Shown: positions 1-64,000 of the stretch, one piece after another
Layout: each line of letters starts with the position of its first letter
How positions within the stretch are numbered: position 1 is the first letter of the stretch
Virus record (IMG/VR): IMGVR_UViG_3300017774_005745
Location: 32,001 to 96,000 of that record
Direction: 5' to 3' (one strand)
DNA from: a virus
Length of the DNA stretch: 64,000 nucleotides
Position numbers and translations under genes: made by a program
Notes under the pieces: generated by a model
Databases searched by the model: none
What the model saw: only the letters and a program-made list of their open reading frames with translations
Told to the model about the DNA's origin: nothing

Positions 1-1776
1 TTGATGTTTGCCTTCCTCAAGGGAAGTGCGTTGGAGAAGGTGAGAATCGGAGCTCAGATTCTACTCGGTCTGCCTTTTGCGGAGAACCGTGGAATCATTC
101 GTTCTATTGAGAACGATTACCGTCTTGGAATCGATGGTAATCCTATCCTTGGGCGTCTGCTGGTCGAAGACACTTCAAGTACGGGAACGCCTCTCGGCAT
201 TCTCAGAGTATATACCTTCCCCATTGATCCTGCCTCTGACCTTGCAGGGCTCGATGTGAACCCCATAACGGGAGTAGAGTACAAGGTTGGAGACACCGTT
301 GAGCGCTTTGCTGCAATGAGTAAGGGAGTCGAGGTATCGGACTACATCTCAAACCCACTCCCAGCAACAAACTTCTCTCTCTCCCGACTGCTCCAACAGT
401 TCCACTCCATCCGAGTGAGAGTGAATGACGGTCTGTTTACTCTTGACGAGATTAGTCTTGTGTCTTCCTTCTTGCGGAAGATTACCCCAAGCTACGTCTC
501 TTTCTTCATATCGTCTGTCTCGGAGTTTGCTGACGACGTTGTTATTCGAGACTTCACTTCCTTTAGGATTGGAGTTGGGAGCGGAGACTTCATCGACAAC
601 ACGTCTCTCGCAATGCCTCCTTCTTTGAATTTCAGCTCAAAGAACCCATCTGCCATATTTCAAATCCAATACGATGATGGTGTCTTCTGGATTCGGCGGT
701 CAGGCTCCACTCTCAGTACGACGGATGGCTCCGGTCTTTTGACCATTCCTGATGGTGGTGTACTAACACCAAGGACTGGTGAAGACTTCGAAGGACCACT
801 CACACGTGCCGGAGACAAGGTAACTATCTACCAGGGAGTGAACGCAGGAACGTATACGGTGGCGTCTGCTACCAATACGGTCATCACCCTCTCTGATGCT
901 CCCGCGTTTGGATTCGAGACTTCCTCGAATGTCAGGTACGCCATCAAGAGAAAGATGAAATCGAAAATCACCGAAGGGGCGTCCGCAACGTTCGCCTCAG
1001 GCAACCCAATCGTAGTCCTTCAAGCAGGGCTCCGCACGGATGGAGTGGCTGTTGGAGATTGGCTGGTCAATCTCACGTCTGGGCTGCGCTACTCAGTAAC
1101 AGAGGTGATTCTCAACGGAGCGTCTTGGGATAGGGTTCGAGTCACCCCAACCCCAACAGCAAACGCCACGGTTCCTTGGATGGTCGTAAGACCGTCTCTC
1201 ATCGAGCCGTCCTATCCGGAAACTGGCACCCTTCCCATCACTTCGACGGGCGTGCCGATTCTCAGTGTCTTCGACCCGCAGATTAAGGCTCTTGCTGAGA
1301 TTGGAGATGAGCTCGAAGTTCAGGATGCCTCTTTGACTAAAGTGACTCTCTTGTCCCCTTTTACGGGTTATACGTCTCCTACCCTCCCTGCAGGGTCCTA
1401 CGGCGTGAAGCTCAAGAAGAACAAGAGAACAGGACTTGCCTGGGACCATCTTCAGAGGTTTAACCCCGAGGATGCCGCGTTTGGTGACCTCCGGGAGTCT
1501 CAGGCTCTAGCAGTCTGTACAGCCACCTCAGCAACCGTTACACTCTCTGAAGAAAGAACCACCGCACCTGCCTCTGGTCCTTCTGCGGTTAATCCAGTTA
1601 CCATCAAGGTTCTTCCAGGAGACCTCCTTATTCTTGGGGGCACGAACGGGACTGTAGATGTTGGATATGGTTTAGGTGTATACCCTATCGTAAGTGTGAC
1701 CTCTACGAACATCGTACTGGCGATGACACTCGGCACTTCTGAATCAGTTTCTTGGACCATCTCTCGGAGACGCTAA
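1..1776 (+). CDS. Baseplate wedge / tail protein (5'-truncated at window edge)
   Basis: 591-aa open frame from base 1; beta-rich T/S/G/V C-terminal domains; lies directly upstream of tail-fibre genes. Function inferred from context. Confidence 0.5.
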   Translation: MMFAFLKGSALEKVRIGAQILLGLPFAENRGIIRSIENDYRLGIDGNPILGRLLVEDTSSTGTPLGILRVYTFPIDPASDLAGLDVNPITGVEYKVGDTVERFAAMSKGVEVSDYISNPLPATNFSLSRLLQQFHSIRVRVNDGLFTLDEISLVSSFLRKITPSYVSFFISSVSEFADDVVIRDFTSFRIGVGSGDFIDNTSLAMPPSLNFSSKNPSAIFQIQYDDGVFWIRRSGSTLSTTDGSGLLTIPDGGVLTPRTGEDFEGPLTRAGDKVTIYQGVNAGTYTVASATNTVITLSDAPAFGFETSSNVRYAIKRKMKSKITEGASATFASGNPIVVLQAGLRTDGVAVGDWLVNLTSGLRYSVTEVILNGASWDRVRVTPTPTANATVPWMVVRPSLIEPSYPETGTLPITSTGVPILSVFDPQIKALAEIGDELEVQDASLTKVTLLSPFTGYTSPTLPAGSYGVKLKKNKRTGLAWDHLQRFNPEDAAFGDLRESQALAVCTATSATVTLSEERTTAPASGPSAVNPVTIKVLPGDLLILGGTNGTVDVGYGLGVYPIVSVTSTNIVLAMTLGTSESVSWTISRRR

Positions 1777-2451
1777 ATGCTTAAGGACTTCATTCGAGTT
1801 GCAGACCAGGGCTTCACAAAGCTCGTTGATAGGTTCGGAAGAGCCATTGCTGGAAGCGTTTGGTCGTCCTCGGTGGAGGGAGAAGAGAGCGTTGTTCAGG
1901 TACAGGGATGGGTCCGTGCCCTGTGTCGAGAACGCGGTAAGATTGTTCAGGGCTCCGTGAGAGAGGGCCATAACATTTGGACAAATACCGGAAGGGAGTT
2001 TCTGGCTCTTCTGATGAGCATTGAGACAGGCCCTACCACTGCATATCGAAACGATAGAATGGCCTATATTGGAGTAGGTACTGGGTCTACAGTCGAGGAC
2101 GTTGGAGTTCTCCGTCTGGTGACTCCAATCGAATACGCCACTGGTCAGTACCTGGCTCCACTCAATGTCCCACCAACGTTCCCGCTGACTCCGTCTCGTA
2201 CGACAGTCCGATACGCACGAACTTTCGCTGAGAATGAGATTACGCTGACGCCTGGTGTTCAGGTCAACATCACTGAGATGGGCTTGTTCACGAATGGCTC
2301 TCCGTCTGCCATTCCTGCATTCAATCCAGGAACCCGTCAGACGGGTATCGCAACGGCGGGTTCACAGGCACCGAACGCGTACAAAACTTTCGAGCCCATT
2401 GGCAAGACAGACTCTCTTGAGTTTGAAGTCAATTGGGAAATTCGTTTCTGA
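1777..2451 (+). CDS. Tail-fibre-associated / baseplate protein
   Basis: HNIWTNTGREFLA...AYIGVGTG...ITEMGLF pattern resembles tail collar/fibre-attachment proteins; abuts the upstream stop (TAA-ATG). Confidence 0.5.
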   Translation: MLKDFIRVADQGFTKLVDRFGRAIAGSVWSSSVEGEESVVQVQGWVRALCRERGKIVQGSVREGHNIWTNTGREFLALLMSIETGPTTAYRNDRMAYIGVGTGSTVEDVGVLRLVTPIEYATGQYLAPLNVPPTFPLTPSRTTVRYARTFAENEITLTPGVQVNITEMGLFTNGSPSAIPAFNPGTRQTGIATAGSQAPNAYKTFEPIGKTDSLEFEVNWEIRF

Positions 2452-2461
2452 GGGATAACCT

Positions 2462-5400
2462 ATGCCATCCATGGACTACTTCCGCCGTCCCCAACTATCT
2501 GGAAAGAACATCACCAGAACCACGAACGCGGTTTTGCGTGGGTCTCTTCGACGTTCAAACGCAGATGGCGTCAGTGTGGTTCCTTACTTCCCAGCCGCAG
2601 TTGCTGCACAGACGTTGAATGTTTCCATTGATGGGACGCCGTTTGTTGTTACTCTGACTGGTAACGGCATCAACACTGTCATCGCCGACATCAATACAGC
2701 TATCGGTGTTGCGGGCACTGCGTTTGACTCAGACGGTACCATCTCTATCCGTTCTGCGACGGCTGGAACTCCGAGCTCGGTTGAAGTTACAGGAGGCTCG
2801 GCTGCAACCGCACTCGGCTTCGAGGTCACGCTCGGCGGGCTTCGTGTTACTGGCGGAGATATCCCATCCTCTCCAGAAGGACGGATCGGAAATGCCGCTG
2901 GTATTGGCTTCCCGAACTCATCTGAGAATCTTACCAGTGAGTCAGTCAATCGAGCTCTCGCACGAGTCTCTGCGAACTCAGACGTTCTGTTCGCAGACTT
3001 GATGCGGCACGATGTTGTGCTCAAGCCCGTATCCTTCTCAACGTCAGATAGACGTCTCCTGACTCTGACTGCTTCTCAGCGGGTATTCATCGGTTCTCCT
3101 GGTCTGTTCACTGGTGCGAATCCGACCAAAGAAGAGCTTGTTCCGTACTACCAAGTAATCGACAACTCGAACGGCCAGCCTGCTCAGAGTAGGGTGGTTG
3201 GTGTTGTCAGAGGTTCTCCTGCTGGACTTCCTCCGTTCGCTGCTGCGACTACGTGGGTCGGTGGGGGTTCTTCTGGTTCTGTCATCAACACAAGCTTCGA
3301 CAAGGTTACTGCCGCTGCCATTACGAACATTGCAAATGGTAGAATCGTTACCTGCTCCGCAGCTAACTTCTCGGACGTCGTTGTTGGGGACTTTGCTGAG
3401 ATTACGGGAGCAACAAACACTTCTCCCATCTCAAACAACGGCGACAAGTGGGTGGTTGAGCAAGTCATCAACACGACCACTCTGGCGCTGCGTCCTCTCA
3501 CTGCAGCTCAAATCTCCGGCGTCGGGGCAACTCCAACGACAGAGGTACAGCCACTCGTAGAGTTGAGCAGCTCAAAGACTGGTCCTGAGTCTTGGGGTTC
3601 CTTGAGCATCTACAACGGGTTCTTTACGTCGCAGGCTCAGTTGATTGTCGACCCTCCACTGCCCACCGGAGGCTCGTACACTGTTCTCTGCGCCGTTCCC
3701 AGGACCTTCCGAGAAAGGCAGCCGTTTGACGAGGCACTGAATGCAAGAGCGTCGATGGTGCCTCTTGTCTCTGATGATGACCTTGTCGAGAACTGGACCT
3801 TGAGCGGATTGGTTGCCACTCCTTCTGGTCCTAACCTCGCGGTCACTGCAGGAAAGATTCGTTGGAATGGACGGGTGTACACCATCCCCGCTCGCACTTT
3901 CCTGCCAGGCGCTTTCACGAACAACACGAGAAATTACCTATACTGGGATGAGGCGACCGCAGACTACGCTATCTCTACCTCAATCTCCACCTTTGGTAAT
4001 GTGTTGGACTCTGTTGCAACGACCAACAGAGGACATCAGATCGCGGTTGTTGATTTGAGTGCAGGTGCCATCTCAAACATCATCCCAAATATTCGAAACA
4101 GGGCAGAGAAGGCCATTCCGCTTACAGTTGGAGAGGGCGGGCAATTTTCCTCAATCCCCGCAGTCGCCAGTTACATTTCCAATATCTCTGCCAACTACCC
4201 TGGAGAGACGGCGACTCTCAATGGGACCTTCCCTCACTTCGAAGTCATCATCGTTGGAAACGTATTTGGAGGATCTTCCCCAATCCCAAGGTTTACAACA
4301 GTTGGACTTACCATCAGAGGAATCAATGAGAAAGCAACGGTAGACCTTGGAGCTCTGGTAGGCGCTCTTGAGTTCGACGTAAAGTTTCTCGAAATCAGAG
4401 ACCTGAAGGTTGCTCCAGGCGTTGGGCTCGCCGGTCTCGTAAGCTCAACGGGACTAGACTCGATCGATAGAGTAACGCTCAGAAACCTCAACCAGGGCGG
4501 AGGTTCCTTTCAATCGGTCGTCATTAACGACGTCTTTGAGGCCCCTATCTCAGAGTTGATTGTTGAGGGTTGTACTCTTACTACTCGGAGCGGCATCTCT
4601 TCTTGTGTTGGAGGAGCTGGTACCGGCATTCCAAACATTAGAGTTGAGAATTCAACGTTCGAGTACGTCGGGGGTAGCGGTGTTGTTCCAAGGTTCGTCT
4701 ACAGTGCGGTAGGTCCGAACAATTGGAATGGGTCCTCCTTCTACATGTCTAATTGCACCTTCACGGGAGCATGGGGTGGTACGACCGCATGGACGGGAAG
4801 TAACTCATTCCTTCTTGCCTCGAATACAGCGTCTCGAATTACTATTCGAGATGTTGTCTGGGCAAATGGTGCGATCCCTTCGACGAACATCTCGTACCTG
4901 GTCAATGCCTCGACTGCCTTCGCACTCATCAGCAACTTCAGAATGTCCTCTGGTTCGATTCCAGTAGCTCTCAACCTGGGAGCAAATGGTATCGTCGAGA
5001 ACAGTAGCTTCACCACTACGACGTCCTTGAACAACTACGCAGTAAGCGCGAACGTCGTCAGAGGATGTTCCCTCAATCAATTGGACATTGCCGCCGCAGG
5101 GTTTTCTGGGTCTGGCATCCGTACTATCGGAGACAACGCACGAATCGAAGGAAATCTCGTCAGTGGCGGCTACTACGTCGGTATCAGAAACCCCGACTTG
5201 GCTTCGTACATCGTAGTAGCGAACAACAGAATCAACATCACGGGTCTTACGAACTCAACTGCAAATGCATTTGGAGGATGCTTTGCTGGCATTCAGACAG
5301 GAGACACAGCCGTCGGTGCTCAGGTCCTCTCTAACTCTATCACCATTGGAACTGTTTACGGAACTTTCCATGGGATTACCCCTGACTTGGGAGGATCTGG

Positions 5401-6964
5401 AGATGGTCTCGTTGTTACTGGGAATCAAATCTACCTAACAAATCCAGACAGCACCTCGTGTACGGGAATTGGGATTCGTCTGGGCTCCTCTGCGAATGTG
5501 ACCTGCGTTGGGAATTACATTCGGTCAACAGGTGGAACGGACGCAGTGTCTCAAGACATGATCGGTATTCACATGTCTGCCTGCACGGGCTCAGTAGTGA
5601 GTTCGAACATTGTATCCATGGAATCCATCCTCGGAACGAAATCTTGGAAGGGTATCCAATTCGGAGACAACGAGAACTGCACTGTCTCTAATAACAAAGT
5701 TCATTCGTTTGGGAAGCCGGTTCACGACAACGGCACATCAAGCTTCGGAATGGCCTGGCTCGGAAACGAGTTTGTCTCCACGACTGCTGTTGCAGCCGCC
5801 TCTCTGATCGACCGAATCTGGGGACGTGTCGAAGGCAATCGCTTCTACTGGAATGGGACCGGATCCGCGCAGACTCTGAGCGCCAAGTACGGACCTGGCA
5901 TTGTGAAGGGTAACGTGTCTGAGGGCGCTACCTTCACCATTCTCGCATCAGAGGAGACTATTCCTTCTGTTGTCGAAGGCAACACATCCAGTGGCGTATT
6001 CGATGTCACGAGCACAACAACCGCAACAAACATCAACTTCTCCAACAACCTCGTAACGGGGAACAGCACGTTCACGACAGTCGTCGGGGATATCAAGTTC
6101 AGTGGAAATAACGTTGGAGGGAACCTCAGCATTGCTGGGAACCAGATTCGACGTCTACTAATCACAGCTTCTAGAGTTGTTGGTACAACGACGCTCGAAG
6201 CGGCTAGCACCTCCGTCATCACGATTACTGGTTCTTCGTTCGATGGTCAGTTTACTATTACGAGCGCGCCATCTACTCTAATCTCTGGATGTTCTTTCTT
6301 CTCTACATCCACGACGACGATTGCTGCTACTCTTAGTATGTCGAACTGCCAGGTATTCGGTACTCTCTCCTTGGGTGGGTTCGCTACTCAGATTATCGAT
6401 AGCTGCCGAATTCAAGGGCAGTTGTTGTTCACAGCAGACTTCTCAAACGTCCAAGTAAGAGTATCTAACTGCACCATCATCCCTCAGGATCAGGCGCTTG
6501 ATGCCATCTCTTTCCCAGCACTCACATTCCCTGCCGATGTGCATATTTCAGTTACTGGGAATAACGTTGTCTTTGGGACCGTGAGCGCCGTCTCACCCCA
6601 GGCAAACTGCCTTCGTTTCCTCGGGAACGTAGGTCGGACTGTAATCAACTCGAACCGGTTCATCTTGGCAGGTGCTACTGCACCAGGCTCGGGAGCAACC
6701 GCTGCCTTCTCTTGTATTCGGTTCGATGGAACGACCGCTAACGGTCCAGCAGTCATAACGGGTAACTATCTGGATAGAAGAGGTGCTTCATTTGTGTACG
6801 GATTCGGGACCATCACCTACTGGCTCATCTCAGCCGCCGCAACGTCTGCTGCGACGCAACTGGCCGGGGCAGGTAATGTGGGTATCTCGAACAACGCATT
6901 CGTTGCCGGAGTGGGGTCAGGCGGCGTTCTTCTCCACGACTCATCAGCAGCCTACACTCTGTGA
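2462..6964 (+). CDS. Tail fibre / tailspike receptor-binding protein with right-handed beta-helix
   Basis: 1500 aa, G/S/T/N/V rich; C-terminal half has repeated I/V-x-G/S-N parallel beta-helix turns (IEGNLV, VANNRI, VTGNQI, CVGNYI, VSNNKV). Confidence 0.75.
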   Translation: MPSMDYFRRPQLSGKNITRTTNAVLRGSLRRSNADGVSVVPYFPAAVAAQTLNVSIDGTPFVVTLTGNGINTVIADINTAIGVAGTAFDSDGTISIRSATAGTPSSVEVTGGSAATALGFEVTLGGLRVTGGDIPSSPEGRIGNAAGIGFPNSSENLTSESVNRALARVSANSDVLFADLMRHDVVLKPVSFSTSDRRLLTLTASQRVFIGSPGLFTGANPTKEELVPYYQVIDNSNGQPAQSRVVGVVRGSPAGLPPFAAATTWVGGGSSGSVINTSFDKVTAAAITNIANGRIVTCSAANFSDVVVGDFAEITGATNTSPISNNGDKWVVEQVINTTTLALRPLTAAQISGVGATPTTEVQPLVELSSSKTGPESWGSLSIYNGFFTSQAQLIVDPPLPTGGSYTVLCAVPRTFRERQPFDEALNARASMVPLVSDDDLVENWTLSGLVATPSGPNLAVTAGKIRWNGRVYTIPARTFLPGAFTNNTRNYLYWDEATADYAISTSISTFGNVLDSVATTNRGHQIAVVDLSAGAISNIIPNIRNRAEKAIPLTVGEGGQFSSIPAVASYISNISANYPGETATLNGTFPHFEVIIVGNVFGGSSPIPRFTTVGLTIRGINEKATVDLGALVGALEFDVKFLEIRDLKVAPGVGLAGLVSSTGLDSIDRVTLRNLNQGGGSFQSVVINDVFEAPISELIVEGCTLTTRSGISSCVGGAGTGIPNIRVENSTFEYVGGSGVVPRFVYSAVGPNNWNGSSFYMSNCTFTGAWGGTTAWTGSNSFLLASNTASRITIRDVVWANGAIPSTNISYLVNASTAFALISNFRMSSGSIPVALNLGANGIVENSSFTTTTSLNNYAVSANVVRGCSLNQLDIAAAGFSGSGIRTIGDNARIEGNLVSGGYYVGIRNPDLASYIVVANNRINITGLTNSTANAFGGCFAGIQTGDTAVGAQVLSNSITIGTVYGTFHGITPDLGGSGDGLVVTGNQIYLTNPDSTSCTGIGIRLGSSANVTCVGNYIRSTGGTDAVSQDMIGIHMSACTGSVVSSNIVSMESILGTKSWKGIQFGDNENCTVSNNKVHSFGKPVHDNGTSSFGMAWLGNEFVSTTAVAAASLIDRIWGRVEGNRFYWNGTGSAQTLSAKYGPGIVKGNVSEGATFTILASEETIPSVVEGNTSSGVFDVTSTTTATNINFSNNLVTGNSTFTTVVGDIKFSGNNVGGNLSIAGNQIRRLLITASRVVGTTTLEAASTSVITITGSSFDGQFTITSAPSTLISGCSFFSTSTTTIAATLSMSNCQVFGTLSLGGFATQIIDSCRIQGQLLFTADFSNVQVRVSNCTIIPQDQALDAISFPALTFPADVHISVTGNNVVFGTVSAVSPQANCLRFLGNVGRTVINSNRFILAGATAPGSGATAAFSCIRFDGTTANGPAVITGNYLDRRGASFVYGFGTITYWLISAAATSAATQLAGAGNVGISNNAFVAGVGSGGVLLHDSSAAYTL

Positions 6965-7018
6965 TTCTCAATAAGCCTACATTCGATATACACTGAGGTT
7001 CCTCTTCAAGGAGAACAT

Positions 7019-7618
7019 ATGTTTAAGAACATTCTTTTGTTGTCTCTCGTACTTTCAACAGCGTCTCTTGCGTCCGAAGACGCAGGGCTCGTTGTGGAGT
7101 CCTCTGGTGGTGTCATCGATGCCGGTTCGATGGTCGTTGTTCTTGACCCAGTGGTCGATGCAGGAATGCCTGCAGTATCTCCAGTACTCGTCACAGACAC
7201 TTCCTCCCTCGACAATCCGATGGTGTTCGTGAAGGTGATTGTTGATGGGGTGAAGGCGGGAGACTGGGCAACTGCTGCTGCAGCTCTTCTCGTTCTTGTT
7301 GTCGCTCTCTTGAAGATGTTCGGTAAGAAGCTCCACGACTTCATTCCAGACACCAGCCCGTTGGATAAGCCACTCTGGTTCCTGTTTGATACCAAGCCTG
7401 GTGGGTGGTTGTTGAACTTCCTCTTCTCGACCGGTGCAGGTATCGGACTCTCGATTGCAGCAGGTGAGAAGGTCACCTGGGCGCTCATCAAGCCCATCTT
7501 GACCGTGTCGCTCTCTGCAGCCGCAATCTGGGGCCTCTGGAAGGACATCTCAGAGTGGATGAAGGAGCGTAAGAAGGCTCCAGAGCCGAAGCCTGAGGAT
7601 CCGAAACCGGTGGCCTAA
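7019..7618 (+). CDS. Membrane protein, holin candidate (signal peptide plus about 3 TM segments)
   Basis: AAGGAG RBS; N-terminal MFKNILLLSLVLSTASLA; hydrophobic helices WATAAAALLVLVVALL, GGWLLNFLFSTGAGIGLSIAAG, LIKPILTVSLSAAAIWGLW; charged C-tail; precedes the spanin pair. Confidence 0.45.
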   Translation: MFKNILLLSLVLSTASLASEDAGLVVESSGGVIDAGSMVVVLDPVVDAGMPAVSPVLVTDTSSLDNPMVFVKVIVDGVKAGDWATAAAALLVLVVALLKMFGKKLHDFIPDTSPLDKPLWFLFDTKPGGWLLNFLFSTGAGIGLSIAAGEKVTWALIKPILTVSLSAAAIWGLWKDISEWMKERKKAPEPKPEDPKPVA

Positions 7619-7938
7619 TGATTTACTTCGCTATGGCCACGCTCATCCTAGCTGCAATCGCAGGCGTGATTGCAGCTTCGATGATTTCTAAGGTCAAGAT
7701 TCAGAAAGCCGAGATTGGATCTCTAACGACAGAGAAGGCAGAGCTCATCAAGGAGAAGGACGCTACAAAGGCAAAGCTTGACGAAGAGACCTCAAGGAGA
7801 GAGACTCTTATCGAAGCCCTCAAGAAAGAGATCGATTCCCTTGAAAAAGACCTTGAAGCGTGCCGTGATCCTGCTGTCGTTCGTTCTCGGCTTCGGAAGC
7901 TGTTTACCGTTGAAGAAGGAAGTCCTCCCACCACGTGA
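7618..7938 (+). CDS. Inner-membrane spanin (Rz-like)
   Basis: N-terminal TM anchor followed by a coiled coil; TAATG coupling to the upstream gene; overlaps a lipoprotein ORF in another frame. Confidence 0.65.
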   Translation: MIYFAMATLILAAIAGVIAASMISKVKIQKAEIGSLTTEKAELIKEKDATKAKLDEETSRRETLIEALKKEIDSLEKDLEACRDPAVVRSRLRKLFTVEEGSPPTT

Positions 7939-8137
7939 GAACTGTCTAACGGAACCACCTCCTCGCATCATCTCCGTCGTTGATTCAGAAGCCAACTGCC
8001 CTCCTGAGTTTGCTTACTGTCTTGACCCGAACGCCGGAGCTGCTCTTGAGAAGAATACGAGAGACCTGAGAAGGTATGCGAAGGAGGCGTGGATCCGTTG
8101 TGGTGTCCCCGATGGGGGAATTCCTCCAGGCTATTAA
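7841..8137 (+). CDS. Outer-membrane lipoprotein spanin (Rz1-like)
   Basis: TTG start at 7841 gives MKKTLKRAVILLSFVLGFGSC (basic N-region, hydrophobic core, lipobox FGS-C); Pro/Cys-rich mature part; overlaps the Rz-like gene out of frame. Confidence 0.7.
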   Translation: MKKTLKRAVILLSFVLGFGSCLPLKKEVLPPRENCLTEPPPRIISVVDSEANCPPEFAYCLDPNAGAALEKNTRDLRRYAKEAWIRCGVPDGGIPPGY

Positions 8138-8183
8138 CCAGACAATCGCAGAGGGCTCTTTGCTCTGTGGAAGGAGAACTTCT

Positions 8184-8438
8184 ATGGGAATTAAAGAGCG
8201 TCTATTGGGAGTTGGAAATCAAGAGAAGGTCGCAACACTTGTCATCTACTGGGCAGATACTCAGCAGCTCCTCACCCACCTAGAGAGAACGATTCTTTCG
8301 AACCACACTACTTTAGTAGTCGATGTGACCCCTCTTGAGGTCCTTCTAGAGGATTCTATTACTGGAAGGAAAGTCGTCGTTCGAGGTATCAACGACGAGG
8401 GTCTACCGAAGTGGTTGCTTTCGCACTCTGAAGACTAA
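8184..8438 (+). CDS. Hypothetical protein (84 aa)
   Basis: AAGGAG RBS at 8171-8176 before ATG 8184; last plus-strand gene before a convergent terminator. Confidence 0.6.
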   Translation: MGIKERLLGVGNQEKVATLVIYWADTQQLLTHLERTILSNHTTLVVDVTPLEVLLEDSITGRKVVVRGINDEGLPKWLLSHSED

Positions 8439-8475
8439 AAAAGAGAGGGACTCCCGACGTCTCGGGAGTCCCTCT
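8437..8475 (-). terminator. Intrinsic terminator of the minus-strand replication block
   Basis: 14-bp stem AGAGGGACTCCCGA/TCGGGAGTCCCTCT (8444-8457/8462-8475), 4-nt loop, U-tract on the minus strand. Confidence 0.85.
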
Positions 8476-8478
8476 TGC

Positions 8479-8718
8479 TTACTTCAAAATACCAGAAGCA
8501 GCGTTGACCAACTTCATCATAATGGCCGCTCGCTCCTCTTCGGGTCTAATCAAAATACCCAAAGTGGTTTCTGCGAACTCAATCAGTTCTTGATTGGTGA
8601 GCTTCCATAGCTCGTCCGCATCTACTTCCAACAATACTGGAGGCTCTGTGTTTGGACGCCGACCAGCAGGAGGCTCCGCCTTGACCTCCTGCTGTGTTTG
8701 AGTCGGAGCCCCAACTAA
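8479..8718 (-). CDS. Open frame without a clear start: possible -1 frameshift extension of 8715..9740, or a 51-aa TTG-start ORF (8634)
   Basis: Reads ...LVGAPTQTQQEVKAEPPAGRRPNTEPPVLLEVDADELWKLTNQELIEFAETTLGILIRPEEERAAIMMKLVNAASGILK-stop and fills the gap to the terminator; not in the ORF track. Confidence 0.45.
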   Translation of the reverse strand, partial: LVGAPTQTQQEVKAEPPAGRRPNTEPPVLLEVDADELWKLTNQELIEFAETTLGILIRPEEERAAIMMKLVNAASGILK

Positions 8719-9740
8719 GGGCGCGGCACGAACTTAGCGAGGTACTCCTTGAAGGCAGGAGCAGTAGTCGCCTTTGCTTCGACAGCCGCTGCACCGACCG
8801 CAGGGTTGTGGAGATAGAGGTGATGGATTGCACCCATCATCAACTCCAACGTCCTCTGAGTCTCCTTCAGAGTAGTCTCCAGAGACGTCAGAGACTTGTT
8901 CTGAGAGTTGATTTGCTCAGAGAGATTACCCACGAACTGGGAGAAGTCCTTCTTGTGGAACTCCAGGTCCTTGCTCACATCCTGGAGACCCATCCCAATC
9001 GCATCGAGCTTCTTCGTCAGCTGATTTCCTGAGACTGCGATGTCCTGTGCTGCGACCTGCACTGGAGCTGCGGCAGGAAGCGGAGCGGGGAGAGGAGCAG
9101 GTGCTGGAGCGGGAAGTGGTGCTGCCTCCGCCGCTGCAGGGAACATCATGACCTGTGCCTGATAGACTGGAGCAGCGGCCGGAAGAGGTGCAGGTGCCAC
9201 GGTGATGGTCTGAGCTCCAGGAGGAGCCGCAGGAGCAGCCACAGGGGTTGCGACGACTGGCGGTGCCACGGCAGCCGTCAGACGAGGACCTGGGCGCTTC
9301 TTTCCGATTGGTGAGTTTTCCATAGGAGGAGGTTGAGGCTGGGGGACGGATTGGTTTGCAGGAACTTCGGGTGGAGGTTGTGGGGCGGCTTGAGGAGGCT
9401 GAATGAGAACAACGACAGACTGAGGCTGTTCGACAGGGGCTGCAGCAACTGGTACTGCGACTGCTCCTCTATCATCTACGAGCCACCCTTGCGCAAGCTC
9501 ATACTCAAGAAGCCTCTGTCGAACGAGGTTCCTGTCGTTGATGGAGTCGTTGTAGTCGCAGAAGGGCTTCCCGTCTGGATACACGTAACCCATTACAACA
9601 GAGCCATCTGGTTGCGTAATCTTGAGCCCCTCCGTGGCTGCTTTCCGAAGTGGAAAGAACAGGCAGTTCTTCATGGCCTGTTCTCGTTGTGAGTACGGCT
9701 GACCGATTGGGTTCGGCGGCAGTGTTATGGCTTCACTCAT
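8715..9740 (-). CDS. Pro/Ala-rich protein with C-terminal coiled coil
   Basis: 341-aa ORF with RBS (AAGGGAG); PAPAPAP linker; heptad-like C-terminus. Confidence 0.75.
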   Translation of the reverse strand: MSEAITLPPNPIGQPYSQREQAMKNCLFFPLRKAATEGLKITQPDGSVVMGYVYPDGKPFCDYNDSINDRNLVRQRLLEYELAQGWLVDDRGAVAVPVAAAPVEQPQSVVVLIQPPQAAPQPPPEVPANQSVPQPQPPPMENSPIGKKRPGPRLTAAVAPPVVATPVAAPAAPPGAQTITVAPAPLPAAAPVYQAQVMMFPAAAEAAPLPAPAPAPLPAPLPAAAPVQVAAQDIAVSGNQLTKKLDAIGMGLQDVSKDLEFHKKDFSQFVGNLSEQINSQNKSLTSLETTLKETQRTLELMMGAIHHLYLHNPAVGAAAVEAKATTAPAFKEYLAKFVPRP

Positions 9741-9948
9741 CTACATCTCCCTTAGATATCTCTGGTCTATCCAGCATTGCTTTGATTGAGAGCTTCTCAC
9801 CGTACTTTTGAATCGTCGCTTCTCTTGCCCTGAATACTGCTTCTGGAACTGGGTTGAACCTTGAGCATGTGTAGTCCGTCGCAACCTTTCGCTCATCCGT
9901 CTCGTTGCAGACGCTCAATCTTGAACAGCTAAGACAGAAGCCCCTCAT
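9733..9948 (-). CDS. Small Cys-containing hypothetical protein
   Basis: ATG overlaps the upstream TGA (ATGA); MRGFCLSCSRLSVC motif. Confidence 0.6.
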   Translation of the reverse strand: MRGFCLSCSRLSVCNETDERKVATDYTCSRFNPVPEAVFRAREATIQKYGEKLSIKAMLDRPEISKGDVDE

Positions 9949-10265
9949 CCGAGGTTCACCAATTCTTTGTTCGGACTGAAGCACGCTGCGTGTCTTCCCT
10001 CCGAACAAGGATACGTTGTGCATTTCCCATCGCACCCCGGAAGTTGGCTTCTAGTCTTTTCCCAGTGCTTTTCAATGAATTTCTGAAGAAGCTCTCTCGT
10101 GTGTTTTGTATCAGCGTAGTGTTGCGGCTCGGGGTCTATCTCCCCTCGAACGATTTTGAAGAGGGTGTCCCTTGGGAGTCCTCTTCTGATTCGCCCAAGT
10201 CCCTGCTGATACGCAAGTTGAAGGAGCTCCGATTCGTTGCACTCCAGCAGAGGTGTGTCATCCAT
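9945..10265 (-). CDS. Hypothetical protein with Rho-N/HeH-like N-terminal helices and C-terminal Cys cluster
   Basis: TAATG-coupled start at 10265; LLECNESELLQLAYQQGLGRIRRGLPRDTLFKIV; CDGKCTTYPC. Confidence 0.65.
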   Translation of the reverse strand: MDDTPLLECNESELLQLAYQQGLGRIRRGLPRDTLFKIVRGEIDPEPQHYADTKHTRELLQKFIEKHWEKTRSQLPGCDGKCTTYPCSEGRHAACFSPNKELVNLG

Positions 10266-10681
10266 TAGTCGTCCATGTTGTCTTCTTCTCGAAACCGAGC
10301 CCACCTCGAAATCCAGCCGTCCTTGGACTTATCAATCTCCAACTTGGCCAGCTCTTCTCGTGATGGGCAACTACCACAGAAAGGGAAAGGGCGTTCTTTG
10401 CATGTTGCAAGTTCGGTTACTTCATACCTATCTGGAGGCTTTCCCTGCCAAAGGTCCGTTACGTTCTTCCATCGAGGGCATTGTACTTGTTCGAGCTTCT
10501 TCTCTGGGGTGTCGAACACGAGTGCGAACTTACTGTTCGGGCATACGTGACATTCTTCCCGAAGTCTCATTAAGCACAGAGCACGATGACGGGACTCGAC
10601 TATCTCTTGGTCTTCTTTGACGGGCCTACAATCTGCATACTTCGCCCTATCCCCAAGCACTAGTTTCTTTTCGTCACTCAA
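10265..10681 (-). CDS. Cys-rich hypothetical protein
   Basis: 138 aa, TTG start with AAGGA RBS; CHVC, CPRW, CGSC motifs. Confidence 0.7.
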   Translation of the reverse strand: MSDEKKLVLGDRAKYADCRPVKEDQEIVESRHRALCLMRLREECHVCPNSKFALVFDTPEKKLEQVQCPRWKNVTDLWQGKPPDRYEVTELATCKERPFPFCGSCPSREELAKLEIDKSKDGWISRWARFREEDNMDD

Positions 10682-10692
10682 AGGTGTCCTTG

Positions 10693-11142
10693 CTAGACCC
10701 CGAACAGCTTAGGACTTACCTCCTCTATCTCAATCTCCACCCGCTCATTGAGTGGGTCTTGATGCTTTTCTTGAGAAGCTGCGAAGGTCCGAGAGTCATC
10801 AATATCGATGGCGTCTCGAACGCAGTCCTCCAGAAGCTTAATCCTGTTCGACAGGTCTATTCTCTTATACCTATCCTTCGCTCTCTTTGACGGAGGGAAA
10901 TTCTCATTCTCGAACGTCTCGTTGACGAGAGTCTTGAAGAAGAATCGAAGGTGAAGCGCAAAGAGTCCCTTGGGATTCAGTTGATTGATTTCGTGCAGGT
11001 GGTTCTTTGCAGCCCAGGATGCGAACGTCTCTGCGTACTCTCGTGCTACTCCTGTAAGAATAGTACCTCTGAAGTAGATCTTGTTAGAGGTAGGAGGCAA
11101 CACGGAGTACACCATCTTCATGTGTTCTTTGTAGCCGCTCAT
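10693..11142 (-). CDS. rusA: RusA-family Holliday junction resolvase
   Basis: RIDLSNRIKLLEDCVRDAIDIDDS matches the RusA D-x-x-N-x-x-K-x-x-x-D...DD catalytic pattern. Confidence 0.75.
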   Translation of the reverse strand: MSGYKEHMKMVYSVLPPTSNKIYFRGTILTGVAREYAETFASWAAKNHLHEINQLNPKGLFALHLRFFFKTLVNETFENENFPPSKRAKDRYKRIDLSNRIKLLEDCVRDAIDIDDSRTFAASQEKHQDPLNERVEIEIEEVSPKLFGV

Positions 11143-12002
11143 GAAAGCATGACCTTGCCGCCTTCTTCCATCTTGTTGATGAACTCATCCAGCTTTCTTC
11201 CGAGCAACTGGTGCTTGGTGCCCATGACTGCGAACGGCTCCATCAGGTCACGACGAGACACTTCCAGAGACTTCAGCACGTCTCTGATGGCCGCCATCTC
11301 CGTCCGTGAGAACGTCACGGCGTACAGGTCATTCTCTTCGAAGAGCTCATACGTTCGAGGGAACAGGCTCTTGACGATGGTTCCAACTGCCTCTGCGAAC
11401 ACTCGAATCTCGAACTGAGCGTTTGGACGAAGGCGCAGATTCAAGAACCCGAGCCAGTTCCTCAGATTCGCCTTGGCCCTCATCTTCGAGTAGCGGCTGA
11501 CCGGGGTGTTGAGACGGGCAATCTCTTTGGATACGCCCTCGGTCAACATCTGTTCGTAGTGGCTGTACGTTTGCTCTTGCTCGTACTGCAACTCTTCAAG
11601 TGTCACTTTGACGTAGTCTTCCGGGAATGACTCTTCACCAGTTCCTTGTTTGTTTTGCCCGCTCTGCTTCTTCAAACGGCTCTGGTCCGGCATGTAGTGG
11701 AGGTTGGGCATCTGCGAGTAGCGTGCAGAGAACTCGTTGTAGCTCTGCGTACGATGCCGCTGCCACTCTCGGAAAACAAGAAGAGGGGCCTGGACTTCGA
11801 TACAGATTTCCCCCATCTCGAATGGGGTTGCGTGCTTCTTCCGCCAGAGGAAGTCCAAAAGGGACGCGTCCTTCTCCCACCCCTCGAAGCCTCTTCCAGT
11901 GCTCATTCGAGCGGCTTCAATGACGCTCTCATCCGAACCCATCGAATCGATGTACTTCACGTACCCGTGGTCGAGTACTTGAATCGTGTGACCTTTGTCC
12001 AT
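11139..12002 (-). CDS. thyX: FAD-dependent thymidylate synthase
   Basis: HATPFE and RHRTQSYNEFSARY (ThyX RHR-x7-S-x-R signature); LRLRPNAQFEIR. Confidence 0.95.
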   Translation of the reverse strand: MDKGHTIQVLDHGYVKYIDSMGSDESVIEAARMSTGRGFEGWEKDASLLDFLWRKKHATPFEMGEICIEVQAPLLVFREWQRHRTQSYNEFSARYSQMPNLHYMPDQSRLKKQSGQNKQGTGEESFPEDYVKVTLEELQYEQEQTYSHYEQMLTEGVSKEIARLNTPVSRYSKMRAKANLRNWLGFLNLRLRPNAQFEIRVFAEAVGTIVKSLFPRTYELFEENDLYAVTFSRTEMAAIRDVLKSLEVSRRDLMEPFAVMGTKHQLLGRKLDEFINKMEEGGKVMLS

Positions 12003-12010
12003 GTGCTCTC

Positions 12011-12277
12011 CTATGAGATGTCTATTCTCTCTAGTTTTTCTCTCATCACCTGCAGCGCTTCTGGGGTCTGAATACCCTCCCCAAGGACGTGGTAGCCAGA
12101 AGATGCGTGTGACCCATTCTTCTTAATCAGCACGTAACCAACACCTCGGTAGCCGCGCTCCGCGACCCGATTCAGTACAACGATGGCCCAGCGTGTTCCC
12201 TCAGCAACGACACTCGGGTTCAGGTCTGAGAAGGAGTCTCCGTAGTACTTCTTGAGCCAATCTGGTGTAGTGGACAT
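12011..12277 (-). CDS. Hypothetical protein (88 aa)
   Basis: ORF fills the gap between tmk and thyX; GGAG RBS. Confidence 0.65.
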   Translation of the reverse strand: MSTTPDWLKKYYGDSFSDLNPSVVAEGTRWAIVVLNRVAERGYRGVGYVLIKKNGSHASSGYHVLGEGIQTPEALQVMREKLERIDIS

Positions 12278-12278
12278 G

Positions 12279-12902
12279 TCACGTCTCCGAGTTTCTCAGT
12301 CGCCAATCTGCAATTGCTTGATTGATGGCAGATGTTGTCTCTTCTTTGGATTTTCTTGCATTGATGACGACCCACTCAGCCGGACGTTTTTGACCCATGT
12401 CTTGCCAGAGTTTTCGATAGTTCATAATCACTTGCCGAATGAGCAGCGGGTCTTTCTCGTACCTATCTCTGCGTTCTGACCGTCTCTCCGTGCTATCGTC
12501 TGGCTCGATATCGAGCAAAAGAAACAGGTCAGGTTGTGGGAGATATTCATGCAGGTCGATGAGGTACTGCCCGTCAAGACCGTCTGCCATACCGTATGCG
12601 TACCCACTCGGCCAGTACCTATCCAGTACGACATTCTTACTCTTGAGCTTACTTAGCTCTACCGCGAGCTCCATTCGGTTGGCGATTTGAAGTGACTGAA
12701 ACACCAGCGCATTGATGGGCTCTGGACTTTTGAATCCAGGCCGCAAGATACTCCACTCTCCTTCGAGGTTGGAGTAGATGAGCTGTCCAGTTGGAGAGTC
12801 CTTGTTTGGGAATTTAAAGAATCTGGCATTCAAGTACTTCGTGAGAAGACTCGCTTGAGTTGATTTCCCACACCCATCAACTCCCTCAATACATACCATC
12901 AT
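12279..12902 (-). CDS. tmk: Thymidylate (dTMP) kinase
   Basis: IEGVDGCGKST P-loop; FKFPN; ANRME; VVLDRY. Confidence 0.92.
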   Translation of the reverse strand: MMVCIEGVDGCGKSTQASLLTKYLNARFFKFPNKDSPTGQLIYSNLEGEWSILRPGFKSPEPINALVFQSLQIANRMELAVELSKLKSKNVVLDRYWPSGYAYGMADGLDGQYLIDLHEYLPQPDLFLLLDIEPDDSTERRSERRDRYEKDPLLIRQVIMNYRKLWQDMGQKRPAEWVVINARKSKEETTSAINQAIADWRLRNSET

Positions 12903-12908
12903 AGTGAG

Positions 12909-13487
12909 TCACCTTTTGAATGCAGATCTGAAGTTTGGAGTTACGTTACCTACGTTCTCCATTCTCTTTGCTCTTTCAATTCCTTGACCACGCTGAGTGA
13001 TTCTTCGAGACACCGTGTCCCAGTCAGACTGTCCCTTATCACGAATTGACTTCACGTACTCGTAGTAGCTGTAGCAGTAGAGATACCGAGCTTTTGCCTC
13101 AATTACTTTTGGATGGGTATTCATCATATCCGTCTTGTCCTGAGCAGTGATTTTCCCTTCCTGAGCTCGGACTGCGATTCGGATATGGCTTTGGATGAAC
13201 TCCAATTGTTGTTCCGCTACTCCCATCTTCGTCTCGGCCGTTACCAAGTCCATTTGAACGTAAGCGACCCACCCATTGAGTTTGTTGAGAAGCTCTCCAA
13301 GGGCATCATCGTCCAGATTCGTAATGGAGTCCGGCATGATTCCCATAAACCCATCGCTGGGCTTACCTTGAATCGGGTAGCCCTTCTCCAGGACGGCTCG
13401 AAACACATCATCTGCTACTTCGAGCTGCTTGAGGCCCGTACTCATATCCATCGGGTCTGCAACTCGAACGCTTCCAAGAGTCGGCAT
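12909..13487 (-). CDS. Helical protein, possible UvsY-like recombination mediator
   Basis: 192 aa, alpha-helical, ends ...DWDTVSRRITQR; sits in the recombination cluster. Family assignment is inference. Confidence 0.35.
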   Translation of the reverse strand: MPTLGSVRVADPMDMSTGLKQLEVADDVFRAVLEKGYPIQGKPSDGFMGIMPDSITNLDDDALGELLNKLNGWVAYVQMDLVTAETKMGVAEQQLEFIQSHIRIAVRAQEGKITAQDKTDMMNTHPKVIEAKARYLYCYSYYEYVKSIRDKGQSDWDTVSRRITQRGQGIERAKRMENVGNVTPNFRSAFKR

Positions 13488-13489
13488 GG

Positions 13490-14362
13490 CTATCCTTTCT
13501 TCATGTTCGCTTTGAACTGTTTCTCATACGTGGAACAAGTCATGACGTATGGGCAGTACTGGCAGTGGAATCCTGCCGTCGCTACAGGTGGCTTCTTTTC
13601 CTTGACCGCATCCAAGAGGACAAGAGCCTTCGTCTCAATCTGAAGCCAGGCATCCGGACTGAATTGCACCGGGAAGTCTGCCAGGTTCTGGTTGTCTTTG
13701 TTGAAGTACAAGTAGACGACGACTGGTCGATTCAGGCAGGCAGAGTATACCAATGCCTGCGTCTTGTGTTCGGGCTTTGGCTGCGTAAGCTTATCGAAGT
13801 TCCGGTCATTCATGGTCTTGTACTCGTGGATGATTCCCACTTCGTACACGACTGGCGACCCATCGATATCTACCGTGAGAATGTTCTCAGCGTCAGCATG
13901 TCCCTCAATCATGAGCCTCTCTGAGAGCTCTTGCAGAGTCTGAGAGAGGGTGGCCTCTGGTTCGTAGATAGGACCCCAAGCACCCGCCTTGCCGTAGGCT
14001 TGGAACATGTCGTGAACGGCATGTCCGAGGTCGAATACGAGCTGGGTCCTTGGGTCGAACGTACCTTGACCAGGTTCCCCCACCATCTCATTGTAAATCT
14101 TGAGAAGGCAGGGGTGTGGGAGTTGGGATGGATGCAGACCTGGGAGACGCGGCTCTGCTGCGAGCCAGCCTTTGGTCTCGCACTTCACGCAGGGAATCCA
14201 GTCCCCGAGTTTCAGTTCCTGTTTCTTCGCAGAGTGCCTGTCTTTGAGGAACTTAAACAGCCTCTCCTTGAGCTTTATGTTTTTGAGGATGAGTACCCGG
14301 ATATCAGGACTCAGCTCCATCCACTGGTCAATCGTATGAAGCTGAACGATGGGCTTACTCAA
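13490..14362 (-). CDS. Cas4-like / RecB-family PD-(D/E)xK exonuclease with Fe-S cysteines
   Basis: HPSQLPHPC, DLGHAVH, GHADAE, HEYKT, and C-terminal CQYCPYVMTC. Confidence 0.8.
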   Translation of the reverse strand: MSKPIVQLHTIDQWMELSPDIRVLILKNIKLKERLFKFLKDRHSAKKQELKLGDWIPCVKCETKGWLAAEPRLPGLHPSQLPHPCLLKIYNEMVGEPGQGTFDPRTQLVFDLGHAVHDMFQAYGKAGAWGPIYEPEATLSQTLQELSERLMIEGHADAENILTVDIDGSPVVYEVGIIHEYKTMNDRNFDKLTQPKPEHKTQALVYSACLNRPVVVYLYFNKDNQNLADFPVQFSPDAWLQIETKALVLLDAVKEKKPPVATAGFHCQYCPYVMTCSTYEKQFKANMKKG

Positions 14363-14726
14363 AGTCGGGTCCCTCGAATGATACTGGACGGCCTGCGGCC
14401 TTTTTCTCGGCTTCCTTCAAGTCGAGGTACTCTTGCCAGTCAATGACGGCAAATCTCTTACCGGCTACGGTCCCTTGGAACTCAATCTGAAACGCCCACC
14501 CTTCGTCACCTCCCATGAGCGCCTCAGCCTTGATTTTCTCCAGGTCGTGCAGCTTGAGGTAGTAAGACTTAGCCGAGGTAGTCTTGCACTCAACGCGAAG
14601 CTTTCGAGCGTTTCTTACGTCCCCCTTGTAGAACTCTGGAGCTCCCGACCCCGGCTGAACCTGTCCTCCGATATCCTTTGCTGCTCTTCTTTCCTGGAGA
14701 ACGCTTTTTCTTTTGATTCGCTGCAT
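14355..14726 (-). CDS. Hjc-like PD-(D/E)xK nuclease / resolvase
   Basis: QERRAAKDIGGQVQPGSGA...KGDVR...VECKTT; start at 14726 chosen, with 14765 as an alternative. Confidence 0.7.
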   Translation of the reverse strand: MQRIKRKSVLQERRAAKDIGGQVQPGSGAPEFYKGDVRNARKLRVECKTTSAKSYYLKLHDLEKIKAEALMGGDEGWAFQIEFQGTVAGKRFAVIDWQEYLDLKEAEKKAAGRPVSFEGPDFE

Positions 14727-15018
14727 AGGTCGTGAGCTCTCTTTCGTACCAGACGTTGATTGCAATGCTGAGGTTGTTGAACACTACCTTTGCGCTCTTA
14801 TGGTACGAGGCGTACTCCGCTCCATCATGAGTGACAGATGCAGCGAAGACGTCATTCTCAAGGTGGTGTTGGAAGAAGAACTCGACTTTCTTCCCAGATA
14901 CCTGGGCAAGTCCTGCTCCGAGGAGGAAAGGAGACAATGCCCACTCAGCATTCTTGAGCGCGTTTCCAGTCCTAGATGGGTGGAACGTAACAGCAGACTT
15001 GAAGTCGAGGTTTCTCAT
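14590..15018 (-). CDS. Hypothetical protein
   Basis: TAATG-coupled to the recA stop; the first ~100 aa look globular, and the basic tail overlaps the Hjc-like gene. Confidence 0.5.
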   Translation of the reverse strand: MRNLDFKSAVTFHPSRTGNALKNAEWALSPFLLGAGLAQVSGKKVEFFFQHHLENDVFAASVTHDGAEYASYHKSAKVVFNNLSIAINVWYERELTTYAANQKKKRSPGKKSSKGYRRTGSAGVGSSRVLQGGRKKRSKASR

Positions 15019-16313
15019 TACCCATCCCATTCGTTGTACTTGATATCAATTCCAAGCTTCGTAAAGCACTGCTGCCGGATGTGATTGAGGAGACTGTCTG
15101 CTTCTCCCTTGGCAGCCTTCTCCGTTGCATCCTTCTTGAGCAATTCGAGGAATGCGTCTCGTCCGTTTGCCCGGCCCAAGTACTCTGCGGGATTCTCTGG
15201 GTCTCTGATTCCCATCCAAGCCCCTGCGGTCTCGATGACCCCGTGTGTCACACCAGCCATGAGGTAGTCGATGTAGAGGTCGATGTTCGCAGTTTCGAAG
15301 TTGAATACGAAGGTACCTCGTCCGCCCTCGTGCATACCCGCCTTGCCTTTGACAATCTTCCAGTTGACCTCTTTGCCGTAGGCACGGAACCGCTGTCTCC
15401 AACCTTCAGGAGTGTAGACCGCCTCTTCTTGACCGAGTTGCTTTCCTCCTTCGACGTAGAGGTCTACGAGCTTGGCATGTTCGAGTGCATTCCCACCTGG
15501 AGCCTTGTAGGGAGCGTTCGGGTCTTTGATGTTATCTCGAACCTGATTGACCGCTAGGATGCACGTATCACGGACCTGTCCCCAGTCCGTATTCATCGTG
15601 AGCATGTTCGTCATCTTCTTCAAGAAAGTCGTATTCGGTGCAGACGTTCCACCGTACGTCTTGTCCTTGGTCGACTCGTTCTCTTGCTCTGCATCTGCGA
15701 GTGCGTTGCCGATGCTGTCGATAATAACCAGGTGGTACGTGTTCTCTTCGATTGCCTGAAGAATGACGTCGTAGAAGTCTTCAGCAGCCATTGCGTGTAG
15801 TTCGTGAATCGTACCAATCTGAGGACCGAGTTCGGCAATCTCTTTCTTGGTAAGGGGAGGAAGTCCCTTCTCTTTGCGACTCATGTTCAGCGCATGAATC
15901 TCGTCCTGGCCGAGGGCGATTTGGACTCCAAGCTTTCTTGCTTGAGAACGGTCGGCTGGAATCTCAGTCATAGCAAGAAGGACCATCATCTTCTCACCGA
16001 TGAAGTACTGCAGTTGGCGAATAGCCTGCCATGCCAACATGGTCTTCCCGGCGTTTCTCCGCCCGATGACCTGACTCAGTCCACCTGCAGGGAAGCCTCC
16101 ACGAAGCTCCAAGTCCAACGTGAGAATGCCAGTTGGGATTCTCTTCGTGAGGTATGGAAGACGGTACTCAGACGCAGACTGAAGAATGGCCCTGCCTCTC
16201 ATCTTCTTGTTGACGTTATCCATCAACACAGCCGCACGTTGGTCCCTTGGAAGGATAGGACCACCCTTCGGCTTCTTCTCTGCCTTCTCTTCGTCCTTCT
16301 TCTTGTTGGCCAT
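15018..16313 (-). CDS. recA: RecA/UvsX-family recombinase
   Basis: IPTGILTLDLEL-GG; GRRNAGKT Walker A; LVIIDSI Walker B; NQVRD...PGGNALEH. Confidence 0.92.
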   Translation of the reverse strand: MANKKKDEEKAEKKPKGGPILPRDQRAAVLMDNVNKKMRGRAILQSASEYRLPYLTKRIPTGILTLDLELRGGFPAGGLSQVIGRRNAGKTMLAWQAIRQLQYFIGEKMMVLLAMTEIPADRSQARKLGVQIALGQDEIHALNMSRKEKGLPPLTKKEIAELGPQIGTIHELHAMAAEDFYDVILQAIEENTYHLVIIDSIGNALADAEQENESTKDKTYGGTSAPNTTFLKKMTNMLTMNTDWGQVRDTCILAVNQVRDNIKDPNAPYKAPGGNALEHAKLVDLYVEGGKQLGQEEAVYTPEGWRQRFRAYGKEVNWKIVKGKAGMHEGGRGTFVFNFETANIDLYIDYLMAGVTHGVIETAGAWMGIRDPENPAEYLGRANGRDAFLELLKKDATEKAAKGEADSLLNHIRQQCFTKLGIDIKYNEWDG

Positions 16314-16483
16314 TACTTGTCTTTCTTTTCAAAGGGCTCAGTGCCGCAGTTCGCGCACCACAGGAGGAACTGATTGTTCTCGACAAGCTCGCTGTTGCAC
16401 TTCGGACAGTGTGTCAATCGAGCTGCAGTTTTCTCTCCGGGCTTTGGTTCTGGCTTTTCTTGGACAACGGCATATTTCTCCAT
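16313..16483 (-). CDS. Small zinc-ribbon protein (56 aa; missed by the ORF track)
   Basis: GGAGG RBS; MEKYAVVQEKPEPKPGEKTAARLTHCPKCNSELVENNQFLLWCANCGTEPFEKKDK; TAATG-coupled to recA. Confidence 0.75.
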   Translation of the reverse strand: MEKYAVVQEKPEPKPGEKTAARLTHCPKCNSELVENNQFLLWCANCGTEPFEKKDK

Positions 16484-16731
16484 TTTGACTTCCTCCCAGT
16501 GTAGAGCCGTACTGTATTGGTTTCAGCTTTCTCTTTCTTCGATTGAAACTTGTACGTCCTCTTCTTGAGAGTCTTCAAGCGAAGTGTACCGTAGCCAATC
16601 AGCTTGACTTCTTCGCCTCGCTGAAGAGCGGCAGTTATCTCCTTGAGAATCTCTACGTATATATTCCCGATGAGGTTCGTGTTGAGTTTCAGTGCCACCC
16701 CGACTTGCTGTACTATTTGAACACCCGTCAC
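16414..16731 (-). CDS. HU/IHF-like DNA-binding protein
   Basis: GTG start with AAGGAG RBS; ILKEITAALQRGEEVKLIGYGTL matches the HU fold signature. Confidence 0.75.
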   Translation of the reverse strand: MTGVQIVQQVGVALKLNTNLIGNIYVEILKEITAALQRGEEVKLIGYGTLRLKTLKKRTYKFQSKKEKAETNTVRLYTGRKSKWRNMPLSKKSQNQSPERKLQLD

Positions 16732-16967
16732 GGGTTCTCTCCTTTGATGATTCTTAGAATGACTCTCGGACTCACTACTTCCGTTTTGAGGGCTATCTCG
16801 GTCATTCGTCTTTTCGGTATGTCGTAGTGAGCAAGTCTCCCAGCATGGAACCAACATCGTGTGATACCAAGATGCGACGCCATCTGGTGCAGTCCCTCTA
16901 TTGAGTAGGGGAAGCACACCAGATGGCGTTGATTGTCTGAGAGATACCTTACTTCGCCGTTGCCCAT
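16728..16967 (-). CDS. DUF4031-like small protein
   Basis: EGLHQMASHLGITRCWFH...HYDIPKRR pattern. Confidence 0.65.
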   Translation of the reverse strand: MGNGEVRYLSDNQRHLVCFPYSIEGLHQMASHLGITRCWFHAGRLAHYDIPKRRMTEIALKTEVVSPRVILRIIKGENP

Positions 16968-18937
16968 GAGTAACCATGTCCAACTTCTGCAGGGAGTGGA
17001 ACGAGGAGAGGCTCTTGGAATGGTGCCTCCATGAGCTCCTTAACGCGCTTCTTCACTGCTTCGATGGTTGCTTCATCTTCTGGGCATTCCCAGATGAGTT
17101 CGTCGTGGACCTGAAGCAGAAGAGTTGCTCCAAGTTGAGCGAGAATCTCGTCGTTCTCTACTTGAACCATAACCACCTTTGCAATGTCTGCGGCGCTTCC
17201 TTGGACGATGGAGTTCACGCCCTGGCGCTCTGCTCTGCCACGGTCCTTGAACGACATGCCCTTCACATCACCGAAGCGGCGGTACCGACCAGTGATGGTC
17301 TGTACGTATCCCTTCGAGAGCATGTAGTCGTGGGTCTCTTCGATGTATTCCTTGACTCGCGGAAAGACCGAGAACCACTTATCGATGAGTGCGTATCCCT
17401 CTTCCTCAGTGACAACCCTGTCGAGTCCTGCTTCCTTAGCAGAGAGAGTAAGGCTGACGGAGAGGCGCTTCCCTGCGATTCCGTAGATGATGCCGAAGCC
17501 GATTGCCTTCGCAGTTTGGCGCATGAACAGGAGTTCACGCTCTCGTGCAGTAAGCTCTCGTCCGAGTTTCCCTCTCTTGTGGAGCTTCTCAGCTTTGACT
17601 GCTCCAATGACTTCCTCGTAAGGGATATCGTACATCTCCGATACGGTGAGGCAGTGAAGGTCGATACCCTCCTGAATGGCCTTAATCATCTTCTCGTCTC
17701 TAGAGAAGTGAGCCATCAGTCTCATCTCAAGCTGAGCATAGTCAGCTACGATGAGTACCTTCTTGAATCCAGGAATGAACGCCTCTCGGATAGTGAAATC
17801 ATCTTCACTGGTTCGAGGGATATTCTGGAGGTTGGGGTCTTTAGAAGAGAGACGACCTGACACTGTACCGTGTTGGTTCAGTGTGGTGTGGATTCGATAG
17901 TTACCGTCAATCCACTCTTGAAGACCCGCGACGTACGTACCGTGAATCTTGGAGATACCACGGAACGCCATCAACTTCTGCGCCCACTCGTCGCCTTCTT
18001 CTTCTGCCCAGTGCTTGAGAACTTCCTCGTCCGTAGAGGCTTTCTTGACTCCGGTCTTGCCTCCCTTCGTCATCTTGAACACTTTTTTACTGAGGTGTTC
18101 GATGAAGAACCAACGAACGTCATTCACTGAGTTGAGATTGAGAACTCTCCCAGCTTCCTTGTTGAACTCCATCTGCATCCGGAGCATCTCTTTTTGCATC
18201 GGACCTTGGAGCTCTTTGAGGTATCCGAAGTCTGCCGTGATTCCTCTACGCTCCATCAACCACAGTACTTTGTGGAACGGGACTTCGATGTGGTAGTAGA
18301 GGTCGTACAGCCCTTGCTCTTTGAGCAAGTTGTCGAGGTGAGCGCGGAGCGTCGTAGAGTTGTAGGCGTCGAGGCTTGCGTAGTCGGAGCTTATCTCGAC
18401 TCGTGCTGGGTCATTGAATGCATTTCGAATCAGGTCGCCTGTGTTTATCTCAGTAGGGTCCTTCTTCGTTGCTTTCTTTGTCTTCCCGAACACCTCTACG
18501 AAGGTTGGCGTCTTCCGCCCAAAGTGGTCCTCAATACATTCCTTGAGACCGTGCCGTCCGATGTTGTTCTCATTCAACATCCAGGACATGACGTTGGTGT
18601 CTCTCCAAGCCTTGCACTTGTAGATTTCAACGCCAGAGTTGGCGAACATATGCGCGTCAAACTTGCAGTTCGAAAGGTCGAACGTTACTTCTGGGTTCTC
18701 CAGAAGCGGCTTCCGAAACATCTGCAGGTATCGAGCAGAGAGGCAGATTCTCTCTTTACCGTCAGAGAGCGACCAGACAACGACAGTGTCTTTGTGAATC
18801 TCAACACCGGTCGTCTCAGAGTCCAGGCCAATGTTGTTGGTTTTGGAACTCTCGACAAAGTAGTTCAACCACTTCTTGGCCTCCTCGTCGGTGTTTACCC
18901 AAGACCCTTTTGGGATTGAGATATCAAACGCTTTCAT
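16949..18937 (-). CDS. polA: Family A DNA polymerase (3'-5' exonuclease plus polymerase; no 5'-3' exonuclease)
   Basis: DSETTG Exo I; GRLSSKDPNLQNIP; ADYAQLEMRLMAH motif A; KAIGFGIIYG motif B; QVHDEL motif C. Confidence 0.96.
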   Translation of the reverse strand: MKAFDISIPKGSWVNTDEEAKKWLNYFVESSKTNNIGLDSETTGVEIHKDTVVVWSLSDGKERICLSARYLQMFRKPLLENPEVTFDLSNCKFDAHMFANSGVEIYKCKAWRDTNVMSWMLNENNIGRHGLKECIEDHFGRKTPTFVEVFGKTKKATKKDPTEINTGDLIRNAFNDPARVEISSDYASLDAYNSTTLRAHLDNLLKEQGLYDLYYHIEVPFHKVLWLMERRGITADFGYLKELQGPMQKEMLRMQMEFNKEAGRVLNLNSVNDVRWFFIEHLSKKVFKMTKGGKTGVKKASTDEEVLKHWAEEEGDEWAQKLMAFRGISKIHGTYVAGLQEWIDGNYRIHTTLNQHGTVSGRLSSKDPNLQNIPRTSEDDFTIREAFIPGFKKVLIVADYAQLEMRLMAHFSRDEKMIKAIQEGIDLHCLTVSEMYDIPYEEVIGAVKAEKLHKRGKLGRELTARERELLFMRQTAKAIGFGIIYGIAGKRLSVSLTLSAKEAGLDRVVTEEEGYALIDKWFSVFPRVKEYIEETHDYMLSKGYVQTITGRYRRFGDVKGMSFKDRGRAERQGVNSIVQGSAADIAKVVMVQVENDEILAQLGATLLLQVHDELIWECPEDEATIEAVKKRVKELMEAPFQEPLLVPLPAEVGHGYSWATAK

Positions 18938-18946
18938 TCAATCTCC

Positions 18947-18984
18947 AAAAAAAGAGAGGGCCCTCTTATCGAAAGGGCCCTCTC
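18947..18984 (-). terminator. Intrinsic terminator between the SSB-like gene and polA
   Basis: Stem GAGAGGGCCCT/AGGGCCCTCTC (18954-18964/18974-18984) with a T7 tract on the minus strand. Confidence 0.8.
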
Positions 18985-18991
18985 GGGGTAT

Positions 18992-20437
18992 TTACTTACT
19001 GAAGTTGGGCTTCATCGGCATCTGGAACCCCTGAGGCCCCGGCAGCGTGTGTTGCGGCGTCTGCTGCGGAGGGTAAGGAGCGTACGGAACCGCTCCCGGA
19101 GGCAGCGGTGGGGCAACTACGGCCCCCTCCACGACCTGTCCAGCGGCGGGATTCACTTCCATGGGCTTCGTCGCCCACGGCGGGACGTAGGGAGCCTGTG
19201 GGGTGGTCTGTGGTTGAGTCCCGTATGCACTCGGCTGCTGAGTGCCTGGCATTGAGAAGCTCAACTCCATTCTCTTCATCTGCTCTTCCAGCGTCTTCGG
19301 ACCGAGGAACTTATCGAAGTCGTAGGGCTTCGCGAGGTCCTTGATGGTATCGAAGATGCTCTTCCCCTGCAGCAGCGAGACGATTCCAGGTGGGAGCGTC
19401 TTCTGGAACTCATCCACGGTCTGGAACTTGTGAAGAACGAGCTGGCTCTTCGTTCCCTCTCCATGCCGCTTGCCCCACAGAACCACATCGAACAACCCAA
19501 GCTGGAGCATGTCACGTCCAGATTGAGCGCACGAATCGCAGCTCGTCACTTCCGAGAGCAGCACAGCCTTCTGGCAATGCAGACACGGATACGGATGAGC
19601 AACCGCCTGTGAGATTTCCTCGTCACTGCGAGGATCCGACGACATGTCGATGACGACGTTGCCGCACGTCGGGCAGTTCCACGACTCACTGGTCAACTGG
19701 TTGGCGCAGCGGGCCAGCAAGTTTCCTGCAGCGTCATTGATGTGAGCACTGCACTGATTGGTGATGGAACCATCCCAGGCTTCGAGATTCGAGAGGTGCG
19801 ACTTCCCGATTTCGATGTATCTTCGGTGACCGAACTCCGTCGTCACATCAGCAGGATTGTAGTTGGGGAAGTCGTACTTATCTTCCTTCCTTCTGATGGG
19901 CGGGTTGCCTGTGAGAATCCGGCAGAAGTTGCATGTTCTGCCTTCGCACTCACTGAATGTGTAGTAGGGCTTCCCTTCTTTGTCCGTCTTGTACTTGCCG
20001 TTCTCGTAGTCGATTTGAGGGTGGCGGTGGTACGGAACGAGGTGGACGAGAGCGAATGCGAACTTGTCTCCCACTGAGACCGTCTTGTCCCCGAGGTCCA
20101 TTGCCATACAACCTGCGCAGGGTTTCGGGTTGTGCGGGTCGTACCCTTGAGAGCACGTCTCCATGGCAAAGCGTTCCTTGCCGTTCTTGAACATCTTCCT
20201 CGTGTGGCTGCGGTACTTGTAGAAAGCGTTCTTGACCGGAAGAGGCTGCCCATTCGGTCCGACTTCTACACGGTCAGGAGAAGGCGAGGGGTCGATGTAT
20301 TCTGCATTGATGAGCACGAATGGAGTCGCCTCACCTTGAGGAAGCTTGTACACATCCTTCCAGTTGCCTCCGCTGCCTCCTCCTTTCTTCTGTTGTGAGT
20401 TGGACAGGGCGCTTCTACGAAATGAACTCATTCCCAT
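18992..20437 (-). CDS. Cys-rich replication protein, possible gp32-like ssDNA-binding protein
   Basis: 481 aa between primase and polymerase; multiple CxxC motifs; P/Q-rich tail; high expression suggested by its own terminator. Function inferred. Confidence 0.4.
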   Translation of the reverse strand: MGMSSFRRSALSNSQQKKGGGSGGNWKDVYKLPQGEATPFVLINAEYIDPSPSPDRVEVGPNGQPLPVKNAFYKYRSHTRKMFKNGKERFAMETCSQGYDPHNPKPCAGCMAMDLGDKTVSVGDKFAFALVHLVPYHRHPQIDYENGKYKTDKEGKPYYTFSECEGRTCNFCRILTGNPPIRRKEDKYDFPNYNPADVTTEFGHRRYIEIGKSHLSNLEAWDGSITNQCSAHINDAAGNLLARCANQLTSESWNCPTCGNVVIDMSSDPRSDEEISQAVAHPYPCLHCQKAVLLSEVTSCDSCAQSGRDMLQLGLFDVVLWGKRHGEGTKSQLVLHKFQTVDEFQKTLPPGIVSLLQGKSIFDTIKDLAKPYDFDKFLGPKTLEEQMKRMELSFSMPGTQQPSAYGTQPQTTPQAPYVPPWATKPMEVNPAAGQVVEGAVVAPPLPPGAVPYAPYPPQQTPQHTLPGPQGFQMPMKPNFSK

Positions 20438-21513
20438 TTTGTTTGCTCCGAAGAGTAGGTTTGTCCCCGAGGGGATGGCGTAACAGCAAAGTGAACTGCG
20501 GATTGCATCAGTTGGTGTAGCACAGGTGCAGCGTAATCGTCAGGTTGTGTTCTCTCGAATTTGTGTTCCTCCGGGTATGGCATTACGAAAACTCGTCCGT
20601 ACATCGGACCCCACAACAAGCTTCCAATTCTCTCTGTTGCTTTTCTTCCTGCATCGTCGTTGTCGAGACACAGCACGATATCTCCGCCCAGTCTATGCAA
20701 CATACGCTGTTGCTTCTCAGAGATGGCGCTCCCCATGAGCGCAATCGTGTTTAAGAACCCGGCTTGAATCATCCATAGACAGGCTTTGAATCCCTCGACG
20801 ATGAACACCGTATCAGCCCCCTCTGACATTGATATGGCTCTAGGGAATACCCTGTTGAAATTCCACAGGAAATTGTGATTCTCGAACCGATACCCTGGAT
20901 GCTGCTCGTCGAACCATGCCCCGTAATCAGAGGGACTCCACAGCGACCCTTTCTTCGAACCGCCTTGATACACCTTGTACTTCGGGACCTGCTCAGGAAG
21001 AGTTGCACCACCTGAGTACCCAACGAGCGTTCCGTACATATCTCGGATGGGGTACATTATTCTGCTGCCTGCTCTATCGAATCCGATATCCATATCCTGA
21101 AGAAGGAGAGGGTCGAATCCTTTTGAGACGAGCTGAGTCGGCATCCAGTCATACACACCGAGTAGGGCCTCTGGGAGAGGGTACTCTGCTTTGAATGGGT
21201 CTCGCTCTCTGAAGAAGTTCTCTTTTACTTTTCCGTGGAGCTCTCTGGCGTGGTCAAGCTCCGGTTGAATGGCCGCGAGCTCTGCATCAATTGTCTGACG
21301 AGACGCTCCCATGAGCTTCAGGAGTCTTCGAAGGTCTCCTGACTCGTGACATGAGAAGCAGTTGAAGACTCCCTTCTCTAGGTTAATTCCAAAGGAAGCA
21401 CTGTGTTCTTGTCCTCCTTTATGGAAGGGGCACTTGCAGACGATGTTTGAGCCACTTGCCTTGAATGGTCCAGGCAGGTACTGGCTCACCAAAGCAATGA
21501 TGTGTTCTCTCAT
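20428..21513 (-). CDS. dnaG: DnaG-type DNA primase (CHC2 zinc finger plus TOPRIM)
   Basis: CPFHKGG...FNCFSC; VFIVEGFKAC; LCLDNDDAG. Confidence 0.92.
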   Translation of the reverse strand: MREHIIALVSQYLPGPFKASGSNIVCKCPFHKGGQEHSASFGINLEKGVFNCFSCHESGDLRRLLKLMGASRQTIDAELAAIQPELDHARELHGKVKENFFRERDPFKAEYPLPEALLGVYDWMPTQLVSKGFDPLLLQDMDIGFDRAGSRIMYPIRDMYGTLVGYSGGATLPEQVPKYKVYQGGSKKGSLWSPSDYGAWFDEQHPGYRFENHNFLWNFNRVFPRAISMSEGADTVFIVEGFKACLWMIQAGFLNTIALMGSAISEKQQRMLHRLGGDIVLCLDNDDAGRKATERIGSLLWGPMYGRVFVMPYPEEHKFERTQPDDYAAPVLHQLMQSAVHFAVTPSPRGQTYSSEQTKWE

Positions 21514-22934
21514 TTAACCGTCTTTAGCGTCTTCAAAGGAATCTTCGGACCAGTGTCTCCTTTCTTGAAAGGACTGGAAGAAGAGCTCCCCTTAGAGCCG
21601 TAGGAGGATTCGTTCTTACTTGTCTCTTCTGCATCGAGGTCTACGATTGTCTTGATGTAATCAAAACTCGTGGCAGGTTCTCCGCGAATAACAATGCCGT
21701 CGAACTTCCCCTCTCGAAGGCCCGGTGCAGTGAGGTACAACTCAGTCTTCTTTTGATTGTTATCGTCGATGAGATCTTTCTTCGAGACTCTGAAGACTGC
21801 GTCTGCGTCCTGGCCGAATGCATCTGCGTAGGCGAGTTCTGTAAGGTCCTCGCCCTTGCTTTTATCTGCGGCACGTGTTGCCTGTGTGACTCCGACGAGA
21901 GGGATATCGAAGTCTTGTGCAGTGAGCTTCAGGTCCTGAGAGATGTGAGCCATGTTCTTCCAGTCGACTGACCTGGACCGAGACCTGTCATCCATCATCA
22001 GGTACATACCATCGACGAATACAATGTCTGGTTTCAGGTCGCGTATCTTAGACTGGAGCCATCCAACTCCGCCGCCTCCACCTCCTGAGGCACCAGACCT
22101 GTCAGTCGTAATGACGAAGCAGGGTCCGGAGCCATTCTTGACGTTGAGGCCCTTCTCATCATCGATGAGTTCCTTCAGTACGGTGAAGACGTGTTGTTTG
22201 ATTTCAGGTTGGAGCGTACCGTTCTTGTACGCTTTGTAGTCTACCTTCGTAAGAGCGCACGCCACGCGTTGCGCCACCATGAGCGGATTCATTTCTCTCG
22301 TGTAAAAGAGAACGCGCTTACGGGATTGAACGTATGCATGCACCGCTTCGTGGATGGTAATCCAACTCTTCATCGACTTCGGGCGACCGTAGATGATGAT
22401 GAATTGGCTAGGCTGCATCCCCTGTGTTTCTTCGTTGAGTGCTTGCCATGGGTAGGGGATGCCCAAGAGGCCGTTCGAGGATTGAACAGCCTCGTATCGA
22501 TTCAGCAGAATGTCGTGGGCGCTGGAGAGATTGAGGTCTGCTCCAGCTTCAGCCATCGTCGCGAGCTTGGCAGACTCGGCTCGGATGGATTGAAGAGCTT
22601 CGAACGGGTCCTTGTCTGCCAGAACAGAAAGATCTTGTGAGAGCTTTAGAATCTCTGTTCTGACTCTCTCCCTTCTCAGTTGTTGTGCGAGAATGGCGAC
22701 AGAGTCGTGTGTCGGCGTAAAGAAGAAAGACGGGAAATGGTACTTAACCATTTCCCCACTAGGCACTTGCCCGTGCGTGGCTCCATCGAAGTACATGTTT
22801 CGAAGGAAGCGATAGACCTCACGAGTTTCGGGAGAGGAGAAGAACCCTTCATCGATCTGAAGTTTGTTGACGGTGTGGAAGTCTTTATTCGCAATGATTG
22901 CGGAAACGAGAGCAAACTCGATATTTGATGACAC
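21510..22934 (-). CDS. dnaB: DnaB-like replicative helicase
   Basis: GMQPSQFIIIYGRPKSMKS (Walker A region); FYTREM; IVFVDGMYLM; VTQATR; FGQDADAV; GTG start with GGAGG RBS. Confidence 0.85.
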   Translation of the reverse strand: MSSNIEFALVSAIIANKDFHTVNKLQIDEGFFSSPETREVYRFLRNMYFDGATHGQVPSGEMVKYHFPSFFFTPTHDSVAILAQQLRRERVRTEILKLSQDLSVLADKDPFEALQSIRAESAKLATMAEAGADLNLSSAHDILLNRYEAVQSSNGLLGIPYPWQALNEETQGMQPSQFIIIYGRPKSMKSWITIHEAVHAYVQSRKRVLFYTREMNPLMVAQRVACALTKVDYKAYKNGTLQPEIKQHVFTVLKELIDDEKGLNVKNGSGPCFVITTDRSGASGGGGGGVGWLQSKIRDLKPDIVFVDGMYLMMDDRSRSRSVDWKNMAHISQDLKLTAQDFDIPLVGVTQATRAADKSKGEDLTELAYADAFGQDADAVFRVSKKDLIDDNNQKKTELYLTAPGLREGKFDGIVIRGEPATSFDYIKTIVDLDAEETSKNESSYGSKGSSSSSPFKKGDTGPKIPLKTLKTVK

Positions 22935-22949
22935 CTAACCTCCAAGTTA

Positions 22950-23035
22950 GCTGAGACTTACGTATGGCTCCGCCATCGCAGGGCGGAGTGTTTACGTTGT
23001 CCCAAGGGGCTGCGCGTTCTCACCAACGCGTCAGC
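22950..23035 (-). promoter_or_regulatory. Structured RNA element in the dnaB 5' leader
   Basis: Nested complementary arms: GCTGA/TCAGC closing stem, CGCGTT/AACGCG, CCC/GGG, ACGTA/TACGT and CTCCGCC/GGCGGAG; ends about 5 nt before the RBS. Confidence 0.5.
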
Positions 23036-23066
23036 AAGTAGTACGTTCGATTTTCTTCGAAGTCAA

Positions 23067-23387
23067 TCAAAGACCGGGCACATCATCCTCTGGTATACTT
23101 TCTTCAGACTCCGTACCAGATGTTGTGGTGGGGGTAGGTGACCCTCGAAAGAGGATGTTCGCAAGTTGCTCTTCAATCTGTTGGATGGCCTCTCTGAGAG
23201 AAGCTTCCGCGTTCTTCCCAGGCTCATTGAAGGACCCAGAGCCGTAAACCTCTCCAGACTCTGCATGGAGAATGATGTACTTACCTGACGCGGTCATTAC
23301 CGTATCATCTCCTGAGGGACTCACTTTGATGGCGAGTTCCACCACTCTGATAGAGTCGGCCTTGAGTGGAGATGACCTGGTAATCAT
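23067..23387 (-). CDS. Hypothetical protein (acidic tail)
   Basis: ATGA-coupled to the upstream gene. Confidence 0.7.
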   Translation of the reverse strand: MITRSSPLKADSIRVVELAIKVSPSGDDTVMTASGKYIILHAESGEVYGSGSFNEPGKNAEASLREAIQQIEEQLANILFRGSPTPTTTSGTESEESIPEDDVPGL

Positions 23388-23758
23388 GGGTAGCTAGCTT
23401 TCTTGGAATCGAGAATCTTCTTCAACTCAATGTCGCCGAGTTGCTGATGCTCCGCAGCAAACTGTCGTGCGAGAACACCCGCAAAGTCGATTGCCTTTTC
23501 AATCGTCACTGCGTCTTGGTTACAGCTCAAAGAGATAGTGACCATTGCCCCTGCGCCAGTCCCAAAGTCCTTGATGCTCATGTCTGATGACACTGAGATG
23601 TGGGCCTGTCCATCGCCGATGAGCTCTTCGTACTTATCCATAAGAACCTCCATGTAGTCATCTTGAAGCCCTAGTTGGGCTACTTCGTTGTAGGTTTTGT
23701 TTTTGTCGCCGAAGGTTCTGATGATTTTGACCTTCGGGTCTCTTATCTTCTTTTCCAT
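23384..23758 (-). CDS. Hypothetical protein
   Basis: 124-aa ORF abutting its neighbours. Confidence 0.7.
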   Translation of the reverse strand: MEKKIRDPKVKIIRTFGDKNKTYNEVAQLGLQDDYMEVLMDKYEELIGDGQAHISVSSDMSIKDFGTGAGAMVTISLSCNQDAVTIEKAIDFAGVLARQFAAEHQQLGDIELKKILDSKKASYP

Positions 23759-24373
23759 TTAGTCACCTTTCTTCTCTCCGAAGAAGGCGAGAGCCTTTGG
23801 TCCCTTCACCTGAGCAGTGGCTTCTTTCTCGTCGTATGAGGCATCGACTACATCTTCATGCCCGTGGTCGATGAGCCACTTCGTGACAAGGTCGTAGTCG
23901 ATTTCGTACTTCTCTTGAACGAGCCTGTACTTCTTCCCGTTCTTATCGACGCTCTCCAAGCCTCTCAGGTCCTTCTCAAGACCCTTGGACCGTGCTTGCT
24001 GCATCAATGCTTCTCCGTCCAACCACCGCCTTGTGACAGAGGAGACATGGAAAGACCCATACGAAGTGACGCTGGGTTTCCCATCTCTCCCACGCCACTG
24101 CGAGGGGGCCAGTTGAACGAACTGACGGAGGGAGTTCTTGGCGTTCTGGAGCTTTGTGTTTCTCTCTTCGAGGAGATTCTTGAACTCATCAATCATCGCC
24201 TTGAATTGCTCGATGATGTTGTTCTTCATTTCCTCGTCGATTGTGCCTGGGGCACCGTCAATGACCATGCCCAGCAGTTCCCCAGACATGAACTGCTCTT
24301 CCAGGTTCGTGTACTTCTTGTCCGTCTCTAGGAACTCATCGATTGCTTTTTCGTACTCAAGTTTCTCGCTCAC
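23759..24373 (-). CDS. Hypothetical coiled-coil protein
   Basis: 204-aa ORF, GTGA-coupled to UDG. Confidence 0.75.
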   Translation of the reverse strand: MSEKLEYEKAIDEFLETDKKYTNLEEQFMSGELLGMVIDGAPGTIDEEMKNNIIEQFKAMIDEFKNLLEERNTKLQNAKNSLRQFVQLAPSQWRGRDGKPSVTSYGSFHVSSVTRRWLDGEALMQQARSKGLEKDLRGLESVDKNGKKYRLVQEKYEIDYDLVTKWLIDHGHEDVVDASYDEKEATAQVKGPKALAFFGEKKGD

Positions 24374-25194
24374 TTGATTCCCCTCTCTGGCGCTGGAATG
24401 CCTTGGTGCGTCTCACGAAGAAAGTCGAATAGGCGCATGGCATTCATGAAGTCTTGGACTGTCTTCGAGTAGTCGCCCCGTTCGTCTTTCCAATCCGCTT
24501 TTCTGAGAAGGAACGAAGGGTGAAGGGTAAGAACAACGGGGTAAGTGACCTTCCCGAACTTCCCTTGAATGCTCATCTCGTAAAGCTCACCACGCTTCAT
24601 GGTGATTTCAATCTTCTTCCCAAGGAGGGTCTCAGCGGCGGTCTTCCCAGATGCGATGATGATGGTTGGGTCGACCGTGTAAATCAGATTCGTCAGTCTC
24701 TCCGCACAGGCTTTAATCTCCGGAGGAATCGGTGTCCTATTCTCTGGAGGGCGGCATCCTACGATGTTCGTAACGAAGAAGTTCTTGTCTCTCCACTCGA
24801 ACGCGGCATTCTGGAAGTTCTCTTCATTGGCCTTCGAGTGTCTGGTCTTGACGAACTTCACGTACTCCTGTCGAAGCGCGACGTCATCAGTGACGGATAC
24901 GAGTATCTGATTGAGGAGCCGCCCAGACTTTCCATAGAAAGGAATCAGGGAGTCTGCTTCCTCTTCACCGGGAGCTTCCCCGATAATCATGATACCTGAG
25001 TCTGGGTTCCCTCCACCGAATACAATGTCTTCAATCTCAGTGCCGTCTCCATCACATCGGAACTCAGCCAACTGACACCGCTGGCATTTGAACCACTGCT
25101 CGTAGAGACTTTGAAGCTTCTCCGTCTTACTCTCCCCAGCCAGGTTGTGGATGGGGATGATTACTTCTTCTTTTTTGGCTTTCTTAGCCGCCAT
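24370..25194 (-). CDS. Uracil-DNA glycosylase, family 4 (Fe-S type)
   Basis: CQRCQL; IMIIGEAPG; TNIVGCRPPENRTP...C; LHPSFLLR. Confidence 0.9.
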   Translation of the reverse strand: MAAKKAKKEEVIIPIHNLAGESKTEKLQSLYEQWFKCQRCQLAEFRCDGDGTEIEDIVFGGGNPDSGIMIIGEAPGEEEADSLIPFYGKSGRLLNQILVSVTDDVALRQEYVKFVKTRHSKANEENFQNAAFEWRDKNFFVTNIVGCRPPENRTPIPPEIKACAERLTNLIYTVDPTIIIASGKTAAETLLGKKIEITMKRGELYEMSIQGKFGKVTYPVVLTLHPSFLLRKADWKDERGDYSKTVQDFMNAMRLFDFLRETHQGIPAPERGIK

Positions 25195-25630
25195 TTTCTT
25201 TCTTTCTGAATGGGCTTTCGATGGACGTAGCAGGAATCACAATCCCTGCCTGCTCCGCCTTGTGCATGACTTTTCTATCGAAGTGTTCTTTGAGGAGAGA
25301 CAGAACTGCAGAGATGGTAACCTCTGGCTGCTCCATGACGTGATAGCAAATCGTCGGGGCCATCCACAGGGACCCTTCTTCGATGAAGTCCCAATCACCG
25401 ACCATGTAGTTGATGACGAGCCCTCCAGCCTGCACCTGAGACATCTTGTAGAGTCTCTTCGGGTTCGTTACGAGGACAGTGGAGTGCGTTGCTTCCTCTC
25501 CGTCTTCGGAAATCTCACCAATGATGGTGTCTGCCCCGACAGTCAGAACAGCCAGATTGTCGAGAACAACGTCCTTATCCTTGAAGAACTGCTTCAACTC
25601 CTCAATCGACATCGTCTTCCTCATCTTCAA
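25184..25630 (-). CDS. Hypothetical protein
   Basis: 148-aa ORF within the operon; exact start uncertain. Confidence 0.7.
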   Translation of the reverse strand: MKMRKTMSIEELKQFFKDKDVVLDNLAVLTVGADTIIGEISEDGEEATHSTVLVTNPKRLYKMSQVQAGGLVINYMVGDWDFIEEGSLWMAPTICYHVMEQPEVTISAVLSLLKEHFDRKVMHKAEQAGIVIPATSIESPFRKKENGG

Positions 25631-27068
25631 TCTCCTTTAGGCGAGTAAACTCTTGGTCGTAAACTGCTTGTACCGACAACGGAAGTTTTTCTGGTGTCTT
25701 TGCTTCGAGCGGCTTAGCAATTTCAAAGGTGTACTTCCACTCTTTGAGCGTGCGCTTGATGGACGCACATAGCTTCTTGAGAGGGGGAATGAACCAGTCC
25801 TCGAATACGGTCATCTCTGGTGCCTTCTTTCCCTCCCGTGCTCGCTGGATTCTCCCCATGGATTGCTGCAGCGTCGTTCTAGACTTGTATGGGGTGAGCC
25901 AGAACAACGTATCGAGCCGGTCGTCATCTACACCAACCGACCCGAGACGGGCAATCGCAAAACATATCTGGCTATTCCGTAGAGCGTCAGTCCTCAGTTC
26001 CCGCTCTGTCTCCGAGATAATGAGAGCAGAGCCTGGGAACATCTTGTGAAAGAGTCTGAGCTGTGCCTTCGAGTGAGACAGGCAGAGAATCTTCCGTCCA
26101 GAGTCCAGCGCTCTCTTGATAAGCCAATACCTGAACGTGTTTCCGACCAGGTCCTTTCCGAGCTCTGACCGAAGCTTTGACACATTAGTCATTCCATTGA
26201 CCTGTACAGAGGCAAGGTCGATGTGAACTGGAGTCTGTTGGAACGTTACCTTCGGAACCAAGTCTTGTGAGAGGTCAGAGTAGAAGGGTTCACCGATGTG
26301 GTATCGGTAGATAGGGTCGAGGCCGTCTTCTCTTTTGACTGTGGCAGTGAGTCCGATTCTGTCTCCATAGAAAGGAGCCGCTGTCAGACTGAACATCGGA
26401 GCGCCGATTTGATGGACCTCGTCGTAGATGATTTGACCGAAGTACCTAAAGACCTCCTCAGGTACCTTTCCGTCCCGAATCTTCAAGGCCAGAGTCGTCA
26501 CAAGGGCTAAGGTAATAGGCCTTTTCCAATCGAAGGTCTGCCCTTGGATGAGTCCCATCTCTCCCTGGAACCTCAATCCAGGAGGAGTCTCTCCTGAGCC
26601 GTACACTGAGCGTTGCCATTGGTCTAGGATTCCACCATCCGGCACAATGACCAACGTCGGGACCTGCCTCTGGCTAATCTTCTTGAGAGCGAGCTTGGTC
26701 TTTCCTTTGCCGCACCCAAGATTCAGAATCCCGTTGTCGAACAACGAGAGGGCTGCCCAGGCCCTCTCTTGCTCGGCATTTCTCGGTACCACCAGGTCCT
26801 CGAACACGACCTTCTCGAATTCCATTCGGACGTCGATGAAGGGGAACGAGTACTTTGGATACTCTGATGGATTTAAGAACTCACGTGGGCAGATGATGTG
26901 ATTCTTAGTCTCAGACCAGAGTCTATGTGTCTCTTGCTTTCCCTGAACAACAACAGTGAATTCAAGAGCTCGTTTCACTGGCCCCACACGCACCTCTGAC
27001 TTGGGGAGCCAGAGGTGGTTGGAGATGTACGCCTTGCCAGGTTCTTTCTTCGCGAACTCCAGAATCAT
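25602..27068 (-). CDS. Superfamily 2 DNA helicase (UvsW/XPB-like)
   Basis: LGCGKGKT; IIYDEVH; GLTAT; QSMGRIQR. Confidence 0.9.
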   Translation of the reverse strand: MILEFAKKEPGKAYISNHLWLPKSEVRVGPVKRALEFTVVVQGKQETHRLWSETKNHIICPREFLNPSEYPKYSFPFIDVRMEFEKVVFEDLVVPRNAEQERAWAALSLFDNGILNLGCGKGKTKLALKKISQRQVPTLVIVPDGGILDQWQRSVYGSGETPPGLRFQGEMGLIQGQTFDWKRPITLALVTTLALKIRDGKVPEEVFRYFGQIIYDEVHQIGAPMFSLTAAPFYGDRIGLTATVKREDGLDPIYRYHIGEPFYSDLSQDLVPKVTFQQTPVHIDLASVQVNGMTNVSKLRSELGKDLVGNTFRYWLIKRALDSGRKILCLSHSKAQLRLFHKMFPGSALIISETERELRTDALRNSQICFAIARLGSVGVDDDRLDTLFWLTPYKSRTTLQQSMGRIQRAREGKKAPEMTVFEDWFIPPLKKLCASIKRTLKEWKYTFEIAKPLEAKTPEKLPLSVQAVYDQEFTRLKEIEDEEDDVD

Positions 27069-27076
27069 GTTATCTC

Positions 27077-27640
27077 CTACTTTTCTTGGTCTTGGTCATC
27101 TCTTCGAGGGGCCCACACAAACTGACGAACACCCAGGAACAGCTCACCAATTGCCGACTCAAGACCTGCGAGAGCCATATTCTTAGCAACTCGTGTGGCG
27201 AATGTCTCGCTTGGGAACTGCGGTCTCATGATACTTGGAGTAGCCTTGATTGTAGTGAACATCGGGTCTTGAAACTGCCCGAACCTATCGCTGAATTGCC
27301 CCACCTGCGGTACTTGAACAACAGGCTTTGCCGCTTGAGGCGCTGCTGGTGTTATCTTGACGAACTGCTGTTGCGGCACAGGAGCTGACTGCACTGCCAT
27401 TGGTTGCGGAACTGTGTATGCTGCGGGAGCTTGGTACTGGTGGAAGAAGCTCCCCACTCCGGTAGGGGCTGGGGTAACAACAGAGGGCCTGGACTTCAGA
27501 ACCTGGTCCCTGCAGGTGTTTTGAAAGCCACACGCTCTGCATTCTCGGTCTTCGTTGTCGTACTTCGATGTCCCCCAACACGGAGGCTTTGGACCTAAAA
27601 GATTGACACTCTTTGATGGGTCTCCGTATGAAAACGCCAA
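27077..27640 (-). CDS. Hypothetical protein with N-terminal Cys motif; first gene of the replication block
   Basis: TTG start with GGAGGAG RBS; PPCWG...ECRACGFQNTC; P/Q-rich middle. Confidence 0.75.
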   Translation of the reverse strand: MAFSYGDPSKSVNLLGPKPPCWGTSKYDNEDRECRACGFQNTCRDQVLKSRPSVVTPAPTGVGSFFHQYQAPAAYTVPQPMAVQSAPVPQQQFVKITPAAPQAAKPVVQVPQVGQFSDRFGQFQDPMFTTIKATPSIMRPQFPSETFATRVAKNMALAGLESAIGELFLGVRQFVWAPRRDDQDQEK

Positions 27641-27679
27641 ATGTGCTCCTCCGACTGGTAACGGGTCACTGCTATTACT

Positions 27680-27706
27680 CTTATGCCCTCATTTTTCAAA
27701 GACTTG
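27680..27706 (-). promoter_or_regulatory. Putative phage promoter, MAARW-N14-GGNATAAG class
   Basis: Minus strand CAAGT-CTTTGAAAAATGAG-GGCATAAG in the divergent intergenic region. Confidence 0.55.
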
Positions 27707-27719
27707 TTCGCGTCTTTTA

Positions 27720-27749
27720 TTGACCTACAGTAGATAGAGGACTTACACT
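27720..27749 (+). promoter_or_regulatory. Possible sigma70-like promoter
   Basis: TTGACC-N18-TACACT upstream of ATG 27792. Confidence 0.35.
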
Positions 27750-27791
27750 CTTTGCAGGGAATTCTGCCCATTGATGTTCAAGGAGATTTAA

Positions 27792-29630
27792 ATGCGTACA
27801 GCTGGCGTTATTTTCGACTTCTACGACGATGTTTCGGGTTCCCTCCTCAAGAAAGCGTGCCCAACTGCGGCAGACCTTCCTGAGATTGTGAAAGAAGCCC
27901 ATATCCTCAGCCCAGAGGAGCACGAGGTTCTTCGTGACGAGGCATACGCTCTCACGATGGTGAACAACGGAACGCCTCTTCGGAAGTTCGCCTGCGTTGA
28001 CGCCGGGAACACTGCCCTCTCTGTTCTCTACTTCTCCGACACGGCCGACCTTCTGCCTCACGCCGCAGTGAAGGTAGCTGCCGCAAACCTTGTCGAAGCG
28101 TGCGAAGACTTCGAGCTTCCAGTTCCAGGTTGGCTCAAGACCGCAGCGAAGACGGGAATGTCAAAGACCCGCAATCCATCAAAGCAACCTCAGCAGAGCG
28201 ATGATGTTGAGTGGAGCCAGAGAACGAATCTCAACAGCGTCCAAGGCGGAGCGGACTCAGGTCGAGTCATCCCCACCGCCAGCCAGATGAAGACGGCACA
28301 AGACCATGCTTTTAGCCATATGGCTCGTGTGAAGGGCGCAAAGAAGAAAGACGTCAACCTCGACAGTTTCCACAAGCTGAATCCAGAGGCCAAGCCAAAA
28401 GAGAAGAAGGCTGTGTCGGGGGAGTGGATTCGCGACTTGACGAGGAGTGGAGCTCAGGCTGCTCACGCAGCAGGGAATGCAAGCAAAGTATCTAACTTTG
28501 CGGCCCGCAACTCTATGGCTGGTATGAAGCCAGCAGGAAAGGCGCTGACGTTTGCTCAAAATCAGAAACATCAAGTAGCGGCGAACGCGGCTAACAGTGT
28601 CTCCTCCAAGATGGCCTCAGCCGAGACAACCGAGAAGTTGGCTCTGAGTCCTGGTATGGTTAATTCTCTTGCTCAGTCAGGAGCGCGTAAGAACCCTCTC
28701 AAGGGATTCCAGTTCATGAATCGAATGAATGCCAAGTCAAACGCTCTCTACGACACCGCAAAGAAACTCCCACAAGGGACAGGGGCCCGATCAAAAGTAC
28801 TAGATAGGGCATACAATGCTCGTGAAGGGGCTCTTGGCGCAGAGACCGGGTACAAGGCAAACAGACCTTCCGCTGGCATGAAGAGTGACGCTCGGATAAA
28901 CGCAGAGGTTAAGTACAACCCACAGGGCAAGTACGCGTCCGTCGTAGACGTCTCAGAAGCACAAGAGCAGGTGCTCGTGAAGAGAGCATCGGCTGAGCTC
29001 ACTGCACTTGGTGGGAAGTACCCTCTCGATTCCATGGCTGATGTTCAGAAGGCCGCCGAGTACTTCGAAACGAACTACAAAGAGATGGAGCCAGTCGAGG
29101 CTCATATCTTTGCTGTGAAGACTGCGGCACGTGCTGAAGAGATTGGTGTTCCGACCTCTCACACTCTTCAGAGATACGGTTCCATCGAGTACGCCATTGA
29201 CGTCGATGCACATATGGCCAATCGACTGGCCGTCACGCCACTTGAGTACAGAGAAGTGTACCAAGAGCTTCGCGAGAAGCGCGCCTCAATCGAGCCAGAG
29301 ACATTCGCAAACCTCCTCGCAGAGGCAGACGAAATCTCAGGGCTTCGTTGGGTGTGGGGTGGTGATGTCGCTGACCCCTACTACGCAACCTTCGGTAAGC
29401 AGGCAAATGCGTGGTCCTGGACCGGACGCACTGGAGATTTTACTACCGAAGAAGAGTTGAAGTGGCTTGCAAAGAACGGTAGACCTCTCGTCCACAAGCA
29501 CTTCTCAAGTGAGTTCACGGATTCGTTCATCAAGGACCCGATTACTATCTTTGAGTCCATGCCGGACGACTCGAAGGTCATCCTCTCTCGTCTTGCAAGC
29601 GGTCGCTTTGATGCGATGAATGCGAACTAA
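27792..29630 (+). CDS. Putative head/internal protein with K-x-A-delimited modules
   Basis: 612 aa, AAGGAG RBS; KVAA, KTAA, KTAQ, KKAV, KMAS, KLAL, KYAS and KRAS motifs bracket basic low-complexity inserts. Confidence 0.55.
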   Translation: MRTAGVIFDFYDDVSGSLLKKACPTAADLPEIVKEAHILSPEEHEVLRDEAYALTMVNNGTPLRKFACVDAGNTALSVLYFSDTADLLPHAAVKVAAANLVEACEDFELPVPGWLKTAAKTGMSKTRNPSKQPQQSDDVEWSQRTNLNSVQGGADSGRVIPTASQMKTAQDHAFSHMARVKGAKKKDVNLDSFHKLNPEAKPKEKKAVSGEWIRDLTRSGAQAAHAAGNASKVSNFAARNSMAGMKPAGKALTFAQNQKHQVAANAANSVSSKMASAETTEKLALSPGMVNSLAQSGARKNPLKGFQFMNRMNAKSNALYDTAKKLPQGTGARSKVLDRAYNAREGALGAETGYKANRPSAGMKSDARINAEVKYNPQGKYASVVDVSEAQEQVLVKRASAELTALGGKYPLDSMADVQKAAEYFETNYKEMEPVEAHIFAVKTAARAEEIGVPTSHTLQRYGSIEYAIDVDAHMANRLAVTPLEYREVYQELREKRASIEPETFANLLAEADEISGLRWVWGGDVADPYYATFGKQANAWSWTGRTGDFTTEEELKWLAKNGRPLVHKHFSSEFTDSFIKDPITIFESMPDDSKVILSRLASGRFDAMNAN

Positions 29631-29639
29631 GGAACGACA

Positions 29640-30170
29640 ATGACAACTAGAATCCACGTTGGTTCTTTCTTCGACGAGCTTGAGAAGATCTCCTCCGCAG
29701 GCCTGGAACTCGCAGGTCTTGGTGTTCTGGCCGCCCCGAGCGTTAAGACACTGATGGATCCTTCGGCAAAGAAGAAGGAGAAGAGCCACGCGAAGTTTGA
29801 AACTGCAGGACTCGGTCTTCTTGCAGCCCACCCTGCGTACGAGATTGGAAAGAAGCTGCTGACTAAGAAGGCAGCTACCGTCTCAAACCCAGCGATGATG
29901 CGTAATCACATGCTGGTCGATTCACAGAAAGCTGCCATCAAGGCACCTGCACAGGCCGCCCCAGCGTTGATGAAGAAAGACCCATCTCATTACTCAGACT
30001 TCACCCCTTCTGCATCTGTGGGACATCAGCCGGTCCAGAAGGCAGCTCCCGCCCCGATGAAGAGCACAAGGGCACTTCCTTCTGCTGGTCCTGTCATGAG
30101 CGCAGCACGCCCCGCAGCCAAGGCTACTGGCGTGATGGCTCGAATCGCTAACACGTTCCGGAAGGCGTAA
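29640..30170 (+). CDS. Basic Ala/Lys-rich putative internal virion protein
   Basis: N-terminal FFDELEKISS motif; AAGGA RBS. Confidence 0.5.
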   Translation: MTTRIHVGSFFDELEKISSAGLELAGLGVLAAPSVKTLMDPSAKKKEKSHAKFETAGLGLLAAHPAYEIGKKLLTKKAATVSNPAMMRNHMLVDSQKAAIKAPAQAAPALMKKDPSHYSDFTPSASVGHQPVQKAAPAPMKSTRALPSAGPVMSAARPAAKATGVMARIANTFRKA

Positions 30171-31105
30171 TGAAGAGTCCAGAACTAGAACTGTACGAGC
30201 GTCTTCGGGGTGCTGAGGCTAAGAAGCCAACGGCACCTTCGGAGGGGTCTGCCATGGAGAAGGAACTCAGGAAAGAGAATCCAGACGTCTCGACTCCACT
30301 TACAGTTCGAAACATCTTCACTCACTTCGATACGCATCCAGTAGTCCTGGACCTGGCACTCCTCAAGGCGTTTGGGGTTGATTGGTTCTCTTGGGATTCT
30401 TCTACACTGTACCAAGAGATTCAGCGTGTGTTCTTGTCTCAAATCTCAGAACACGCACGTGCGAAGATTCAAGCAATCAAGACTCTCCACGTCTCAGATA
30501 AGCCGTGGACGAGTTGGCAGGTCTTCGAGAAGGTCATTCAAGCTCTGAATAGCAGCATCCCTCGCTGGGAGTTCATGCAGGCTCCCTCGCTGGACCAGCT
30601 CTTTGCAGGGATTGATATCATGACCTCTATTCGTCCGGAGATTTTCGACGACGAAGTGAAGGCGTATATCGCAGCCGCTGTGTTGAACGAGGATGTCTTC
30701 TTCGTTCCCCCGCCCCTGGATTTTGCTCAGGTAGAAGTAAGTCACCCGAGGTACGTGTGTCTAGATTGTGGGAGCGAGGACTCTGCTCTCTTTCATGACG
30801 GAATCTGCGACACATGCTCCCAACGCTTTGACCCAGAGAACGGCTTCTCTTTCCAACCAGACCCAGACCTCATCCGAGACGGCAAAGGAAAGAACGTCAA
30901 GCTGGTTCTTCAGTTCGACCCGGACCCTATTGAGACTCGTTGGAATGAAGTAAAGGATACTCCAACGAAAGATGTAGACCTCCAAGAGACCCAGGTAGAC
31001 GTTCAAGTCGCAAAGCTTCTGCTCTCTCGCGACTACATGAACATCCGACGCAGACAACTCTCAGAGCAGCTTGTTGCTCTCAAGTCTTGGCTAGGGACCG
31101 TATGA
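30170..31105 (+). CDS. Hypothetical protein with zinc ribbon
   Basis: 311 aa; CLDCG...ICDTC; TAATG coupling. Confidence 0.75.
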   Translation: MKSPELELYERLRGAEAKKPTAPSEGSAMEKELRKENPDVSTPLTVRNIFTHFDTHPVVLDLALLKAFGVDWFSWDSSTLYQEIQRVFLSQISEHARAKIQAIKTLHVSDKPWTSWQVFEKVIQALNSSIPRWEFMQAPSLDQLFAGIDIMTSIRPEIFDDEVKAYIAAAVLNEDVFFVPPPLDFAQVEVSHPRYVCLDCGSEDSALFHDGICDTCSQRFDPENGFSFQPDPDLIRDGKGKNVKLVLQFDPDPIETRWNEVKDTPTKDVDLQETQVDVQVAKLLLSRDYMNIRRRQLSEQLVALKSWLGTV

Positions 31106-32085
31106 ACCTCATGACCGTTAGATCGCTCCTTGATGAGCTTGAGAAAATCGCCGTCTCTGAGGAGTGGATTCGACGCCATGCTAGGAGAGGATCCCTACTG
31201 AGACATTCACTCAGTCGCGATGAGCATGGCGCTAGACTCGAAGGAGATCCTTTTGGATCGTATTACAAGACTCTCAAAGGAAAAGAACGGCCCCCTTTTG
31301 CCGGTACGAAGAGTACGTTGAAGGATGACCCACGTACACGTAACAAGAGACAAGCTAAGATAGATGGTACGTGGGAAGGCTTTGATGACTACTCTAGAGG
31401 ACAGAGACTCAAAGAAGTAGGTGGAAAAGAATATAGTAAGCAGAAACCATCTAATAAATCACCACCTACTCAAACAAACTCATCACCGACATCTACTCAA
31501 AAACTTCCTTCTTTTGCTAAAAAACACTGGAAGAAGGGTGTTGCTGGTCTCGCTGCAACCGGCCTTGCTGCTGGTGCCTACGCTCTTCATAAGAAGAGAA
31601 AAAGTAATCGTGAGAAGACGGCAGAGTCCGAAGAGGGAGGTGCTGTGAACTACGTAAAGGGCATCGGAAAGAATCTCAAAGGGGCAGCTAAGGACCTAAC
31701 GCATCCAATCTCAAGGGCTCACCACGAGCTCAGGAGAATGGGACGAGACATCAACTCAGCGATTACTGGGAAGAAGGGTAATAGACAACTCACTCCCATG
31801 CAGAGAGCTGGTAAAATTGGGAACCACGGCCTAACTGCTGCATTTACCGTCCCGGCCGCCGCTGCCGCACTGAAGAAGGATCCCTCTGGACAAACATCCC
31901 GTGCAGAGCGAGTATCAAGATTCGTAGGCTCTACGATTGGAAACCTCGCCACCTCTCGAAGAGGTCTCTCGGGTTCGATTGCGGGAAGCATCGCCGGAGA
32001 CCAAGCAGGAAAGCTGGTCGGTAAGGGAATCAATAAGGTGACTGGTTTCAAGCCCAAGAAGACTGAACAAGAGGCAACTAAGTAA
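31102..32085 (+). CDS. Basic two-module putative internal virion protein
   Basis: LLDELEKIA N-terminal motif; internal EKTA; G/A-rich hydrophobic helices; ATGA overlap with the upstream gene gives start 31102. Confidence 0.55.
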   Translation: MNLMTVRSLLDELEKIAVSEEWIRRHARRGSLLRHSLSRDEHGARLEGDPFGSYYKTLKGKERPPFAGTKSTLKDDPRTRNKRQAKIDGTWEGFDDYSRGQRLKEVGGKEYSKQKPSNKSPPTQTNSSPTSTQKLPSFAKKHWKKGVAGLAATGLAAGAYALHKKRKSNREKTAESEEGGAVNYVKGIGKNLKGAAKDLTHPISRAHHELRRMGRDINSAITGKKGNRQLTPMQRAGKIGNHGLTAAFTVPAAAAALKKDPSGQTSRAERVSRFVGSTIGNLATSRRGLSGSIAGSIAGDQAGKLVGKGINKVTGFKPKKTEQEATK

Positions 32086-34163
32086 TGTCACTCATTGATG
32101 GCGTAAACGGAACCTCTCGATTCTCCGGTCAACGTGGGAGAACAGCCGACGGCTTGTCGAGGAGTGGTGTTCGTTACCCATCTCCCTTCTTCGACATCGG
32201 TCATACGTATCTCCCTCCGTCTCTGAAGGCACTCCTTCGGTGGTGCCGGTACTACTATCTCGTGAACCCGCTCATCAATGCGGTCATTCACAAGATGTCA
32301 GAGTACCCCATTACAGAGATTGTCATCGACGAGAAGGACCCAGCTATCAAGGATAAGTGGGACACTCTCCTCGGTGGTGTTCTTCGCTACAGACCATTTC
32401 AGATTGAGATCGGTCTGGACTACTACACTTACGGAATTTGCTTCGTAACGATTCACTTCCCGTTCGACAAGTTCCTCATTTGCCAATCCTGTAAGCACAA
32501 AGAGAAGGCTTCGAAGATTGCCTACAAGTGGAGAAACCTCGATTACGTTATCGAGTGTCCGAAGTGCAACACCGTCGGACCTGCCAAGGTTCAAGACTTC
32601 TACAAGCGAGACTTGAACGGTATCCGTCTGATGCGGTGGAATCCCGAGTACGTGAACGTCGACCCCGCGTTCGCTGGGGCAAAGCCTGTCTACACCTTCG
32701 AGCTCCCGCTTCAGGTACGAAACGATGTTCTTCTTGGAAAGAAGAGCGTCCTCGATACCATTCCAGACACCTTCATCGAGGCGATGAAGAGAGGGAAGTA
32801 CGTTCGGTTCTCGGACGACAACATCTTCGTCTTCAGAAGACCGATCATCAGCCAGAAGGACTCTGGATGGGGCATGCCGCTTATCATGCCTGTCCTGAAG
32901 GATACTTTCTATCTTCAGATTCTCAGGAAGGCGCAAGAGGCTATTGCACAGGAACACATCGTTCCAATGCGCGTTCTCTTCCCCCAGGGAAACAGCAGCA
33001 CATCTGACCCGTATACAACTATCTCCCTCGACTCATGGAAAGGAAGAATCGAAGGAGAAATCGCGAAGTGGAAGTACGACCCGAACTATATTCCAATTCT
33101 CCCTCTTCCAATCGGGAGTCAAACAATCGGCGGGGACGGTAGAGCGCTGATGCTTCACCAGGAAATGGAAGTCTGGTCGAGGCAAATCGTAGCTGGTATG
33201 GGGGTGCCCCAGGAGTTCGTCTTTGGTGGAATGCAGTACTCAGGAAGCAACGTCTCAATGAGAATGCTTGAGAACATGTTCCTCGGGTACAGAACAGACC
33301 ACGACCTGATGCTGAATCAGTTCACAATCAAGCGTATTGCTGCGTTCATGGGATGGCCTGCAGTGAAGGCCCATATGCGTCGCTTCAAGATGGCCGACGA
33401 CCTGCAACGTTCTGCCTTCTTCTTCCAGCTTAACCAGGGTCAGAAGATCTCTAACCAGACTCTTCTGCAAGAAGTTGATTTCGACCCAACTACGGAAGAT
33501 GCACGTATCAAGGGTGAACTCGATAGGCAGATTGAACTCAATCGCAAGATGCAGGTTGCACAAGCTTCTATTCAGGGCGAGATGCAGTTGGTCCAAGCCC
33601 GGTATCAGAAGCAGGCAACCGAACTGGTTTCTCAGGCTCTCCAAGGCGGAGCACCTGGGGCTCCCCAAGAAGCTGTCAATGCTCAAGCAGGTGCTGGAGT
33701 TGCGTCTGGTGCGCCTCCTGGTGCGCCGGAAGCACCCCAACCTGGAGAGCCACAAGCTCCTGGTCAGCCGGGGACCACAGGTCAAGAGGGCGAGATGCTC
33801 CAAGGACCTCAGGTCAATCCGGGAATGCCCGAAGGGTCTACGGTCTCAGCGGAGAACGCACAACAGGCACCCGCAGAAGGACTGCCCGCAGGAATTGCGA
33901 GCCCTCTCGATATGGGTACTCAGGGTGGAGGATTCAACCTTCTCTATCTCGCTCGAAGGGCAGCCACTACCCTTCAGAAGATGGACGAAGGCTCAAAGAT
34001 GTCTGAGATGAATAGAATGCAGATGACGAGTCCACAGCTCTATAGCTTGGTTCTTCAAATCATTCAGTCTGAGAAGGGTTCTCAAGAGAATCCATTGAGC
34101 GCCACTCAGAGTCCACAGCCGACTCTGAAACCATCGAGACGTCCATCCTCCACTGGTGTGTAA
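32085..34163 (+). CDS. Portal protein
   Basis: YYYLVNPLINAVIHKMSEYPIT, RWNPEYV, GWGMPLIMPVLKD, AGMGVPQEF portal-like blocks; P/Q/G-rich C-tail. Confidence 0.75.
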   Translation: MSLIDGVNGTSRFSGQRGRTADGLSRSGVRYPSPFFDIGHTYLPPSLKALLRWCRYYYLVNPLINAVIHKMSEYPITEIVIDEKDPAIKDKWDTLLGGVLRYRPFQIEIGLDYYTYGICFVTIHFPFDKFLICQSCKHKEKASKIAYKWRNLDYVIECPKCNTVGPAKVQDFYKRDLNGIRLMRWNPEYVNVDPAFAGAKPVYTFELPLQVRNDVLLGKKSVLDTIPDTFIEAMKRGKYVRFSDDNIFVFRRPIISQKDSGWGMPLIMPVLKDTFYLQILRKAQEAIAQEHIVPMRVLFPQGNSSTSDPYTTISLDSWKGRIEGEIAKWKYDPNYIPILPLPIGSQTIGGDGRALMLHQEMEVWSRQIVAGMGVPQEFVFGGMQYSGSNVSMRMLENMFLGYRTDHDLMLNQFTIKRIAAFMGWPAVKAHMRRFKMADDLQRSAFFFQLNQGQKISNQTLLQEVDFDPTTEDARIKGELDRQIELNRKMQVAQASIQGEMQLVQARYQKQATELVSQALQGGAPGAPQEAVNAQAGAGVASGAPPGAPEAPQPGEPQAPGQPGTTGQEGEMLQGPQVNPGMPEGSTVSAENAQQAPAEGLPAGIASPLDMGTQGGGFNLLYLARRAATTLQKMDEGSKMSEMNRMQMTSPQLYSLVLQIIQSEKGSQENPLSATQSPQPTLKPSRRPSSTGV

Positions 34164-34176
34164 GTAGGGAGCTTCA

Positions 34177-34767
34177 ATGGTATCGCCACTCAAAGTAAAG
34201 ATGTTCGTTATCAGCGACCTTGTTCCGATCGCTGTCAATGTCATTACTCTGGGTCTCGCGATTGGAGCTCACCTTACTCCACAAGACCCACCCATCCCTC
34301 TCCCTGGGTGGGTAATTCTGTGGGCCGTCGTAGTTGCCTCATTCGCGATGACGATTGGGATGTTCGTTCAAAGACGGAACCTCTTCAAGCAGTATCGGTT
34401 CGTCTGTGACGGCATCATTGTGGGTTGGGCGTCTGACGAGTACGCAGTGAAGCCAGAGGAGTTTCAAGAACAGCTTCGAGAGCTTCTTGCCATTCTCGCT
34501 ACTGGCTTTCCGAAGGCTGGAGAGGCTCTGTATGGTTGCGCTGTTCTATTCAGGGAGCCGAAGTGGGCTCTGGATACGAGAGCCGGGAAGCTTCAGAACT
34601 TCGTTGCAGGTCTTCAAGATGGGATGTTCCTTCAGGTTGGTTGGAACGCCGACCTCGATAAGACGGCGCTGAAGCATGAGCTCACTCACCGGGTGTTTCA
34701 AGTCCAGGCGGGTGACCCTCCTCAAGATGTAGCGCATAAGAACATGAGCGACCTTGGAATCTTCTGA
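34177..34767 (+). CDS. Membrane-anchored protein with HExxH metallopeptidase-like motif
   Basis: Two N-terminal hydrophobic helices; LKHELTH near the C-terminus. Confidence 0.55.
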   Translation: MVSPLKVKMFVISDLVPIAVNVITLGLAIGAHLTPQDPPIPLPGWVILWAVVVASFAMTIGMFVQRRNLFKQYRFVCDGIIVGWASDEYAVKPEEFQEQLRELLAILATGFPKAGEALYGCAVLFREPKWALDTRAGKLQNFVAGLQDGMFLQVGWNADLDKTALKHELTHRVFQVQAGDPPQDVAHKNMSDLGIF

Positions 34768-34772
34768 AGGCT

Positions 34773-34799
34773 AAAAAACGACTCAACCTACGAGTCGTT
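34773..34799 (-). terminator. Intrinsic terminator of antisense islet 1
   Basis: Stem AACGACTC/GAGTCGTT plus an A-run (U-tract on the minus strand). Confidence 0.7.
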
Positions 34800-35015
34800 C
34801 TCCTTTGGAAAGAAGATACAGAGCTTCTCCAATCTCCCATGAATCTCTCTGAAACGCTCCGAGAGCTCTGACATCTCTTGGACGAGTGCTTTCGGAGCAC
34901 CCTGCATCTGTATCTTCACGAACAGGTTGTACTGCGTTCTCCAGAGGGCAAGAGTGTCCTCCGTGAACCGCTCCATCTCCTCTTTGGAGATGGGCTCGCT
35001 TACATCAATCCCCAT
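34788..35015 (-). CDS. Small helical hypothetical protein
   Basis: MGIDVSEPISKEEMERF...; start chosen by overlap with the upstream stop. Confidence 0.6.
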   Translation of the reverse strand: MGIDVSEPISKEEMERFTEDTLALWRTQYNLFVKIQMQGAPKALVQEMSELSERFREIHGRLEKLCIFFPKENDS

Positions 35016-35400
35016 CGAGCTTCTCCTCACAGACAGAGCAGAGGGCTTCCTGGGACGAGAGTTCGGAATACGAGACTCCGAATACGTCCAGGGTGATTGA
35101 GTCGATGACTGCTTCGACTTCATCGGTGGAATCGATTACATTCAAGGAGAGCCAAGCAATAGAGCACAGCTCGTGAAGAGTGGCCTCTCCTGCCGTGAGC
35201 CTGTCTTCCACAATCATTGGCTGCCCGCTCTTCTTACCTCTCCCAAGCACACCGTGGTCGATGGTTACTGCTCGGTCTCCAATCCAGATAGGTTTGCTAC
35301 AGACTGGGCATATCTTCGAGCTTGGTGGTTTGTACTCCCGTACCTCTTGCGTTTGGGCCTGAGGTTGGATTTGAGCGAGCACATCTTCGTACTTAAACAT
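35005..35400 (-). CDS. Zn-finger-like hypothetical protein
   Basis: CPVC...LHELC...CSVC; AAAGAG RBS before ATG 35400. Confidence 0.65.
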   Translation of the reverse strand: MFKYEDVLAQIQPQAQTQEVREYKPPSSKICPVCSKPIWIGDRAVTIDHGVLGRGKKSGQPMIVEDRLTAGEATLHELCSIAWLSLNVIDSTDEVEAVIDSITLDVFGVSYSELSSQEALCSVCEEKLDGD

Positions 35401-35617
35401 CGTCTCTTTCCCCGTCCGCTCCAATCAAGAATAGAGACCCTTCCTGAGCAGCACATGACATGTGAGAGAACCTCTCTTCTGTTTGGTCGTCGAACTTGGA
35501 TCTCAGTAGCTGGTAAGTGCTTCCATCATCGGAGGTGGCGTATCGGTACGCGGTGAGTCGAATCACAGAGTCGTCTTCTGTGAACTCATCACCGCACACA
35601 CAGCAGGTGAGAGTCAT
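35393..35617 (-). CDS. Small Cys/His-rich hypothetical protein
   Basis: MTLTCCVCGDEF...SHMSC; ATGA-coupled start. Confidence 0.6.
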   Translation of the reverse strand: MTLTCCVCGDEFTEDDSVIRLTAYRYATSDDGSTYQLLRSKFDDQTEERFSHMSCAAQEGSLFLIGADGERDDV

Positions 35618-36003
35618 TTGGGAGGCATCCGAATCACGAGTTGAAGTACCGGAGAACCGAAGCCGCAAGTAGTACAGCCATCCAGGATTCTGTCGTTGTC
35701 TACGAGCACATACTCATCTGGAAAGCCGTAGTACTTGCTTCCTTGATAGAAGCCCGGAAGCGACCTCTGGGTGTTGTCCAGGTCGTGCTCGAAGGAGTCT
35801 TTGATACACTGGTCACACTCCCACGATACAAGGCAGTTGGTGGTTTGTATGAGGTGCTTTATCCATCGATCCATGATGGGACACTCACAACAGTCGTACG
35901 GTTTATCGCACTTTCCAACTGTTCGGTGTGGTGCATTTGCTCCTCCATTTACCTCGAAGAGGAGCGGGCAAAATGCCATTCTAAATTCGCTCTCATCATG
36001 CAT
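35614..36003 (-). CDS. Cys-rich hypothetical protein
   Basis: FCP...KCD...CCECP...ECDQC...GCTTCG. Confidence 0.65.
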   Translation of the reverse strand: MHDESEFRMAFCPLLFEVNGGANAPHRTVGKCDKPYDCCECPIMDRWIKHLIQTTNCLVSWECDQCIKDSFEHDLDNTQRSLPGFYQGSKYYGFPDEYVLVDNDRILDGCTTCGFGSPVLQLVIRMPPK

Positions 36004-36244
36004 TTATTCTGCTCAGTGCAAGTTGGAAGCGGGTGTGAAAGTACAGCACAAAACTAAGAGTGAATGAGGCCAGGAACAGTTTCCACATTTTTACCTCTCT
36101 TCTTTTTCTCTTTCTTCTTGGCCTTTTGAATCCAGAACAGAATGTGCCCCAAGATAGCGTTATCCATATCTTCTTGGTGCATTTGGAGCTGCGACCGCTC
36201 TTCCAAGTGTCCCCCGTATATGAAGGCCAGCTTTTTGCTGACAA
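35996..36244 (-). CDS. Possible small protein(s); frame uncertain
   Basis: TTG after AAGGAG. Alternatives are a 30-aa hydrophobic peptide (MWKLFLASF..., GAGGT RBS) or another frame (KKLAFIYGGHLEE...). Confidence 0.3.
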   Translation of the reverse strand: MSAKSWPSYTGDTWKSGRSSKCTKKIWITLSWGTFCSGFKRPRRKRKRREVKMWKLFLASFTLSFVLYFHTRFQLALSRINA

Positions 36245-36247
36245 CTC

Positions 36248-36274
36248 CTTATACCCAGACAGTTGAATGACTTT
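36248..36274 (-). promoter_or_regulatory. Putative phage promoter, MAARW-N14-GGNATAAG class
   Basis: Minus strand AAAGT-CATTCAACTGTCTG-GGTATAAG at the head of islet 1. Confidence 0.5.
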
Positions 36275-36275
36275 G

Positions 36276-36303
36276 TTGACCTGGCCTCAGCGATGACGAT
36301 AAG
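36276..36303 (+). promoter_or_regulatory. Putative sigma70-like promoter for the RNAP gene
   Basis: TTGACC-N16-GATAAG about 90 nt upstream of GTG 36395. Confidence 0.4.
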
Positions 36304-36394
36304 GTCGTATTTCAAGGTTCAATGACCTCTGCTGCGATGAGGTAGAGCCGGGAACGCCATAAACCACTGCGCAGGGTGGCCGAAAGAGGATGAC

Positions 36395-39300
36395 GTGGAT
36401 AACCTGACTCCAGAAGGTTCGTTCGACGTATTGAAGAACAATATCACCACTACCATCTCTTCTTTCTTTCCGTACGAAGGAAAAACGCGCCGTCTCCAGA
36501 TTGACAAAATCTGGGTGGACGACAAGCTCAATACCGAAGACATCCAGTCCCAAGCCCAGGCAAAGGACATGGATAGGACGTGGGGCGTTCCCGTTAAGGC
36601 GGACATCTCGCTCGTCGATAAGTTGACCGGCAAGGTCATTGATAAGAAGTCGATGACTGTTGCAAGACTTCCGAAGCTCACCAATCGATACGGATTCATT
36701 GTCGATGGAAATGAGTATCAGGTCGACCACCTGTTTCGTTTGAAGTCGGGAGTATACTCCCGCATCCAGGACAACGGTGACTTGGAGTCCGAGTTCAACC
36801 TTGTTCGTGGTCCTGCCGGTAACCGCTTCTCCATCAAGCTAGAAAGAGAGAAGAAGAGATTCTTCATCAAGAAGGGCGATGCACACATCCCTCTCTATCC
36901 CATCCTCAAGGCGATGGGAGTCTCAGATGATCAGATGGAGAAGGACTGGGGAAAGGAAATCTTTCTCGCGAATAAGCCCAAGACAGAAGACAAGACCCTC
37001 AAGTCGCTTCAGTCTTTCTTCAAGAAGACCTCCTTCGATGATGTCGTTGAGCCTACCGATGTAGCAGGCTACGGTAAGTACGTTCACGACTTCTTCGAGA
37101 AGACGGTTCTTCGCCCCGACACGACAAAGATTACTCTCGGTCGAGAGGCGTCTAAAGTAGACGGCCAGGTTCTTCAGATTGCTGCGAACAAGATTCTCGG
37201 TGTCTCTAGAGGAACGCATCAGCCAGACGACCGAGATAGCCTCGCCTTCAAGGAGATTGTCTCGGTCGAGGACTTCCTTCCTGAGAAGATTGAACGCGCT
37301 GCCAAGACCATCAAATCAAAGCTTCGCAACACGATTGACCTCAAGGACAAGCTGTCTGTGTCTGAGGTTGTATCAGCGGACCTCTTTGCCCGCCCCATCC
37401 GTGAGTTCTTCACAAAGGGCGGCTCACTGACAGAGCGACCGGACCAGACGAACCCAATCTCAATGATGTCCGGTCATCGTAAGACCACCCTCATGGCCTC
37501 GGACTTGGGCGGTATCAAGCGAGACCACTCACTCACCGATGAGATGCGTGTCGTGAATCCGAGCCACTTCGGCTTCCTCGACCCAATGCACACGCCTGAG
37601 TCTGAGCGTACTGGCATCACCCTGCATCTTGGCATGGCTGCTCGAAAGAATGGAAAGGAGCTGGAGACTCCTGTCTTCGACATCAAGAAGAACAGCATTC
37701 AGTACATGACGGCTCCCGCGTTCCACGAAGTGTCGGCGGTTCTTCCCGACCAGGTTCGTTGGGTCAAAGGAAAGCCAGTTCCAGTTGCTCCAACGGTCAA
37801 GGTCAAGCTCCCAGGCGGCTCCATTGAGCTCCGACCATTCTCTGAGGCTTCGTTCGTATTGCCCTCCTCCAAGGGCATGTTCGATATGGCCTCGAACCTG
37901 ATTCCCTTCCTTGCATCCAATCAAGGAAACCGCGTCTCGATGGCGGACAAGCAGATGGAGCAGGCTATCAGTTTGAAGTTCCGTGAGTCGCCTCTTGTGC
38001 AGTCTAAGACGGACCACGCTCAAGCTGGAATGACCTTCGAGAAAGTACTCGGAGGATTCAGTTCGCACAGAGCCTCTGTTTCAGGAACTATCAAGTCAAT
38101 CAAAGACGACCACATCGTCATCAACGACGGTAAGAAGAACCACCAAGTTCACCTCTACAATCACTTTCCCTTGAATGACCCGAAGGGAATGATGCACTCT
38201 GAGGCGGTGGTTGCTGTTGGAGACAAGGTCACTCAAGGACAGGTTATCGCCGACACCAACTTCACCAAGAAGGGTGTCTTGGCTCTTGGGTCCAACCTTC
38301 GAGTTGGTTACATCCCGTACAAGGGGTACAACTACGAAGACGGTATCGTCATCTCCGAGACGGCGTCTCAGAAGCTCAGCTCAGAGCACTTGCATAAGAA
38401 GTCGGTTGAGTTCGACCCAGAGAACGATGTGGTCTCGAAGCAGAAGTTCCTGTCGTTCGCCGCGACACGGGCCAATCAGCTTACGAAAGAGCAAATCAAT
38501 CTCCTCGACGATGATGGTATCGTTCGAGTTGGTTCGAAGGTCAGTCCTGGGCAGGTGCTGATTGCCGCCGTCGGAAAGAACCTCGCGTCGCGCCAGAGTG
38601 GGGCTCTTGCTGCCCTCGGCAAGAGAGCATTCCAGCCATACAAGGATAAGTCACTTGTATGGGATGAAGACCATCAGGGAGAGGTCGTCAAGGTAATCAA
38701 AGACCCGTCTGGAAAGAGTGCGAAGGTCTACGTCAAGACAGTCGAACCTCTCGTTATCGGCGACAAGCTCTCAGGACGGCACGGTAACAAGGGCATCGTG
38801 ACCATGATCCTTCCGGACCATGAGATGCCATTCACCAAGGACGAGAAGGGGGAGAAGAGACCTCTTGAGGTTCTTCTCAACCCTACTGGCGTTCCGACTC
38901 GAATCAACGTCGGACAGGTGCTTGAGACTGCCGCTGGGAAGATTGCGGAGAAGACGGGCAAGACATACATCGTCAATAACTTCGAAGGACCCATCTCGGA
39001 CAACACCCAGAAGGTCATTCAAGAGCTCAAGCAGCACGGTCTCTCAGACGAAGAGAACGTCTACGACCCAATGCACCCGAGTAAGGTCCTTGGTTCTGTT
39101 CTCGTCGGTCCTCAGCACCTTCTCAAGCTCAAGCACCAAGTAGAGAAGAAGCTCACCGTTCGAGGCGGCGGGACTGACCTCAATGGACGCCCTCTCACCT
39201 ACGACGTCGACAAGTCTCCTACGAAAGGTGGCGAACGAGGCGGTCAAGGAGTTGGAGCTCTCGACTTCTACTCTCTGTTGGCGCACAACGCTCGTCACAA

Positions 39301-42300
39301 CATTCGTGAGATGGCGACGTACAAGTCTGACATGCAGGATTCTACCTTCTGGAACATGATTCAAGAAGGGTATGAGCCGCCGCCACCGAAGGCTCCCTTT
39401 AGCTATCAGAAGTTCGTTGGTCTCTTGAACGGACTGGGCGTGAATGTCGATAAGAAGGGCTCTGTTCTTCAGCTCACTCCGCTCACCGATGCAAAGGTAA
39501 TGGAGATGGCAGGAGGAGCACGCGGTGAGCTCTCGAAGCCTCACCTCCTGCTTCGTGCAAAAGACTTGAGAGAAGAGAAGGGTGGCCTCTTCGACCCCAT
39601 CGCTACAGGCGGTCTCTCTGGCAACAAGTGGAGCTTCATCAAGCTCATCGAGCCAATCCCAAATCCCATCTTCGTTGGCTCAAACCACCGGCCTGGACCC
39701 GTTCCTTCCCTTCTTGGATTGAAGATGAAGGAGTTCGAGTCTGTGATGACGGGGGAGACGAAGCTCAATGGAAAGACGGGAGGGCATGCAGTCCTCGATG
39801 CTCTCAAGAAGGTGGATGTTCCTGGAGAGATGAAGTCTCTCCGAGAGAAGCTCCCGACACTTACTGGAGCTGACCTGGACAGAGCAAACAAGAAGCTGAA
39901 GTACCTCATGGCTCTCTCTGAGACAGGGCTGAGTCCCGACGTGGCGTACATGATGAAGGTGGTTCCGGTCCTTCCTCCTGCTTTCAGACCCGCGACCGTT
40001 ACCCACAAGGGAGACCTTCAAACTTCGTCACTCAACGGTCTCTACAAGAACATCGCAATCCTCAACAACAAGCTCACTGAGGTTGATCCGAGAACGTACT
40101 CAGAGACGCACAGAGCTCCGCTACGTTCTCAACTCTATGAGAGCGTGAAAGCGCTGCAGTCTATTGGCGGTTCTGTCGGTTACGACATGGATACTCCTGC
40201 GAGCTCCAAGAGAGCCCTGAAGGGTATCCTTGACATCATCGGAGGAGGAGAGGGAGAGCAGCCTAAGGATGCCTTCTTCCAATCCAGACTCATCAAGCGC
40301 CGTCAGAACCTTTCGATTCGTTCTACCATCGTTCCAGAGCCCAAGCTTGGAATTGACGAGGTCGGTCTCCCTCGTGGTGCGGCAATGGAGCTCTACAAGC
40401 CATTCGTTGTCGCCGAACTCTTCAAGACGGGCTTCCGGCCTCTTGATGCGCAGCTTGAGATGAAGAAGGGGTCGAAGGTCGCATTCGATGCTCTTGAGCG
40501 TGTGGTGAAGGACCGTCCTCTTCTTTTGAAGCGTGACCCCTCTCTCCACAAGTTCTCAGTCATGGCGTTCACCCCGAAGCTGATTGAGGGCAAGGCTATT
40601 CAAATCCACCCTCTCGTCACTGGCGGCTATAACGCAGACTTCGACGGGGATACCATGGCAGGGACTGTTCCTCTCACCAGAGAGGCAGTCGATGAAGCGA
40701 AGAAGATGTTCCCGTCTAAGAACCTCTTCTCGCCGACAACTGGCGCTGTCATGTACTCGCCAACTCAAGATTCAATGTTGGGACTCCACCTCATCTCTCG
40801 ATGGGGCACTAAGACGTCCAAGACCTTCGCGTCTCCAATCGAGCTCAACAAGGCCTTCGACAAGGGTGAGGTGACTCCGACAGACGTAGTGAAGGTCGGA
40901 GGGAAGGAAACGACTCTTGGTCGGCTTCTCTTGGAGTCGAGAATGCCGAGAGACTTCCACCTCAATAAGGACATTCTCCACAACCCTCTTTGGGTCATTG
41001 ATAAGAAGTCACTGACTTCTCAAATCATCACTCCGCTTGCAAAGAACCATACGAGAGACTTCGCCCATGTCGTTGACCAATTGAAGGACCTGGGTAACGA
41101 GTGGGCCTACAAGATGGGGTTCTCGTTCGGTCTGAAGGACCTTGCGACGATTCCGCAGCGTGGGAAGATTCTTGGAGATGCCAACAAGCTCGCCATCGAC
41201 ATCAAGAAGAATGTCAAAGACAAGGGAGAGCAAGACAAGCAACTCATCGAAGTCTACCAGAAGGCCACAGAGCAACTGGAGCACGCAGCCAGAATGCCTT
41301 CAGGTCAGAACAGACTGGCAGACATGGTTATCTCTGGGGCACGTGGTAAGCCTGAGCAGCTTCGCCAGATGATTGCGGCTCCCATGCTGGTCCAAGACTC
41401 CCATAACAACACCATACCGACCCCTATCCTTCGAAACTACGCAGAGGGATTGGATATTGGAGATTATTGGCTCGCACAGCACGGTGCTCGAAAGGGCACT
41501 TTGCAGCGCGTTCTTGGCACTTCTGAGCCTGGTGTTGTTTCGAAGGACATCATCAACTCCACTATCGCCACCATCATCGCCTCTCCTGACTGTAAGACGA
41601 CGCATGGGATGCTTATGGAGGTCGGTCACAAAGACATCAACGACCGCTACCTCTCAAAGAGCTACAAGCTCAAAGACGGACACGAGATCAAGGCAGGCAC
41701 CCTCATCACTCCGGAAGTTCTCAACCACTTCAAGAACTCAAAGATTGATAAGGTCTTGGTACGGTCTCCTCTTAAGTGCCAGCACGGAGAGGGAATCTGT
41801 GCGAAGTGCTTTGGTCTGAACGAGAGCGGCAAGCTCCACGAAGTCGGCATCAACATCGGAGTGCTTGCAGGGCAGGCACTCTCAGAGCCTGCTGTTCAGA
41901 TGGCGATGGATGCCTTCCATACGGGAGGTGTTGCATCCGGTAGAGGTGCAATGTCTGTGGACCGTCTGACTCGTCTCAGGAACGCGCTGAATCTTCCAGC
42001 AAAGCTCAAGAACTCTGCTACACTCTCAAGAGTCACTGGTAAGATTACAAACATCAAGAAGGACGCCGTCGGTGGTGTGGACCTCTTCATTGGAGACGAG
42101 AAGCACTTCGTTCCAAAGGACCTGGTCAATCACGACATCAAGGTGGGGGACGAGGTCAAGAAAGGACAGCAGGTCTCTCACGGATTCACGAACCCACACC
42201 ATCTTCTCCCACTCACTGACATGCACACTGTTCAGAACCACCTGACCAATGAGATGTATGGTGGGCTGTATGAGAAGGAAGGCGTTCGAAAGAGAAATGT

Positions 42301-42658
42301 CGAGGTCGTCGTACGTGCTCTCACGAATCTAACGAAGGTAAAGGACCCAGGGTCGAGCGACTTCATGCAGGGCGATATCGTTCCGACTTCTGTCGTTGAG
42401 GAGTTGAATAGAGGCCTGTCGAAGGATAAGAAGCACATCACACACGGGCCTATACTGAAGAGCATCTCTCAGATTCCGCTCACAGGAACGACCGACTGGA
42501 TGAGTCGCTTGAACTACAGAGAACTTCACAGCACTCTGCAACAGGCGGCGGCACAAGGATGGAAGTCAGATATCCACGGCAAGAATCCAATCCCAGGCGC
42601 TGCCTTCGGTGCTGAATTCGGGAAGCCTTCTGCAGGTAAGCCTAAGGGTCACTACTAA
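36395..42658 (+). CDS. rpoBC: Single-chain DNA-directed RNA polymerase, beta-beta' fusion (2087 aa)
   Basis: Beta motifs GDKLSGRHGNKG (38759-38794), NPTGVPTRINVGQ and KLKHQVEKK; beta' motifs PVLPPAFRP, RDPSLH, NADFDGD (40631-40651), HGARKG, CKT...CQHGEGICAKC zinc site and QMAMDAFHTGG trigger loop; no internal stop. Confidence 0.97.
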   Translation: MDNLTPEGSFDVLKNNITTTISSFFPYEGKTRRLQIDKIWVDDKLNTEDIQSQAQAKDMDRTWGVPVKADISLVDKLTGKVIDKKSMTVARLPKLTNRYGFIVDGNEYQVDHLFRLKSGVYSRIQDNGDLESEFNLVRGPAGNRFSIKLEREKKRFFIKKGDAHIPLYPILKAMGVSDDQMEKDWGKEIFLANKPKTEDKTLKSLQSFFKKTSFDDVVEPTDVAGYGKYVHDFFEKTVLRPDTTKITLGREASKVDGQVLQIAANKILGVSRGTHQPDDRDSLAFKEIVSVEDFLPEKIERAAKTIKSKLRNTIDLKDKLSVSEVVSADLFARPIREFFTKGGSLTERPDQTNPISMMSGHRKTTLMASDLGGIKRDHSLTDEMRVVNPSHFGFLDPMHTPESERTGITLHLGMAARKNGKELETPVFDIKKNSIQYMTAPAFHEVSAVLPDQVRWVKGKPVPVAPTVKVKLPGGSIELRPFSEASFVLPSSKGMFDMASNLIPFLASNQGNRVSMADKQMEQAISLKFRESPLVQSKTDHAQAGMTFEKVLGGFSSHRASVSGTIKSIKDDHIVINDGKKNHQVHLYNHFPLNDPKGMMHSEAVVAVGDKVTQGQVIADTNFTKKGVLALGSNLRVGYIPYKGYNYEDGIVISETASQKLSSEHLHKKSVEFDPENDVVSKQKFLSFAATRANQLTKEQINLLDDDGIVRVGSKVSPGQVLIAAVGKNLASRQSGALAALGKRAFQPYKDKSLVWDEDHQGEVVKVIKDPSGKSAKVYVKTVEPLVIGDKLSGRHGNKGIVTMILPDHEMPFTKDEKGEKRPLEVLLNPTGVPTRINVGQVLETAAGKIAEKTGKTYIVNNFEGPISDNTQKVIQELKQHGLSDEENVYDPMHPSKVLGSVLVGPQHLLKLKHQVEKKLTVRGGGTDLNGRPLTYDVDKSPTKGGERGGQGVGALDFYSLLAHNARHNIREMATYKSDMQDSTFWNMIQEGYEPPPPKAPFSYQKFVGLLNGLGVNVDKKGSVLQLTPLTDAKVMEMAGGARGELSKPHLLLRAKDLREEKGGLFDPIATGGLSGNKWSFIKLIEPIPNPIFVGSNHRPGPVPSLLGLKMKEFESVMTGETKLNGKTGGHAVLDALKKVDVPGEMKSLREKLPTLTGADLDRANKKLKYLMALSETGLSPDVAYMMKVVPVLPPAFRPATVTHKGDLQTSSLNGLYKNIAILNNKLTEVDPRTYSETHRAPLRSQLYESVKALQSIGGSVGYDMDTPASSKRALKGILDIIGGGEGEQPKDAFFQSRLIKRRQNLSIRSTIVPEPKLGIDEVGLPRGAAMELYKPFVVAELFKTGFRPLDAQLEMKKGSKVAFDALERVVKDRPLLLKRDPSLHKFSVMAFTPKLIEGKAIQIHPLVTGGYNADFDGDTMAGTVPLTREAVDEAKKMFPSKNLFSPTTGAVMYSPTQDSMLGLHLISRWGTKTSKTFASPIELNKAFDKGEVTPTDVVKVGGKETTLGRLLLESRMPRDFHLNKDILHNPLWVIDKKSLTSQIITPLAKNHTRDFAHVVDQLKDLGNEWAYKMGFSFGLKDLATIPQRGKILGDANKLAIDIKKNVKDKGEQDKQLIEVYQKATEQLEHAARMPSGQNRLADMVISGARGKPEQLRQMIAAPMLVQDSHNNTIPTPILRNYAEGLDIGDYWLAQHGARKGTLQRVLGTSEPGVVSKDIINSTIATIIASPDCKTTHGMLMEVGHKDINDRYLSKSYKLKDGHEIKAGTLITPEVLNHFKNSKIDKVLVRSPLKCQHGEGICAKCFGLNESGKLHEVGINIGVLAGQALSEPAVQMAMDAFHTGGVASGRGAMSVDRLTRLRNALNLPAKLKNSATLSRVTGKITNIKKDAVGGVDLFIGDEKHFVPKDLVNHDIKVGDEVKKGQQVSHGFTNPHHLLPLTDMHTVQNHLTNEMYGGLYEKEGVRKRNVEVVVRALTNLTKVKDPGSSDFMQGDIVPTSVVEELNRGLSKDKKHITHGPILKSISQIPLTGTTDWMSRLNYRELHSTLQQAAAQGWKSDIHGKNPIPGAAFGAEFGKPSAGKPKGHY

Positions 42659-43749
42659 TGGCTGTTACAAATCAAGGAACAATCCCGGCGTTCATCGAGT
42701 CGGGTAGAGTACTCGATGTCGATATCAGTTCGTTCACTCTCTCTGTTACGACTCAGTTCTCGAAGAAGCCCCAGACCGGAATTACCTGGTCCTCTCCATA
42801 TCTTCACTTTGTGAATGGAGAAGGAATCCACTTCATGCCGGAGGTTGGGAGTCTTTGTTGGATTTGTTTCCCCTCTGATGGAAACCGGCCCTTTGTACTT
42901 GGATGGGCTCCTGCTGCAGACGAAGGAAACTTCAGAGCACGCAGGCCAGACATGAATCCTGGTGACCTCTACCTCGGCACACGAGACGAGAACTTCCTGA
43001 TTCTCCGTCGTGGTGGGGTAGTTCAAATCGGGGGAGGCCCGCTTTCTCAACGGCTCTTTCTCCCCGTCACAAATACAATCAAGGATTTCTGTGAGAACTA
43101 CTCTCTCCAGACTCTTGGAGGAGAGCTCAGTTGGACTGTTCAGAGGTCTGAAAACGATACCGACGGCAACAGACCCACTGTCTTGAAGGTCCAGGCAAGA
43201 GAGTTCGCTTCGGACGAGAAACCCCTTGCAGAGCTTCAAGTCGGTTCCCACGGAAGCGGCCAGAATACTATCTTGAGTCTGACAATCAAAGAATCTGGAT
43301 CTCAAGGAGCTGCGAGGAAGATTTCCCTTACACTCGGTAAAGATGGGAATGTGACCTGGGAAGTTGCTAAAGACGTCGTCTGGACAGTTCAGGGCAAGTT
43401 TACCATCGACGCCCAGCAGGATGTGACTGTAAAGAGCGCGGCTAAGGTCACCGTCAGTGGTGGGAGTACGGTTGAAGTACAAGGCCAGAGTGGTGTAACA
43501 ATTGAATCTGCTGTTGGAATCATCAACGTTAAAGCATCTACGATTAAAATGGGCTCTATGGTCTTGGTCGGAAATGCACCCCAACCGGTGGCACTTGCTC
43601 CTGCCTTGATAGGTTGGCTAGCAGCTCACATCCATTCTATCGTCCCAAACCCTGCCCTCGCTCTTCCAGGACCGCCTCAACCGACGACCCCTCCATTGGT
43701 GCCACCACCTGCACCTGCAATGACTTCGACCACTCTTCTGGCAACCTGA
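42658..43749 (+). CDS. Baseplate central spike (gpV/Gp5 OB-fold type)
   Basis: GEGIHFMPEVGSLCWICF OB-fold motif; C-terminal beta-strand repeats (VTWEVAKDVVWTVQGKFTIDAQQDVTVK); terminal HIH metal-binding tip motif. Confidence 0.75.
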   Translation: MAVTNQGTIPAFIESGRVLDVDISSFTLSVTTQFSKKPQTGITWSSPYLHFVNGEGIHFMPEVGSLCWICFPSDGNRPFVLGWAPAADEGNFRARRPDMNPGDLYLGTRDENFLILRRGGVVQIGGGPLSQRLFLPVTNTIKDFCENYSLQTLGGELSWTVQRSENDTDGNRPTVLKVQAREFASDEKPLAELQVGSHGSGQNTILSLTIKESGSQGAARKISLTLGKDGNVTWEVAKDVVWTVQGKFTIDAQQDVTVKSAAKVTVSGGSTVEVQGQSGVTIESAVGIINVKASTIKMGSMVLVGNAPQPVALAPALIGWLAAHIHSIVPNPALALPGPPQPTTPPLVPPPAPAMTSTTLLAT

Positions 43750-43762
43750 TTCAAGGAGACCT

Positions 43763-46591
43763 ATGCGCCCGCTTTTCATTGATGAGACCTCTGAAGACTC
43801 GAAGACAAAGGAAGCGGGATTCACTCACCGTCTTTCTGAGACTCCTGATAACTGGGGTCAAGAGATTGGTAGCGAGCTTCATCGTCAGCTTCCGTTCTTG
43901 TCAGACTACGAGGTGAACGTCACCCTCGACAAGGTCGACCAAGGCCGGGGCTTTGCGTTTGGATACGCAGACATCTCGAATAGAACTGAGCGCCCAGAGG
44001 TTGAGCACGAGGAAGCGGGCATTCCCCACATCCGTGTTCCGCTCATTGCAGAAGAGCGTCAGGTTCGTCCGTTCTCCGTCTTTCTAGACGGTGAGAGAGT
44101 TCTTCCTCTCGGTGAAGAGAGAATTCGTGAGACTCTGTTCAACCCAGGAATGTTCGACCTCTCCACATCCGTGCCGAGAGACCCAAGTCTTGTCGAGCCT
44201 CTGATGCCTCCGCAGCGTTCTGGTATTGGTATGGGCGGCGAATACAAGATGGCCATGGCGTATCCAGAGCCCGCTTCTATTGCCACGAATCTCGATTACC
44301 GAGATGAGTGGCTCCGGAAGTTCGTTGGGACTGCTCTCTTCCAGAAGGCTATGGAGCTCCAGAAGCAGTTCCTGTCTCTTGACCAGGAAGACCTCTCACA
44401 GCGAGAGATGGAGCAGACGATTGAAGAGTCCTCTGGCCGTGCCTCACAGAGAATGGCCAAGAATCTCCAACGAGACGCTCTCCACTTGGAGAAGAGGAAC
44501 CTGGATGTAGAACTTCTCGCCGCTCAGGCAGGGGTTCCAACGTCTGAGGCTCCTTCTCCTCACGAGCAAGGACTCGATGCTTCGGCTCCAGAAGGTGCGA
44601 TGGAAGAGGCACCAGAGGAAGCTGCTCCTGCTCCCAAGGCTCCAAAGGAGAAGAAGGCCGGTATTCCGAAAGGCATGCAGGAACTTGCCAAGGGAAAGAA
44701 GTTCTTTCAGATGGATCCATACGTCCAGCGGAGAGTTGCTGCCAATAGTATGGGGAATGCGGCCAGGAAGCAGAAGAACCACGGCCACAAGATGCTCGAC
44801 ATCAAGGATGGACAGGTTCAGAAGAAGCGCGCAAAGGAGCTTCTTGAGAAGAATGCCTTCAAGCACATCTCGAAGGAGCAGTGGGAAGCCATCTACAAGA
44901 GCGACAAGATTCAGAAGATGATTCAGAAACACATGACCCACGACCACCCTGAGGTTATCAACGAGGTCTATTCGCTCGCAGCTAACCAATACGGATATCA
45001 CCCAAAGGTATACCCACCTTCTCCAGGTCAGCAGGCTCAGAAGGCACAGGCAGCTAACATGGGTGGGGCACCGAAGCCTGCGGCTGCCGCTCCAGCGGCC
45101 AAGCCAGCTACGAAGACGGCATCACTTCTTGAGGCAATTGCTCCGACGCTTCGTGAGACAGACAGAGACGCATTCGTTGAGAAGGTTGCAAACGACGCCA
45201 CCCTCCGTGCGGGCTTCCGTCGTTCTGGAATTGCCTCGGTTCTTGTCAACGTGATGGATACGAAGCTCGCATCCGCAAGGGACCGTATGTCTGCCCTTGC
45301 AGACGCAATCGAACCCTCCGTGGTTACCTTCCAGAAGCTCCCAGGTGGGGACTTCCTCGTCAAGTCAGCAAACGTTCAAGCGTTTGCTGGTGGCGAGCAG
45401 GCTCAGGGTCAAGTGGTTCCGTTCCAAGAAGTCGCCGAAGCAATCGGAACTGAGCCAGCGAGAGCGATGCAGCCAGGACAGATTGCAACTGCTGTGTCTG
45501 ACCCTGTTAAGGGCGACTCAGCAGACGAGTCTGAGTTCGACTCCATCTCTGAGTTTGGCCGCTACAAGGTCCAGGGAACCGACGGCAAGGAGCGGGAAGG
45601 CTGGGTATTCCCTCAAACGTTTGCTTGGGATGAGAACCTTACTCCACAGAAGACGGGTCTCTTCATCTCAGACAACGCGCACGCCATCCAGCAAGACTTC
45701 GCGGGCGCACGGGTTGCTGCAGAAGACATCAACCTTCCTACGGATATCCCCAAGGGTCTTGGAATCTTTCACTCGAAGAACGGAGACTCTGCCTCTGCTC
45801 CCATCGAAGTGAAGTTCGGTATGACTGGGTCTGACGGAGTTCCGAAGTACGTTGGTATTGATTCATTCGGAAACGAAGTCAAAGTCTCGGTTGTTCCTGG
45901 CCTCAAGACTCCTCAGAAGATTAGCGAAGGAGAGTATGCCCTCCCTCACGGTTGGGGATTCACTCGCCTTCCTTCGAAGGTCTCTCTTTCCGAGAAGTCG
46001 GATAGCATCGGCACTCAGTCGAAGTTGAAGAAAGAGAAGACATCTGCAGTTCTCTTCTACAACGGCGCATTCAACATCGTTGGTGGGTGTGGCCTCGATA
46101 AGGTGTCGGCTGACCTCCGCCACAGCATTGATGCGGTCGGTGCCGAGTTCATGCTGGGACTTCTCGGAGTTGATGGCGTTTCTGCCAAGCAGAAGGTTGC
46201 GGAAGCCCGTAAGATCGGGTCAGTGACCTTGACGGGACTCAAGACCATCGTTCCTCTCGCAGAGCGTTTCCAGGAGTCTATCAAAACTGCCTCGGCACTT
46301 CTGTCGAAGATTCCAAATCTCAAGAGAGACCTCATCAAGGAGGCCTCGATGATGGAGGACCAGGGAACCGTAGATAAGGTTCTTGCCCTGAACTTCGTCA
46401 ATCCTGAGAACCTCACCACGTTCATCGAGTATCTCCCTGAGCTTGAGAGATGCAGCGAGAACATGGCGGAGATGGTTCTTGCGGGCTACATGGGCATGAG
46501 AGAGATTCCTGTAGGTGCTGTAGAGCGTTCCATGAAGAACATGGAAGAGGTTGTCCAGAGCCTCAAAGCACTTCAGTATACTCAGGAGTAA
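43763..46591 (+). CDS. Large putative virion/head protein with K-x-A-delimited modules
   Basis: 942 aa, AAGGAG RBS; KEAG, KMAM, KKAG, KTAS (twice), KLAS and KEAS motifs separate compositionally distinct blocks. Confidence 0.5.
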   Translation: MRPLFIDETSEDSKTKEAGFTHRLSETPDNWGQEIGSELHRQLPFLSDYEVNVTLDKVDQGRGFAFGYADISNRTERPEVEHEEAGIPHIRVPLIAEERQVRPFSVFLDGERVLPLGEERIRETLFNPGMFDLSTSVPRDPSLVEPLMPPQRSGIGMGGEYKMAMAYPEPASIATNLDYRDEWLRKFVGTALFQKAMELQKQFLSLDQEDLSQREMEQTIEESSGRASQRMAKNLQRDALHLEKRNLDVELLAAQAGVPTSEAPSPHEQGLDASAPEGAMEEAPEEAAPAPKAPKEKKAGIPKGMQELAKGKKFFQMDPYVQRRVAANSMGNAARKQKNHGHKMLDIKDGQVQKKRAKELLEKNAFKHISKEQWEAIYKSDKIQKMIQKHMTHDHPEVINEVYSLAANQYGYHPKVYPPSPGQQAQKAQAANMGGAPKPAAAAPAAKPATKTASLLEAIAPTLRETDRDAFVEKVANDATLRAGFRRSGIASVLVNVMDTKLASARDRMSALADAIEPSVVTFQKLPGGDFLVKSANVQAFAGGEQAQGQVVPFQEVAEAIGTEPARAMQPGQIATAVSDPVKGDSADESEFDSISEFGRYKVQGTDGKEREGWVFPQTFAWDENLTPQKTGLFISDNAHAIQQDFAGARVAAEDINLPTDIPKGLGIFHSKNGDSASAPIEVKFGMTGSDGVPKYVGIDSFGNEVKVSVVPGLKTPQKISEGEYALPHGWGFTRLPSKVSLSEKSDSIGTQSKLKKEKTSAVLFYNGAFNIVGGCGLDKVSADLRHSIDAVGAEFMLGLLGVDGVSAKQKVAEARKIGSVTLTGLKTIVPLAERFQESIKTASALLSKIPNLKRDLIKEASMMEDQGTVDKVLALNFVNPENLTTFIEYLPELERCSENMAEMVLAGYMGMREIPVGAVERSMKNMEEVVQSLKALQYTQE

Positions 46592-46594
46592 CGA

Positions 46595-47443
46595 ATGAAA
46601 CACCCAGCTCATCACTTCATCAAGTACTTGATGGTGAAGGACCCCAAGACTGCCAACGCTGAGATTCTAAAGCGCTTGGAGGACTTTGGATTTCTATCTC
46701 CAGATGCGCCTTACCTGGAATTCATCAGACAAGAGCTCAAGGAAACTCCAGTAGGGTTCGACCCAGCAAATCGAATCCACCGTCCTTCGATGAGCTACCT
46801 TCGTCGTCATGGTATCTACGAGCTCTTCCATCCGTCTGACGCGATTCGAGAAGCATGGAAGATCCTCACCGACCCTTCTATTCGACTGAACGTTGAGCAG
46901 GCCTTGATGGCACGGTTGGATAGAAAAGCCATCGCTCTGAAGCTGAACAAGAAGAACGGCTGGCATCTCTCTGAGTCTGGGATGAAGGCGTTCCACGATA
47001 CCTTCTGGAACGTCGAGCTCCTCACTTGGGATGAGTGGGGCCGGTTCCTCTACGGCAGGTCAGGGATGTACGAGCGATACATGGCCATGCTCCAGGCGTC
47101 TCCTGAGCTCGCCATGTTCCATCTCCAGCTTCAACAGAACGTTGAGTCAAAGAACATGATTCAGCGCACGCAAGAGATTGCGTACTTCACCCTTGAGGAA
47201 GTCAATAGGAAGCCGGGCACAGGGCCAGACAAGGTGAAGGCCATCGGTGTACTTGGAAAGACCATCGTTGACTGTCACGATGCTCTCTCGACCTCTGATA
47301 TGGCGCTCAAGGACATCCTCAAGAACTTTGAGAGATTCCGCATGGACCATCCTCAGATTCCTCCTCCGGACATCAAGCAGCTCGCTCCAGGTGGGAGCTA
47401 CACTGGCAGTGGTGTTGAAGAGAAAGAAGTAAAAACCCACTGA
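46595..47443 (+). CDS. Hypothetical protein with HTH-like segment (terminase small subunit candidate)
   Basis: 282 aa; RKAIALKLNKKNGWHLSESGMKAFH helix-turn-helix-like stretch; upstream of terL. Weak inference. Confidence 0.3.
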   Translation: MKHPAHHFIKYLMVKDPKTANAEILKRLEDFGFLSPDAPYLEFIRQELKETPVGFDPANRIHRPSMSYLRRHGIYELFHPSDAIREAWKILTDPSIRLNVEQALMARLDRKAIALKLNKKNGWHLSESGMKAFHDTFWNVELLTWDEWGRFLYGRSGMYERYMAMLQASPELAMFHLQLQQNVESKNMIQRTQEIAYFTLEEVNRKPGTGPDKVKAIGVLGKTIVDCHDALSTSDMALKDILKNFERFRMDHPQIPPPDIKQLAPGGSYTGSGVEEKEVKTH

Positions 47444-47449
47444 GGTTGT

Positions 47450-48121
47450 ATGCCCTTCAAGTCCAAAGCTCAACAGCGATTTATGTTCGCAACCCACCCA
47501 CGCATGGCAAAGCGTTGGGCACACGAGACCAAAAACATGAAAAAGCTCCCAGAGAAGGTGAAGCAAGCGGGAATCCCAAAAGGGCTTAGAGCTATTGCGG
47601 AATCTGCTTTTGATACTGCCGGAGACCTCTCAAAGGCACAGCAGTACGCTGCTAGCAGAAATGCCGCGAACATCCACGGCAGAGGTCTAGGAATGGCCGC
47701 CCGCGATGGGTCTTTGATGAGTAAGTCGTATAATAAGAGACTTGCTAAGTCTGAAATTGAGCTTGCAAAGAAGCAGGTCGATTCTTCCTATCCAACTACA
47801 AGAGCAAGCAGACAACTCCAACACGGTATTGAAAATAGAAGAATGAGTAGAGACCTCCTATCTAAAAAGGCGGAGGCTGATAAAATCAAGGGCGGCCTCG
47901 CGGACCACCTGAAGTCCTCGGACTTCCCAAAGAAGAAACTGAAGGCAGGTCAGACGGTGGAGAAGGAACACACCAAGGACCCTGCAATCGCCAAAGAGAT
48001 TGCAAAGGACCATCTTACCGAAGATGGGAACTACTACGAGAAGTTGAAGAAGATGGAGAAGTCTGCCTTTGAGAAGATGTCTGCCAAACTGAAGAAGAAG
48101 ACGTCTGGGAAGTACTGCTAG
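47450..48121 (+). CDS. Three-module basic protein with C-terminal DUF5661-like domain
   Basis: MPFKSKAQQRFMFATHP N-module; KQAG-...-KKAE middle module; GQTVEKEHT...AKEIAKDHLTEDGNYYEKLKKME pattern (DUF5661-like). Confidence 0.65.
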   Translation: MPFKSKAQQRFMFATHPRMAKRWAHETKNMKKLPEKVKQAGIPKGLRAIAESAFDTAGDLSKAQQYAASRNAANIHGRGLGMAARDGSLMSKSYNKRLAKSEIELAKKQVDSSYPTTRASRQLQHGIENRRMSRDLLSKKAEADKIKGGLADHLKSSDFPKKKLKAGQTVEKEHTKDPAIAKEIAKDHLTEDGNYYEKLKKMEKSAFEKMSAKLKKKTSGKYC

Positions 48122-48130
48122 GAGTTCAAA

Positions 48131-48592
48131 ATGAACATGTGGTCTGAGCGTAGTTCGGATGGGAAAGTGCAATCAGCTCAGTCGTCTGAGCGAGATGCAG
48201 CAAAGCAGGTCCTCGCGCCTTTCGCAGAGAAAGAGGCAGACCAAGGCGTAAAGCCATTCGACCCAATTAACTTCCAAGAAGTACTCAGCCCGGAGAACTA
48301 CGAGGCTGAATTCGCCATGAAAGAGGATGACATCATCTTTCATATCTGGCCTTGGAAGCTGCACGAAGCAGATAAGAATGGAAGGGTGCGTCCTCGATTC
48401 AAGAAGGACTTCGTTCAGCACCTGAACTTCGCGTTCGGGAAGGTCTTCTTCAGTCGATGGACCTTCGAGTTCGATGAGGACATGGGCTCTTACTTCGTCA
48501 AAGCTACGGGCTTTGGTGCTTCTCAGTTCGCACGGGAGCTCGCTCTGGAGGCAATGGAAGTCCTTCACAAGGAGATGTCTCGAAAGGAGTGA
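48131..48592 (+). CDS. Hypothetical protein
   Basis: 153-aa ORF, AGGAG RBS. Confidence 0.75.
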   Translation: MNMWSERSSDGKVQSAQSSERDAAKQVLAPFAEKEADQGVKPFDPINFQEVLSPENYEAEFAMKEDDIIFHIWPWKLHEADKNGRVRPRFKKDFVQHLNFAFGKVFFSRWTFEFDEDMGSYFVKATGFGASQFARELALEAMEVLHKEMSRKE

Positions 48593-48595
48593 CCT

Positions 48596-48835
48596 GTGTC
48601 AGAAAAGCCAAGCTACCGCTCGGAAGTTCACACTCTTGAGGAAGTCATCAAGCTCCGTAATCCAGAGCTGGACGATGGTGAGATTACAGACTTCCTGAAC
48701 ATCATTCGTGCTCGTATTGAGCACGTTCGCCAGGTTATTGAAGAACACGAAGGAACTGCTTCTACTTCTGGGCCAGATTGGGAGAAGTTCAAGTGGGTAT
48801 ACGAGCGAGACCGTTTGAAGGAGTTGGGACTCTGA
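48596..48835 (+). CDS. Hypothetical protein
   Basis: 79-aa ORF, GTG start, AAGGAG RBS. Confidence 0.7.
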   Translation: MSEKPSYRSEVHTLEEVIKLRNPELDDGEITDFLNIIRARIEHVRQVIEEHEGTASTSGPDWEKFKWVYERDRLKELGL

Positions 48836-48840
48836 GGGCT

Positions 48841-48869
48841 AAAAAGAGGACCCTGGTCGAGGGTCCTCT
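48841..48869 (-). terminator. Intrinsic terminator of antisense islet 2
   Basis: Stem AGAGGACCCT/AGGGTCCTCT (48845-48854/48860-48869); U-tract on the minus strand. Confidence 0.8.
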
Positions 48870-48871
48870 CC

Positions 48872-49174
48872 TTAATCTACCAACTCGATGCTGTCGTGTA
48901 GCTCTGTAAAATCCTCACGAAGCGCAATAACGGATCCGCCGAGACTATCGAGTCGTTTCTTGAGCTCCCCAAACTGACTTCTTAGATTGTAGAGCTGGAA
49001 CACGACCGAACGTGGGACTTGCTCAAGACAGCCCTGACACACGACACAAGGCTTCTTTGCAGCGGACCACTCCTGCAGCTTGAAGCAGACAATCACATCG
49101 CAGACGACGCAAGGTGCAGATGCGTCATTTGTTGAGGAACTTTCTACAGTAGATGGTTCTGTGGAGGTACTCAT
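48872..49174 (-). CDS. Small Cys-containing coiled-coil protein
   Basis: CVVCD...CVVCQGC followed by heptads. Confidence 0.6.
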   Translation of the reverse strand: MSTSTEPSTVESSSTNDASAPCVVCDVIVCFKLQEWSAAKKPCVVCQGCLEQVPRSVVFQLYNLRSQFGELKKRLDSLGGSVIALREDFTELHDSIELVD

Positions 49175-49730
49175 TTGCGTTGGACCCAGGAACCACAAGT
49201 CCGTACTTCTTTATGGCGTCTTCGTGGTCCCTTGACCCATACCCTTTGTTGGAGTCCCATTTGTACATAGGGAATTTTTTGGATAACTGGAGCATGAGTC
49301 TATCTCTCCAGACTTTTGCTATGATGGAAGCTGCAGACACTACCTTGTGATTGAGGTCTGCTTTCGGTTCCACCAACTGCTTACCAGACCAACTCTCAAC
49401 CTCATTGTTGCCGTCTACGATGAGGAGATCTGGTTTTACTTTGAGCTCTTCCATGGCTCGTTGGTACGTCAACTGAAGAGCCTTTCGAACCCCCATCGAA
49501 TCAATCTCAACTGGGAATGCGTGTCCGATTCCGATGTCACATGCGGCTGCGCATATGGGCTCGTAGAGAGACTCAAGCGTTGTGTGGCTGAGTTTCTTTG
49601 AATCCGTCACTCCAGGGGGTAAGAACGTGAGATCTTTCGGTCGAAAAACAGCTACGACCGCTATAAACGGTCCAGCCAATGCTCCATACCCGACTTCGTC
49701 GAGTCCAGCTTGAACTTCGTCTTTTTTCAT
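49125..49730 (-). CDS. rnhB: Ribonuclease HII
   Basis: AGLDEVGYGALAGP; DSKKL; IVDG; KAD...VSAASIIAKVWRD; KGYG. Confidence 0.93.
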   Translation of the reverse strand: MKKDEVQAGLDEVGYGALAGPFIAVVAVFRPKDLTFLPPGVTDSKKLSHTTLESLYEPICAAACDIGIGHAFPVEIDSMGVRKALQLTYQRAMEELKVKPDLLIVDGNNEVESWSGKQLVEPKADLNHKVVSAASIIAKVWRDRLMLQLSKKFPMYKWDSNKGYGSRDHEDAIKKYGLVVPGSNANEYLHRTIYCRKFLNK

Positions 49731-49751
49731 GAAAGATTCTCTTTCAATATT

Positions 49752-49778
49752 CTTATCCCAACGGATGCTCGTTTCTTG
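49752..49778 (-). promoter_or_regulatory. Putative phage promoter, MAARW-N14-GGNATAAG class
   Basis: Minus strand CAAGA-AACGAGCATCCGTT-GGGATAAG, about 20 nt upstream of the rnhB ATG. Confidence 0.55.
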
Positions 49779-50010
49779 GAAGTCCCAGTCTTCTTGTAGT
49801 AGCAATAGAAGTTGTTAGAGTGTTGCCTTCCCGTTCGAGTTTCCCTTGCGGCATTGCTCCATTTTTGGCCGCATACTGTTGGTAGAGGTTCCAAACAAGC
49901 AGCATCCGCTTTCCAGAGATTTGCTCACCAAACTGAAAGCGGACAGTGAACACCAGAGGATTAATCGTTGGTGTACAAGTGATGTTGACCGAAGTATCTA
50001 GAGCCCCCAT
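49753..50010 (-). CDS. Possible hypothetical protein (85 aa)
   Basis: MGALDTSVNITC...FTVRFQFGEQISGKRMLLVWNLYQQYAAKNG fills an otherwise empty 260-nt gap; RBS weak. Confidence 0.4.
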   Translation of the reverse strand: MGALDTSVNITCTPTINPLVFTVRFQFGEQISGKRMLLVWNLYQQYAAKNGAMPQGKLEREGNTLTTSIATTRRLGLPRNEHPLG

Positions 50011-50013
50011 AAG
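49985..50013 (+). promoter_or_regulatory. Putative sigma70-like promoter for terL
   Basis: TTGACC-N17-CATAAG, 60 nt upstream of ATG 50074. Confidence 0.4.
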
Positions 50014-50073
50014 TGAGTTGGCGAACCCTGGAAGCCAGGCAAGGGGTGGGGGTAGTTCTCTCATGGAGACGCA

Positions 50074-51867
50074 ATGACCGTAGTTACCAGTGAAGAGTAC
50101 TTCAGAAACAACTCCAATGTCGTCATATCGGAGAGTGGTCAGCCTGAGCCAAAGGAAGAATGGGATTACGAGAAGGAGGTCTTCGAGGGGTTCCTCGACC
50201 CTGATGAGATTGCGAAGCAGCAATCCGCCCTCCTCTCAGTAACGCCTTCGCAGTTCGTAGAGTTCTCCGTTCGAGTACCCGACAAGAAGTCTCAGAAGTT
50301 CCTCCCGTTTTCCTTTGATGGGAGAAAGTACCTTCGTCTGCCGTATGACACGCCCGCAAAGCGAACCCTCTACAAGTGTGGACGACAGGTAGAGAAGTCT
50401 ACCCTGCTAGGTAACAAGACGCTTGCCTATTGCTGCATCATCAACGCCTTCAACGTACTCTACGTCTCTCCTACAAACCAACAAACGAAGACCTTCTCTC
50501 AAGACCGTCTCAAAGAGCCAATGGAGACTTCGGAGGTCCTAAAGGCGTGGACCACCACGAAGCTCAGCGACAGCGTTTTCTTGAAGAAGTTCATCAATCG
50601 AAGCCAGATTACTCTCCGCTACGCATACCACAACGCAGACCGTACCCGTGGTATCCCTGCGGATATGATTCTCCTGGACGAGCTCCAGGACATCATCACG
50701 GAGAACATTCCGGTTATCGAACAGTGCGCCTCGCACTCACCGTTCAAGATCTTCATCTATTCTGGAACCCCAAAGTCGTTCGATAACTCCATCGAGTACT
50801 ACTGGTCGAACTACTCTACTCAGAATGAGTGGGTTGTCCCTTGCGACCACCACGGTACTCCTTCGGACCCTTCGACCTGGTTCTGGAATGTCCTTGGGGA
50901 AGAGAACATCGGAAAGAAAGGTCTCATCTGCTCCAAGTGCGGAGAGATTATCAATCCAATGCGCCCAGAGTCTAGATGGGCGATGATGAATGCCTCTGTG
51001 AAGGACAAGCTCACAGAGCCTTACGAGGGGTACAGAATTCCTCAGCTCATGGTTCCGTGGTTGAAGTGGAGTGAAATCCTAGACTCCTACACCACGTACC
51101 CACGACAGAAGTTTTTCAATGAGGTTCTTGGCGAGTCCTTTGACTCTGGAACCCGTCCACTAACTCGGCAAGACGTTATCGACAACTGTGACCCGAGTCT
51201 TCGAATGACTCCAGAAGGTCTCAGTGCCATCAAGAGCAAGATGTCAGGAGGCATGGACATCTTCGCAGGTATTGACTGGGGCACTGGTGAGAACACGTAC
51301 ACCATCATGTCCTTGGGGACGTACATCGACGGGAAGTTCACCATCTTCTACATCCATCGATTTGAAGGACAGGAGATGGAGCCACCGGTTCAGATAGAAA
51401 TCATTGCCGAGCTCATTCGGAAGTGGGACGTCAAGCTGGTTGGGGCAGACTACGGAGGCGGTTTCGATAGAAACGACGCCCTGGCGAGAATCTTCGGTAG
51501 AAACCGTATCGTCAAGTACCAGTACTCTACTCCAGGCCAGAAGGTGAAGTGGGATGAGAATCTCCACCGTTTCCTCGTTCACCGAACAGAGGTCATGACG
51601 GATATGTTCACCGCCATCAAACGAAGAGACGTCTTTCGGTTCCCGAACTGGGAGCAGTTTGAGGATCCGTTTGGTAAGGACCTTCTGAACATCTTCAGCG
51701 AACTGAACGAGCAGCTTCGGCAGATTCAGTACATGAAGACGCCAGATGCTACAGACGACTCGTTCCACTCTATCTTGGTCTGTCTTCTTGCCTCGATGCT
51801 GAAGTACCCACGCCCTGATATTCTCTCTCCGACGGCTAAGACATCAGGTGGTGACTCTGACGCCTAA
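50074..51867 (+). CDS. terL: Terminase large subunit
   Basis: KCGRQVEKST Walker A variant; ILLDELQD Walker B; YSGTP; zinc-binding Cys cluster; FAGIDWG RNase H-like nuclease motif; DDSFHS. Confidence 0.88.
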   Translation: MTVVTSEEYFRNNSNVVISESGQPEPKEEWDYEKEVFEGFLDPDEIAKQQSALLSVTPSQFVEFSVRVPDKKSQKFLPFSFDGRKYLRLPYDTPAKRTLYKCGRQVEKSTLLGNKTLAYCCIINAFNVLYVSPTNQQTKTFSQDRLKEPMETSEVLKAWTTTKLSDSVFLKKFINRSQITLRYAYHNADRTRGIPADMILLDELQDIITENIPVIEQCASHSPFKIFIYSGTPKSFDNSIEYYWSNYSTQNEWVVPCDHHGTPSDPSTWFWNVLGEENIGKKGLICSKCGEIINPMRPESRWAMMNASVKDKLTEPYEGYRIPQLMVPWLKWSEILDSYTTYPRQKFFNEVLGESFDSGTRPLTRQDVIDNCDPSLRMTPEGLSAIKSKMSGGMDIFAGIDWGTGENTYTIMSLGTYIDGKFTIFYIHRFEGQEMEPPVQIEIIAELIRKWDVKLVGADYGGGFDRNDALARIFGRNRIVKYQYSTPGQKVKWDENLHRFLVHRTEVMTDMFTAIKRRDVFRFPNWEQFEDPFGKDLLNIFSELNEQLRQIQYMKTPDATDDSFHSILVCLLASMLKYPRPDILSPTAKTSGGDSDA

Positions 51868-51905
51868 AAAAAGAAAGCACACGAAAGGAGGGACGTGTGC
51901 TTTCT
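51866..51905 (-). terminator. Intrinsic terminator of antisense islet 3
   Basis: 12-bp stem AGAAAGCACACG/CGTGTGCTTTCT with a U-tract on the minus strand. Confidence 0.8.
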
Positions 51906-51936
51906 CCGAGAAGTTTTCACTCCTCTTTTGAACTTC

Positions 51937-52374
51937 TTACGGCGTTGAGGCTGCCTTCGGAACTGGCGCGAGACGAACGATCTGCTTCTTGTCGTTCTGC
52001 TCGGTGTACTTGATGCCGAGTGCGGGCCACTTGCGAGCGGCCGGAATCAGCAGGCGGATGCCCTGGTAGAAGAGCCACACGCCGCCGAGCGGGGCGAGGG
52101 CGATTCCCACGGTGATCATCGCGTTCTTCACCTTCACGAGGACCGACTTCGTCGTGTCGATGGCAGTCGGCTCGTACCGAATCCCACGAATCTTGTTGGC
52201 GCGGCGGAAGTCTCCCTCCTCCTCCGCGTGGGCCGCTGCCTCCTCCAACAGGACCTTGAGCGTCTCCTTCGGGATGCTGGCTTCTTGGTGGCCTGACGAG
52301 GAGCCGAGATCGATGACATGACCGGCCACGGGAGCAGGAGCAGCCTGCGGCTGTGGGTTTTGCTGAACGTCCAT
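51937..52374 (-). CDS. GC-rich hypothetical membrane protein
   Basis: GAGGGG RBS before ATG 52374; one TM segment (AMITVGIALAPLGGVWLFY). Confidence 0.65.
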   Translation of the reverse strand: MDVQQNPQPQAAPAPVAGHVIDLGSSSGHQEASIPKETLKVLLEEAAAHAEEEGDFRRANKIRGIRYEPTAIDTTKSVLVKVKNAMITVGIALAPLGGVWLFYQGIRLLIPAARKWPALGIKYTEQNDKKQIVRLAPVPKAASTP

Positions 52375-52429
52375 TTGTTTGTTTCCCCTCTGAAGAGAAC
52401 GGACACGGAATGATTCCGTGTTCATAACT

Positions 52430-52456
52430 CTTATCCCGAGGTCCTTCACGTATTTG
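52430..52456 (-). promoter_or_regulatory. Putative phage promoter, MAARW-N14-GGNATAAG class
   Basis: Minus strand CAAAT-ACGTGAAGGACCTC-GGGATAAG. Confidence 0.55.
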
Positions 52457-53132
52457 CTTTGACGCGTTTGAACAGTTTTTCTTTTTCGGACTCCATTCCC
52501 TTGATGACTTCTTCGGCAGAGGTCGGGCTGCTGACCTTGGACCACATGAGGATGCACGTGCGCATGCGTACCCTGGCTGCGTCGATTTGTTTGTGAAGGA
52601 GCTGGTACTGGAGTGATTGGCTAAACCCATCGCGAGTCGACAGTCTCTTCAAGAACGCCATACAGAGCTTGAAGAATGGAACGTAGGGATTCAGAAGTCC
52701 GAGATGATTCCGGAGGCTTTCGAGTGCGACCTCATCCAGCCGCTCAAACACTTCCACCCATTGTCTCATCTCCTCGTCTACCCAGTCACTCTTGAGAAGA
52801 GAGAGCTCGACCTCTTTCATGAGAATGGCGGCATACTCGGCGTTTGGGCGGAGGGGGTCGGATTGGATGTCGAGCATCCTCCTCGCGACCATCATGTCCT
52901 GCTCAAGTTTCTCAACCCTCCGTAGCAACAGGAAGAAGTTCTTCCTATTGAAGGCGGGAAGGTCGACTCCAGTCTCAGCCGCCAACTGCTCGACATCTTC
53001 TTTCAGCAGTACTACCTTTCCGCTTTGGTTTGACTTTCGGAGATAACCCTGCTTGATATAGTTATGGATGGTGCGCTTCGAGCAGCCGAGGCGGTTCGCA
53101 GCTTCTTGAAATGAGTAGAAAAGGCTTCCCAC
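52446..53132 (-). CDS. MerR/excisionase-type helix-turn-helix DNA-binding protein
   Basis: YSFQEAANRLGCSKRTIHNYIKQGYL N-terminal wHTH, then a coiled coil and helical domain; GTG start with GGAGG RBS. Confidence 0.75.
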   Translation of the reverse strand: MGSLFYSFQEAANRLGCSKRTIHNYIKQGYLRKSNQSGKVVLLKEDVEQLAAETGVDLPAFNRKNFFLLLRRVEKLEQDMMVARRMLDIQSDPLRPNAEYAAILMKEVELSLLKSDWVDEEMRQWVEVFERLDEVALESLRNHLGLLNPYVPFFKLCMAFLKRLSTRDGFSQSLQYQLLHKQIDAARVRMRTCILMWSKVSSPTSAEEVIKGMESEKEKLFKRVKANT

Positions 53133-53187
53133 GTATCCTCCAGAATTTTACCCTCAAGGTAACCACTACTTTTAGGAGCTCACCGCA

Positions 53188-54291
53188 ATGGACGATTTTA
53201 CTAATTATCTCATGAGCGGAAAAAGCCACGCCAAGCTCTCTCCTGAAATGCTTGAGATGATGGGCAAAGAAGCTGCCACGATGTTCCTCAAAGATAGTAT
53301 CCCTCTCAATGAGGGTATTTCAAAACTCGCTGCCCAGCACGACTCTATCTCTCCAGAACAAGTGAAGCGAGTTGTGGAGTTTGCGAATACTGCTGTTTAC
53401 CTGGCGAAGCATGACCAGAGCAAGGCGTCTGGCTCTGAGCACAGCTACCCTCAGTTTGACCTGGCAGATGCTGGCCGGGTGATTCAAGATTTGTCTGATG
53501 GCGCACGTTCTACTGTGGTAACAGAGACCGACATCGACTACAACAGACAAATCAAGAAGACGAAGGTCTCTTCACCAGAGACAGAACGAGCTCTCTCCGA
53601 GCTTTTCAAGGTTGCTGAAGTTGAAAAGGAATACAGCAAAGAAACGATTGTTCACGAGGTCATGTCCGCAAAGGAGACTCTCTCTTCCCTGAGAGATAAC
53701 CTGATGGACAGGTACAACCAACATGAGGCCCTCTTCAAGGAAGCGGCGGCTGAGTTCTACGACGTGCTCAAGCGTCAGATTCTTGATGGAGGCTCCTTCG
53801 GCGAGGCTTACGCTGCAACCGAGACTATAACTGGCGACGAGACCAAGAAGCTTTTGGAGCCTGTTGTCCAGCGTCTTATTCAGGAGAAGGTTGCTTCTGT
53901 CTCGCAGCTAAAGAAGCAGCTCGCCGAGGGGGAAAAGTTTGCTCATAGCTTGGTTGATACAAGCCACCCTCTCATTCAGTCTTACTCGGCCATGATCATG
54001 TCCGGTGAAGAACTGAGAAGCACCATTGTTGCGTTGGATGAAGTGCAGGATGAGTTGAAGGATGTGAATGACTTCATCAAGAATGCATTCGCCCCTGCGG
54101 TGATGGCAGCAGGTAGAGGTCTCCTTGCTGCGGGGTCCGGCTTGCTGAGAGCGAAGACGCTTGGTGGGTCGATCGCAAGAGGGGCAGTCGGTGAAATGCG
54201 GAAGAATCCCGTCTCCACCGTTGCCAACGTGGCCGCCATGGTTCCCAAGAAGCAGCCAGCACCGGTTCCCCCTACTAACGTAGGAGGATAA
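53188..54291 (+). CDS. Putative head morphogenesis / internal protein
   Basis: 367 aa, AGGAG RBS; KVSS, KVAE, KVAS and KNAF motifs; first gene of the capsid operon. Confidence 0.5.
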   Translation: MDDFTNYLMSGKSHAKLSPEMLEMMGKEAATMFLKDSIPLNEGISKLAAQHDSISPEQVKRVVEFANTAVYLAKHDQSKASGSEHSYPQFDLADAGRVIQDLSDGARSTVVTETDIDYNRQIKKTKVSSPETERALSELFKVAEVEKEYSKETIVHEVMSAKETLSSLRDNLMDRYNQHEALFKEAAAEFYDVLKRQILDGGSFGEAYAATETITGDETKKLLEPVVQRLIQEKVASVSQLKKQLAEGEKFAHSLVDTSHPLIQSYSAMIMSGEELRSTIVALDEVQDELKDVNDFIKNAFAPAVMAAGRGLLAAGSGLLRAKTLGGSIARGAVGEMRKNPVSTVANVAAMVPKKQPAPVPPTNVGG

Positions 54292-54292
54292 A

Positions 54293-54709
54293 ATGCTCCA
54301 GAAGCGATTGCTGAAGCTCTCTTCAGTGTCACAGGCACTTCGCAAGCTTGCTGCTCGTGGGATGGGAAATCTTGCGGCAGTCGAGCGACAGGCGACCTTT
54401 AAGAACTTACAGAGCAATGCAGCCGCAGAGCACGCGGCCACTAAGGCAGCCCCAACTCCAGCCCCTACCCCAGTACAAACGAAATCGGCCCCAGTAGCTG
54501 CTGCATCGAAGGCGGCTCCTGCCGCAAAGCCAGGAGTGATGGGTCGAATCGCAGACCACTTCGGGAAGCAAGTAGGTAAACACGGAGTTCTCCCCGTCGC
54601 TGCTTCTGTTGCTGGTGGAGCGATGCTCGCATCCGGTGCAGCCAAAGTTCCGTCAAACTACCGAAAGTTTAAAGCTGGGTTTAGGCCAGAAAATCACCCA
54701 TACCACTGA
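54293..54709 (+). CDS. Basic Ala/Lys/Pro-rich putative internal virion protein
   Basis: LLKLSS and LRKLAA at the N-terminus; hydrophobic G/A helix near the C-terminus. Confidence 0.5.
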   Translation: MLQKRLLKLSSVSQALRKLAARGMGNLAAVERQATFKNLQSNAAAEHAATKAAPTPAPTPVQTKSAPVAAASKAAPAAKPGVMGRIADHFGKQVGKHGVLPVAASVAGGAMLASGAAKVPSNYRKFKAGFRPENHPYH

Positions 54710-55380
54710 TGGAGTATACTGTGAGCCACGAAGATATTCTAAGAGAAGTAAGTGAGTATGAGCCCGAGCTCATGGATAAGACAGCTCAGGCTATTGCCCT
54801 GACCTCTAAACTCTACCCTGCCTTCGCTCCTGGCATCTTCGAGGACTTTGAAGTCATCCTTGGGACAGTCGAGGAGAAGACTGCGAGTATTGCAGATTTG
54901 GCGAAGAAGGTCCCAGAGGGAGCGAAGAGAGTTGGATTGGCTCTCGGAGCTACGGCGGGTGCTGCTCTTATGAGTGCGCTTGCGACGGACCTCTATGATG
55001 CGGCTCGTAGAGGTATCTCCAAGGGGAGTAACTTCAAACGAATCATGGAAGCCAACCCTACTCTGAAGAAGGAAGTCGACAGTAAGAAACTCACGATGGC
55101 TTTCAACGCCATTCACCGTTTCGCTCCAGACTTCACTGCGGACCCGATGGTCGGTGGGGCTCTCCTTCGACAGGTTGCAGACCTTCCTGAGATGAGCGTG
55201 AAGATGATGCAGGACCTCATCTCCTCTCAATCATCTCTCAATAACGCGAAGTCGAAGCACTTCCAGGAACTGGCCAAGCTCCCCACTCTGCTCGCAAAGA
55301 CGGAGAAAATGGACGTTGGCGCACTCGGTGAAGCGACTTATAAGGCCATGGTAAACGCTCGTAAGCGCAACACGCCGTAA
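54709..55380 (+). CDS. Putative head-associated protein
   Basis: MDKTAQ and EEKTAS motifs followed by a G/A-rich helix (VGLALGATAGAALMSALA). Confidence 0.5.
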   Translation: MEYTVSHEDILREVSEYEPELMDKTAQAIALTSKLYPAFAPGIFEDFEVILGTVEEKTASIADLAKKVPEGAKRVGLALGATAGAALMSALATDLYDAARRGISKGSNFKRIMEANPTLKKEVDSKKLTMAFNAIHRFAPDFTADPMVGGALLRQVADLPEMSVKMMQDLISSQSSLNNAKSKHFQELAKLPTLLAKTEKMDVGALGEATYKAMVNARKRNTP

Positions 55381-55389
55381 GAGGCCCAG

Positions 55390-56970
55390 ATGGATAAGCA
55401 AATCCAGTTCTACGGTCAGACCGAGTCAGGCATCTTCTGCCAGTCTCTCTTTGGTTCCTACGGGACCTTTGAGAAGCAGGCAGGTGCTCCTCCGTTTGCT
55501 GACTGGGATACTGGAGATGCTCTTCGCAAGTACCTCAGCAAGCTTTCGAAGGAAGATAGAAAGAGCAACATCTACGTACTGGTGAATGCGCTTGGAGCTG
55601 GTGAGTACTTCGGCTCGAACATCAATTCCGATTACTTTCCTTGGAATGCCCTATCCCACGAAGGCAACGACTACGGGTTCAAGACGTTCGAGACCTTCGC
55701 CCACGCCTACCAGCACCACAAGAACAAGGACCCGACCCGAGCTTTCGGAGTGCCTGTTCTTTCTGTTCTGAATCACCCAATGAAGAGAGTCGAGCTCATC
55801 GTTCGACTCAACCGAGTCAAAGCAAAAGAAGAGCAAGCAGACGGTATCATCACTCGCATCGAGGGTGGTGAGTTTCCGGACGTATCGATGGGATGCAAGG
55901 TCCCATTTGACGTCTGCTCTATCTGCGGTCAGAAGTCGAAGACGCGGTTCGATTACTGCCAGCACATGATGCCTCCTGCTGAGCTCAGGAGCGTCTATGG
56001 GCCAAACAAGATTCTCCCAGATGGTCGTAGAATCTACGTCATCAACACACAGCCTAAGTTCTTCGACATCAGCTTCGTCTTCATCGGCGCTGACAAAACC
56101 GCTAAGGTCATGGCAAAGGTCGCTTCAAAGGGTGACTTGATTTGCCTGGGAGATGTTTGTGCTGTTCCTTCTCTCTCAACTCACGTACAAGAGGTCACTT
56201 CAGGTGACCCTGTTTCTGTCGCTGGAATGTTCAAAGCTGCTTCAGGAACGTGTGCTTGCGGGTGTGGGACCTGCGACCCATTCGAGAAGCTCGCCGAAGG
56301 ATTCGAAGTAAAGACCAGTGAGATTCTGAAACAAGTCCCTGCTGGTCACTTCACGAAGACGGTTCTTCCTGCCATTGAGGCTTCGGAACCAGACCTGGGA
56401 ACGGACTCTCTGGATGAGATGGCCGAGGGTCATTCGTTGAAGGACATCGTTGGCAATACCATGGGTCTTGGTATCGTCCTAAAGCCCCACGAGTTCCAGC
56501 GAATCGTTCTTATCCGTATGGGTGAAAAGGACCTGGCAAATGAGCTTGATTCAACTAACAGTGTCTTTAGACGAGTCGAAGGTGTCAATCCATTGCTCGA
56601 CACCGACCCATCTCTGGATGGCTCCAAACTCATCGACCTGCTCAAGTCCTTTATCTCTTCTCGTTCCGGACTTGGAGAGCCGCTCAAGCTCCGGTCAGCT
56701 CGTCCAGCGATAAATAAAATCCCTCTTCCCACTCGTAAATCAATCGAACATCCTATCTTAGACAAGGTCAGTGCTGCCTATAACGGTTATAGGCAGAATC
56801 TTTTGACGAAACTTTCAAAGGTTGAAGCAGTGGTTCAGAGCGACCCGAAGTTGAGAGCACAAATCGAGGGACGAACATTGTCGAGTCTGTTTGATAAGAC
56901 TTCTTCGCTCTCCTCTATCCTGACTCCCGATTCTGTGATGTACTTGAAGGGCGCATACACTGAGAGGTAA
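55390..56970 (+). CDS. Capsid maturation (prohead) protease
   Basis: DVSMGCKVPFDVCSICG (catalytic-Ser-like VSMG, 55879-55893) and FFDISFVFIGAD blocks of assemblin/HK97-type proteases; lies upstream of scaffold-like genes and MCP. Confidence 0.75.
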   Translation: MDKQIQFYGQTESGIFCQSLFGSYGTFEKQAGAPPFADWDTGDALRKYLSKLSKEDRKSNIYVLVNALGAGEYFGSNINSDYFPWNALSHEGNDYGFKTFETFAHAYQHHKNKDPTRAFGVPVLSVLNHPMKRVELIVRLNRVKAKEEQADGIITRIEGGEFPDVSMGCKVPFDVCSICGQKSKTRFDYCQHMMPPAELRSVYGPNKILPDGRRIYVINTQPKFFDISFVFIGADKTAKVMAKVASKGDLICLGDVCAVPSLSTHVQEVTSGDPVSVAGMFKAASGTCACGCGTCDPFEKLAEGFEVKTSEILKQVPAGHFTKTVLPAIEASEPDLGTDSLDEMAEGHSLKDIVGNTMGLGIVLKPHEFQRIVLIRMGEKDLANELDSTNSVFRRVEGVNPLLDTDPSLDGSKLIDLLKSFISSRSGLGEPLKLRSARPAINKIPLPTRKSIEHPILDKVSAAYNGYRQNLLTKLSKVEAVVQSDPKLRAQIEGRTLSSLFDKTSSLSSILTPDSVMYLKGAYTER

Positions 56971-57082
56971 CTTCAACCACGCAGCATAAGTGCAGACGAT
57001 AGAATGTCTGATTTCACAGCCTAGAGGCAACAGCCTCAAAGACGGCAAAAACCAAACTCGTAACACTCGGAGAAAAACACAA

Positions 57083-57892
57083 ATGGATCCACGTCTCGCT
57101 GAAATCTATGGAAATGGCGCTGAAGAAACCCAAGACGCAGAGAAGCTGGCCACTGCTGAGCTCGCTGAGAAGCTTGCCGCAGATGAGTCGGTGAACCTTG
57201 AGGGAATGTCATCTGACGACCTTGAGGCCCTCGCTCAGGAAGTCCTTGCCTCTGGTGCAGAGACTGAAGAGCCTGCCGCTGAGGAGCCTGCCGCAGAAGA
57301 GCAGTCTGAAGAGACCGAAGAGACCCAGGACAAGGAAGCCTCTGAGAAGCTTGCAGAAGCTGACTACCTCGGCCGCGTGATGGCTCACTCGTACGTCAAG
57401 GAGCTTCGCGAGATTGAGAAGACTGCTGGTAAGATGGGAGACTTGGCCAGGAAGGCAGGCGGCCACGTCAAGCGCCACGCTTCCGATGTTAAGGAAGGCT
57501 TTAAGGACCTCGCGCACATGGCGAGAAGCCCTCGTCAAGCAGCCAGCGCAGCCAAGGAGAGCATCAAGTCTCAGGGCGTGAAGGGAACTCTCAAGGGTAA
57601 CAAGAATGCTCTGAAGGCCCTCGGAGCAACCGGAACTGCTGCTGCAGGTGGTGCGTACAAGATGAAGAGCAAGAAGTCGTCCGAGACGTCTGCTCTCGAC
57701 ACCCTCGCAGCTCAGCGCGCTCTTGAGATTCTCGAAGAGAACGGCATTGACCTGAACGAGGAGACTGAGGAGAAGACTGCCTCGCCTGCCGACGTTCTTG
57801 CAGCCGCTGTTCAGGCTCGTGCAGTTGAGCTCTTGCAGGAAGAGGGCTACGAGTTCGAAGAGTCGGATGCCGAGACCGAAGAGGCTGAGTAA
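57083..57892 (+). CDS. Acidic scaffold-like protein with an embedded basic module
   Basis: GGAG RBS before ATG 57083; E/A-rich helices; EKLA (three times), KEAS, EKTAG, KKSS and EKTAS motifs. Confidence 0.6.
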   Translation: MDPRLAEIYGNGAEETQDAEKLATAELAEKLAADESVNLEGMSSDDLEALAQEVLASGAETEEPAAEEPAAEEQSEETEETQDKEASEKLAEADYLGRVMAHSYVKELREIEKTAGKMGDLARKAGGHVKRHASDVKEGFKDLAHMARSPRQAASAAKESIKSQGVKGTLKGNKNALKALGATGTAAAGGAYKMKSKKSSETSALDTLAAQRALEILEENGIDLNEETEEKTASPADVLAAAVQARAVELLQEEGYEFEESDAETEEAE

Positions 57893-57897
57893 TTTCT

Positions 57898-57931
57898 ACT
57901 CATGGGGGAGGGGAAACTCTCCCCCATGAGT
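57898..57931 (+). promoter_or_regulatory. 15-bp GAAA-tetraloop hairpin occluding the SD and start codon
   Basis: ACTCATGGGGGAGGG-GAAA-CTCTCCCCCATGAGT, with one G-U pair. Confidence 0.65.
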
Positions 57932-58219
57932 TCATTCAGGAGACGTTCTGTGGGTTCCAATAACAAGTCCAAGCTGAGTTTGGGAGTGTTACTGGGATTC
58001 TCAGATGAGCTCCAAAAGATTGCAATGAGCCCAATTGGGCCATCGACGGTTGGGGAAGTGACAAAGGTAGTATCCCGCAAGGGAACGTCACTATCGACAA
58101 AACAACCAAAGTATAGCAAAGTCCCAAAAGATCTGACCCCACCAGCATCTCCAGTAGACTTCGCTCAGAGTTCTAAAGCAGTTCAACCGCCCCCTGTAAC
58201 GATGCTTAGGGGAGATTAG
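57926..58219 (+). CDS. Small basic protein with FSDELQKIA motif
   Basis: Start 57926 or 57902, both inside the hairpin; shares the DELxKIA motif with other head-region ORFs. Confidence 0.55.
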   Translation: MSSFRRRSVGSNNKSKLSLGVLLGFSDELQKIAMSPIGPSTVGEVTKVVSRKGTSLSTKQPKYSKVPKDLTPPASPVDFAQSSKAVQPPPVTMLRGD

Positions 58220-58228
58220 TCGGAGACC

Positions 58229-59296
58229 ATGATGCACACAAAGCTTGCAGGTCAAGTCTCTCTGCACGAAATGATTTCAAGCGTGATTTCTGACGCTCAA
58301 GTCAAGCTCGCAGCAGAGGGCGATGAGAAGAAGATGGAGAAGAAGGTTCCCCCTTTCATGATGAAGAAGAAGGACTCAAAGAAGGAGGACGAGGAGAAGG
58401 AGAAGAAGTCCTCTGCCGACTTCGATTCTTCTGACATCGAGAAGCTCGCATCTGCTCTTGAGCAGGTCGGTGAGAAGATTGCTGCTGACGCTTCGTATCT
58501 CGGAACCGAGAAGAAGCAAGGCGGAGAGACTCTCGCTACGATGGCGATGGTTGGCGGCAAGCAGCCATACAAGCACGACAAGTCCAAGGCGCATAACGTG
58601 CCGATGCACACGCCAGAGCAGAAGGCAGAAGTCGGTGCCTCTACTCAAGTGCAGAATGACCACGCCAAGGCCCCAGGTGGAGCGGCATACCCAGCAAAGG
58701 GTGTCCTCAAGACTGCGGCTGAAGGCGTGATGGCCAAGATTCAAGCTCTCAAGAAGGGCAATGAGGGCGAGAAGAAGGAAGAGAAGAAAGAGGACAAGAA
58801 GGAGGAGCCCAAGAAGGAAGAGGCCAAGGAGAAGAAGTCGGCCGCTCTTGAGTTCATCCTGAACAAGATGTCTGAGGCAAAGGGCGGTGGTGAGGTCCTT
58901 ACCGATGACACTGTGAAGACCTCCCCTCCCTCCGACTCAAAGGGCGGTAACAACGTCCGTGGTCCCCTTGAATCGAACATGGGTGCCATCAACATGAAGA
59001 AGGTCGATGGAAAGGGCCCTCAGAAGAAGATGCTTTCTGAGGTTCTGACTGAGCCTGCGTACTCGAAGGCCCACGACTCAAAGGTTCATGAGAATCTGCG
59101 GAACGCCTCCAAGGGTGGCGTGAAGATCGCAGCAGCAAAGGCACTCCTTCAGAAGATTGCCGAGGATGAGAAAGATCCTCGTCATGAGCAACTGAAGAAG
59201 TCGCTTGAGAAGAAGAAGTTGGAGAAGAAGAGTATGGGTGCCGGTCCAGCAATGGGTGCTGGAATGTCGCCTCCGAAGCCAATGGGAATGATGTAA
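58229..59296 (+). CDS. Lys/Glu-rich scaffold-like protein
   Basis: 355 aa with about 10 K-x-A/S motifs (KLAG, KLAA, KSSA, KLAS, KIAA twice, KTAA, KSAA, KMSE, KIAE). Confidence 0.55.
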   Translation: MMHTKLAGQVSLHEMISSVISDAQVKLAAEGDEKKMEKKVPPFMMKKKDSKKEDEEKEKKSSADFDSSDIEKLASALEQVGEKIAADASYLGTEKKQGGETLATMAMVGGKQPYKHDKSKAHNVPMHTPEQKAEVGASTQVQNDHAKAPGGAAYPAKGVLKTAAEGVMAKIQALKKGNEGEKKEEKKEDKKEEPKKEEAKEKKSAALEFILNKMSEAKGGGEVLTDDTVKTSPPSDSKGGNNVRGPLESNMGAINMKKVDGKGPQKKMLSEVLTEPAYSKAHDSKVHENLRNASKGGVKIAAAKALLQKIAEDEKDPRHEQLKKSLEKKKLEKKSMGAGPAMGAGMSPPKPMGMM

Positions 59297-59315
59297 GGGA
59301 AAGGAGCCAACCAAC

Positions 59316-59678
59316 ATGGAAAAGCTAAGCAACGTTCAAGTCGGTGAGATGATGAAGCTGGCTGCCGGTTCGCTCCGTTCTCTTGCAGAAGAGAACCAGC
59401 AACTGAAGGAGAAGGTGGCAGCCTTCGAACACAGAGAGCGCGTGGAGAAGATTGCTTCTCAGATGGAAGAGAAGAGCCTCAACACCGACCTCTCGTACGA
59501 AGAGAAGATTGCCTCCCTCATGCGCAAGGACAACCTTGATGCAGTTGAAGAGGCAATTGGAATGTCTGCCCCTCAAACGAAGCTGGCGTCGATTTCTGAC
59601 TCTGGCAACGTTGTAGTTGAGGGTTCTGGAAATACTGCGGAAGATAGCTTCGCAGCTTCACTCGTTGGACTCGACTAA
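59316..59678 (+). CDS. Small coiled-coil scaffold-like protein
   Basis: AAGGAG RBS; EKLS, MKLAA, EKVAA, EKIAS and TKLAS in 120 aa. Confidence 0.6.
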   Translation: MEKLSNVQVGEMMKLAAGSLRSLAEENQQLKEKVAAFEHRERVEKIASQMEEKSLNTDLSYEEKIASLMRKDNLDAVEEAIGMSAPQTKLASISDSGNVVVEGSGNTAEDSFAASLVGLD

Positions 59679-59717
59679 CTCGCTCTACCAACACAAAACA
59701 CCTAACGGAGAATACAC

Positions 59718-60206
59718 ATGCCAGCCCCTCTTTTTGAACTTGTTTCTGAGTTGCAGACCCTTCACCGCCGCGACTTCCCTGTTGCGGATGAGACGATTCT
59801 TTCCCCTCTGACCGTTCGTCCGCTTGTCGAAGGCGAATGGCTTGAACTGAACTCTTCGTACCAGCTTGCTCGCGGTGGCGACAACAACGCGGGAACTGCA
59901 GACGAAGCAACCCAGTTCAACGTGTTCCCTGTTCACACTGAGCGTGGTCGTTACGACGTTCAGGCTGTCAAGAAGGTCAACGTCCTCATGTTTGGTATGT
60001 ATGAGGCAGAGACCCAGATTGTGAATACAACCTCACTCGTAGTTGGTTCCGCCTTGACCGTTCAAGACATCACTGTAGGTGGAATTGTTCGTCGTGGTCT
60101 TGCGCTGACTGGTGCGACTGCCAGCCGTATCTTCGTTGGATACGTTTCACGAGTCATCAGCTCCACGAAGATTCGTTTCGTCCACATGACCAACGTCAAG
60201 GCGTAA
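59718..60206 (+). CDS. Head decoration / cement protein candidate
   Basis: 162-aa beta-rich ORF immediately upstream of MCP; GGAG RBS. Confidence 0.5.
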   Translation: MPAPLFELVSELQTLHRRDFPVADETILSPLTVRPLVEGEWLELNSSYQLARGGDNNAGTADEATQFNVFPVHTERGRYDVQAVKKVNVLMFGMYEAETQIVNTTSLVVGSALTVQDITVGGIVRRGLALTGATASRIFVGYVSRVISSTKIRFVHMTNVKA

Positions 60207-60236
60207 TAACTAACTAACTAGAAACGGAGAAAACAC

Positions 60237-61361
60237 ATGAGTGCCGTCCCAGCAAAAGTAATGAACGATCTCTTCTTCGAAAAGATCGCAACGACCGAAG
60301 GCAAGGAGAAGATTGCCGAGTTCGGTGGAACGTACATCCGAGACCGTCTGCGTGAGGTTTCGTTTGCCCGCAAGATTCTCCCACCGCAGCCCGTGCAGCG
60401 CACCGAGTGCCAGCGTTCAGTGAACCACGACACCCTGGTGAAGATCATCGACATCGAGCCAAACTCGAAGGCCGTTGCTCTTACCTTCCGTGGCCAGCCA
60501 ACCGCTCGCTTCATCCGCGCTCCTCGTTTCGAGATTCCGTTCTTCACGATCTCGTCCGAGAAGTTTGAGAAGACGGAGCAGGAACTGCTCGCCTACGAGA
60601 TGCCCATCACCAAGATCATCGAAGAGAACTCGGTGAAGGACATCCAGGAAATCGAAGACCGTCAGTTCTTGACGTTCATCGAGGCGGCTGTTCAGGCGTA
60701 CCAGCTTGATGCAAACGGCAACGTTGCCACTGCATTCAACGCCACCAACGTCATCGCGAACTCGGTTGTTGGTGCCTCTGTGGTCAAGGGTGAAGGTACC
60801 CTGGCTGCTGGTGCAAACGACTTCGTCATCTACCCAATCCTCAAGCCGGACTTCGTGAAGCTCAAGAAGCTCCTGCACCGCCGTCGCCTGCGTGCGAACC
60901 AGATGGTCATGACCGAGCCGGATTATGACGACTTGACCAACTGGACCATCCAGGATGTTGGTATGACCATCGCTGGCGAGACTGCCACTGAGGGTTGGAA
61001 GGCCAACACGGTTGTCGGTCTGAAGATCATCCGCACCATCAAGACGGACCTCCTCCGCGAAGGTAACGTCTACTGCTTCACCGCTCCTGAGTTCATGGGC
61101 CGCTTCTACATCCTGAACCAGACCAAGTTCTACATCGACAAGATTGCGAACTTGATCACCTGGCAGTCGTGGGAAGACATCGCAATCGGTATCGGTAACA
61201 TCGCATCGATTGTGAAGCTGGAGCTCTTCGGAGGTTCAGTGACCCCAGGCGCGACGGATGTTGGTTTCGCGAACCTGTTGCCGAAGGCTGAGACTGACCT
61301 CTTCGCCATCAACAACCGCGCTGACGACGGTCTTACTGTCCCAGCCGTTGACCAGTTCTAA
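60237..61361 (+). CDS. Major capsid protein (HK97 fold)
   Basis: 374 aa; strongly C-ending codon bias; IRDRLREVSFARKILPPQPV N-arm; followed by a strong terminator; position after protease and scaffold genes. Confidence 0.8.
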   Translation: MSAVPAKVMNDLFFEKIATTEGKEKIAEFGGTYIRDRLREVSFARKILPPQPVQRTECQRSVNHDTLVKIIDIEPNSKAVALTFRGQPTARFIRAPRFEIPFFTISSEKFEKTEQELLAYEMPITKIIEENSVKDIQEIEDRQFLTFIEAAVQAYQLDANGNVATAFNATNVIANSVVGASVVKGEGTLAAGANDFVIYPILKPDFVKLKKLLHRRRLRANQMVMTEPDYDDLTNWTIQDVGMTIAGETATEGWKANTVVGLKIIRTIKTDLLREGNVYCFTAPEFMGRFYILNQTKFYIDKIANLITWQSWEDIAIGIGNIASIVKLELFGGSVTPGATDVGFANLLPKAETDLFAINNRADDGLTVPAVDQF

Positions 61362-61385
61362 TCAACGCTGAATCTGGTATACCTA

Positions 61386-61421
61386 GGGAGGAGGAGATTT
61401 TCTCCTCCTCCCTTTGTCTTT
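61386..61421 (+). terminator. Intrinsic terminator after MCP
   Basis: GGGAGGAGGAGA-TTT-TCTCCTCCTCCC followed by TTTGTCTTT. Confidence 0.85.
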
Positions 61422-61452
61422 AAAAACCCCTACCTTCTGAACGGAGAGTACA

Positions 61453-61854
61453 ATGTCACTTGAGAAAATTGCAGCAGACTTCGGATACGAAATCGATGAG
61501 ATTGAGTCTATCGCTCAGGAGTATCTTGAGAAGATCGCAATCTCAGATGAGCTCGCGGGGCGCGCTGGAGCAGAGCGATCTGTTCGTGCGGCAGAGGCAG
61601 CCGGAGTCAAGACAAAGGGGCTCGGACAGTACTCACCAAGTAATATGCTGAAGTCGCACGCTGCCGGGATGAAGTACATGGCCAGCCCGAAGGGTCAACT
61701 TCACCTGAGGAGAGGCATGAAGGCGAATATGACGGGTGGCACGGAGCAGTACTTCAAAGGCATTGGAGATATTGCCTCTGAACGCGGCAATAAGGTTACT
61801 GGTGCTTTCGCTCGCCTCGCTGGAAAAGGCCTGAACAAGATGCTCAAGAAGTAA
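61453..61854 (+). CDS. Acidic leader plus basic module; putative internal virion protein
   Basis: MSLEKIAA...YLEKIAIS, then a K/R/G/A-rich module. Confidence 0.55.
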   Translation: MSLEKIAADFGYEIDEIESIAQEYLEKIAISDELAGRAGAERSVRAAEAAGVKTKGLGQYSPSNMLKSHAAGMKYMASPKGQLHLRRGMKANMTGGTEQYFKGIGDIASERGNKVTGAFARLAGKGLNKMLKK

Positions 61855-61870
61855 TCTCTTAAGGAATACA

Positions 61871-62335
61871 ATGCACACACGCACTACCATCCACCGGGGA
61901 ATGCAGTTCGGTAAGGTCCTCAATACGGCTCAGAGGACCTCTTCCCTTTTCGCAGAAGAGCCTGTCGTACTCGGAAAGGTGTTTCGACGGGGCTACCCTC
62001 CGATGGAGATTACGGATGAGCAGTACAAGAGAAACATGACTCATCTGGTACGGCTCATGAAGGCTGGCGCGATTACTATGGTACGGCAGCTCGTGCCAGA
62101 TTCGCCTGAAGATGAAGCCATCCTTCGAGGTGAGACTCCTGTCGTCACCGACACACAGCCACCTGCGCCACCAGTATCAACCACTCCAGTAGTCTCAGAA
62201 GAGGCAGAGCAGACAGAGCAAGCCCCAGAGACCGTGCAGACTGCTCCTGAGGCACCAGTTGCCCCCGTAGCTCCGTCAGCCCCCGTTGAAGAGGTTCCAG
62301 AGGTCTCGAAGAACAAGAAAGGCAAGAACAAGTGA
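61871..62335 (+). CDS. Hypothetical protein with P/E/A-rich tail
   Basis: AAGGA RBS; 154 aa. Confidence 0.7.
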   Translation: MHTRTTIHRGMQFGKVLNTAQRTSSLFAEEPVVLGKVFRRGYPPMEITDEQYKRNMTHLVRLMKAGAITMVRQLVPDSPEDEAILRGETPVVTDTQPPAPPVSTTPVVSEEAEQTEQAPETVQTAPEAPVAPVAPSAPVEEVPEVSKNKKGKNK

Positions 62336-62655
62336 GAGTGTTCAATCTGACACCGCAGTCTCTCGTCTACAGAGGCCGTTCGATTCCTCCGTATGGGTCT
62401 GAGGAAATCGCTGTTGCATTCATTCCAAACAGAGACCTGGCTCTTCAGAAGGCCGGAGTTCTTTCGTTTGGCTCTCTACCCAATGGTTGGAAGCCGCCAG
62501 AACCAAAGCCGGAGCCGCTTCAACAGGCTGCTACTCTTTTGAAGGAGTTCATCAAGGCGGAGTTGGCTGCTCCTGGTATTCTTCGAGAGGCATTCCCAGC
62601 CGAAGAAGTACAGATTGCTGATAAGCTCGACACGTCCTTCAAGAAGAAGAAGTGA
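62332..62655 (+). CDS. Hypothetical protein
   Basis: GTGA-coupled, 107 aa. Confidence 0.65.
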   Translation: MRVFNLTPQSLVYRGRSIPPYGSEEIAVAFIPNRDLALQKAGVLSFGSLPNGWKPPEPKPEPLQQAATLLKEFIKAELAAPGILREAFPAEEVQIADKLDTSFKKKK

Positions 62656-62665
62656 GGGTCCGACT

Positions 62666-64000
62666 ATGATTAAGGCCAGAGGCGTTTATTTGATCCTGTT
62701 GGTGGGTCTCTTCGCATACGCGAATCCGACGCCATCTCCGCCGTCAGACGCAACAGCAACCAAAAGAGGTTTGGTCAACACCACATCTCAGACGTTCTCT
62801 GGCCTTAAGACCTATGTCGATGGCGGCATCATTGCCGACCTTCGAACTGGTTCTACTTTCGAAGGGAATCCTATCCTTACTGGATTCTCAGATGGCGGTT
62901 CTTCCTTCATTACCTCGACGACGCCTATTATCAATGGCAGGTCGTTTGAGACTACCGGCTCGCTAAATTTGTTTGTGAACGGGGAACTGGGAAACGACAA
63001 CAACGATTGTACAGATGGCGGACCGTTCGCCTGTGCCACTATCTCCGGTGCGCTCTTTCGGACACCCCGCGAAATACAGCACACTACGATTATCACTACC
63101 CAAGGTCTTTCTGACGGAGGCGTCCTCGACTACGCCGGGTTCCTGTTGGACCCGAGCTTCAGATTTCGACTCGACTCGGGTATCACGACGACTGCGCTAC
63201 TGACCATCCGTGGGACGTTGGGGCCTGCCATTCTCGACTCGGGCACTGGCGGCTACGGGACCAGCCCCATCGTGCAAGCAGCGTGGGGGGACTGGGATGC
63301 TGGAGGCGGATCGACTGATGGAGGCCTCGTTCAAGACGACTTCAACTACGCCTCGTTCGGTGTGCCCGACGCAGGTTGGACACCGGGCGACCTGCGCGGG
63401 CGGTTCGCCCGCTTCAATCGAAGTGATGGTGGCACGTCCGCGTTCGTCCCCATCTTCGACAATTCATCCGATCGCATCTTCCCGGTCTTCCAGCAGACGA
63501 GCACGAACTACACGGGCGGGTTCTACGAGAACTTCGACATTGTAGAGCCGAAGACTCGAATCACGACGGCGCGGCCGGGGTCGACGTCTGAGCTCATCCG
63601 CGTCCACCCGGTGCGACAGTCGCTTCCGAGCATCACCATTAGTTGGCATGATATCGCTCCGGTCGGTTCACTCACTATCAACATCGCAGGCGGCGGCGTC
63701 ACCTTCGTCAACGACCGAATCAACTGGGGGCCTGTCGACCTCATTAACATCAGCGGCTACGGCTCTGCGGTGTCTATCAGCGGCTCGGTGGCGCGGACTA
63801 CAGGAGGCGGCCGCTACCTTCTCGCTGACTCGGCTATCGGGACTAGCGTGTCCTTCCTCACCAGCCTCTTCTACGGGACCGCCAAGCAACTGCTCGTGCG
63901 AGCGGGCGGGAACGGAGGTGTCTGGAGCGTCTCAAGCAGCACCATTCTCAACCTCGCCTCGCTCTGGACAGTGACGTCGGTAGTTGGCAACGACTCTCAC
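62666..64000 (+). CDS. Signal-peptide-bearing fibre/beta-helix-like protein (3'-truncated; absent from the ORF track)
   Basis: Open for 445 codons to the window end: MIKARGVYLILLVGLFAYA-NPTP...ATATKRGLVNTTSQTFSGLKTY...LFVNGELGNDNNDCTDGGPFACATISGAL; GAGG RBS. Confidence 0.75.
   Translation, partial: MIKARGVYLILLVGLFAYANPTPSPPSDATATKRGLVNTTSQTFSGLKTYVDGGIIADLRTGSTFEGNPILTGFSDGGSSFITSTTPIINGRSFETTGSLNLFVNGELGNDNNDCTDGGPFACATISGALFRTPREIQHTTIITTQGLSDGGVLDYAGFLLDPSFRFRLDSGITTTALLTIRGTLGPAILDSGTGGYGTSPIVQAAWGDWDAGGGSTDGGLVQDDFNYASFGVPDAGWTPGDLRGRFARFNRSDGGTSAFVPIFDNSSDRIFPVFQQTSTNYTGGFYENFDIVEPKTRITTARPGSTSELIRVHPVRQSLPSITISWHDIAPVGSLTINIAGGGVTFVNDRINWGPVDLINISGYGSAVSISGSVARTTGGGRYLLADSAIGTSVSFLTSLFYGTAKQLLVRAGGNGGVWSVSSSTILNLASLWTVTSVVGNDSH

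Follow-up and report, generated by a model that had tools for sequence, protein, structure and literature searches.

The 64,000-nucleotide window analyzed here, meaning the whole stretch of DNA, is the virion module of an uncultured phage with a 196.8-kb genome. The 22 plus-strand open reading frames (ORFs) at positions 27792 to 61854 (7,041 amino acids; RNA polymerase and terminase excluded) were taken as the virion-module set, and the window's 37 remaining ORFs (12,960 amino acids) as the comparison set. The relevant features are the following:

27792..29630, plus strand: protein of 612 aa, conserved in its N- and C-terminal domains and hypervariable in its basic middle, which has K-x-A islands
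29640..30170, plus strand: leader-bearing protein, 176 aa (leader FFDELEKIS, 29667-29693)
31102..32085, plus strand: leader-bearing basic protein, 327 aa (leader LLDELEKIA, 31126-31152)
32085..34163, plus strand: portal protein, given for context (matches phrog_2833 and phrog_16240)
43763..48121, plus strand: virion-module proteins 43763 (942 aa), 46595, and 47450
53188..55380, plus strand: three ORFs 5' of the protease (53188, 54293, and 54709), each with an N-proximal motif
55390..56970, plus strand: prohead protease, 526 aa (phrog_18299, head maturation protease, E 8.7e-6)
55468..55482, plus strand: FEKQA↓G (arrow, candidate bond), residues 27-31 of the protease, candidate N-terminal autoprocessing site (K29 invariant, A31 in at least 90%)
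55882..55893, plus strand: VSMG with Ser166, the candidate catalytic serine, invariant in 27 orthologs
56089..56343, plus strand: protease linker with K-x-A/S sites at K236, K243, K282, K300, and K308
57083..57892, plus strand: acidic scaffold-like protein, 269 aa (start confirmed by ortholog alignment)
57428..57679, plus strand: basic module nested in 57083 (residues 116-199), bounded by IEKTA↓G and K-K-S
57926..58219, plus strand: small leader-bearing protein, 97 aa (leader FSDELQKIA, 57998-58024, from the six-frame search)
58229..59296, plus strand: Lys/Glu-rich head-core-like protein, 355 aa (K[ILVTM]A 7 versus 1.6 expected)
59316..59678, plus strand: helical protein, 120 aa (6 sites versus 0.6 expected, p<0.0005)
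60237..61361, plus strand: major capsid protein, 374 aa (phrog_2522, major head protein, E 5.5e-11)
60273..60293, plus strand: FFEKIAT (K16) of the capsid protein, lineage specific (K-h-[AS] in 14/68 orthologs)
60306..60317, plus strand: EKIA↓E, residues 24-27 of the capsid protein, conserved candidate maturation site (K-h-[AS] in 67/68 orthologs)
61453..61854, plus strand: small accessory protein, 133 aa (MSLEKIA↓A and EYLEKIA↓I, then a basic body)

The initial annotation had reported recurrent K-x-A/S motifs in about 14 ORFs of this region, and both ORFs and motifs were found at their coordinates, including FFEKIAT, the leaders at 29667, 31126, and 57998, and the protease sites. Expected counts were obtained from composition-matched, per-protein shuffles. 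In the 22 module ORFs, K[ILVTM]A occurs 50 times versus 16.4 expected (z 8.7), [ED]K[ILVTM][AS] 32 times versus 3.5 (z 15.5), and EK[ILVT]A 21 times versus 1.1 (z 19), with KIA and KTA as the recurrent tripeptides that are most strongly over-represented. The enrichment is absent from the 37 other ORFs of the window, where the same patterns occur 9 (17.5 expected), 4 (4.1), and 1 (1.0) times. Genome-wide, the signal is confined to 27792-61854 of the window and a four-gene cluster at genome positions 13566 to 15644; the motif is depleted in the remaining 190 genes (39 versus 61.7; Poisson P 0.0013). A strict site lies within the first 35 residues of 12 of the 22 module ORFs, compared to 2.8±1.5 in shuffles and 2 of the 37 other ORFs. 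The occurrence of the motif in head-assembly proteins is confirmed as a real observation, although four of the proposed carriers (29640, 47450, 54293, and 57926; one or two sites each) are not enriched individually and not all of the 14 are demonstrably head proteins; 43763-48121 adjoin a possible baseplate-hub gene (below-threshold match). The portal protein has five K-h-[AS] sites (K[ILVTM][AS] 5 versus 1.4 expected), none of them preceded by E or D, and the virion RNA polymerase candidate carries the motif at chance level only.

Across orthologs, 36 sites show a mean conservation of 0.72 for Lys, 0.47 for the middle residue, 0.63 for Ala, and approximately 0.47 for the flanks. This P3-x-P1 pattern matches that of the capsid proteases of T4, phiKZ, and herpesviruses. 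At the 31 positionally conserved sites, P4 is E in 45%, P2 is I/L/V/T in 78%, P1 is A (82%) or S (18%), and P1' is A/S/E/G in 75%. The 52 related IMG/VR loci contain 631 copies of [ED]K-h-A versus a mean of ~47 for other orderings, and the head module of Salmonella phage Arash contains 14 K-h-A versus 5.5±2.3. The published virion proteomics of Arash gives coverage percentages only, with a supplement that holds no peptide list. As had been proposed, the motif behaves as a protease recognition site: Lys and Ala alone are conserved, and sites lie in the low-confidence linker of the protease and in hypervariable regions. Some conserved sites, including K302 of the capsid protein and K459 of the protease, fall in well-conserved, probably folded regions where a cut is improbable, so cleavage cannot be predicted from the motif alone. 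The proposed placement of motifs at boundaries between acidic and basic blocks is not general (charge switch, p 0.25); upstream sequence is more acidic (p 0.0025), and the rule holds for individual proteins only, such as 57083.

The protease consists of a propeptide-like N-terminus (residues 1-39), a gp21-like catalytic domain (~40-233), a low-confidence linker (234-318), and a helical C-terminal domain (319-526). In its AlphaFold2 model, pLDDT is 80-90 at residues 40-232 and below 50 at 1-38 and 233-318. Residues 49-233 of the model align to T4 gp21 (5jbl_B) with a VIA-align Z of 9.8 (rmsd 3.1 Å, 137 residues), well ahead of the unrelated entries that rank next (Z 5.9), and the top three Foldseek hits are gp21 chains (prob 0.84-0.96). 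The proteases of HCMV and EBV align at Z 5.4 and 4.7, respectively. Judged from the model, ORF 55390 has a fold of the T4 gp21/herpesvirus assemblin type, which bears out its earlier assignment as a maturation protease. No Pfam peptidase family matches at E 0.05, and the family profile finds no chain among PDB sequences at E≤10 except a chance coiled coil; homology to gp21 is therefore read from the fold and not from sequence. His109 and His110 (HH-x-NKD), the candidate catalytic histidines, are invariant in 27 orthologs.

The motif is present before the protease domain (FEKQA, residues 27-31) and after it (DKTA, 235-238; AKVA, 242-245), as initially noted. FEKQA↓G is embedded in an indel-rich, otherwise variable N-terminus with pLDDT below 50, and in the ortholog alignment of the hypervariable linker, K236/A238, K239, K282/A284, and K308 show little or no variation. 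A K-x-A lies at most 25 aa past the last strand in 104 of 114 protease-family representatives, and in the linker of relatives, an InPase domain is found with K-x-A on either side. Alternatively, the conserved GADKTAKVMAKLA stretch may serve the protease as a structural helix.

The leader F-x-D-E-L-E/Q-K-I-A/S has five copies in the genome, always near an N-terminus. A six-frame genome search with [DE][EQ][LMF][EQSR]K[ILV][AS] returned five matches, all at the N-termini of plus-strand ORFs; most copies begin ~8-12 residues into the protein, and that of ORF 57926, as called, begins at residue 25. Orthologs of 29640 keep the leader (e.g., FQDELEKIA, FRDELEKLA, and FADEFQKIA) while the downstream sequence diverges, and those of 31102, whose leader is one of the five matches, keep F-x-[DE]-E-[LM]-E-K-[IL]-[AS] on differing bodies. 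The bodies of the leader-bearing proteins are likewise dissimilar to one another, and every leader terminates in K-I-A/S, the enriched and putatively cleaved motif. DELxKIA is a conserved N-terminal tag on otherwise divergent proteins, as suspected; among the four ORFs initially said to share it, 29640, 31102, and 57926 stand, but the fourth copy, ELREIEKTA, is weak.

The capsid protein and its annotated counterpart in Arash, gp226, share 28.8% identity (E 2e-32). FFEKIAT, previously singled out as its site, is kept in only 19% of orthologs; the conserved site is EKIA↓E, where K25 and A27 are invariant (99%). By eye, from the two N-termini and without a computed alignment, Arash apparently has K-E-A at this place.

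Upstream of the capsid gene, 57083 has conserved sites EKLA (K21), EKLA (K89), and EKTA (K113), while its basic middle is hypervariable and unalignable. The K+R versus D+E counts are 9/34 in the N-terminal part, 19/5 in the module, and 3/22 in the C-terminal part. This 84-residue module is the clear case for the proposed release of many small basic peptides, a claim that is supported in architecture only. About 10 motifs had been counted in 58229, which contains 9 strict sites and 16 K-x-[AS] (K26, K72, K299, and K309 in 89-100% of orthologs). For 59316, the five counted motifs become six strict sites, namely, five K-h-A and KLS, with K3, K33, and K45 kept in 56/65, 46/65, and 58/65 orthologs; this protein is probably a scaffold or core protein that is degraded in maturation. 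ORF 61453 (EK[ILVT]A 2 versus 0.0 expected) is present in close relatives only, and the ORF at its position starts with MSLQKIA (L002), MSVEKIA (L003), or GFADELTKIA (L007). In 27792 (K[ILVTM]A 6 versus 1.7), AVKVAA, LKTAA, and IPTASQM-KTA are conserved amid indels in the alignment. ORF 54709 has sites K24 and K57 (Lys kept at 0.62 and 0.88), and 43763 has 11 strict sites (K[ILVTM][AS] 11 versus 3.1, p<0.0005). ORF 46595 has KTA at residue 18, and the C-terminus of 47450 is Pfam DUF5661 (E 4e-10).

These observations make it likely that a gp21-like prohead protease cuts after the Ala/Ser of K-h-A/S and that the leader is a capsid-targeting tag. EK(I/L/V/T)A would probably mark where the T4-type capsid protease encoded by the phage itself cuts and would also form part of a capsid-loading tag. 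The protease would recognize h-[E/D]-K-[I/L/V/T]-[A/S], with Lys at P3, a tolerant P2, and Ala/Ser at P1, and the scissile bond would follow the Ala/Ser, ahead of a small or acidic residue; a cut after Ala rather than Lys is suggested by analogy. During prohead maturation, the protease would trim its own N-terminus and sever its own linker, remove ~27 residues from the capsid protein, fragment the scaffold- or core-like proteins 57083, 58229, and 59316, thereby freeing the basic module of 57083, and take short N-terminal pieces from about 12 other virion proteins. The leader may act like the T4 capsid-targeting sequence, bringing unrelated proteins into the prohead before being clipped off. 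We infer the cleavage itself, the bond cut, the enzyme responsible, and the targeting by the leader. The proposed mechanism is a known one, with a recognition code that appears undescribed.

In T4, the gene order is gp67-gp68-gp21-gp22-gp23, and the prohead core comprises the gp21 protease, which cleaves at L/I-x-E, the scaffold/core proteins gp22, gp67, and gp68, and the internal proteins IPI-III and Alt, tagged with a capsid-targeting sequence. The module resembles this system in its protease fold (Z 9.8) and its gene order, in which three small ORFs precede the protease, directly followed by the scaffold-like ORFs (57083-59678) and the capsid protein (60237). Also shared are a short three-residue rule determined by P3 and P1, numerous sites in scaffold-like proteins, protease borders that bear self-processing (here candidate) sites, and, on unrelated proteins, an N-terminal tag that ends in the (here presumed) cleavage motif. 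However, the motif is K-h-A/S, and in a test of enrichment, not cleavage, [LI]-x-E is only mildly enriched in the module proteins (z 2.5, versus 9.1 for K-[ILVT]-A). The protease, without a sequence match to Pfam peptidase families, has an additional helical C-terminal domain of ~200 residues that follows a long linker, the leader bears no relation to the T4 tag, and the portal gene lies 21 kb away. The T4 prohead core system is reviewed in PMC9026906.

The prohead proteases of giant phages, phiKZ gp175 and SPN3US gp245, cut after A/S/G-x-E (PMC10052503, PMC5694885), with A-x-E as the SPN3US motif (PMC10052503). Shared with them are a large phage (~197 kb), many head and ejection proteins with N-terminal propeptides that would be lost, several motif copies per propeptide, and a virion-associated multisubunit-type RNA polymerase. 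In contrast, the motif here has Ala/Ser rather than Glu at P1 and Lys at P3, [ASG]-x-E shows no enrichment in the module proteins (z 1.3; enrichment, not cleavage), and the phage RNA polymerase consists of one beta-beta' chain. Herpesvirus assemblin (the HCMV and EBV proteases) cuts (V/L/I)-x-A↓S and thus shares Ala at P1, a small P1', the P3-x-P1 layout, and a distantly similar fold. It differs in its hydrophobic P3, where Lys is found here ([VLI]-x-A-[SA] is not enriched in the module; z -0.1), and itself cuts few sites only. Phage P1 combines a DarB capsid localization signal with the Pro protease, and its capsid protein is cut between E120 and S121 (PMC9024508). Loading of a large enzyme into the head by an N-terminal signal and a prohead protease in maturation would be common to both phages, but P1 differs in its capsid cut, and its signal sequence is unrelated.

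It is unlikely that K-h-A is instead an uncut docking or assembly motif, a short linear motif by which core, scaffold, and cargo proteins attach to the protease, to the scaffold, or to the inside of the capsid, with any processing taking place elsewhere or never. The motif statistics, conservation, and N-terminal bias would fit a binding motif, and the leader is longer than a cleavage site requires, suggesting a binding function. However, as many as nine strict copies in one small protein and copies flanking the protease's own domain in low-confidence linkers are typical of degradation or autoprocessing sites rather than of docking, and the alternating-position conservation matches substrate binding by a protease of this fold. 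Binding and cleavage roles of K-h-A are not mutually exclusive.

Cleavage by a host protease or a second phage protease is very unlikely, even though host proteases offer a precedent, the capsid and scaffold N-termini of staphylococcal phage 80alpha reportedly being trimmed in this way. The motif co-occurs with the ORF 55390 family in relatives as distant as Arash, invariant copies mark the borders of the protease domain itself, and it is under-represented elsewhere in the genome of the phage.

It is at least as improbable that the motif has no recognition role and arose from a helical, Glu/Lys/Ala-rich composition or from common ancestry of the head-core proteins. Many of the carriers are rich in E, K, and A with a predicted helical structure, some modules are weakly paralogous (e.g., 43763 versus 47450, score 76 versus a shuffled maximum of 68), and the mild enrichment of T4-type [LI]-x-E would also fit. 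Permutation controls already disfavor this explanation: in the module ORFs, the order E-K-h-A occurs 21 times and the other 23 orderings of the same residues 0-7 times each, while K-h-A occurs 47 times and other residue orders 12-18 times. Neither R-h-A (z 1.4) nor K-h-G (z -1.8) is enriched in the module proteins, only Lys and Ala stand out in conservation, and the motif occurs in unrelated proteins and inside unalignable regions.

A signal acting in the DNA (a promoter, a packaging site, or a methylation site) whose translation as EKIA is coincidental can practically be dismissed despite the frequent GAGAAG at the first two codons, because site codons vary synonymously (Ala as GCA, GCT, GCC, and GCG in similar numbers; 14 codons for the middle residue; no 12-mer recurring more than twice), which places the signal at the protein level, and the leader matches all lie in one reading frame at ORF starts.

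The window represents bases 32001 to 96000 of a single 196,807-bp contig. A megablast of window 55000-63000 against a phage collection found no DNA-level relatives among phage records, and a protein-level search with the capsid protein matched only Salmonella phage Arash (180.8 kb; capsid proteins 28.8% identical) and three Vibrio phages. Related stretches in IMG/VR number at least 287, and the contigs that carry them reach 210 kb. The following genes could be assigned, and ORF 50074 may encode the large terminase, as a candidate by position and size.

Assigned genes of the window
32085-34163, portal (PHROG matches)
36395-42658, RNA polymerase, single-chain beta-beta' (Pfam Rpb2 and Rpb1 domains)
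55390-56970, head-maturation protease
60237-61361, major capsid protein

The virion proteins carry a recurrent K-h-A motif, in which h is I, L, V, T or M. Across the module of 22 plus-strand ORFs at 27792-61854 (7,041 aa, with RNA polymerase and terminase left out), K[ILVTM]A occurs 50 times versus 16.4 expected from per-protein shuffles, [ED]K[ILVTM][AS] 32 times versus 3.5, and EK[ILVT]A 21 times versus 1.1 (z = 19), while all three forms are at or below chance in the remaining 37 window ORFs. The initial annotation, which had proposed a Lys-x-Ala head maturation protease, was correct in its ORFs, motifs and coordinates, and the shuffles bear out the enrichment. The signal depends on residue order, as the 23 alternative orders of the residues of E-K-h-A yield only 0 to 7 copies each. 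KIA and KTA are the most overrepresented recurrent tripeptides. Specificity extends to the Lys and the Ala/Ser themselves, with neither R-h-A (z = 1.4) nor K-h-G (z = -1.8) enriched in the module proteins. Neither phiKZ-type (A/S/G-x-E) nor assemblin-type rules are enriched in these proteins, and the T4-type L/I-x-E is only mildly so (z = 2.5). A signal at the DNA level was rejected because codons at the motif sites vary freely.

Genome-wide, the motif excess is limited to the module and a four-gene cluster at genome positions 13566-15644. In the remaining 190 genes, K[ILVTM]A is depleted (39 versus 61.7 expected; Poisson P = 0.0013), consistent with avoidance of a protease site; this depletion could also reflect a general dipeptide bias. 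Among related IMG/VR loci, the [ED]K-h-A excess is seen in 52/52, totaling 631 copies versus a mean of approximately 47 for other residue orders. The Arash head module contains 14 K-h-A motifs versus 5.5 ± 2.3 expected, located in gp220, in gp225 and directly past the protease domain of gp222.

Conservation was measured as identity to the window sequence, taking the mean of 36 sites from seven alignments of orthologues. Mean identity is 0.72 for Lys, 0.47 for the middle residue, 0.63 for Ala and approximately 0.47 for the flanks. In total, 31 sites are retained in at least 70% of the orthologues, with the consensus hydrophobic-E-K-[I/L/V/T]-A followed by A, S, E or G. For the capsid protein, the N-terminal FFEKIAT highlighted initially is retained in just 14/68 orthologues; the conserved site is instead EKIA followed by E, retained in 67/68 sequences with K25 and A27 invariant. 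A third site, K302, lies within a highly conserved stretch, and we would not expect cleavage there. For the capsid protein, an AlphaFold2 model built from 28 sequences (mean identity of 77%) reached a mean pLDDT of 50 and was set aside.

The protease (ORF 55390) shows no family match at the sequence level, and its family profile finds no protease among PDB sequences. Its AlphaFold2 model contains a confident domain (residues 40 to 232), which in a predicted-structure comparison matches T4 gp21 with Z = 9.8 and an rmsd of 3.1 Å over 137 residues, followed by herpesvirus proteases (Z of approximately 5). S166 (in VSMG), H109 and H110 are invariant in a 27-sequence alignment. Confidence is low for residues 1 to 38 and 233 to 318, and a helical C-terminal domain is present. 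The protease's own K-x-A sites form invariant islands amid indel-rich sequence, with FEKQA in the low-confidence N terminus and K236, K243, K282, K300 and K308 in the linker. The family comprises 2,977 clusters (50% identity, E ≤ 1e-3); among the best 150 of these, 114 have the last-strand anchor, and 104/114 keep a K-x-A within 25 residues past the last strand.

In some relatives, the linker is 500 to 630 residues longer. The Pfam domain InPase (PF18823, pyrophosphatase-like) was confirmed in two such linkers (E of approximately 1e-32), flanked on both sides by K-x-A. The enzyme module appears to be borne by the protease polypeptide itself.

Proteases with a linker InPase domain (Pfam)
L074, 3402-5390
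L030, 3901-5850

The InPase sequence motif was also recognized by eye in the expanded linkers of two further loci, L049 and L071. Separately, four loci (L003, at 1915-6939, and L004, L018 and L078) have one to three insertions of approximately 350 to 390 aa within the catalytic domain, at residues ~75, C169 (just past the VSMG serine) and ~C190 in window protease numbering. Insertions 1 and 3 of L003 (~75 and ~190), those tested of its three, contain Intein_splicing and LAGLIDADG domains; these insertions are inteins in the prohead protease.

The analysis establishes how often the motif occurs, how it is conserved, where its sites lie, which fold the protease has and where the leader is found; that cleavage takes place, at which bond and by which enzyme, and that the leader acts in targeting, are inferred. 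The best-supported reading is that a gp21-like protease would recognize Lys at P3 and Ala or Ser at P1 and cut after P1. The protease would thereby trim itself, the capsid protein would lose its first 27 residues, the scaffold- and core-like proteins would be fragmented, and N-terminal tags would be removed from cargo. This P3-x-P1 reading is based on analogy with T4 (L/I-x-E), SPN3US and herpesvirus assemblin, the last of which cleaves at V/L/I-x-A↓S. The cleavage motif of SPN3US is A-x-E (PMC10052503).

The initial annotation had also proposed a DELxKIA targeting or cleavage leader. Searching a six-frame translation of the genome for [DE][EQ][LMF][EQSR]K[ILV][AS] returned five matches, each a few residues past the start of a plus-strand ORF.

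Leader matches (all in plus-strand ORFs)
window 29673
window 31132
window 58004
genome 13692
genome 157769

Orthologues of ORFs 29640 and 31102 retain F-x-[DE]-E-[LMF]-[EQ]-K-[IL]-[AS], and the sequence straight after it differs. More generally, a strict site (K[ILVTM][AS]) lies within 35 residues of the start in 12/22 module ORFs (2.8 ± 1.5 expected), versus 2/37 of the other ORFs.

Outside the window, a kinase-like 302-aa protein carries an FSDELQKIA leader (genome 157718-158626; L103, 119-1024). Its Pfam Pkinase match is below threshold (E = 0.008), its atlas feature score to OspG-type and viral kinase clusters is 0.96, and its TM score to Ser/Thr kinases is approximately 0.5; it is possible that this protein is packaged or injected. 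The cluster at genome 13566-15644 (L102), also outside the window, is a second small motif-bearing group, with three small basic proteins, one having the leader GFNDELEKIA, alongside a 281-aa sigma-70-like protein (Sigma70_r3, 27.1 bits) with an N-terminal WVLEKIS. A sigma factor is also present in Arash virion preparations (PMC10585845). Between the capsid protein gene and the next conserved gene, close relatives alone have an accessory ORF (61453-61854 in the window), all versions of which (window, L002, L003 and L007) start with a K-I-A-type sequence and differ in their bodies; that of L007 is 315 aa long and carries GFADELTKIA.

In the scaffold-like ORF 57083, the N- and C-terminal parts are both conserved and acidic, and most orthologues retain the EKLA and EKTA sites of the N-terminal part. 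Between the two parts lies an 84-residue module (19 K+R, 5 D+E), hypervariable yet always basic, bordered by IEKTA followed by G and by K-K-S. ORFs 58229 and 59316 contain nine and six strict sites, respectively. The earlier placement of sites at boundaries between acidic and basic blocks holds for ORFs 57083 and 61453, but not as a general rule, since the charge switch is not significant. Shared modules beginning right after a K-x-A, whose common start would have placed the boundary at P1', proved anecdotal. VSxEWIR, shared by ORFs 27792 and 31102, does not exceed shuffles (pair score of 53 versus 45 ± 7), and GIPKG, shared by ORFs 43763 and 47450, belongs to the sole pair that does (76 versus a shuffled maximum of 68). 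The C terminus of 47450-48121 matches Pfam DUF5661 (E = 4e-10), and a DUF5661-like sequence was seen by eye after the N-terminal-proximal K-V-A site of the L085 protein at the 31102 position, a hint that tagged proteins may exchange modules.

A bolder and rather doubtful extension is a family-wide "load and cut" code, in which the F-x-D-E-L-E-K-I-A tag suffices to load arbitrary proteins, K-x-A linkers make polyprotein-like carriers, the pieces are freed in the head for delivery along with the DNA, and an as yet undescribed Lys-P3/Ala-P1 specificity extends across the approximately 3,000 clusters. The kinase-like protein would then be a tagged example, and the sigma-70-like protein has the shorter WVLEKIS; the pyrophosphatase-like domain in the relatives' protease linker and the basic, DNA-associated scaffold module would be carried ones. 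Such a code would be a double-stranded DNA phage counterpart to viral polyprotein processing.

The proposed cleavage after K-x-A/S would work like the T4 prohead core and phiKZ/SPN3US head processing, but with its own recognition code, leader sequence, and extra protease linker and C-terminal domain. The P1 DarB localization signal is a further analogue (PMC9024508). The literature searched on prohead-protease cleavage motifs, whose coverage is incomplete, describes Glu-P1 systems (SPN3US, phiKZ, T4 and P1), and no description of a K-x-A rule was found in it. Should cleavage indeed occur at K-h-A/S, one could predict from sequence the mature virion proteins of a large family of uncultured jumbo phages (2,977 protease clusters; IMG/VR viral contigs of 175 to 210 kb), including propeptides, mature N termini, released peptides and candidates for injected enzymes. 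The gp21/assemblin fold, whose phage members, to our knowledge and in the literature searched, all cut after Glu, would gain a Lys-P3/Ala-P1 specificity. The leader would also offer a short tag by which foreign proteins could be loaded into capsids, testable in Arash, a cultured distant relative.

The RNA polymerase ORF (36395-42658) sits within the virion module and adjoins a possible baseplate-hub gene. It encodes one 2,087-aa chain in which beta (Rpb2 domains, 147-926) is fused to beta' (Rpb1, 1170-1988), the latter containing NADFDGD, and its K-h-A count is at chance (3 versus 3.8).

Follow-up and report, generated by a model that had tools for sequence, protein, structure and literature searches.

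Small, mostly basic cassettes exchanged between phage head proteins at K-x-[A/S] motifs, the probable sites of a prohead protease

Carrier genes of the head-gene block and their cassettes

The window analysed here (64,000 nucleotides, positions 32,001 to 96,000 of IMG/VR record IMGVR_UViG_3300017774_005745) is the head-gene block of a complete phage genome of 196.8 kb. The phage is a member of a large uncultivated and nearly unstudied family, for which the capsid gene has 287 matches in IMG/VR; its cultured relatives, Arash and three Vibrio phages, are distant, and the nearest cultured capsid protein, that of Arash, is 28% identical. A search for related loci returned none with gene A as the sole query and two only with a 282-aa gene. 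Several head proteins of the window are strings of small modules with K-x-A between them. All the genes and cassettes described below lie on the plus strand.

In gene C (43763..46591; 942 aa), three cassettes are inserted between an N-domain (residues 1-164), which ends in K-M-A, and a C-domain, which starts at residue 454 after K-T-A. These are the acidic, coiled-coil-like WLxKF cassette (residues 165-299; 44255..44659), the C-type GIPKG cassette (residues 300-365; 44660..44857; charge +10, pI 10.3), bounded by E-K-K-A and E-K-N-A codons, and the FKHIS cassette (residues 366-453; 44858..45121). The variable region ranges from 0 to 304 aa among 69 orthologues, and cassette order is permuted: WLxKF precedes FKHIS here, follows it in P0156, P0160, P0162 and P0164, is duplicated in P0147 and, in G004 and G005, belongs to separate genes. 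The C-type GIPKG cassette is missing in R1, P0128 and P0129, a clean 66-codon indel with a motif-encoding direct repeat (11/12 nt) on either side.

Gene A (27792..29630; 612 aa) is a carrier with conserved ends and a hypervariable middle in an alignment of 15 orthologous sequences. Its conserved, acidic N-domain (residues 1-169) ends in K-T-A, and its C-domain, likewise acidic and conserved, begins at residue 383 after K-Y-A. Between them lie a VSxEW-type basic cassette (residues 208-275; 28413..28616; pI 11.1), preceded by E-K-K-A (28401-28412) and terminating in K-M-A, and a second basic cassette (residues 285-382; 28644..28937; pI 10.3), which starts with LSP after E-K-L-A and ends in K-Y-A. 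R1 carries a GLPRG cassette in the VSxEW slot and lacks the second cassette, the breakpoints relative to R1 being located at K-x-A. No further homologue was found for the body of the VSxEW cassette. The 176-aa gene (29640..30170) has an N-terminal tag ending in E-K-I-S, and its orthologue P0243 contains a D-type GIPKG cassette. Gene B (31087..32085; 332 aa) combines a tag (residues 1-22), conserved in five genomes and ending in E-K-I-A, with a VSxEW start (31153), a basic variable middle and a Gly-rich conserved C-terminal domain; the sequences diverge immediately past K-I-A, and in L007 a small separate gene is headed by the gene B tag plus VSxEW.

Gene D (47450..48121; 223 aa) consists of an N module (residues 1-40) ending in K-Q-A, a D-type GIPKG cassette (47570-47872) ending in K-K-A, a DUF5661 cassette (47873-48067) ending in K-S-A, and a short tail. 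DUF5661 (PF18905) was assigned to residues 161-204 with 40.3 bits in Pfam, against a cut-off of 27 (E 4.2e-10); as a cassette it recurs in gene C and in the protease gene, and in all three genes its borders are K-x-[A/S] sites. D-type cassettes, located also in gene C of P0126 and P0127, can be aligned for about 100 residues, up to a further K-K-[A/S] at which they end. An unrelated segment of ~45 aa takes the place of gene D's D-type cassette in R1 and L103. In the L023 orthologue (P0125) of the 138-aa gene (54293..54709), R-K-T-A is followed by a GIPKG cassette in place of the segment present in this genome; since the DNA diverges across the leader too, the motif does not form the left border of this swap. 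The 133-aa gene (61453..61854) contains two E-K-x-A sites and a variable tail: homology to R1 stops at the second site (61528-61539), and the basic tail beyond it is unrelated.

Similarities after K-x-A and exchange of cassettes

A preliminary description of this DNA had proposed that unrelated genes share homologous module starts immediately after K-x-A. The seven sites it quoted, together with the residues that follow them, are all present: K205 of gene A (28404), K20 of gene B (31144), K297 of gene C (44651), K38 of gene D (47561) and the sites at 28635, 58016 and 61531. The sequences after 101 K-x-A sites in 27 proteins were compared in register and without gaps over 13 residues (BLOSUM62), with 2000 random-position controls as the null. 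The GIPKG pair and the VSxEW pair each scored 36; in the controls the best pair had a mean of 23.0, and the second-best pair reached at least 36 in 0/2000. The GIPKG similarity is real, since a profile run against 5.8 billion proteins also gave E values of 1e-14 to 1e-23. That of VSxEW is above chance, but the homology is only ~13-23 residues long. The third quoted similarity, LSP/MSP/ISD, did not stand: its scores of 5, 0 and -3 over 13 residues are well within the null, MSP at 58016 is replaced by MAA and MSF in orthologues of that gene in relatives, and what the three have in common does not exceed chance combined with a preference for Ser close to the site. An all-versus-all BLASTP within the window had no significant cross-gene match (best E 0.026-0.16; quoted pairs 0.16 and 1.0); the in-window evidence is therefore positional, and significance comes from the anchored test and from relatives.

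Neither the VSxEW cassette of gene A nor the 133-aa gene is picked up by the profile built from 12 GIPKG cassettes, and the idea that all cassettes form one family was dropped on this ground. A VSxEW profile recovered only copies already known. An exhaustive search of cluster representatives with the GIPKG profile yielded five proteins only, because most carriers are represented by cluster members devoid of the cassette. Pfam searches of six cassettes at E values up to 5 gave no meaningful match, for the D-type cassette the ESM Atlas returned nothing beyond generic helical matches, and no toxin or immunity families were detected in the cassettes or neighbouring genes by searches that included Pfam.

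GIPKG opens a basic cassette of 60-100 aa that follows K-x-A. It was found in at least six carrier contexts; its carriers are genes C and D in this genome and, in relatives, orthologues of gene A, the 138-aa gene and the 176-aa gene, and there are stand-alone GIPKG proteins of 92-94 aa. The cassettes have a pI of 10-11, as compared with about 5 for the carrier domains. Among close relatives cassettes are present, absent or replaced, and at seven junctions DNA identity breaks no more than two codons from the K-x-A codons, breakpoints at the DNA level being found for genes A and D as well. Orthologues are not colinear, as they would have to be for the earlier proposal to fall by its own criterion, their cassette indels and replacements ending at K-x-A codons, and the same cassette type occurs in different carrier genes, which bears out the earlier proposal that cassette-like modules are duplicated and shuffled among carriers. 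Variable segments without K-x-A at their ends were also seen in close relatives, inside gene B, in the 176-aa gene and in the genes at 61871 and 62332.

The 66-codon cassette of gene C is 92% identical in DNA to that of L119 (188/204 nt, counted over 68 codons including the left motif), and codons for the same residue are identical in 54/64 cases. Identity to L119 is 69% for the N-domain of gene C, 58% for the C-domain and 69% for terminase. On this comparison of nucleotide identities the cassette was transferred laterally between phages. It had further been suggested that the motif-coding sequence serves as the junction. The breaks do lie at motif codons; a physical role of the motif DNA in recombination is suggested by the direct repeat flanking the gene C indel and by tracts that end inside motif codons, yet selection for in-frame, cleavable junctions could leave the same pattern.

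The motif and a candidate prohead protease

E-K-x-[A/S] occurs 38 times in the head block against 9.8 expected, a four-fold enrichment, and 27 times in the remaining 200 genes against 27.7 expected; the 2087-aa RNA polymerase and the terminase contain no E-K-x-A site. The form that is both enriched and conserved is [E/Q]-K-x-[A/S], and Ser directly after a K-x-A site is enriched 3.4-fold. The Glu codon of the motif is GAG in 32/35 cases, while GAG makes up 66% of Glu codons in the rest of these genes (p 0.002), and the codons for x and Ala vary while the sequence is kept at the protein level. Lys and Ala are abundant in these proteins, and single K-x-A coincidences come cheap. The first conserved residue of FKHIS directly follows K-x-[A/S/G] in 71/71 gene C orthologues, as do GIPKG in 5/5, AMVQT in 7/7 and the gene C C-domain in 61/81. 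A tag of the form hydrophobic-x-x-F-x-D-E-L-x-K-I-A opens, or lies close to the start of, the proteins encoded at 29640, 31087 and 57902 and others encoded in different parts of the genome; it is a short N-terminal peptide ending at a predicted protease site and is common to otherwise unrelated proteins. The head proteins of Arash are likewise full of the motif pattern.

The gene at 55390..56970 (526 aa) matches phrog_18299, head maturation protease (E 8.7e-6), and, by tblastn, annotated capsid maturation or prohead proteases of Gordonia and Rhodococcus phages (E 2e-9 to 1e-6). No variation was seen at H109, H110 or S166, and K-x-A motifs within the protein, at residues 29-31 and 282-284, are conserved. 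The top three Foldseek hits of its model (pLDDT 59) are T4 gp21, albeit weak (E 0.36); the matches to gp21 (Z 4.7, 113 residues, rmsd 3.7) and to the VZV protease (Z 4.6) are weak as well, and a sequence-profile search of the PDB with the family gave no match. We read this gene as a candidate for the prohead serine protease of the phage. E-K-x-[A/S] is densest in three scaffold-like proteins (56990..59678; 300, 355 and 120 aa), which have 5, 5 and 4 sites against 1.0, 1.3 and 0.3 expected, and a tagged 105-aa gene lies among their genes. In the major capsid protein (60237..61361; phrog_2522), K-I-A at residues 25-27 (60309-60317) is conserved family-wide in an alignment of 65 distinct N-termini, and the propeptide is accordingly predicted to comprise 27 residues. 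Enrichment confined to the head block, together with conservation at the N-terminus of the capsid protein and within the candidate protease, indicates that K-x-[A/S], usually E-K-x-A, is probably a prohead protease site. The published account of Arash, in the parts available to us, does not mention a protease or cleavage, and the Arash proteome names proteins without giving their termini.

The residues after K-x-A might alternatively be the primed side of an extended protease or packaging motif, or linear motifs that arose independently, rather than the starts of homologous modules. The chance-level scores of LSP/MSP/ISD and the Ser enrichment directly after the site would fit such a reading, as would a VSxEW likeness that fades past 13-23 residues and could be a linear motif; the cassette bodies of gene A have no other homologues in hand, and GIPKG always adjoins the motif, as a recognition element would. 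For GIPKG, however, this reading is already refuted by homology that extends 60-100 residues past the site with E down to 1e-23, by the alignment of D-type cassettes up to their next K-K-[A/S], and by cassette DNA that is 92% identical in phages otherwise 58-69% identical; as a general explanation we find it quite unlikely. Still more improbable, and indeed already contradicted, is the notion that K-x-A merely marks domain boundaries, the segments after it being unconstrained linkers that diverge in place without any cassette movement. A drop in identity after K-x-A is also expected at the end of a constrained domain, and several variable segments are low-complexity or rich in Pro and Ala, but linkers diverging in place would not bring the same cassette into different genes and slots, would not produce the clean 66-codon indel and would not leave a cassette more similar than terminase between two phages, synonymous positions included.

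The shuffling could also be real while K-x-A is only a neutral flexible joint, or a DNA recombination signal (a word containing GAGAAG), the carriers staying intact in the virion. The GAG bias at the motif Glu hints at a constraint at the DNA level, and the protease was assigned by remote similarity. Nevertheless, the motif is kept at the protein level despite varied codons for x and Ala, it is present at known prohead protease targets, namely scaffold-like proteins, the protease and the N-terminus of the capsid protein, it is conserved in Arash, where capsid identity is only 28%, and it resembles assemblin sites. We therefore consider this possibility unlikely.

The explanation that we favour, and hold to be likely as a whole, is that these are polyprotein-like head proteins whose cassettes are exchanged at prohead protease sites. 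Conserved acidic domains and short N-terminal tags are joined to small, mostly basic cassettes, every joint in the carriers being a K-x-[A/S] site, and we infer that the 55390 protease cuts there after Ala or Ser, much as herpesvirus assemblin cuts after Ala. During prohead maturation the tags would be removed, the domains separated and the cassettes freed inside the capsid as presumable cargo. Each cassette, bringing its own flanking site, would be autonomous once cut, so that in-frame gain, loss or replacement would be tolerated at any site; cassettes have indeed moved between slots, carrier genes and phages with their ends at motif codons, the DNA of which may have provided recombination microhomology. 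GIPKG and VSxEW after K-x-A would then be the N-terminal edges of cassettes. That the freed basic peptides remain with the DNA or get injected is speculative.

Relation to known systems and significance

In T4, the internal proteins IPI-III and Alt carry an N-terminal capsid-targeting sequence that is removed by the prohead protease gp21; the set of tagged internal proteins varies among T4 relatives, and the released proteins are small and basic. Here too, unrelated proteins share a common N-terminal tag ending at a predicted protease site, the candidate protease may have a gp21/assemblin-like fold, as judged from a weak match of its model, the proteins predicted to be released are small and basic, and the tagged set varies between relatives. 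In contrast to T4, where the motif is [L/I]-x-E, the enriched and conserved motif here is [E/Q]-K-x-[A/S]; many cassettes are internal, with predicted cuts on both sides, and lie between domains of structural proteins and even in the protease gene; and the same cassette moves between carriers. At the sequence level no homology to T4 internal proteins was seen.

In phiKZ and SPN3US, a T4-like prohead protease is reported to process many head and ejection proteins at a single short motif, and propeptides as well as paralogous internal proteins are described (PMC5694885, PMC10052503). The predicted processing here similarly involves one short motif across many head proteins, but with Ala/Ser at the predicted cut instead of Glu and in an unrelated phage family. 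We know of no description in phiKZ or SPN3US of cassettes bounded on two sides that are exchanged between carriers or laterally transferred. In polymorphic toxins (CdiA with its VENN motif, Rhs), exchangeable C-terminal cassettes are preceded by a conserved junction motif; the cassettes are replaced by recombination and spread laterally, the motif DNA providing homology at the joint. A conserved junction motif at which variable cassettes are exchanged is common to both systems. Unlike polymorphic toxins, however, the head-gene context described here involves no toxin/immunity pairs or secretion system, its cassettes occur inside proteins and not only at their ends, each with a boundary on either side, and the motif is probably a capsid protease site.

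The polyvalent proteins of Iyer et al. (2017) are multi-module proteins encoded among virion genes, for which packaging and co-delivery with the DNA are predicted; their architectures are mosaic and fast-changing, some are processed by peptidases, and each contains from two to fifteen domains recognisable as effectors or enzymes, often with an autopeptidase of their own (MPTase-type) (PMC5512222). The proteins studied here are also mosaic, multi-module and encoded among virion genes, but their modules are non-enzymatic segments of 20-130 aa between predicted prohead protease motifs, and Pfam detected no polyvalent hallmark domains, DUF5661 in gene D being the single match and genes A, B and C having none. 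Assemblin cleaves after Ala with Ser or Thr next, for example at YLQA-T and VQA-S (PMC4498786). Ala followed by Ser at the predicted sites, the invariant His-His and Ser, and the fold class of the best structural matches of the model are in line with a herpesvirus assemblin-like enzyme; differences are the Lys two residues before the predicted cut, commonly preceded by Glu, and the tens of sites in many proteins as compared with two or three in one scaffold protein. By analogy, the closest known logic would be that of T4 internal proteins with their capsid-targeting sequence, combined with a cassette exchange in the style of polymorphic toxins.

If the motif is a cleavage site, it would represent a new prohead-protease specificity, with Ala/Ser at the cut and Lys two residues before, and would provide a simple rule to predict the mature virion proteome of these phages. 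The protease sites would offer a clear case of borders of evolutionary as well as biochemical modules, at which essential head proteins may gain or lose cassettes without harm, a design principle that might be used to load foreign peptides into capsids. It is tempting to speculate, though we hold this only tentatively, that small basic peptides form a mobile library whose universal splice joint is the prohead protease site and for which any head protein, including the protease, could act as carrier, GAGAAG-NNN-GCN supplying the microhomology; freed in the capsid, the peptides would enter the host with the DNA as fast-evolving effectors, for instance against host defences. The family offers a defined set of laterally transferred peptides, for which DNA condensation or host takeover would be testable functions.

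Motif distribution in the head-gene block

The window covers bases 32001–96000 of a virus record that comprises 196,807 bp with direct terminal repeats, and the head-gene block lies on the + strand from window position 27792 onward. Gene A (612 aa) comes first and is followed by genes of 176 and 311 aa, gene B (332 aa), the portal gene and, still within this virion gene block, the 2087-aa RNA polymerase, a beta-beta′ fusion (36395–42658). Next come a baseplate-like gene, gene C (942 aa), a 282-aa gene, gene D (223 aa, with DUF5661), the large terminase, several small genes with a 526-aa protease candidate (55390), scaffold-like genes and finally the capsid protein. The phage belongs to a large, uncultivated family (287 capsid-gene matches in IMG/VR), whose nearest cultured phages, Salmonella phage Arash and three Vibrio phages, share 28% capsid identity with it.

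Shuffled proteins predict 9.8 E-K-x-[A/S] motifs for the head block, which contains 38, whereas the remaining 200 genes contain 27, with 27.7 expected; no E-K-x-A site was found in the RNA polymerase or the terminase. In the capsid protein, K-[I/V/L]-A at residues 25–27 is kept in 65 distinct relatives, and in the protease candidate the sites at residues 29–31 and 282–284 are conserved. Serine is 3.4-fold enriched directly after the site. The motif is also biased in its codons: among 43 [E/Q]-K-x-[A/S] sites of head genes, GAG makes up 32/35 Glu codons, against a share of 66% in the rest of these genes (p 0.002), and GCC accounts for 41% of the Ala codons versus 24%. Several proteins encoded in different parts of the genome, and unrelated in other respects, are headed by the tag hydrophobic-x-x-F-x-[D/S]-E-L-x-K-I-A; their genes lie at 29640, 31087 and 57902 in the window and, outside it, at 13563, 141651, 156365 and 157697 of the genome.

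Cassettes and their carriers

The preliminary description had proposed that unrelated genes share module starts immediately after K-x-A, and all of the sites that it quoted were found at their positions. Ordinary BLASTP inside the window left the quoted similarities below significance, so that relatives were needed. When the 13 residues following every K-x-A in 27 proteins were scored pairwise in register, the GIPKG pair (genes C and D) and the VSxEW pair (genes A and B) each scored 36. With positions drawn at random from these proteins, 2000 controls gave a mean of 23.0 for the best pair, and in none of them did the second-best pair reach 36. The third group, starting with LSP, MSP or ISD, is attributable to chance (scores 5, 0 and −3). 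VSxEW, common to gene A, gene B and a small gene of the related locus L007, extends over only 13–23 residues.

Aligned gene A orthologues have a conserved N-domain, a conserved C-domain and, between them, a hypervariable stretch, and gene C is built likewise. In 69 gene C orthologues, 0 to 304 residues separate an N-domain ending in K-[M/Q]-A from a C-domain preceded by K-x-[A/S], and this middle consists of recognisable cassettes that vary in number and order. WLxKF, for example, lies upstream of FKHIS in the present genome and downstream of it in four orthologues. The first conserved residue directly follows K-x-[A/S/G] in 71/71 FKHIS, 5/5 GIPKG and 7/7 AMVQT cassettes, and in 61 of the 81 C-domains.

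A GIPKG profile built from four sequences retrieved seven proteins in 5.8 billion (E 1e-14 to 1e-23), and an exhaustive search added more; in every case found, the cassette directly follows the motif. The C-type form is carried by gene C in the present genome, P0122 and P0124, and the D-type form by gene C in P0126 and P0127. Other carriers are gene D (here and in P0123), gene A (in the relative R1), the 138-aa gene (in L023), the 176-aa-gene orthologue P0243, P0246, and stand-alone proteins of 92–94 aa made up of tag and cassette, nothing more. In three phages whose capsid proteins share 96% identity with the present one, the cassette is located in different genes. The suggestion that modules are shuffled among carriers is borne out.

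DUF5661 is itself a cassette: it occurs in gene D here, and in relatives either in gene C or in the protease gene, with K-x-[A/S] on both sides in each case. It is also found in the ligase gene of L121, by Pfam match only. The carrier domains have an acidic pI of about 5, and that of the GIPKG, VSxEW and LSP-start cassettes is strongly basic, at 10–11. On the C-terminal side, an Ala/Pro-rich stretch followed by G-V-M-x-R-I-A-x-x-F, common to the 176-aa and 138-aa genes (30100–30167 and 54530–54570; BLASTP E 0.026), may be another shared module; P0246 ends in the same G-V-M-x-R-I-A-x-x-F motif.

Breakpoints against close relatives

Breakpoints had been predicted to fall at K-x-A codons, and many, albeit not all, do so. 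Gene C of R1 (IMG/VR contig 3300020577_005688, combining loci L002, L102 and L031) is without exactly the 66-codon GIPKG cassette, which is flanked here by two 12-nt words encoding E-K-[K/N]-A (11/12 identical); R1 has one copy. Gene A closely matches R1 at the DNA level through the K-T-A codons; identity is lost at the next codon and lost a second time inside the P-K-E-K-K-A codons, returning at V-K-R-A. Identity of gene D to L103 stops at the Ala codon of K-[Q/K]-A and returns two codons after K-K-A, and the 133-aa gene breaks at its second E-K-x-A. Some variable stretches are without such bounds, and in the 138-aa gene the leader is included in the swapped tract.

The C-type cassette is identical to that of L119 (P0122) at 188/204 nt, over 68 codons including the left motif, with 54/64 same-residue codons identical. 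Elsewhere, DNA identity between these two phages is 69% (N-domain), 58% (C-domain), 62% (282-aa gene) and 69% (terminase). The high-identity tract begins at the left motif codons and ends within the right ones, and the cassette's neighbours differ on both sides. This cassette was transferred laterally. Assembly error is an unlikely source of the cassette differences, since P0122 is present on three contigs and the cassette-less form of gene C recurs in R1, P0128 and P0129.

The gene D slot (between 47443 and 48131), compared in L119, L121, G001–G003 and R1, is hypervariable: it is empty in L119, and holds a tagged 240–299-aa protein in G001 and G003, a LigD_N/DNA-ligase/DUF5661 protein in L121, and in G002 a 372-aa SKAQ-type protein with a 476-aa gene that is LigD-like by eye only. 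An additional gene with a DnaJ motif precedes the 282-aa gene in R1 and G002.

Proposed cleavage, exchange and known systems

The protease candidate matches a PHROG of head maturation proteases and, by tblastn, annotated capsid maturation/prohead proteases of Gordonia and Rhodococcus phages (E 2e-9 to 1e-6). Its His-His and Ser are invariant, and the nearest folds to its model (pLDDT 59) are T4 gp21 and herpesvirus proteases, as weak matches. Assemblin cleaves after Ala and before Ser/Thr (PMC4498786). Taken together with the motif distribution, these matches are most simply explained by K-x-[A/S] being the putative prohead protease site. In Arash (OQ632216, 142729–151607), gp220–gp225 and the capsid protein gp226, in which a V-K-E-A site is present, contain many K-x-A sites followed by Ser/Ala/Gly, and gp222 shares 46% identity with the protease domain of the candidate; a cultured system therefore exists for testing the motif. 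The Arash virion proteome has been published, with RNA polymerase as the most abundant protein, and the available part of that paper contains no proteolysis analysis (PMC10585845).

Each cassette would be autonomous once cleaved, which would explain the tolerance of joints at the motif. A further role of the motif DNA as microhomology is suggested by the direct repeat, by the tract ends and by the GAG bias at the Glu codon. Alternatively, an identical pattern would arise if selection favoured in-frame joints that can be cleaved.

Inteins seem to be common in essential genes of this phage family. The RNA polymerase of R1 (L002, 14236–21642) carries, directly after its catalytic NADFDGD motif, a 359-aa intein-like insert that starts with Ser, ends in His-Asn before Thr and resembles an insert in the G002 protease gene. 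The terminase genes of G002 (C1:107003–109837) and G005 (C1:128972–131665) are split by an in-frame insert of ~340–370 aa, and protease-gene orthologues of 900–1674 aa (P0003 and P0031) contain homing-endonuclease/intein Pfam domains.

The present phage combines two known themes: the capsid-targeting sequence of T4 internal proteins, and the exchange of polymorphic-toxin-type cassettes at a junction motif. Polyvalent proteins are also touched by this logic (PMC5512222). In contrast to these systems, the motif is different, and the cassettes are internal, bounded on both sides, and reside in structural genes that are essential, as well as in the protease gene.

What the first reader, a model, noticed from the sequence alone, without database searches (positions are those of the whole stretch)
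36395..42658. Compact single-chain beta-beta' RNA polymerase embedded in the virion gene cluster
Seen: one 2087-aa ORF with all principal bacterial-type beta and beta' motifs in order. The join is essentially linkerless near 39440-39480, where a beta C-terminus-like GLLNGLGVNVD runs into a beta' N-terminus-like SVLQLTPLTDAKV. It is about 660 aa shorter than E. coli beta plus beta' (1342+1407). No alpha, omega or sigma gene is recognisable in the window. Known: phiKZ-type RNAPs are split into several subunits; cellular beta-beta' fusions occur in Helicobacter and Wolbachia; bacteria-like RNAPs were reported in uncultured Caudoviricetes (the mReC lineage), so family novelty must be checked. Inference: a minimal, possibly alpha-independent two-barrel enzyme with its own promoter class.
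Basis: partly seen in the sequence, partly recalled or inferred. Interest (0 to 1): 0.85.

Follow-up and report, generated by a model that had tools for sequence, protein, structure and literature searches.

The report
Single-chain phage RNA polymerase with sigma
A large uncultured phage encodes both big subunits of a bacterial-type RNA polymerase as one seamless protein, has no recognisable alpha or omega subunit, and carries its own sigma factor and promoter type; it probably packs this minimal enzyme into the virion, and a cultured Salmonella phage relative makes that testable.

Summary
ORF 36395-42658 is an intact beta-beta' RNA polymerase joined by a tight beta-hairpin. The same join is present in all 91 aligned full-length homologues and in cultured phages Arash and Vibrio D69, which are split later, after the catalytic barrel. 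The beta' zinc domain is deleted, and two alpha-contact residues are replaced. In beta' trees the family lies outside Bacteria and outside published mReC. 'No sigma' is true only for the window. The complete 197-kb genome encodes a sigma70-like gene among virion genes, found in 10/10 relatives; it is modelled on the polymerase clamp helices. A promoter-like motif, CAA-N16-GGNATAAG, occurs 25:0 on the strand opposite the virion genes, with the same strand rule in five relatives and Arash. Arash virions contain polymerase and sigma at similar levels. Best reading: a virion-packaged two-protein holoenzyme transcribes early and replication genes, while host polymerase reads the virion operons. Alpha-independence and packaging are inferred, not shown. 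I found no paper describing the fusion. This scan reported the family earlier on other genomes.

The parts
36395..42658 (+). Single-chain beta-beta' RNA polymerase gene (2087 aa). Its partner, a 281-aa sigma70-like gene homologous to Arash Gp10, lies outside the window at genome G000 14799-15644 (+), about 17 kb before the window start
   Evidence: >100 full-length homologues at 48-87% identity; sigma:
39440..39481 (+). beta/beta' junction, modelled as a linkerless beta-hairpin (residues 1016-1029)
   Evidence: same length in 91/91; one ORF spans it in 88/92 family loci; the other 4 are cut by contig ends
39581..39640 (+). Site of the deleted beta' N-terminal zinc-binding domain (15 residues, 0 Cys, against 47 residues and 3-5 Cys in bacteria)
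40631..40651 (+). Catalytic NADFDGD motif
   Evidence: DFDGD kept in 91/91
40034..40144 (+). beta' clamp helices (about residues 1214-1250), predicted docking site of the phage sigma
38822..39070 (+). Positions equivalent to beta D1084 (here E810) and G1215 (here P892), the alpha-contact motifs, both replaced
   Evidence: G1215-alpha R45 contact from PMC13202282; role of D1084 from memory
37421..37495 (+). Rifampicin-pocket region with Q513E, H526G, R529K, S531T equivalents (predicted rifampicin-insensitive)
36248..36255 (-). Phage-type promoter motif GGNATAAG, back to back with the RNAP gene's own promoter
36276..36305 (+). Host sigma70-like promoter (TTGACC-N18-TAAGGT) upstream of the RNAP gene
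   Evidence: same pattern in 12/16 orthologous upstream regions, chance rate 0.012 per 200 nt
36316..36388 (+). Conserved structured 5' leader (two stacked stems plus a loop pairing next to the ribosome-binding site); no Rfam family
27680..27749 (.). Second divergent pair: phage-type motif (27680-27687, minus) and host-like promoter (27720-27749, plus) heading the portal operon
49752..49759 (-). Phage-type promoter motif ahead of the RNase HII gene
52430..52437 (-). Phage-type promoter motif
32085..34163 (+). Portal protein (conserved upstream neighbour)
42658..46591 (+). Baseplate OB-fold/spike-like gene and a conserved 942-aa unknown gene, co-directional with the RNAP gene (stop/start overlap at 42658)
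50074..51867 (+). Terminase large subunit
60237..61361 (+). Major capsid protein; its only cultured matches are Arash and Vibrio D69/D148/D181

Best explanation
The ORF is the whole catalytic core of a phage DNA-dependent RNA polymerase, beta and beta' made as one chain. Shown from sequence: intact two-barrel active site; no zinc ribbon; no alpha or omega gene. Inferred: the covalent join replaces the alpha2 assembly platform. The enzyme and the phage sigma70-like protein are made late from the virion strand and packed into the head. They are injected with the DNA and, as a two-protein holoenzyme, recognise CAA-N16-GGNATAAG promoters. These promoters lie only on the opposite strand, ahead of the accessory, replication and tRNA genes. 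The virion operons, including the polymerase gene itself, carry TTGAC-N17/18-TAnnnT promoters and are probably read by host sigma70 polymerase. At the polymerase gene the two promoter types sit back to back and overlap, which could give feedback by mutual exclusion (speculative). Step odds: active RNAP 0.97; works with the phage sigma at this motif 0.85; virion-packaged 0.75; alpha-independent 0.7.
For: Catalytic residues are invariant or nearly so in 91 homologues. The core model has pLDDT 87.8 and pTM 0.77, and its top 50 fold matches are all bacterial or plastid beta subunits. Sigma: Pfam Sigma70_r3 over cut-off, RpoS E 3e-7, top 50 fold matches sigma70-family. It is present in 10/10 related genomes, and its identity tracks RNAP identity on contigs matched by length (rho 0.92, n=9). 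Complex model: score 0.77, best control 0.00; the mark was reached by 58 of 80 solved complexes and 2 of 110 mismatched pairs; runs agree in at least 57% of contacts; partner pLDDT at least 69. Sigma region 2 sits on the clamp helices; the pass may reflect likeness to solved holoenzymes. Motif: 25 minus / 0 plus, 21 intergenic, about 6 and 5 expected; CAA at exactly 16 nt in 15/32 sites against 0.6 expected. The same opposite-strand rule holds in five relatives (15:0, 24:0, 15:0, 12:1, 24:1) and in Arash (40:1). The minus strand carries DnaB, primase, PolA, RecA, ThyX and tRNAs. Virion: Arash Gp206 has the most spectra in virion MS; Gp206, Gp216 and Gp10 give 2.3, 2.0 and 2.0 spectra per residue (PMC10585845). 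The sigma carries the EKI[AS] tag that is enriched 15-fold in virion-strand proteins, capsid included. Alpha: no gene in this genome or in five near-complete relatives. G1215 is G in 17/17 bacteria but P/A in 88/91 family members; D1084 is D in 17/17 bacteria but in only 4/91 family members. phiKZ-type enzymes show that alpha-free two-barrel RNAPs work (PMC7598289).
Against: The Arash proteome lists many non-structural enzymes, and its authors allow for carry-over. Arash is only about 30% identical and has a second sigma that this genome lacks. The RNAP itself has no N-terminal tag. Its gene has a host-like promoter, which would also fit early expression. B. subtilis alpha binds without the G1215-type contact, so the residue changes do not exclude host alpha. 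A highly diverged phage alpha substitute could be missed by Pfam.
Confidence: 0.6

Rival explanations
1. Non-virion, T7-like timing: host polymerase first transcribes the RNAP gene from its sigma70-like promoter, and the newly made enzyme plus sigma then reads the opposite-strand genes. Nothing is packaged.
For: Conserved host-like promoter and structured leader directly upstream of the RNAP gene; weak purity of the Arash proteome; no N-terminal tag on the RNAP.
Against: RNAP and sigma both lie in virion operons; Arash RNAP has 128 unique peptides, and sigma is at a similar level per residue while the second sigma is absent; sigma carries the virion-protein tag.
Confidence: 0.15
2. The fused chain still needs host alpha2 (and omega) to fold or work, so it is a replacement beta-beta' inside a hybrid core.
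For: The barrel regions that bind alpha keep their fold; cellular fusions keep alpha (established knowledge); B. subtilis assembles without the R45-G1215 contact.
Against: Family-wide loss of the conserved Gly and Asp; about 30% identity to any bacterium; cultured hosts are Salmonella and Vibrio, with no tracking of host sequence.
Confidence: 0.15
3. The phage sigma redirects the HOST core to the GGNATAAG promoters, as T4 gp55 or SPO1 gp28 do, and the phage RNAP has another job such as late transcription.
For: Phage sigmas usually act on host core (PMC7598289); binding to host core was not tested.
Against: Sigma divergence tracks RNAP divergence; it is modelled on the phage clamp helices; virion-strand promoters look host-type rather than phage-type.
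Confidence: 0.09
4. Recent capture of a host rpoB-rpoC operon, or an assembly artefact that joined two genes.
For: Best database matches among named proteins are bacterial.
Against: More than 100 independent fused homologues; Bacteria monophyletic at SH-aLRT 99 without the family; AU rejects grouping with Actinomycetota (p 2e-82), CPR (1e-4) or Proteobacteria+Myxococcota (2e-4) under LG+G4.
Confidence: 0.01

Closest known systems
Salmonella phage Arash Gp206 + Gp216 + Gp10 (PMC10585845); Vibrio phages D69/D148/D181
   Same: Same clade; same beta/beta' join, zinc-domain loss, sigma homologue and GGTATAAG strand rule; shared portal, terminase and capsid.
   Different: Arash and D69 are split after the catalytic barrel (about residue 1502) into two genes; Arash has a second sigma; about 30% identity. 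The paper annotates the pieces as beta and beta' and does not note the fusion, the promoter or the mechanism.
mReC RNAPs (Weinheimer and Aylward 2020, PMC7481178)
   Same: Tailed-phage RNAP alignable to bacterial beta/beta', NADxDGD, deep branch outside Bacteria.
   Different: Every mReC row that I read lists separate beta and beta' genes. mReC contigs form their own clade (100) apart from this family (99). Capsid family PF07068 is not found here. The three verified mReC contigs keep the zinc domain.
phiKZ/AR9 virion and non-virion RNAPs
   Same: Alpha- and omega-free phage two-barrel enzymes; virion packaging for early transcription.
   Different: Split into 4-5 polypeptides, two paralogous enzymes, no sequence-recognisable sigma70; here one chain, one enzyme and a recognisable sigma70.
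crAss phi14:2 gp66, Thermus P23-45 gp96/gp64, YonO
   Same: Single-polypeptide two-barrel phage RNAPs, some virion-borne (PMC10770324).
   Different: These are too diverged to align with cellular subunits and use no sigma70; this enzyme keeps about 30% identity and the bacterial lobe, flap, clamp and bridge layout.
Cellular RpoBC fusions (Helicobacter, Wolbachia; NCBIfam NF007172, NF011417)
   Same: beta C-terminus joined to beta' N-terminus.
   Different: Score 572 against cut-off 5372, and 504 against 4632; these keep alpha, omega and the zinc domain and arose within bacterial phyla.

Membership tests
Two-barrel DNA-dependent RNA polymerase, bacterial beta/beta' type | Both DPBB domains with DxDGD, two beta lysines, beta ED pair, bridge helix, trigger-loop His | tested here: met
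Two-barrel DNA-dependent RNA polymerase, bacterial beta/beta' type | Transcription activity | not testable with these tools
   needs purified protein
Bacterial core RNAP (alpha2-beta-beta'-omega) | Falls inside the bacterial clade | tested here: not met
   (beta' only; 18 bacteria)
Bacterial core RNAP (alpha2-beta-beta'-omega) | beta' N-terminal four-Cys zinc domain | tested here: not met
Bacterial core RNAP (alpha2-beta-beta'-omega) | alpha and omega genes; conserved alpha-contact Gly/Asp on beta | tested here: not met
   use of host alpha itself not testable here
mReC | Separate beta and beta' genes (as in all listed contigs read) | tested here: not met
mReC | RNAP inside the mReC clade | tested here: not met
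   three verified mReC contigs (L120, L157, L288) plus 11 look-alikes form a clade without this family; grouping with those three rejected, p 8e-5
mReC | Common origin at a deeper level (sister group) | tested here: inconclusive
   all phage RNAPs together SH-aLRT 89, not recovered; AU p 0.23
mReC | Capsid of family PF07068; terminase of PF03237 | tested here: not met
   PF07068 no match; PF03237 only below cut-off
phiKZ-type vRNAP/nvRNAP | Split into 4-5 subunits, two paralogous sets | tested here: not met
   one ORF; one copy found by comparison with Arash RNAP
Cellular RpoBC fusion | NCBIfam cut-off, position within a bacterial phylum | tested here: not met
Arash-like RNAP clade (unnamed) | Supported clade; shared join, zinc-domain loss, Gp10-type sigma, GGNATAAG strand rule, shared virion genes | tested here: met
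Sigma70 family (for genome 14799-15644) | Regions 2, 3 and 4 by sequence and fold | tested here: met
   region 2.3 WW dyad changed
Virion RNAP | Present in purified virions and active before phage protein synthesis | tested here: inconclusive
   indirect only: Arash MS, operon position, sigma tag

The most novel reading that the evidence does not exclude
A widespread, undescribed phage family injects a complete two-protein holoenzyme: one beta-beta' chain plus a true sigma70. It needs neither alpha, omega nor the beta' zinc domain, and it reads a promoter whose -10 element ends in G instead of the T that host sigma70 needs. It would be the simplest known bacterial-type, sigma-dependent RNA polymerase, branching outside all sampled bacteria.
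Probability: 0.5. Interest if true: 0.88.

Novelty: new variant of a known kind. Interest (0 to 1): 0.72.

Why it matters
Alpha2 is the assembly platform of every cellular RNAP. The phage enzymes known to lack it (phiKZ, crAss, P23-45) are so diverged that they say little about the bacterial enzyme. This one stays alignable along its whole length and still uses a recognisable sigma70. It makes directly testable whether a bacterial-type core works without alpha, omega and the zinc domain, and how a sigma shifts -10 specificity. It could serve as a two-gene, probably rifampicin-insensitive, orthogonal transcription system. It also adds a deep branch to the RNAP tree that the mReC survey did not list. 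Phage Arash gives a bench model.

Tried and rejected
Pfam Sigma70_r2 found nothing in the genome; the sigma appeared only through Arash Gp10. Genome-wide repeat and dyad counting missed the promoter; it came from reading intergenic DNA. No homologue of Arash's second sigma was found (best E 0.07). The AU test under the mixture model did not finish, so AU values come from a 28-taxon LG+G4 set, which is more prone to long-branch pull. Only beta' was used for trees, with giant-virus RPB1 as outgroup; no archaeal sequence could be fetched. Alignment A1 was too loose for a scan and held two mis-assigned ORFs; a single-protein scan found nothing. Rfam has no family for the leader. The ESM Atlas gave nothing usable for the 942-aa neighbour. 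A search for shorter relatives gave none that clearly breaks at the beta/beta' join; their ends fall near residues 950, 1120-1140 or 1500, or may be truncations. Nine literature searches found no description of the fusion; the library lacks most subscription papers. Rejected: recent host capture, assembly artefact, membership of mReC as published, sigma-less enzyme. The host is unknown.
Full report
Observation. The window is part of a complete 196,807-bp phage genome with terminal repeats. ORF 36395-42658 is open for 2087 codons and carries the Rpb2 and Rpb1 domains in order. Active-site residues are kept and are invariant or nearly so across 91 homologues: DFDGD, both beta lysines, the beta ED pair, two beta' arginines and the trigger-loop His. 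An AlphaFold2 model of residues 480-1500 (pLDDT 87.8, pTM 0.77) shows the join at residues 1016-1029 as a tight two-strand hairpin; its top 50 fold matches are bacterial or plastid beta subunits. The chain lacks E. coli's SI1, SI2 and SI3 insertions, both terminal tails and the four-cysteine beta' zinc domain. The shortfall is therefore about 300 aa against Staphylococcus rather than 660.

Family. More than 100 full-length fused homologues of 2080-2130 aa exist at 48-87% identity, many on 190-215-kb contigs and some with inteins. IMG/VR loci extend the family to about 30% identity. One ORF spans the join in 88 of 92 loci, and the other four are cut by contig ends. The order portal - RNAP - baseplate OB protein - 942-aa protein - terminase is widely kept. 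Cultured relatives are Salmonella phage Arash and Vibrio phages D69, D148 and D181. Arash and D69 keep the beta/beta' join but are split after the catalytic barrel. The split forms nest inside the fused ones, and a clade of fully fused enzymes alone is rejected, which suggests the full fusion is the older state.

Origin. In a 61-taxon beta' tree (LG+C20, quick search) Bacteria (99), mReC (100) and this family with Arash (99) are three separate clades. Three mReC rows were verified by sample and contig length against the paper's supplement. On a 28-taxon LG+G4 set, AU tests reject grouping with Actinomycetota, CPR, Proteobacteria plus Myxococcota, or the three verified mReC sequences. A deeper common origin with mReC is neither shown nor rejected (p 0.23). 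Every mReC row that I read has separate genes.

Sigma. Comparing all Arash proteins with the genome revealed a homologue of Gp10 at genome 14799-15644, outside the window and in the same gene context. It passes Pfam Sigma70_r3, matches RpoS, and folds like sigma70 proteins. It is present in 10 of 10 related genomes. Its identity follows RNAP identity on nine contigs matched by length (rho 0.92). A complex model scored 0.77 against a best control of 0.00; the mark was reached by 58 of 80 solved complexes and 2 of 110 mismatched pairs; runs agree in at least 57% of contacts; partner pLDDT is at least 69. Sigma residues 88-107 sit on the clamp helices, as in solved holoenzymes, so the pass may come from that likeness.

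Promoters. GGNATAAG occurs 25 times on the minus strand and never on the plus strand, 21 times between genes, often 45-75 nt before a start codon. CAA lies exactly 16 nt upstream in 15 of 32 sites, against 0.6 expected. Five relatives and Arash show the same rule, always opposite to the RNAP gene. That strand carries helicase, primase, PolA, RecA, ThyX, RNase HII, 28 tRNAs and a tmRNA. The motif reads like an extended -10 element ending in G where host sigma70 needs T (inference). The RNAP gene itself is preceded by a host-like TTGAC-N17/18-TAnnnT promoter in 12 of 16 orthologous regions, 19-22 nt from a back-to-back phage motif. A conserved structured leader follows (covariation 0.33 against 0.17 shuffled, 0/500; slid controls 0.09-0.12). 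The structure was drawn from the window's own sequence, which biases that test somewhat.

Packaging. In Arash virions Gp206 has the most spectra, and Gp206, Gp216 and Gp10 give 2.3, 2.0 and 2.0 spectra per residue, while the second sigma is not listed (PMC10585845). The preparation also holds many metabolic enzymes, so this evidence is suggestive only. In this genome an [ED]K[IL][AS] tag occurs 22 times in virion-strand proteins and once in minus-strand proteins; capsid and sigma both carry it near the N-terminus.

Alpha. No alpha, alpha-CTD or omega match is found in this genome, nor alpha in five near-complete relatives. Beta G1215, which contacts alpha R45 in E. coli (PMC13202282), is G in 17/17 bacteria and P or A in 88/91 family members. 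D1084 is likewise replaced in 87/91. The same paper shows that B. subtilis manages without that contact, so use of host alpha is not excluded. The rifampicin pocket is changed at four positions, which gives a simple in vivo test.

Mechanism. Most likely the chain and its sigma are made late, packed and injected, and transcribe the minus-strand early and replication genes. Host polymerase then reads the virion operons; N4 uses a similar late strategy (from memory). The fusion, the catalytic site, the sigma gene, the motif and the tree position are shown. Packaging, alpha-independence, timing and promoter feedback are inferred. Confidence in the whole chain is 0.6.

Novelty. Virion-borne, alpha-free and single-chain two-barrel phage polymerases are each known. 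I found no paper on their combination in a near-bacterial enzyme with a true sigma70, and the Arash paper does not note it. I class it as a new variant of a known kind, interest 0.72. Earlier notes of this scan describe the same family on other genomes. I checked the shared claims here and do not count those notes as evidence.

Noticed in passing
genome G000 14799-15644 (+), outside the window (L025:14799-15644): Sigma70-like gene, 281 aa, homologue of Arash Gp10, inside a virion operon; part of the system described, listed here because it lies outside window coordinates.
   Followed up: yes
window 36316-36388 (+): Conserved pseudoknot-like leader with compensatory changes right before the RNAP start; no Rfam match; possibly a translational control element.
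   Followed up: partly
genome-wide; e.g. window 60237-61361, 58229-59678, 29640-32085: [ED]K[IL][AS] tag enriched 15-fold in virion-strand proteins; a head-protease-like gene lies at 55390-56970. Possible packaging or cleavage signal.
   Followed up: partly
L072, L078, L086: Family RNAP genes interrupted only by in-frame TGA, suggesting TGA-recoded members.
   Followed up: partly
L216:163-7017: A Candidatus Paceibacterota MAG has a cellular rpoB-rpoC fusion of 2284 aa that groups within Bacteria and largely keeps the zinc domain.
   Followed up: partly
L184, L185, L193, L310, L312: One mReC-like RNAP type (long beta, about 1000-aa or longer beta') has also lost the beta' zinc domain, while the other type keeps it; some published mReC contigs encode both size classes.
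   Followed up: no
genome 172013-193010 (outside window): 28 tRNA genes and a tmRNA, all on the minus strand; the tmRNA tag start resembles myxobacterial tags (from memory, untested host hint).
   Followed up: no
window 43763-46591 (+): 942-aa protein conserved beside the RNAP in 64 of 98 loci, with no Pfam, PHROG or Atlas match; candidate ejection or RNAP-associated protein.
   Followed up: partly
P0003, P0007, P0018, P0066 and others: Many homologues carry one to three LAGLIDADG/Hint inteins in the RNAP.
   Followed up: no
P0001 residue 1839 and bridge helix: Trigger-loop Arg (E. coli R933) is Asp in 75/91 members, and the bridge-helix hinge is remodelled; nucleotide selection may differ.
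   Followed up: no
L004 (IMG sample 3300012683): The mReC supplement lists a contig of this sample as having 'no detected mReC RNAP'; fused genes may have been missed by that pipeline (contig identity not verified).
   Followed up: no
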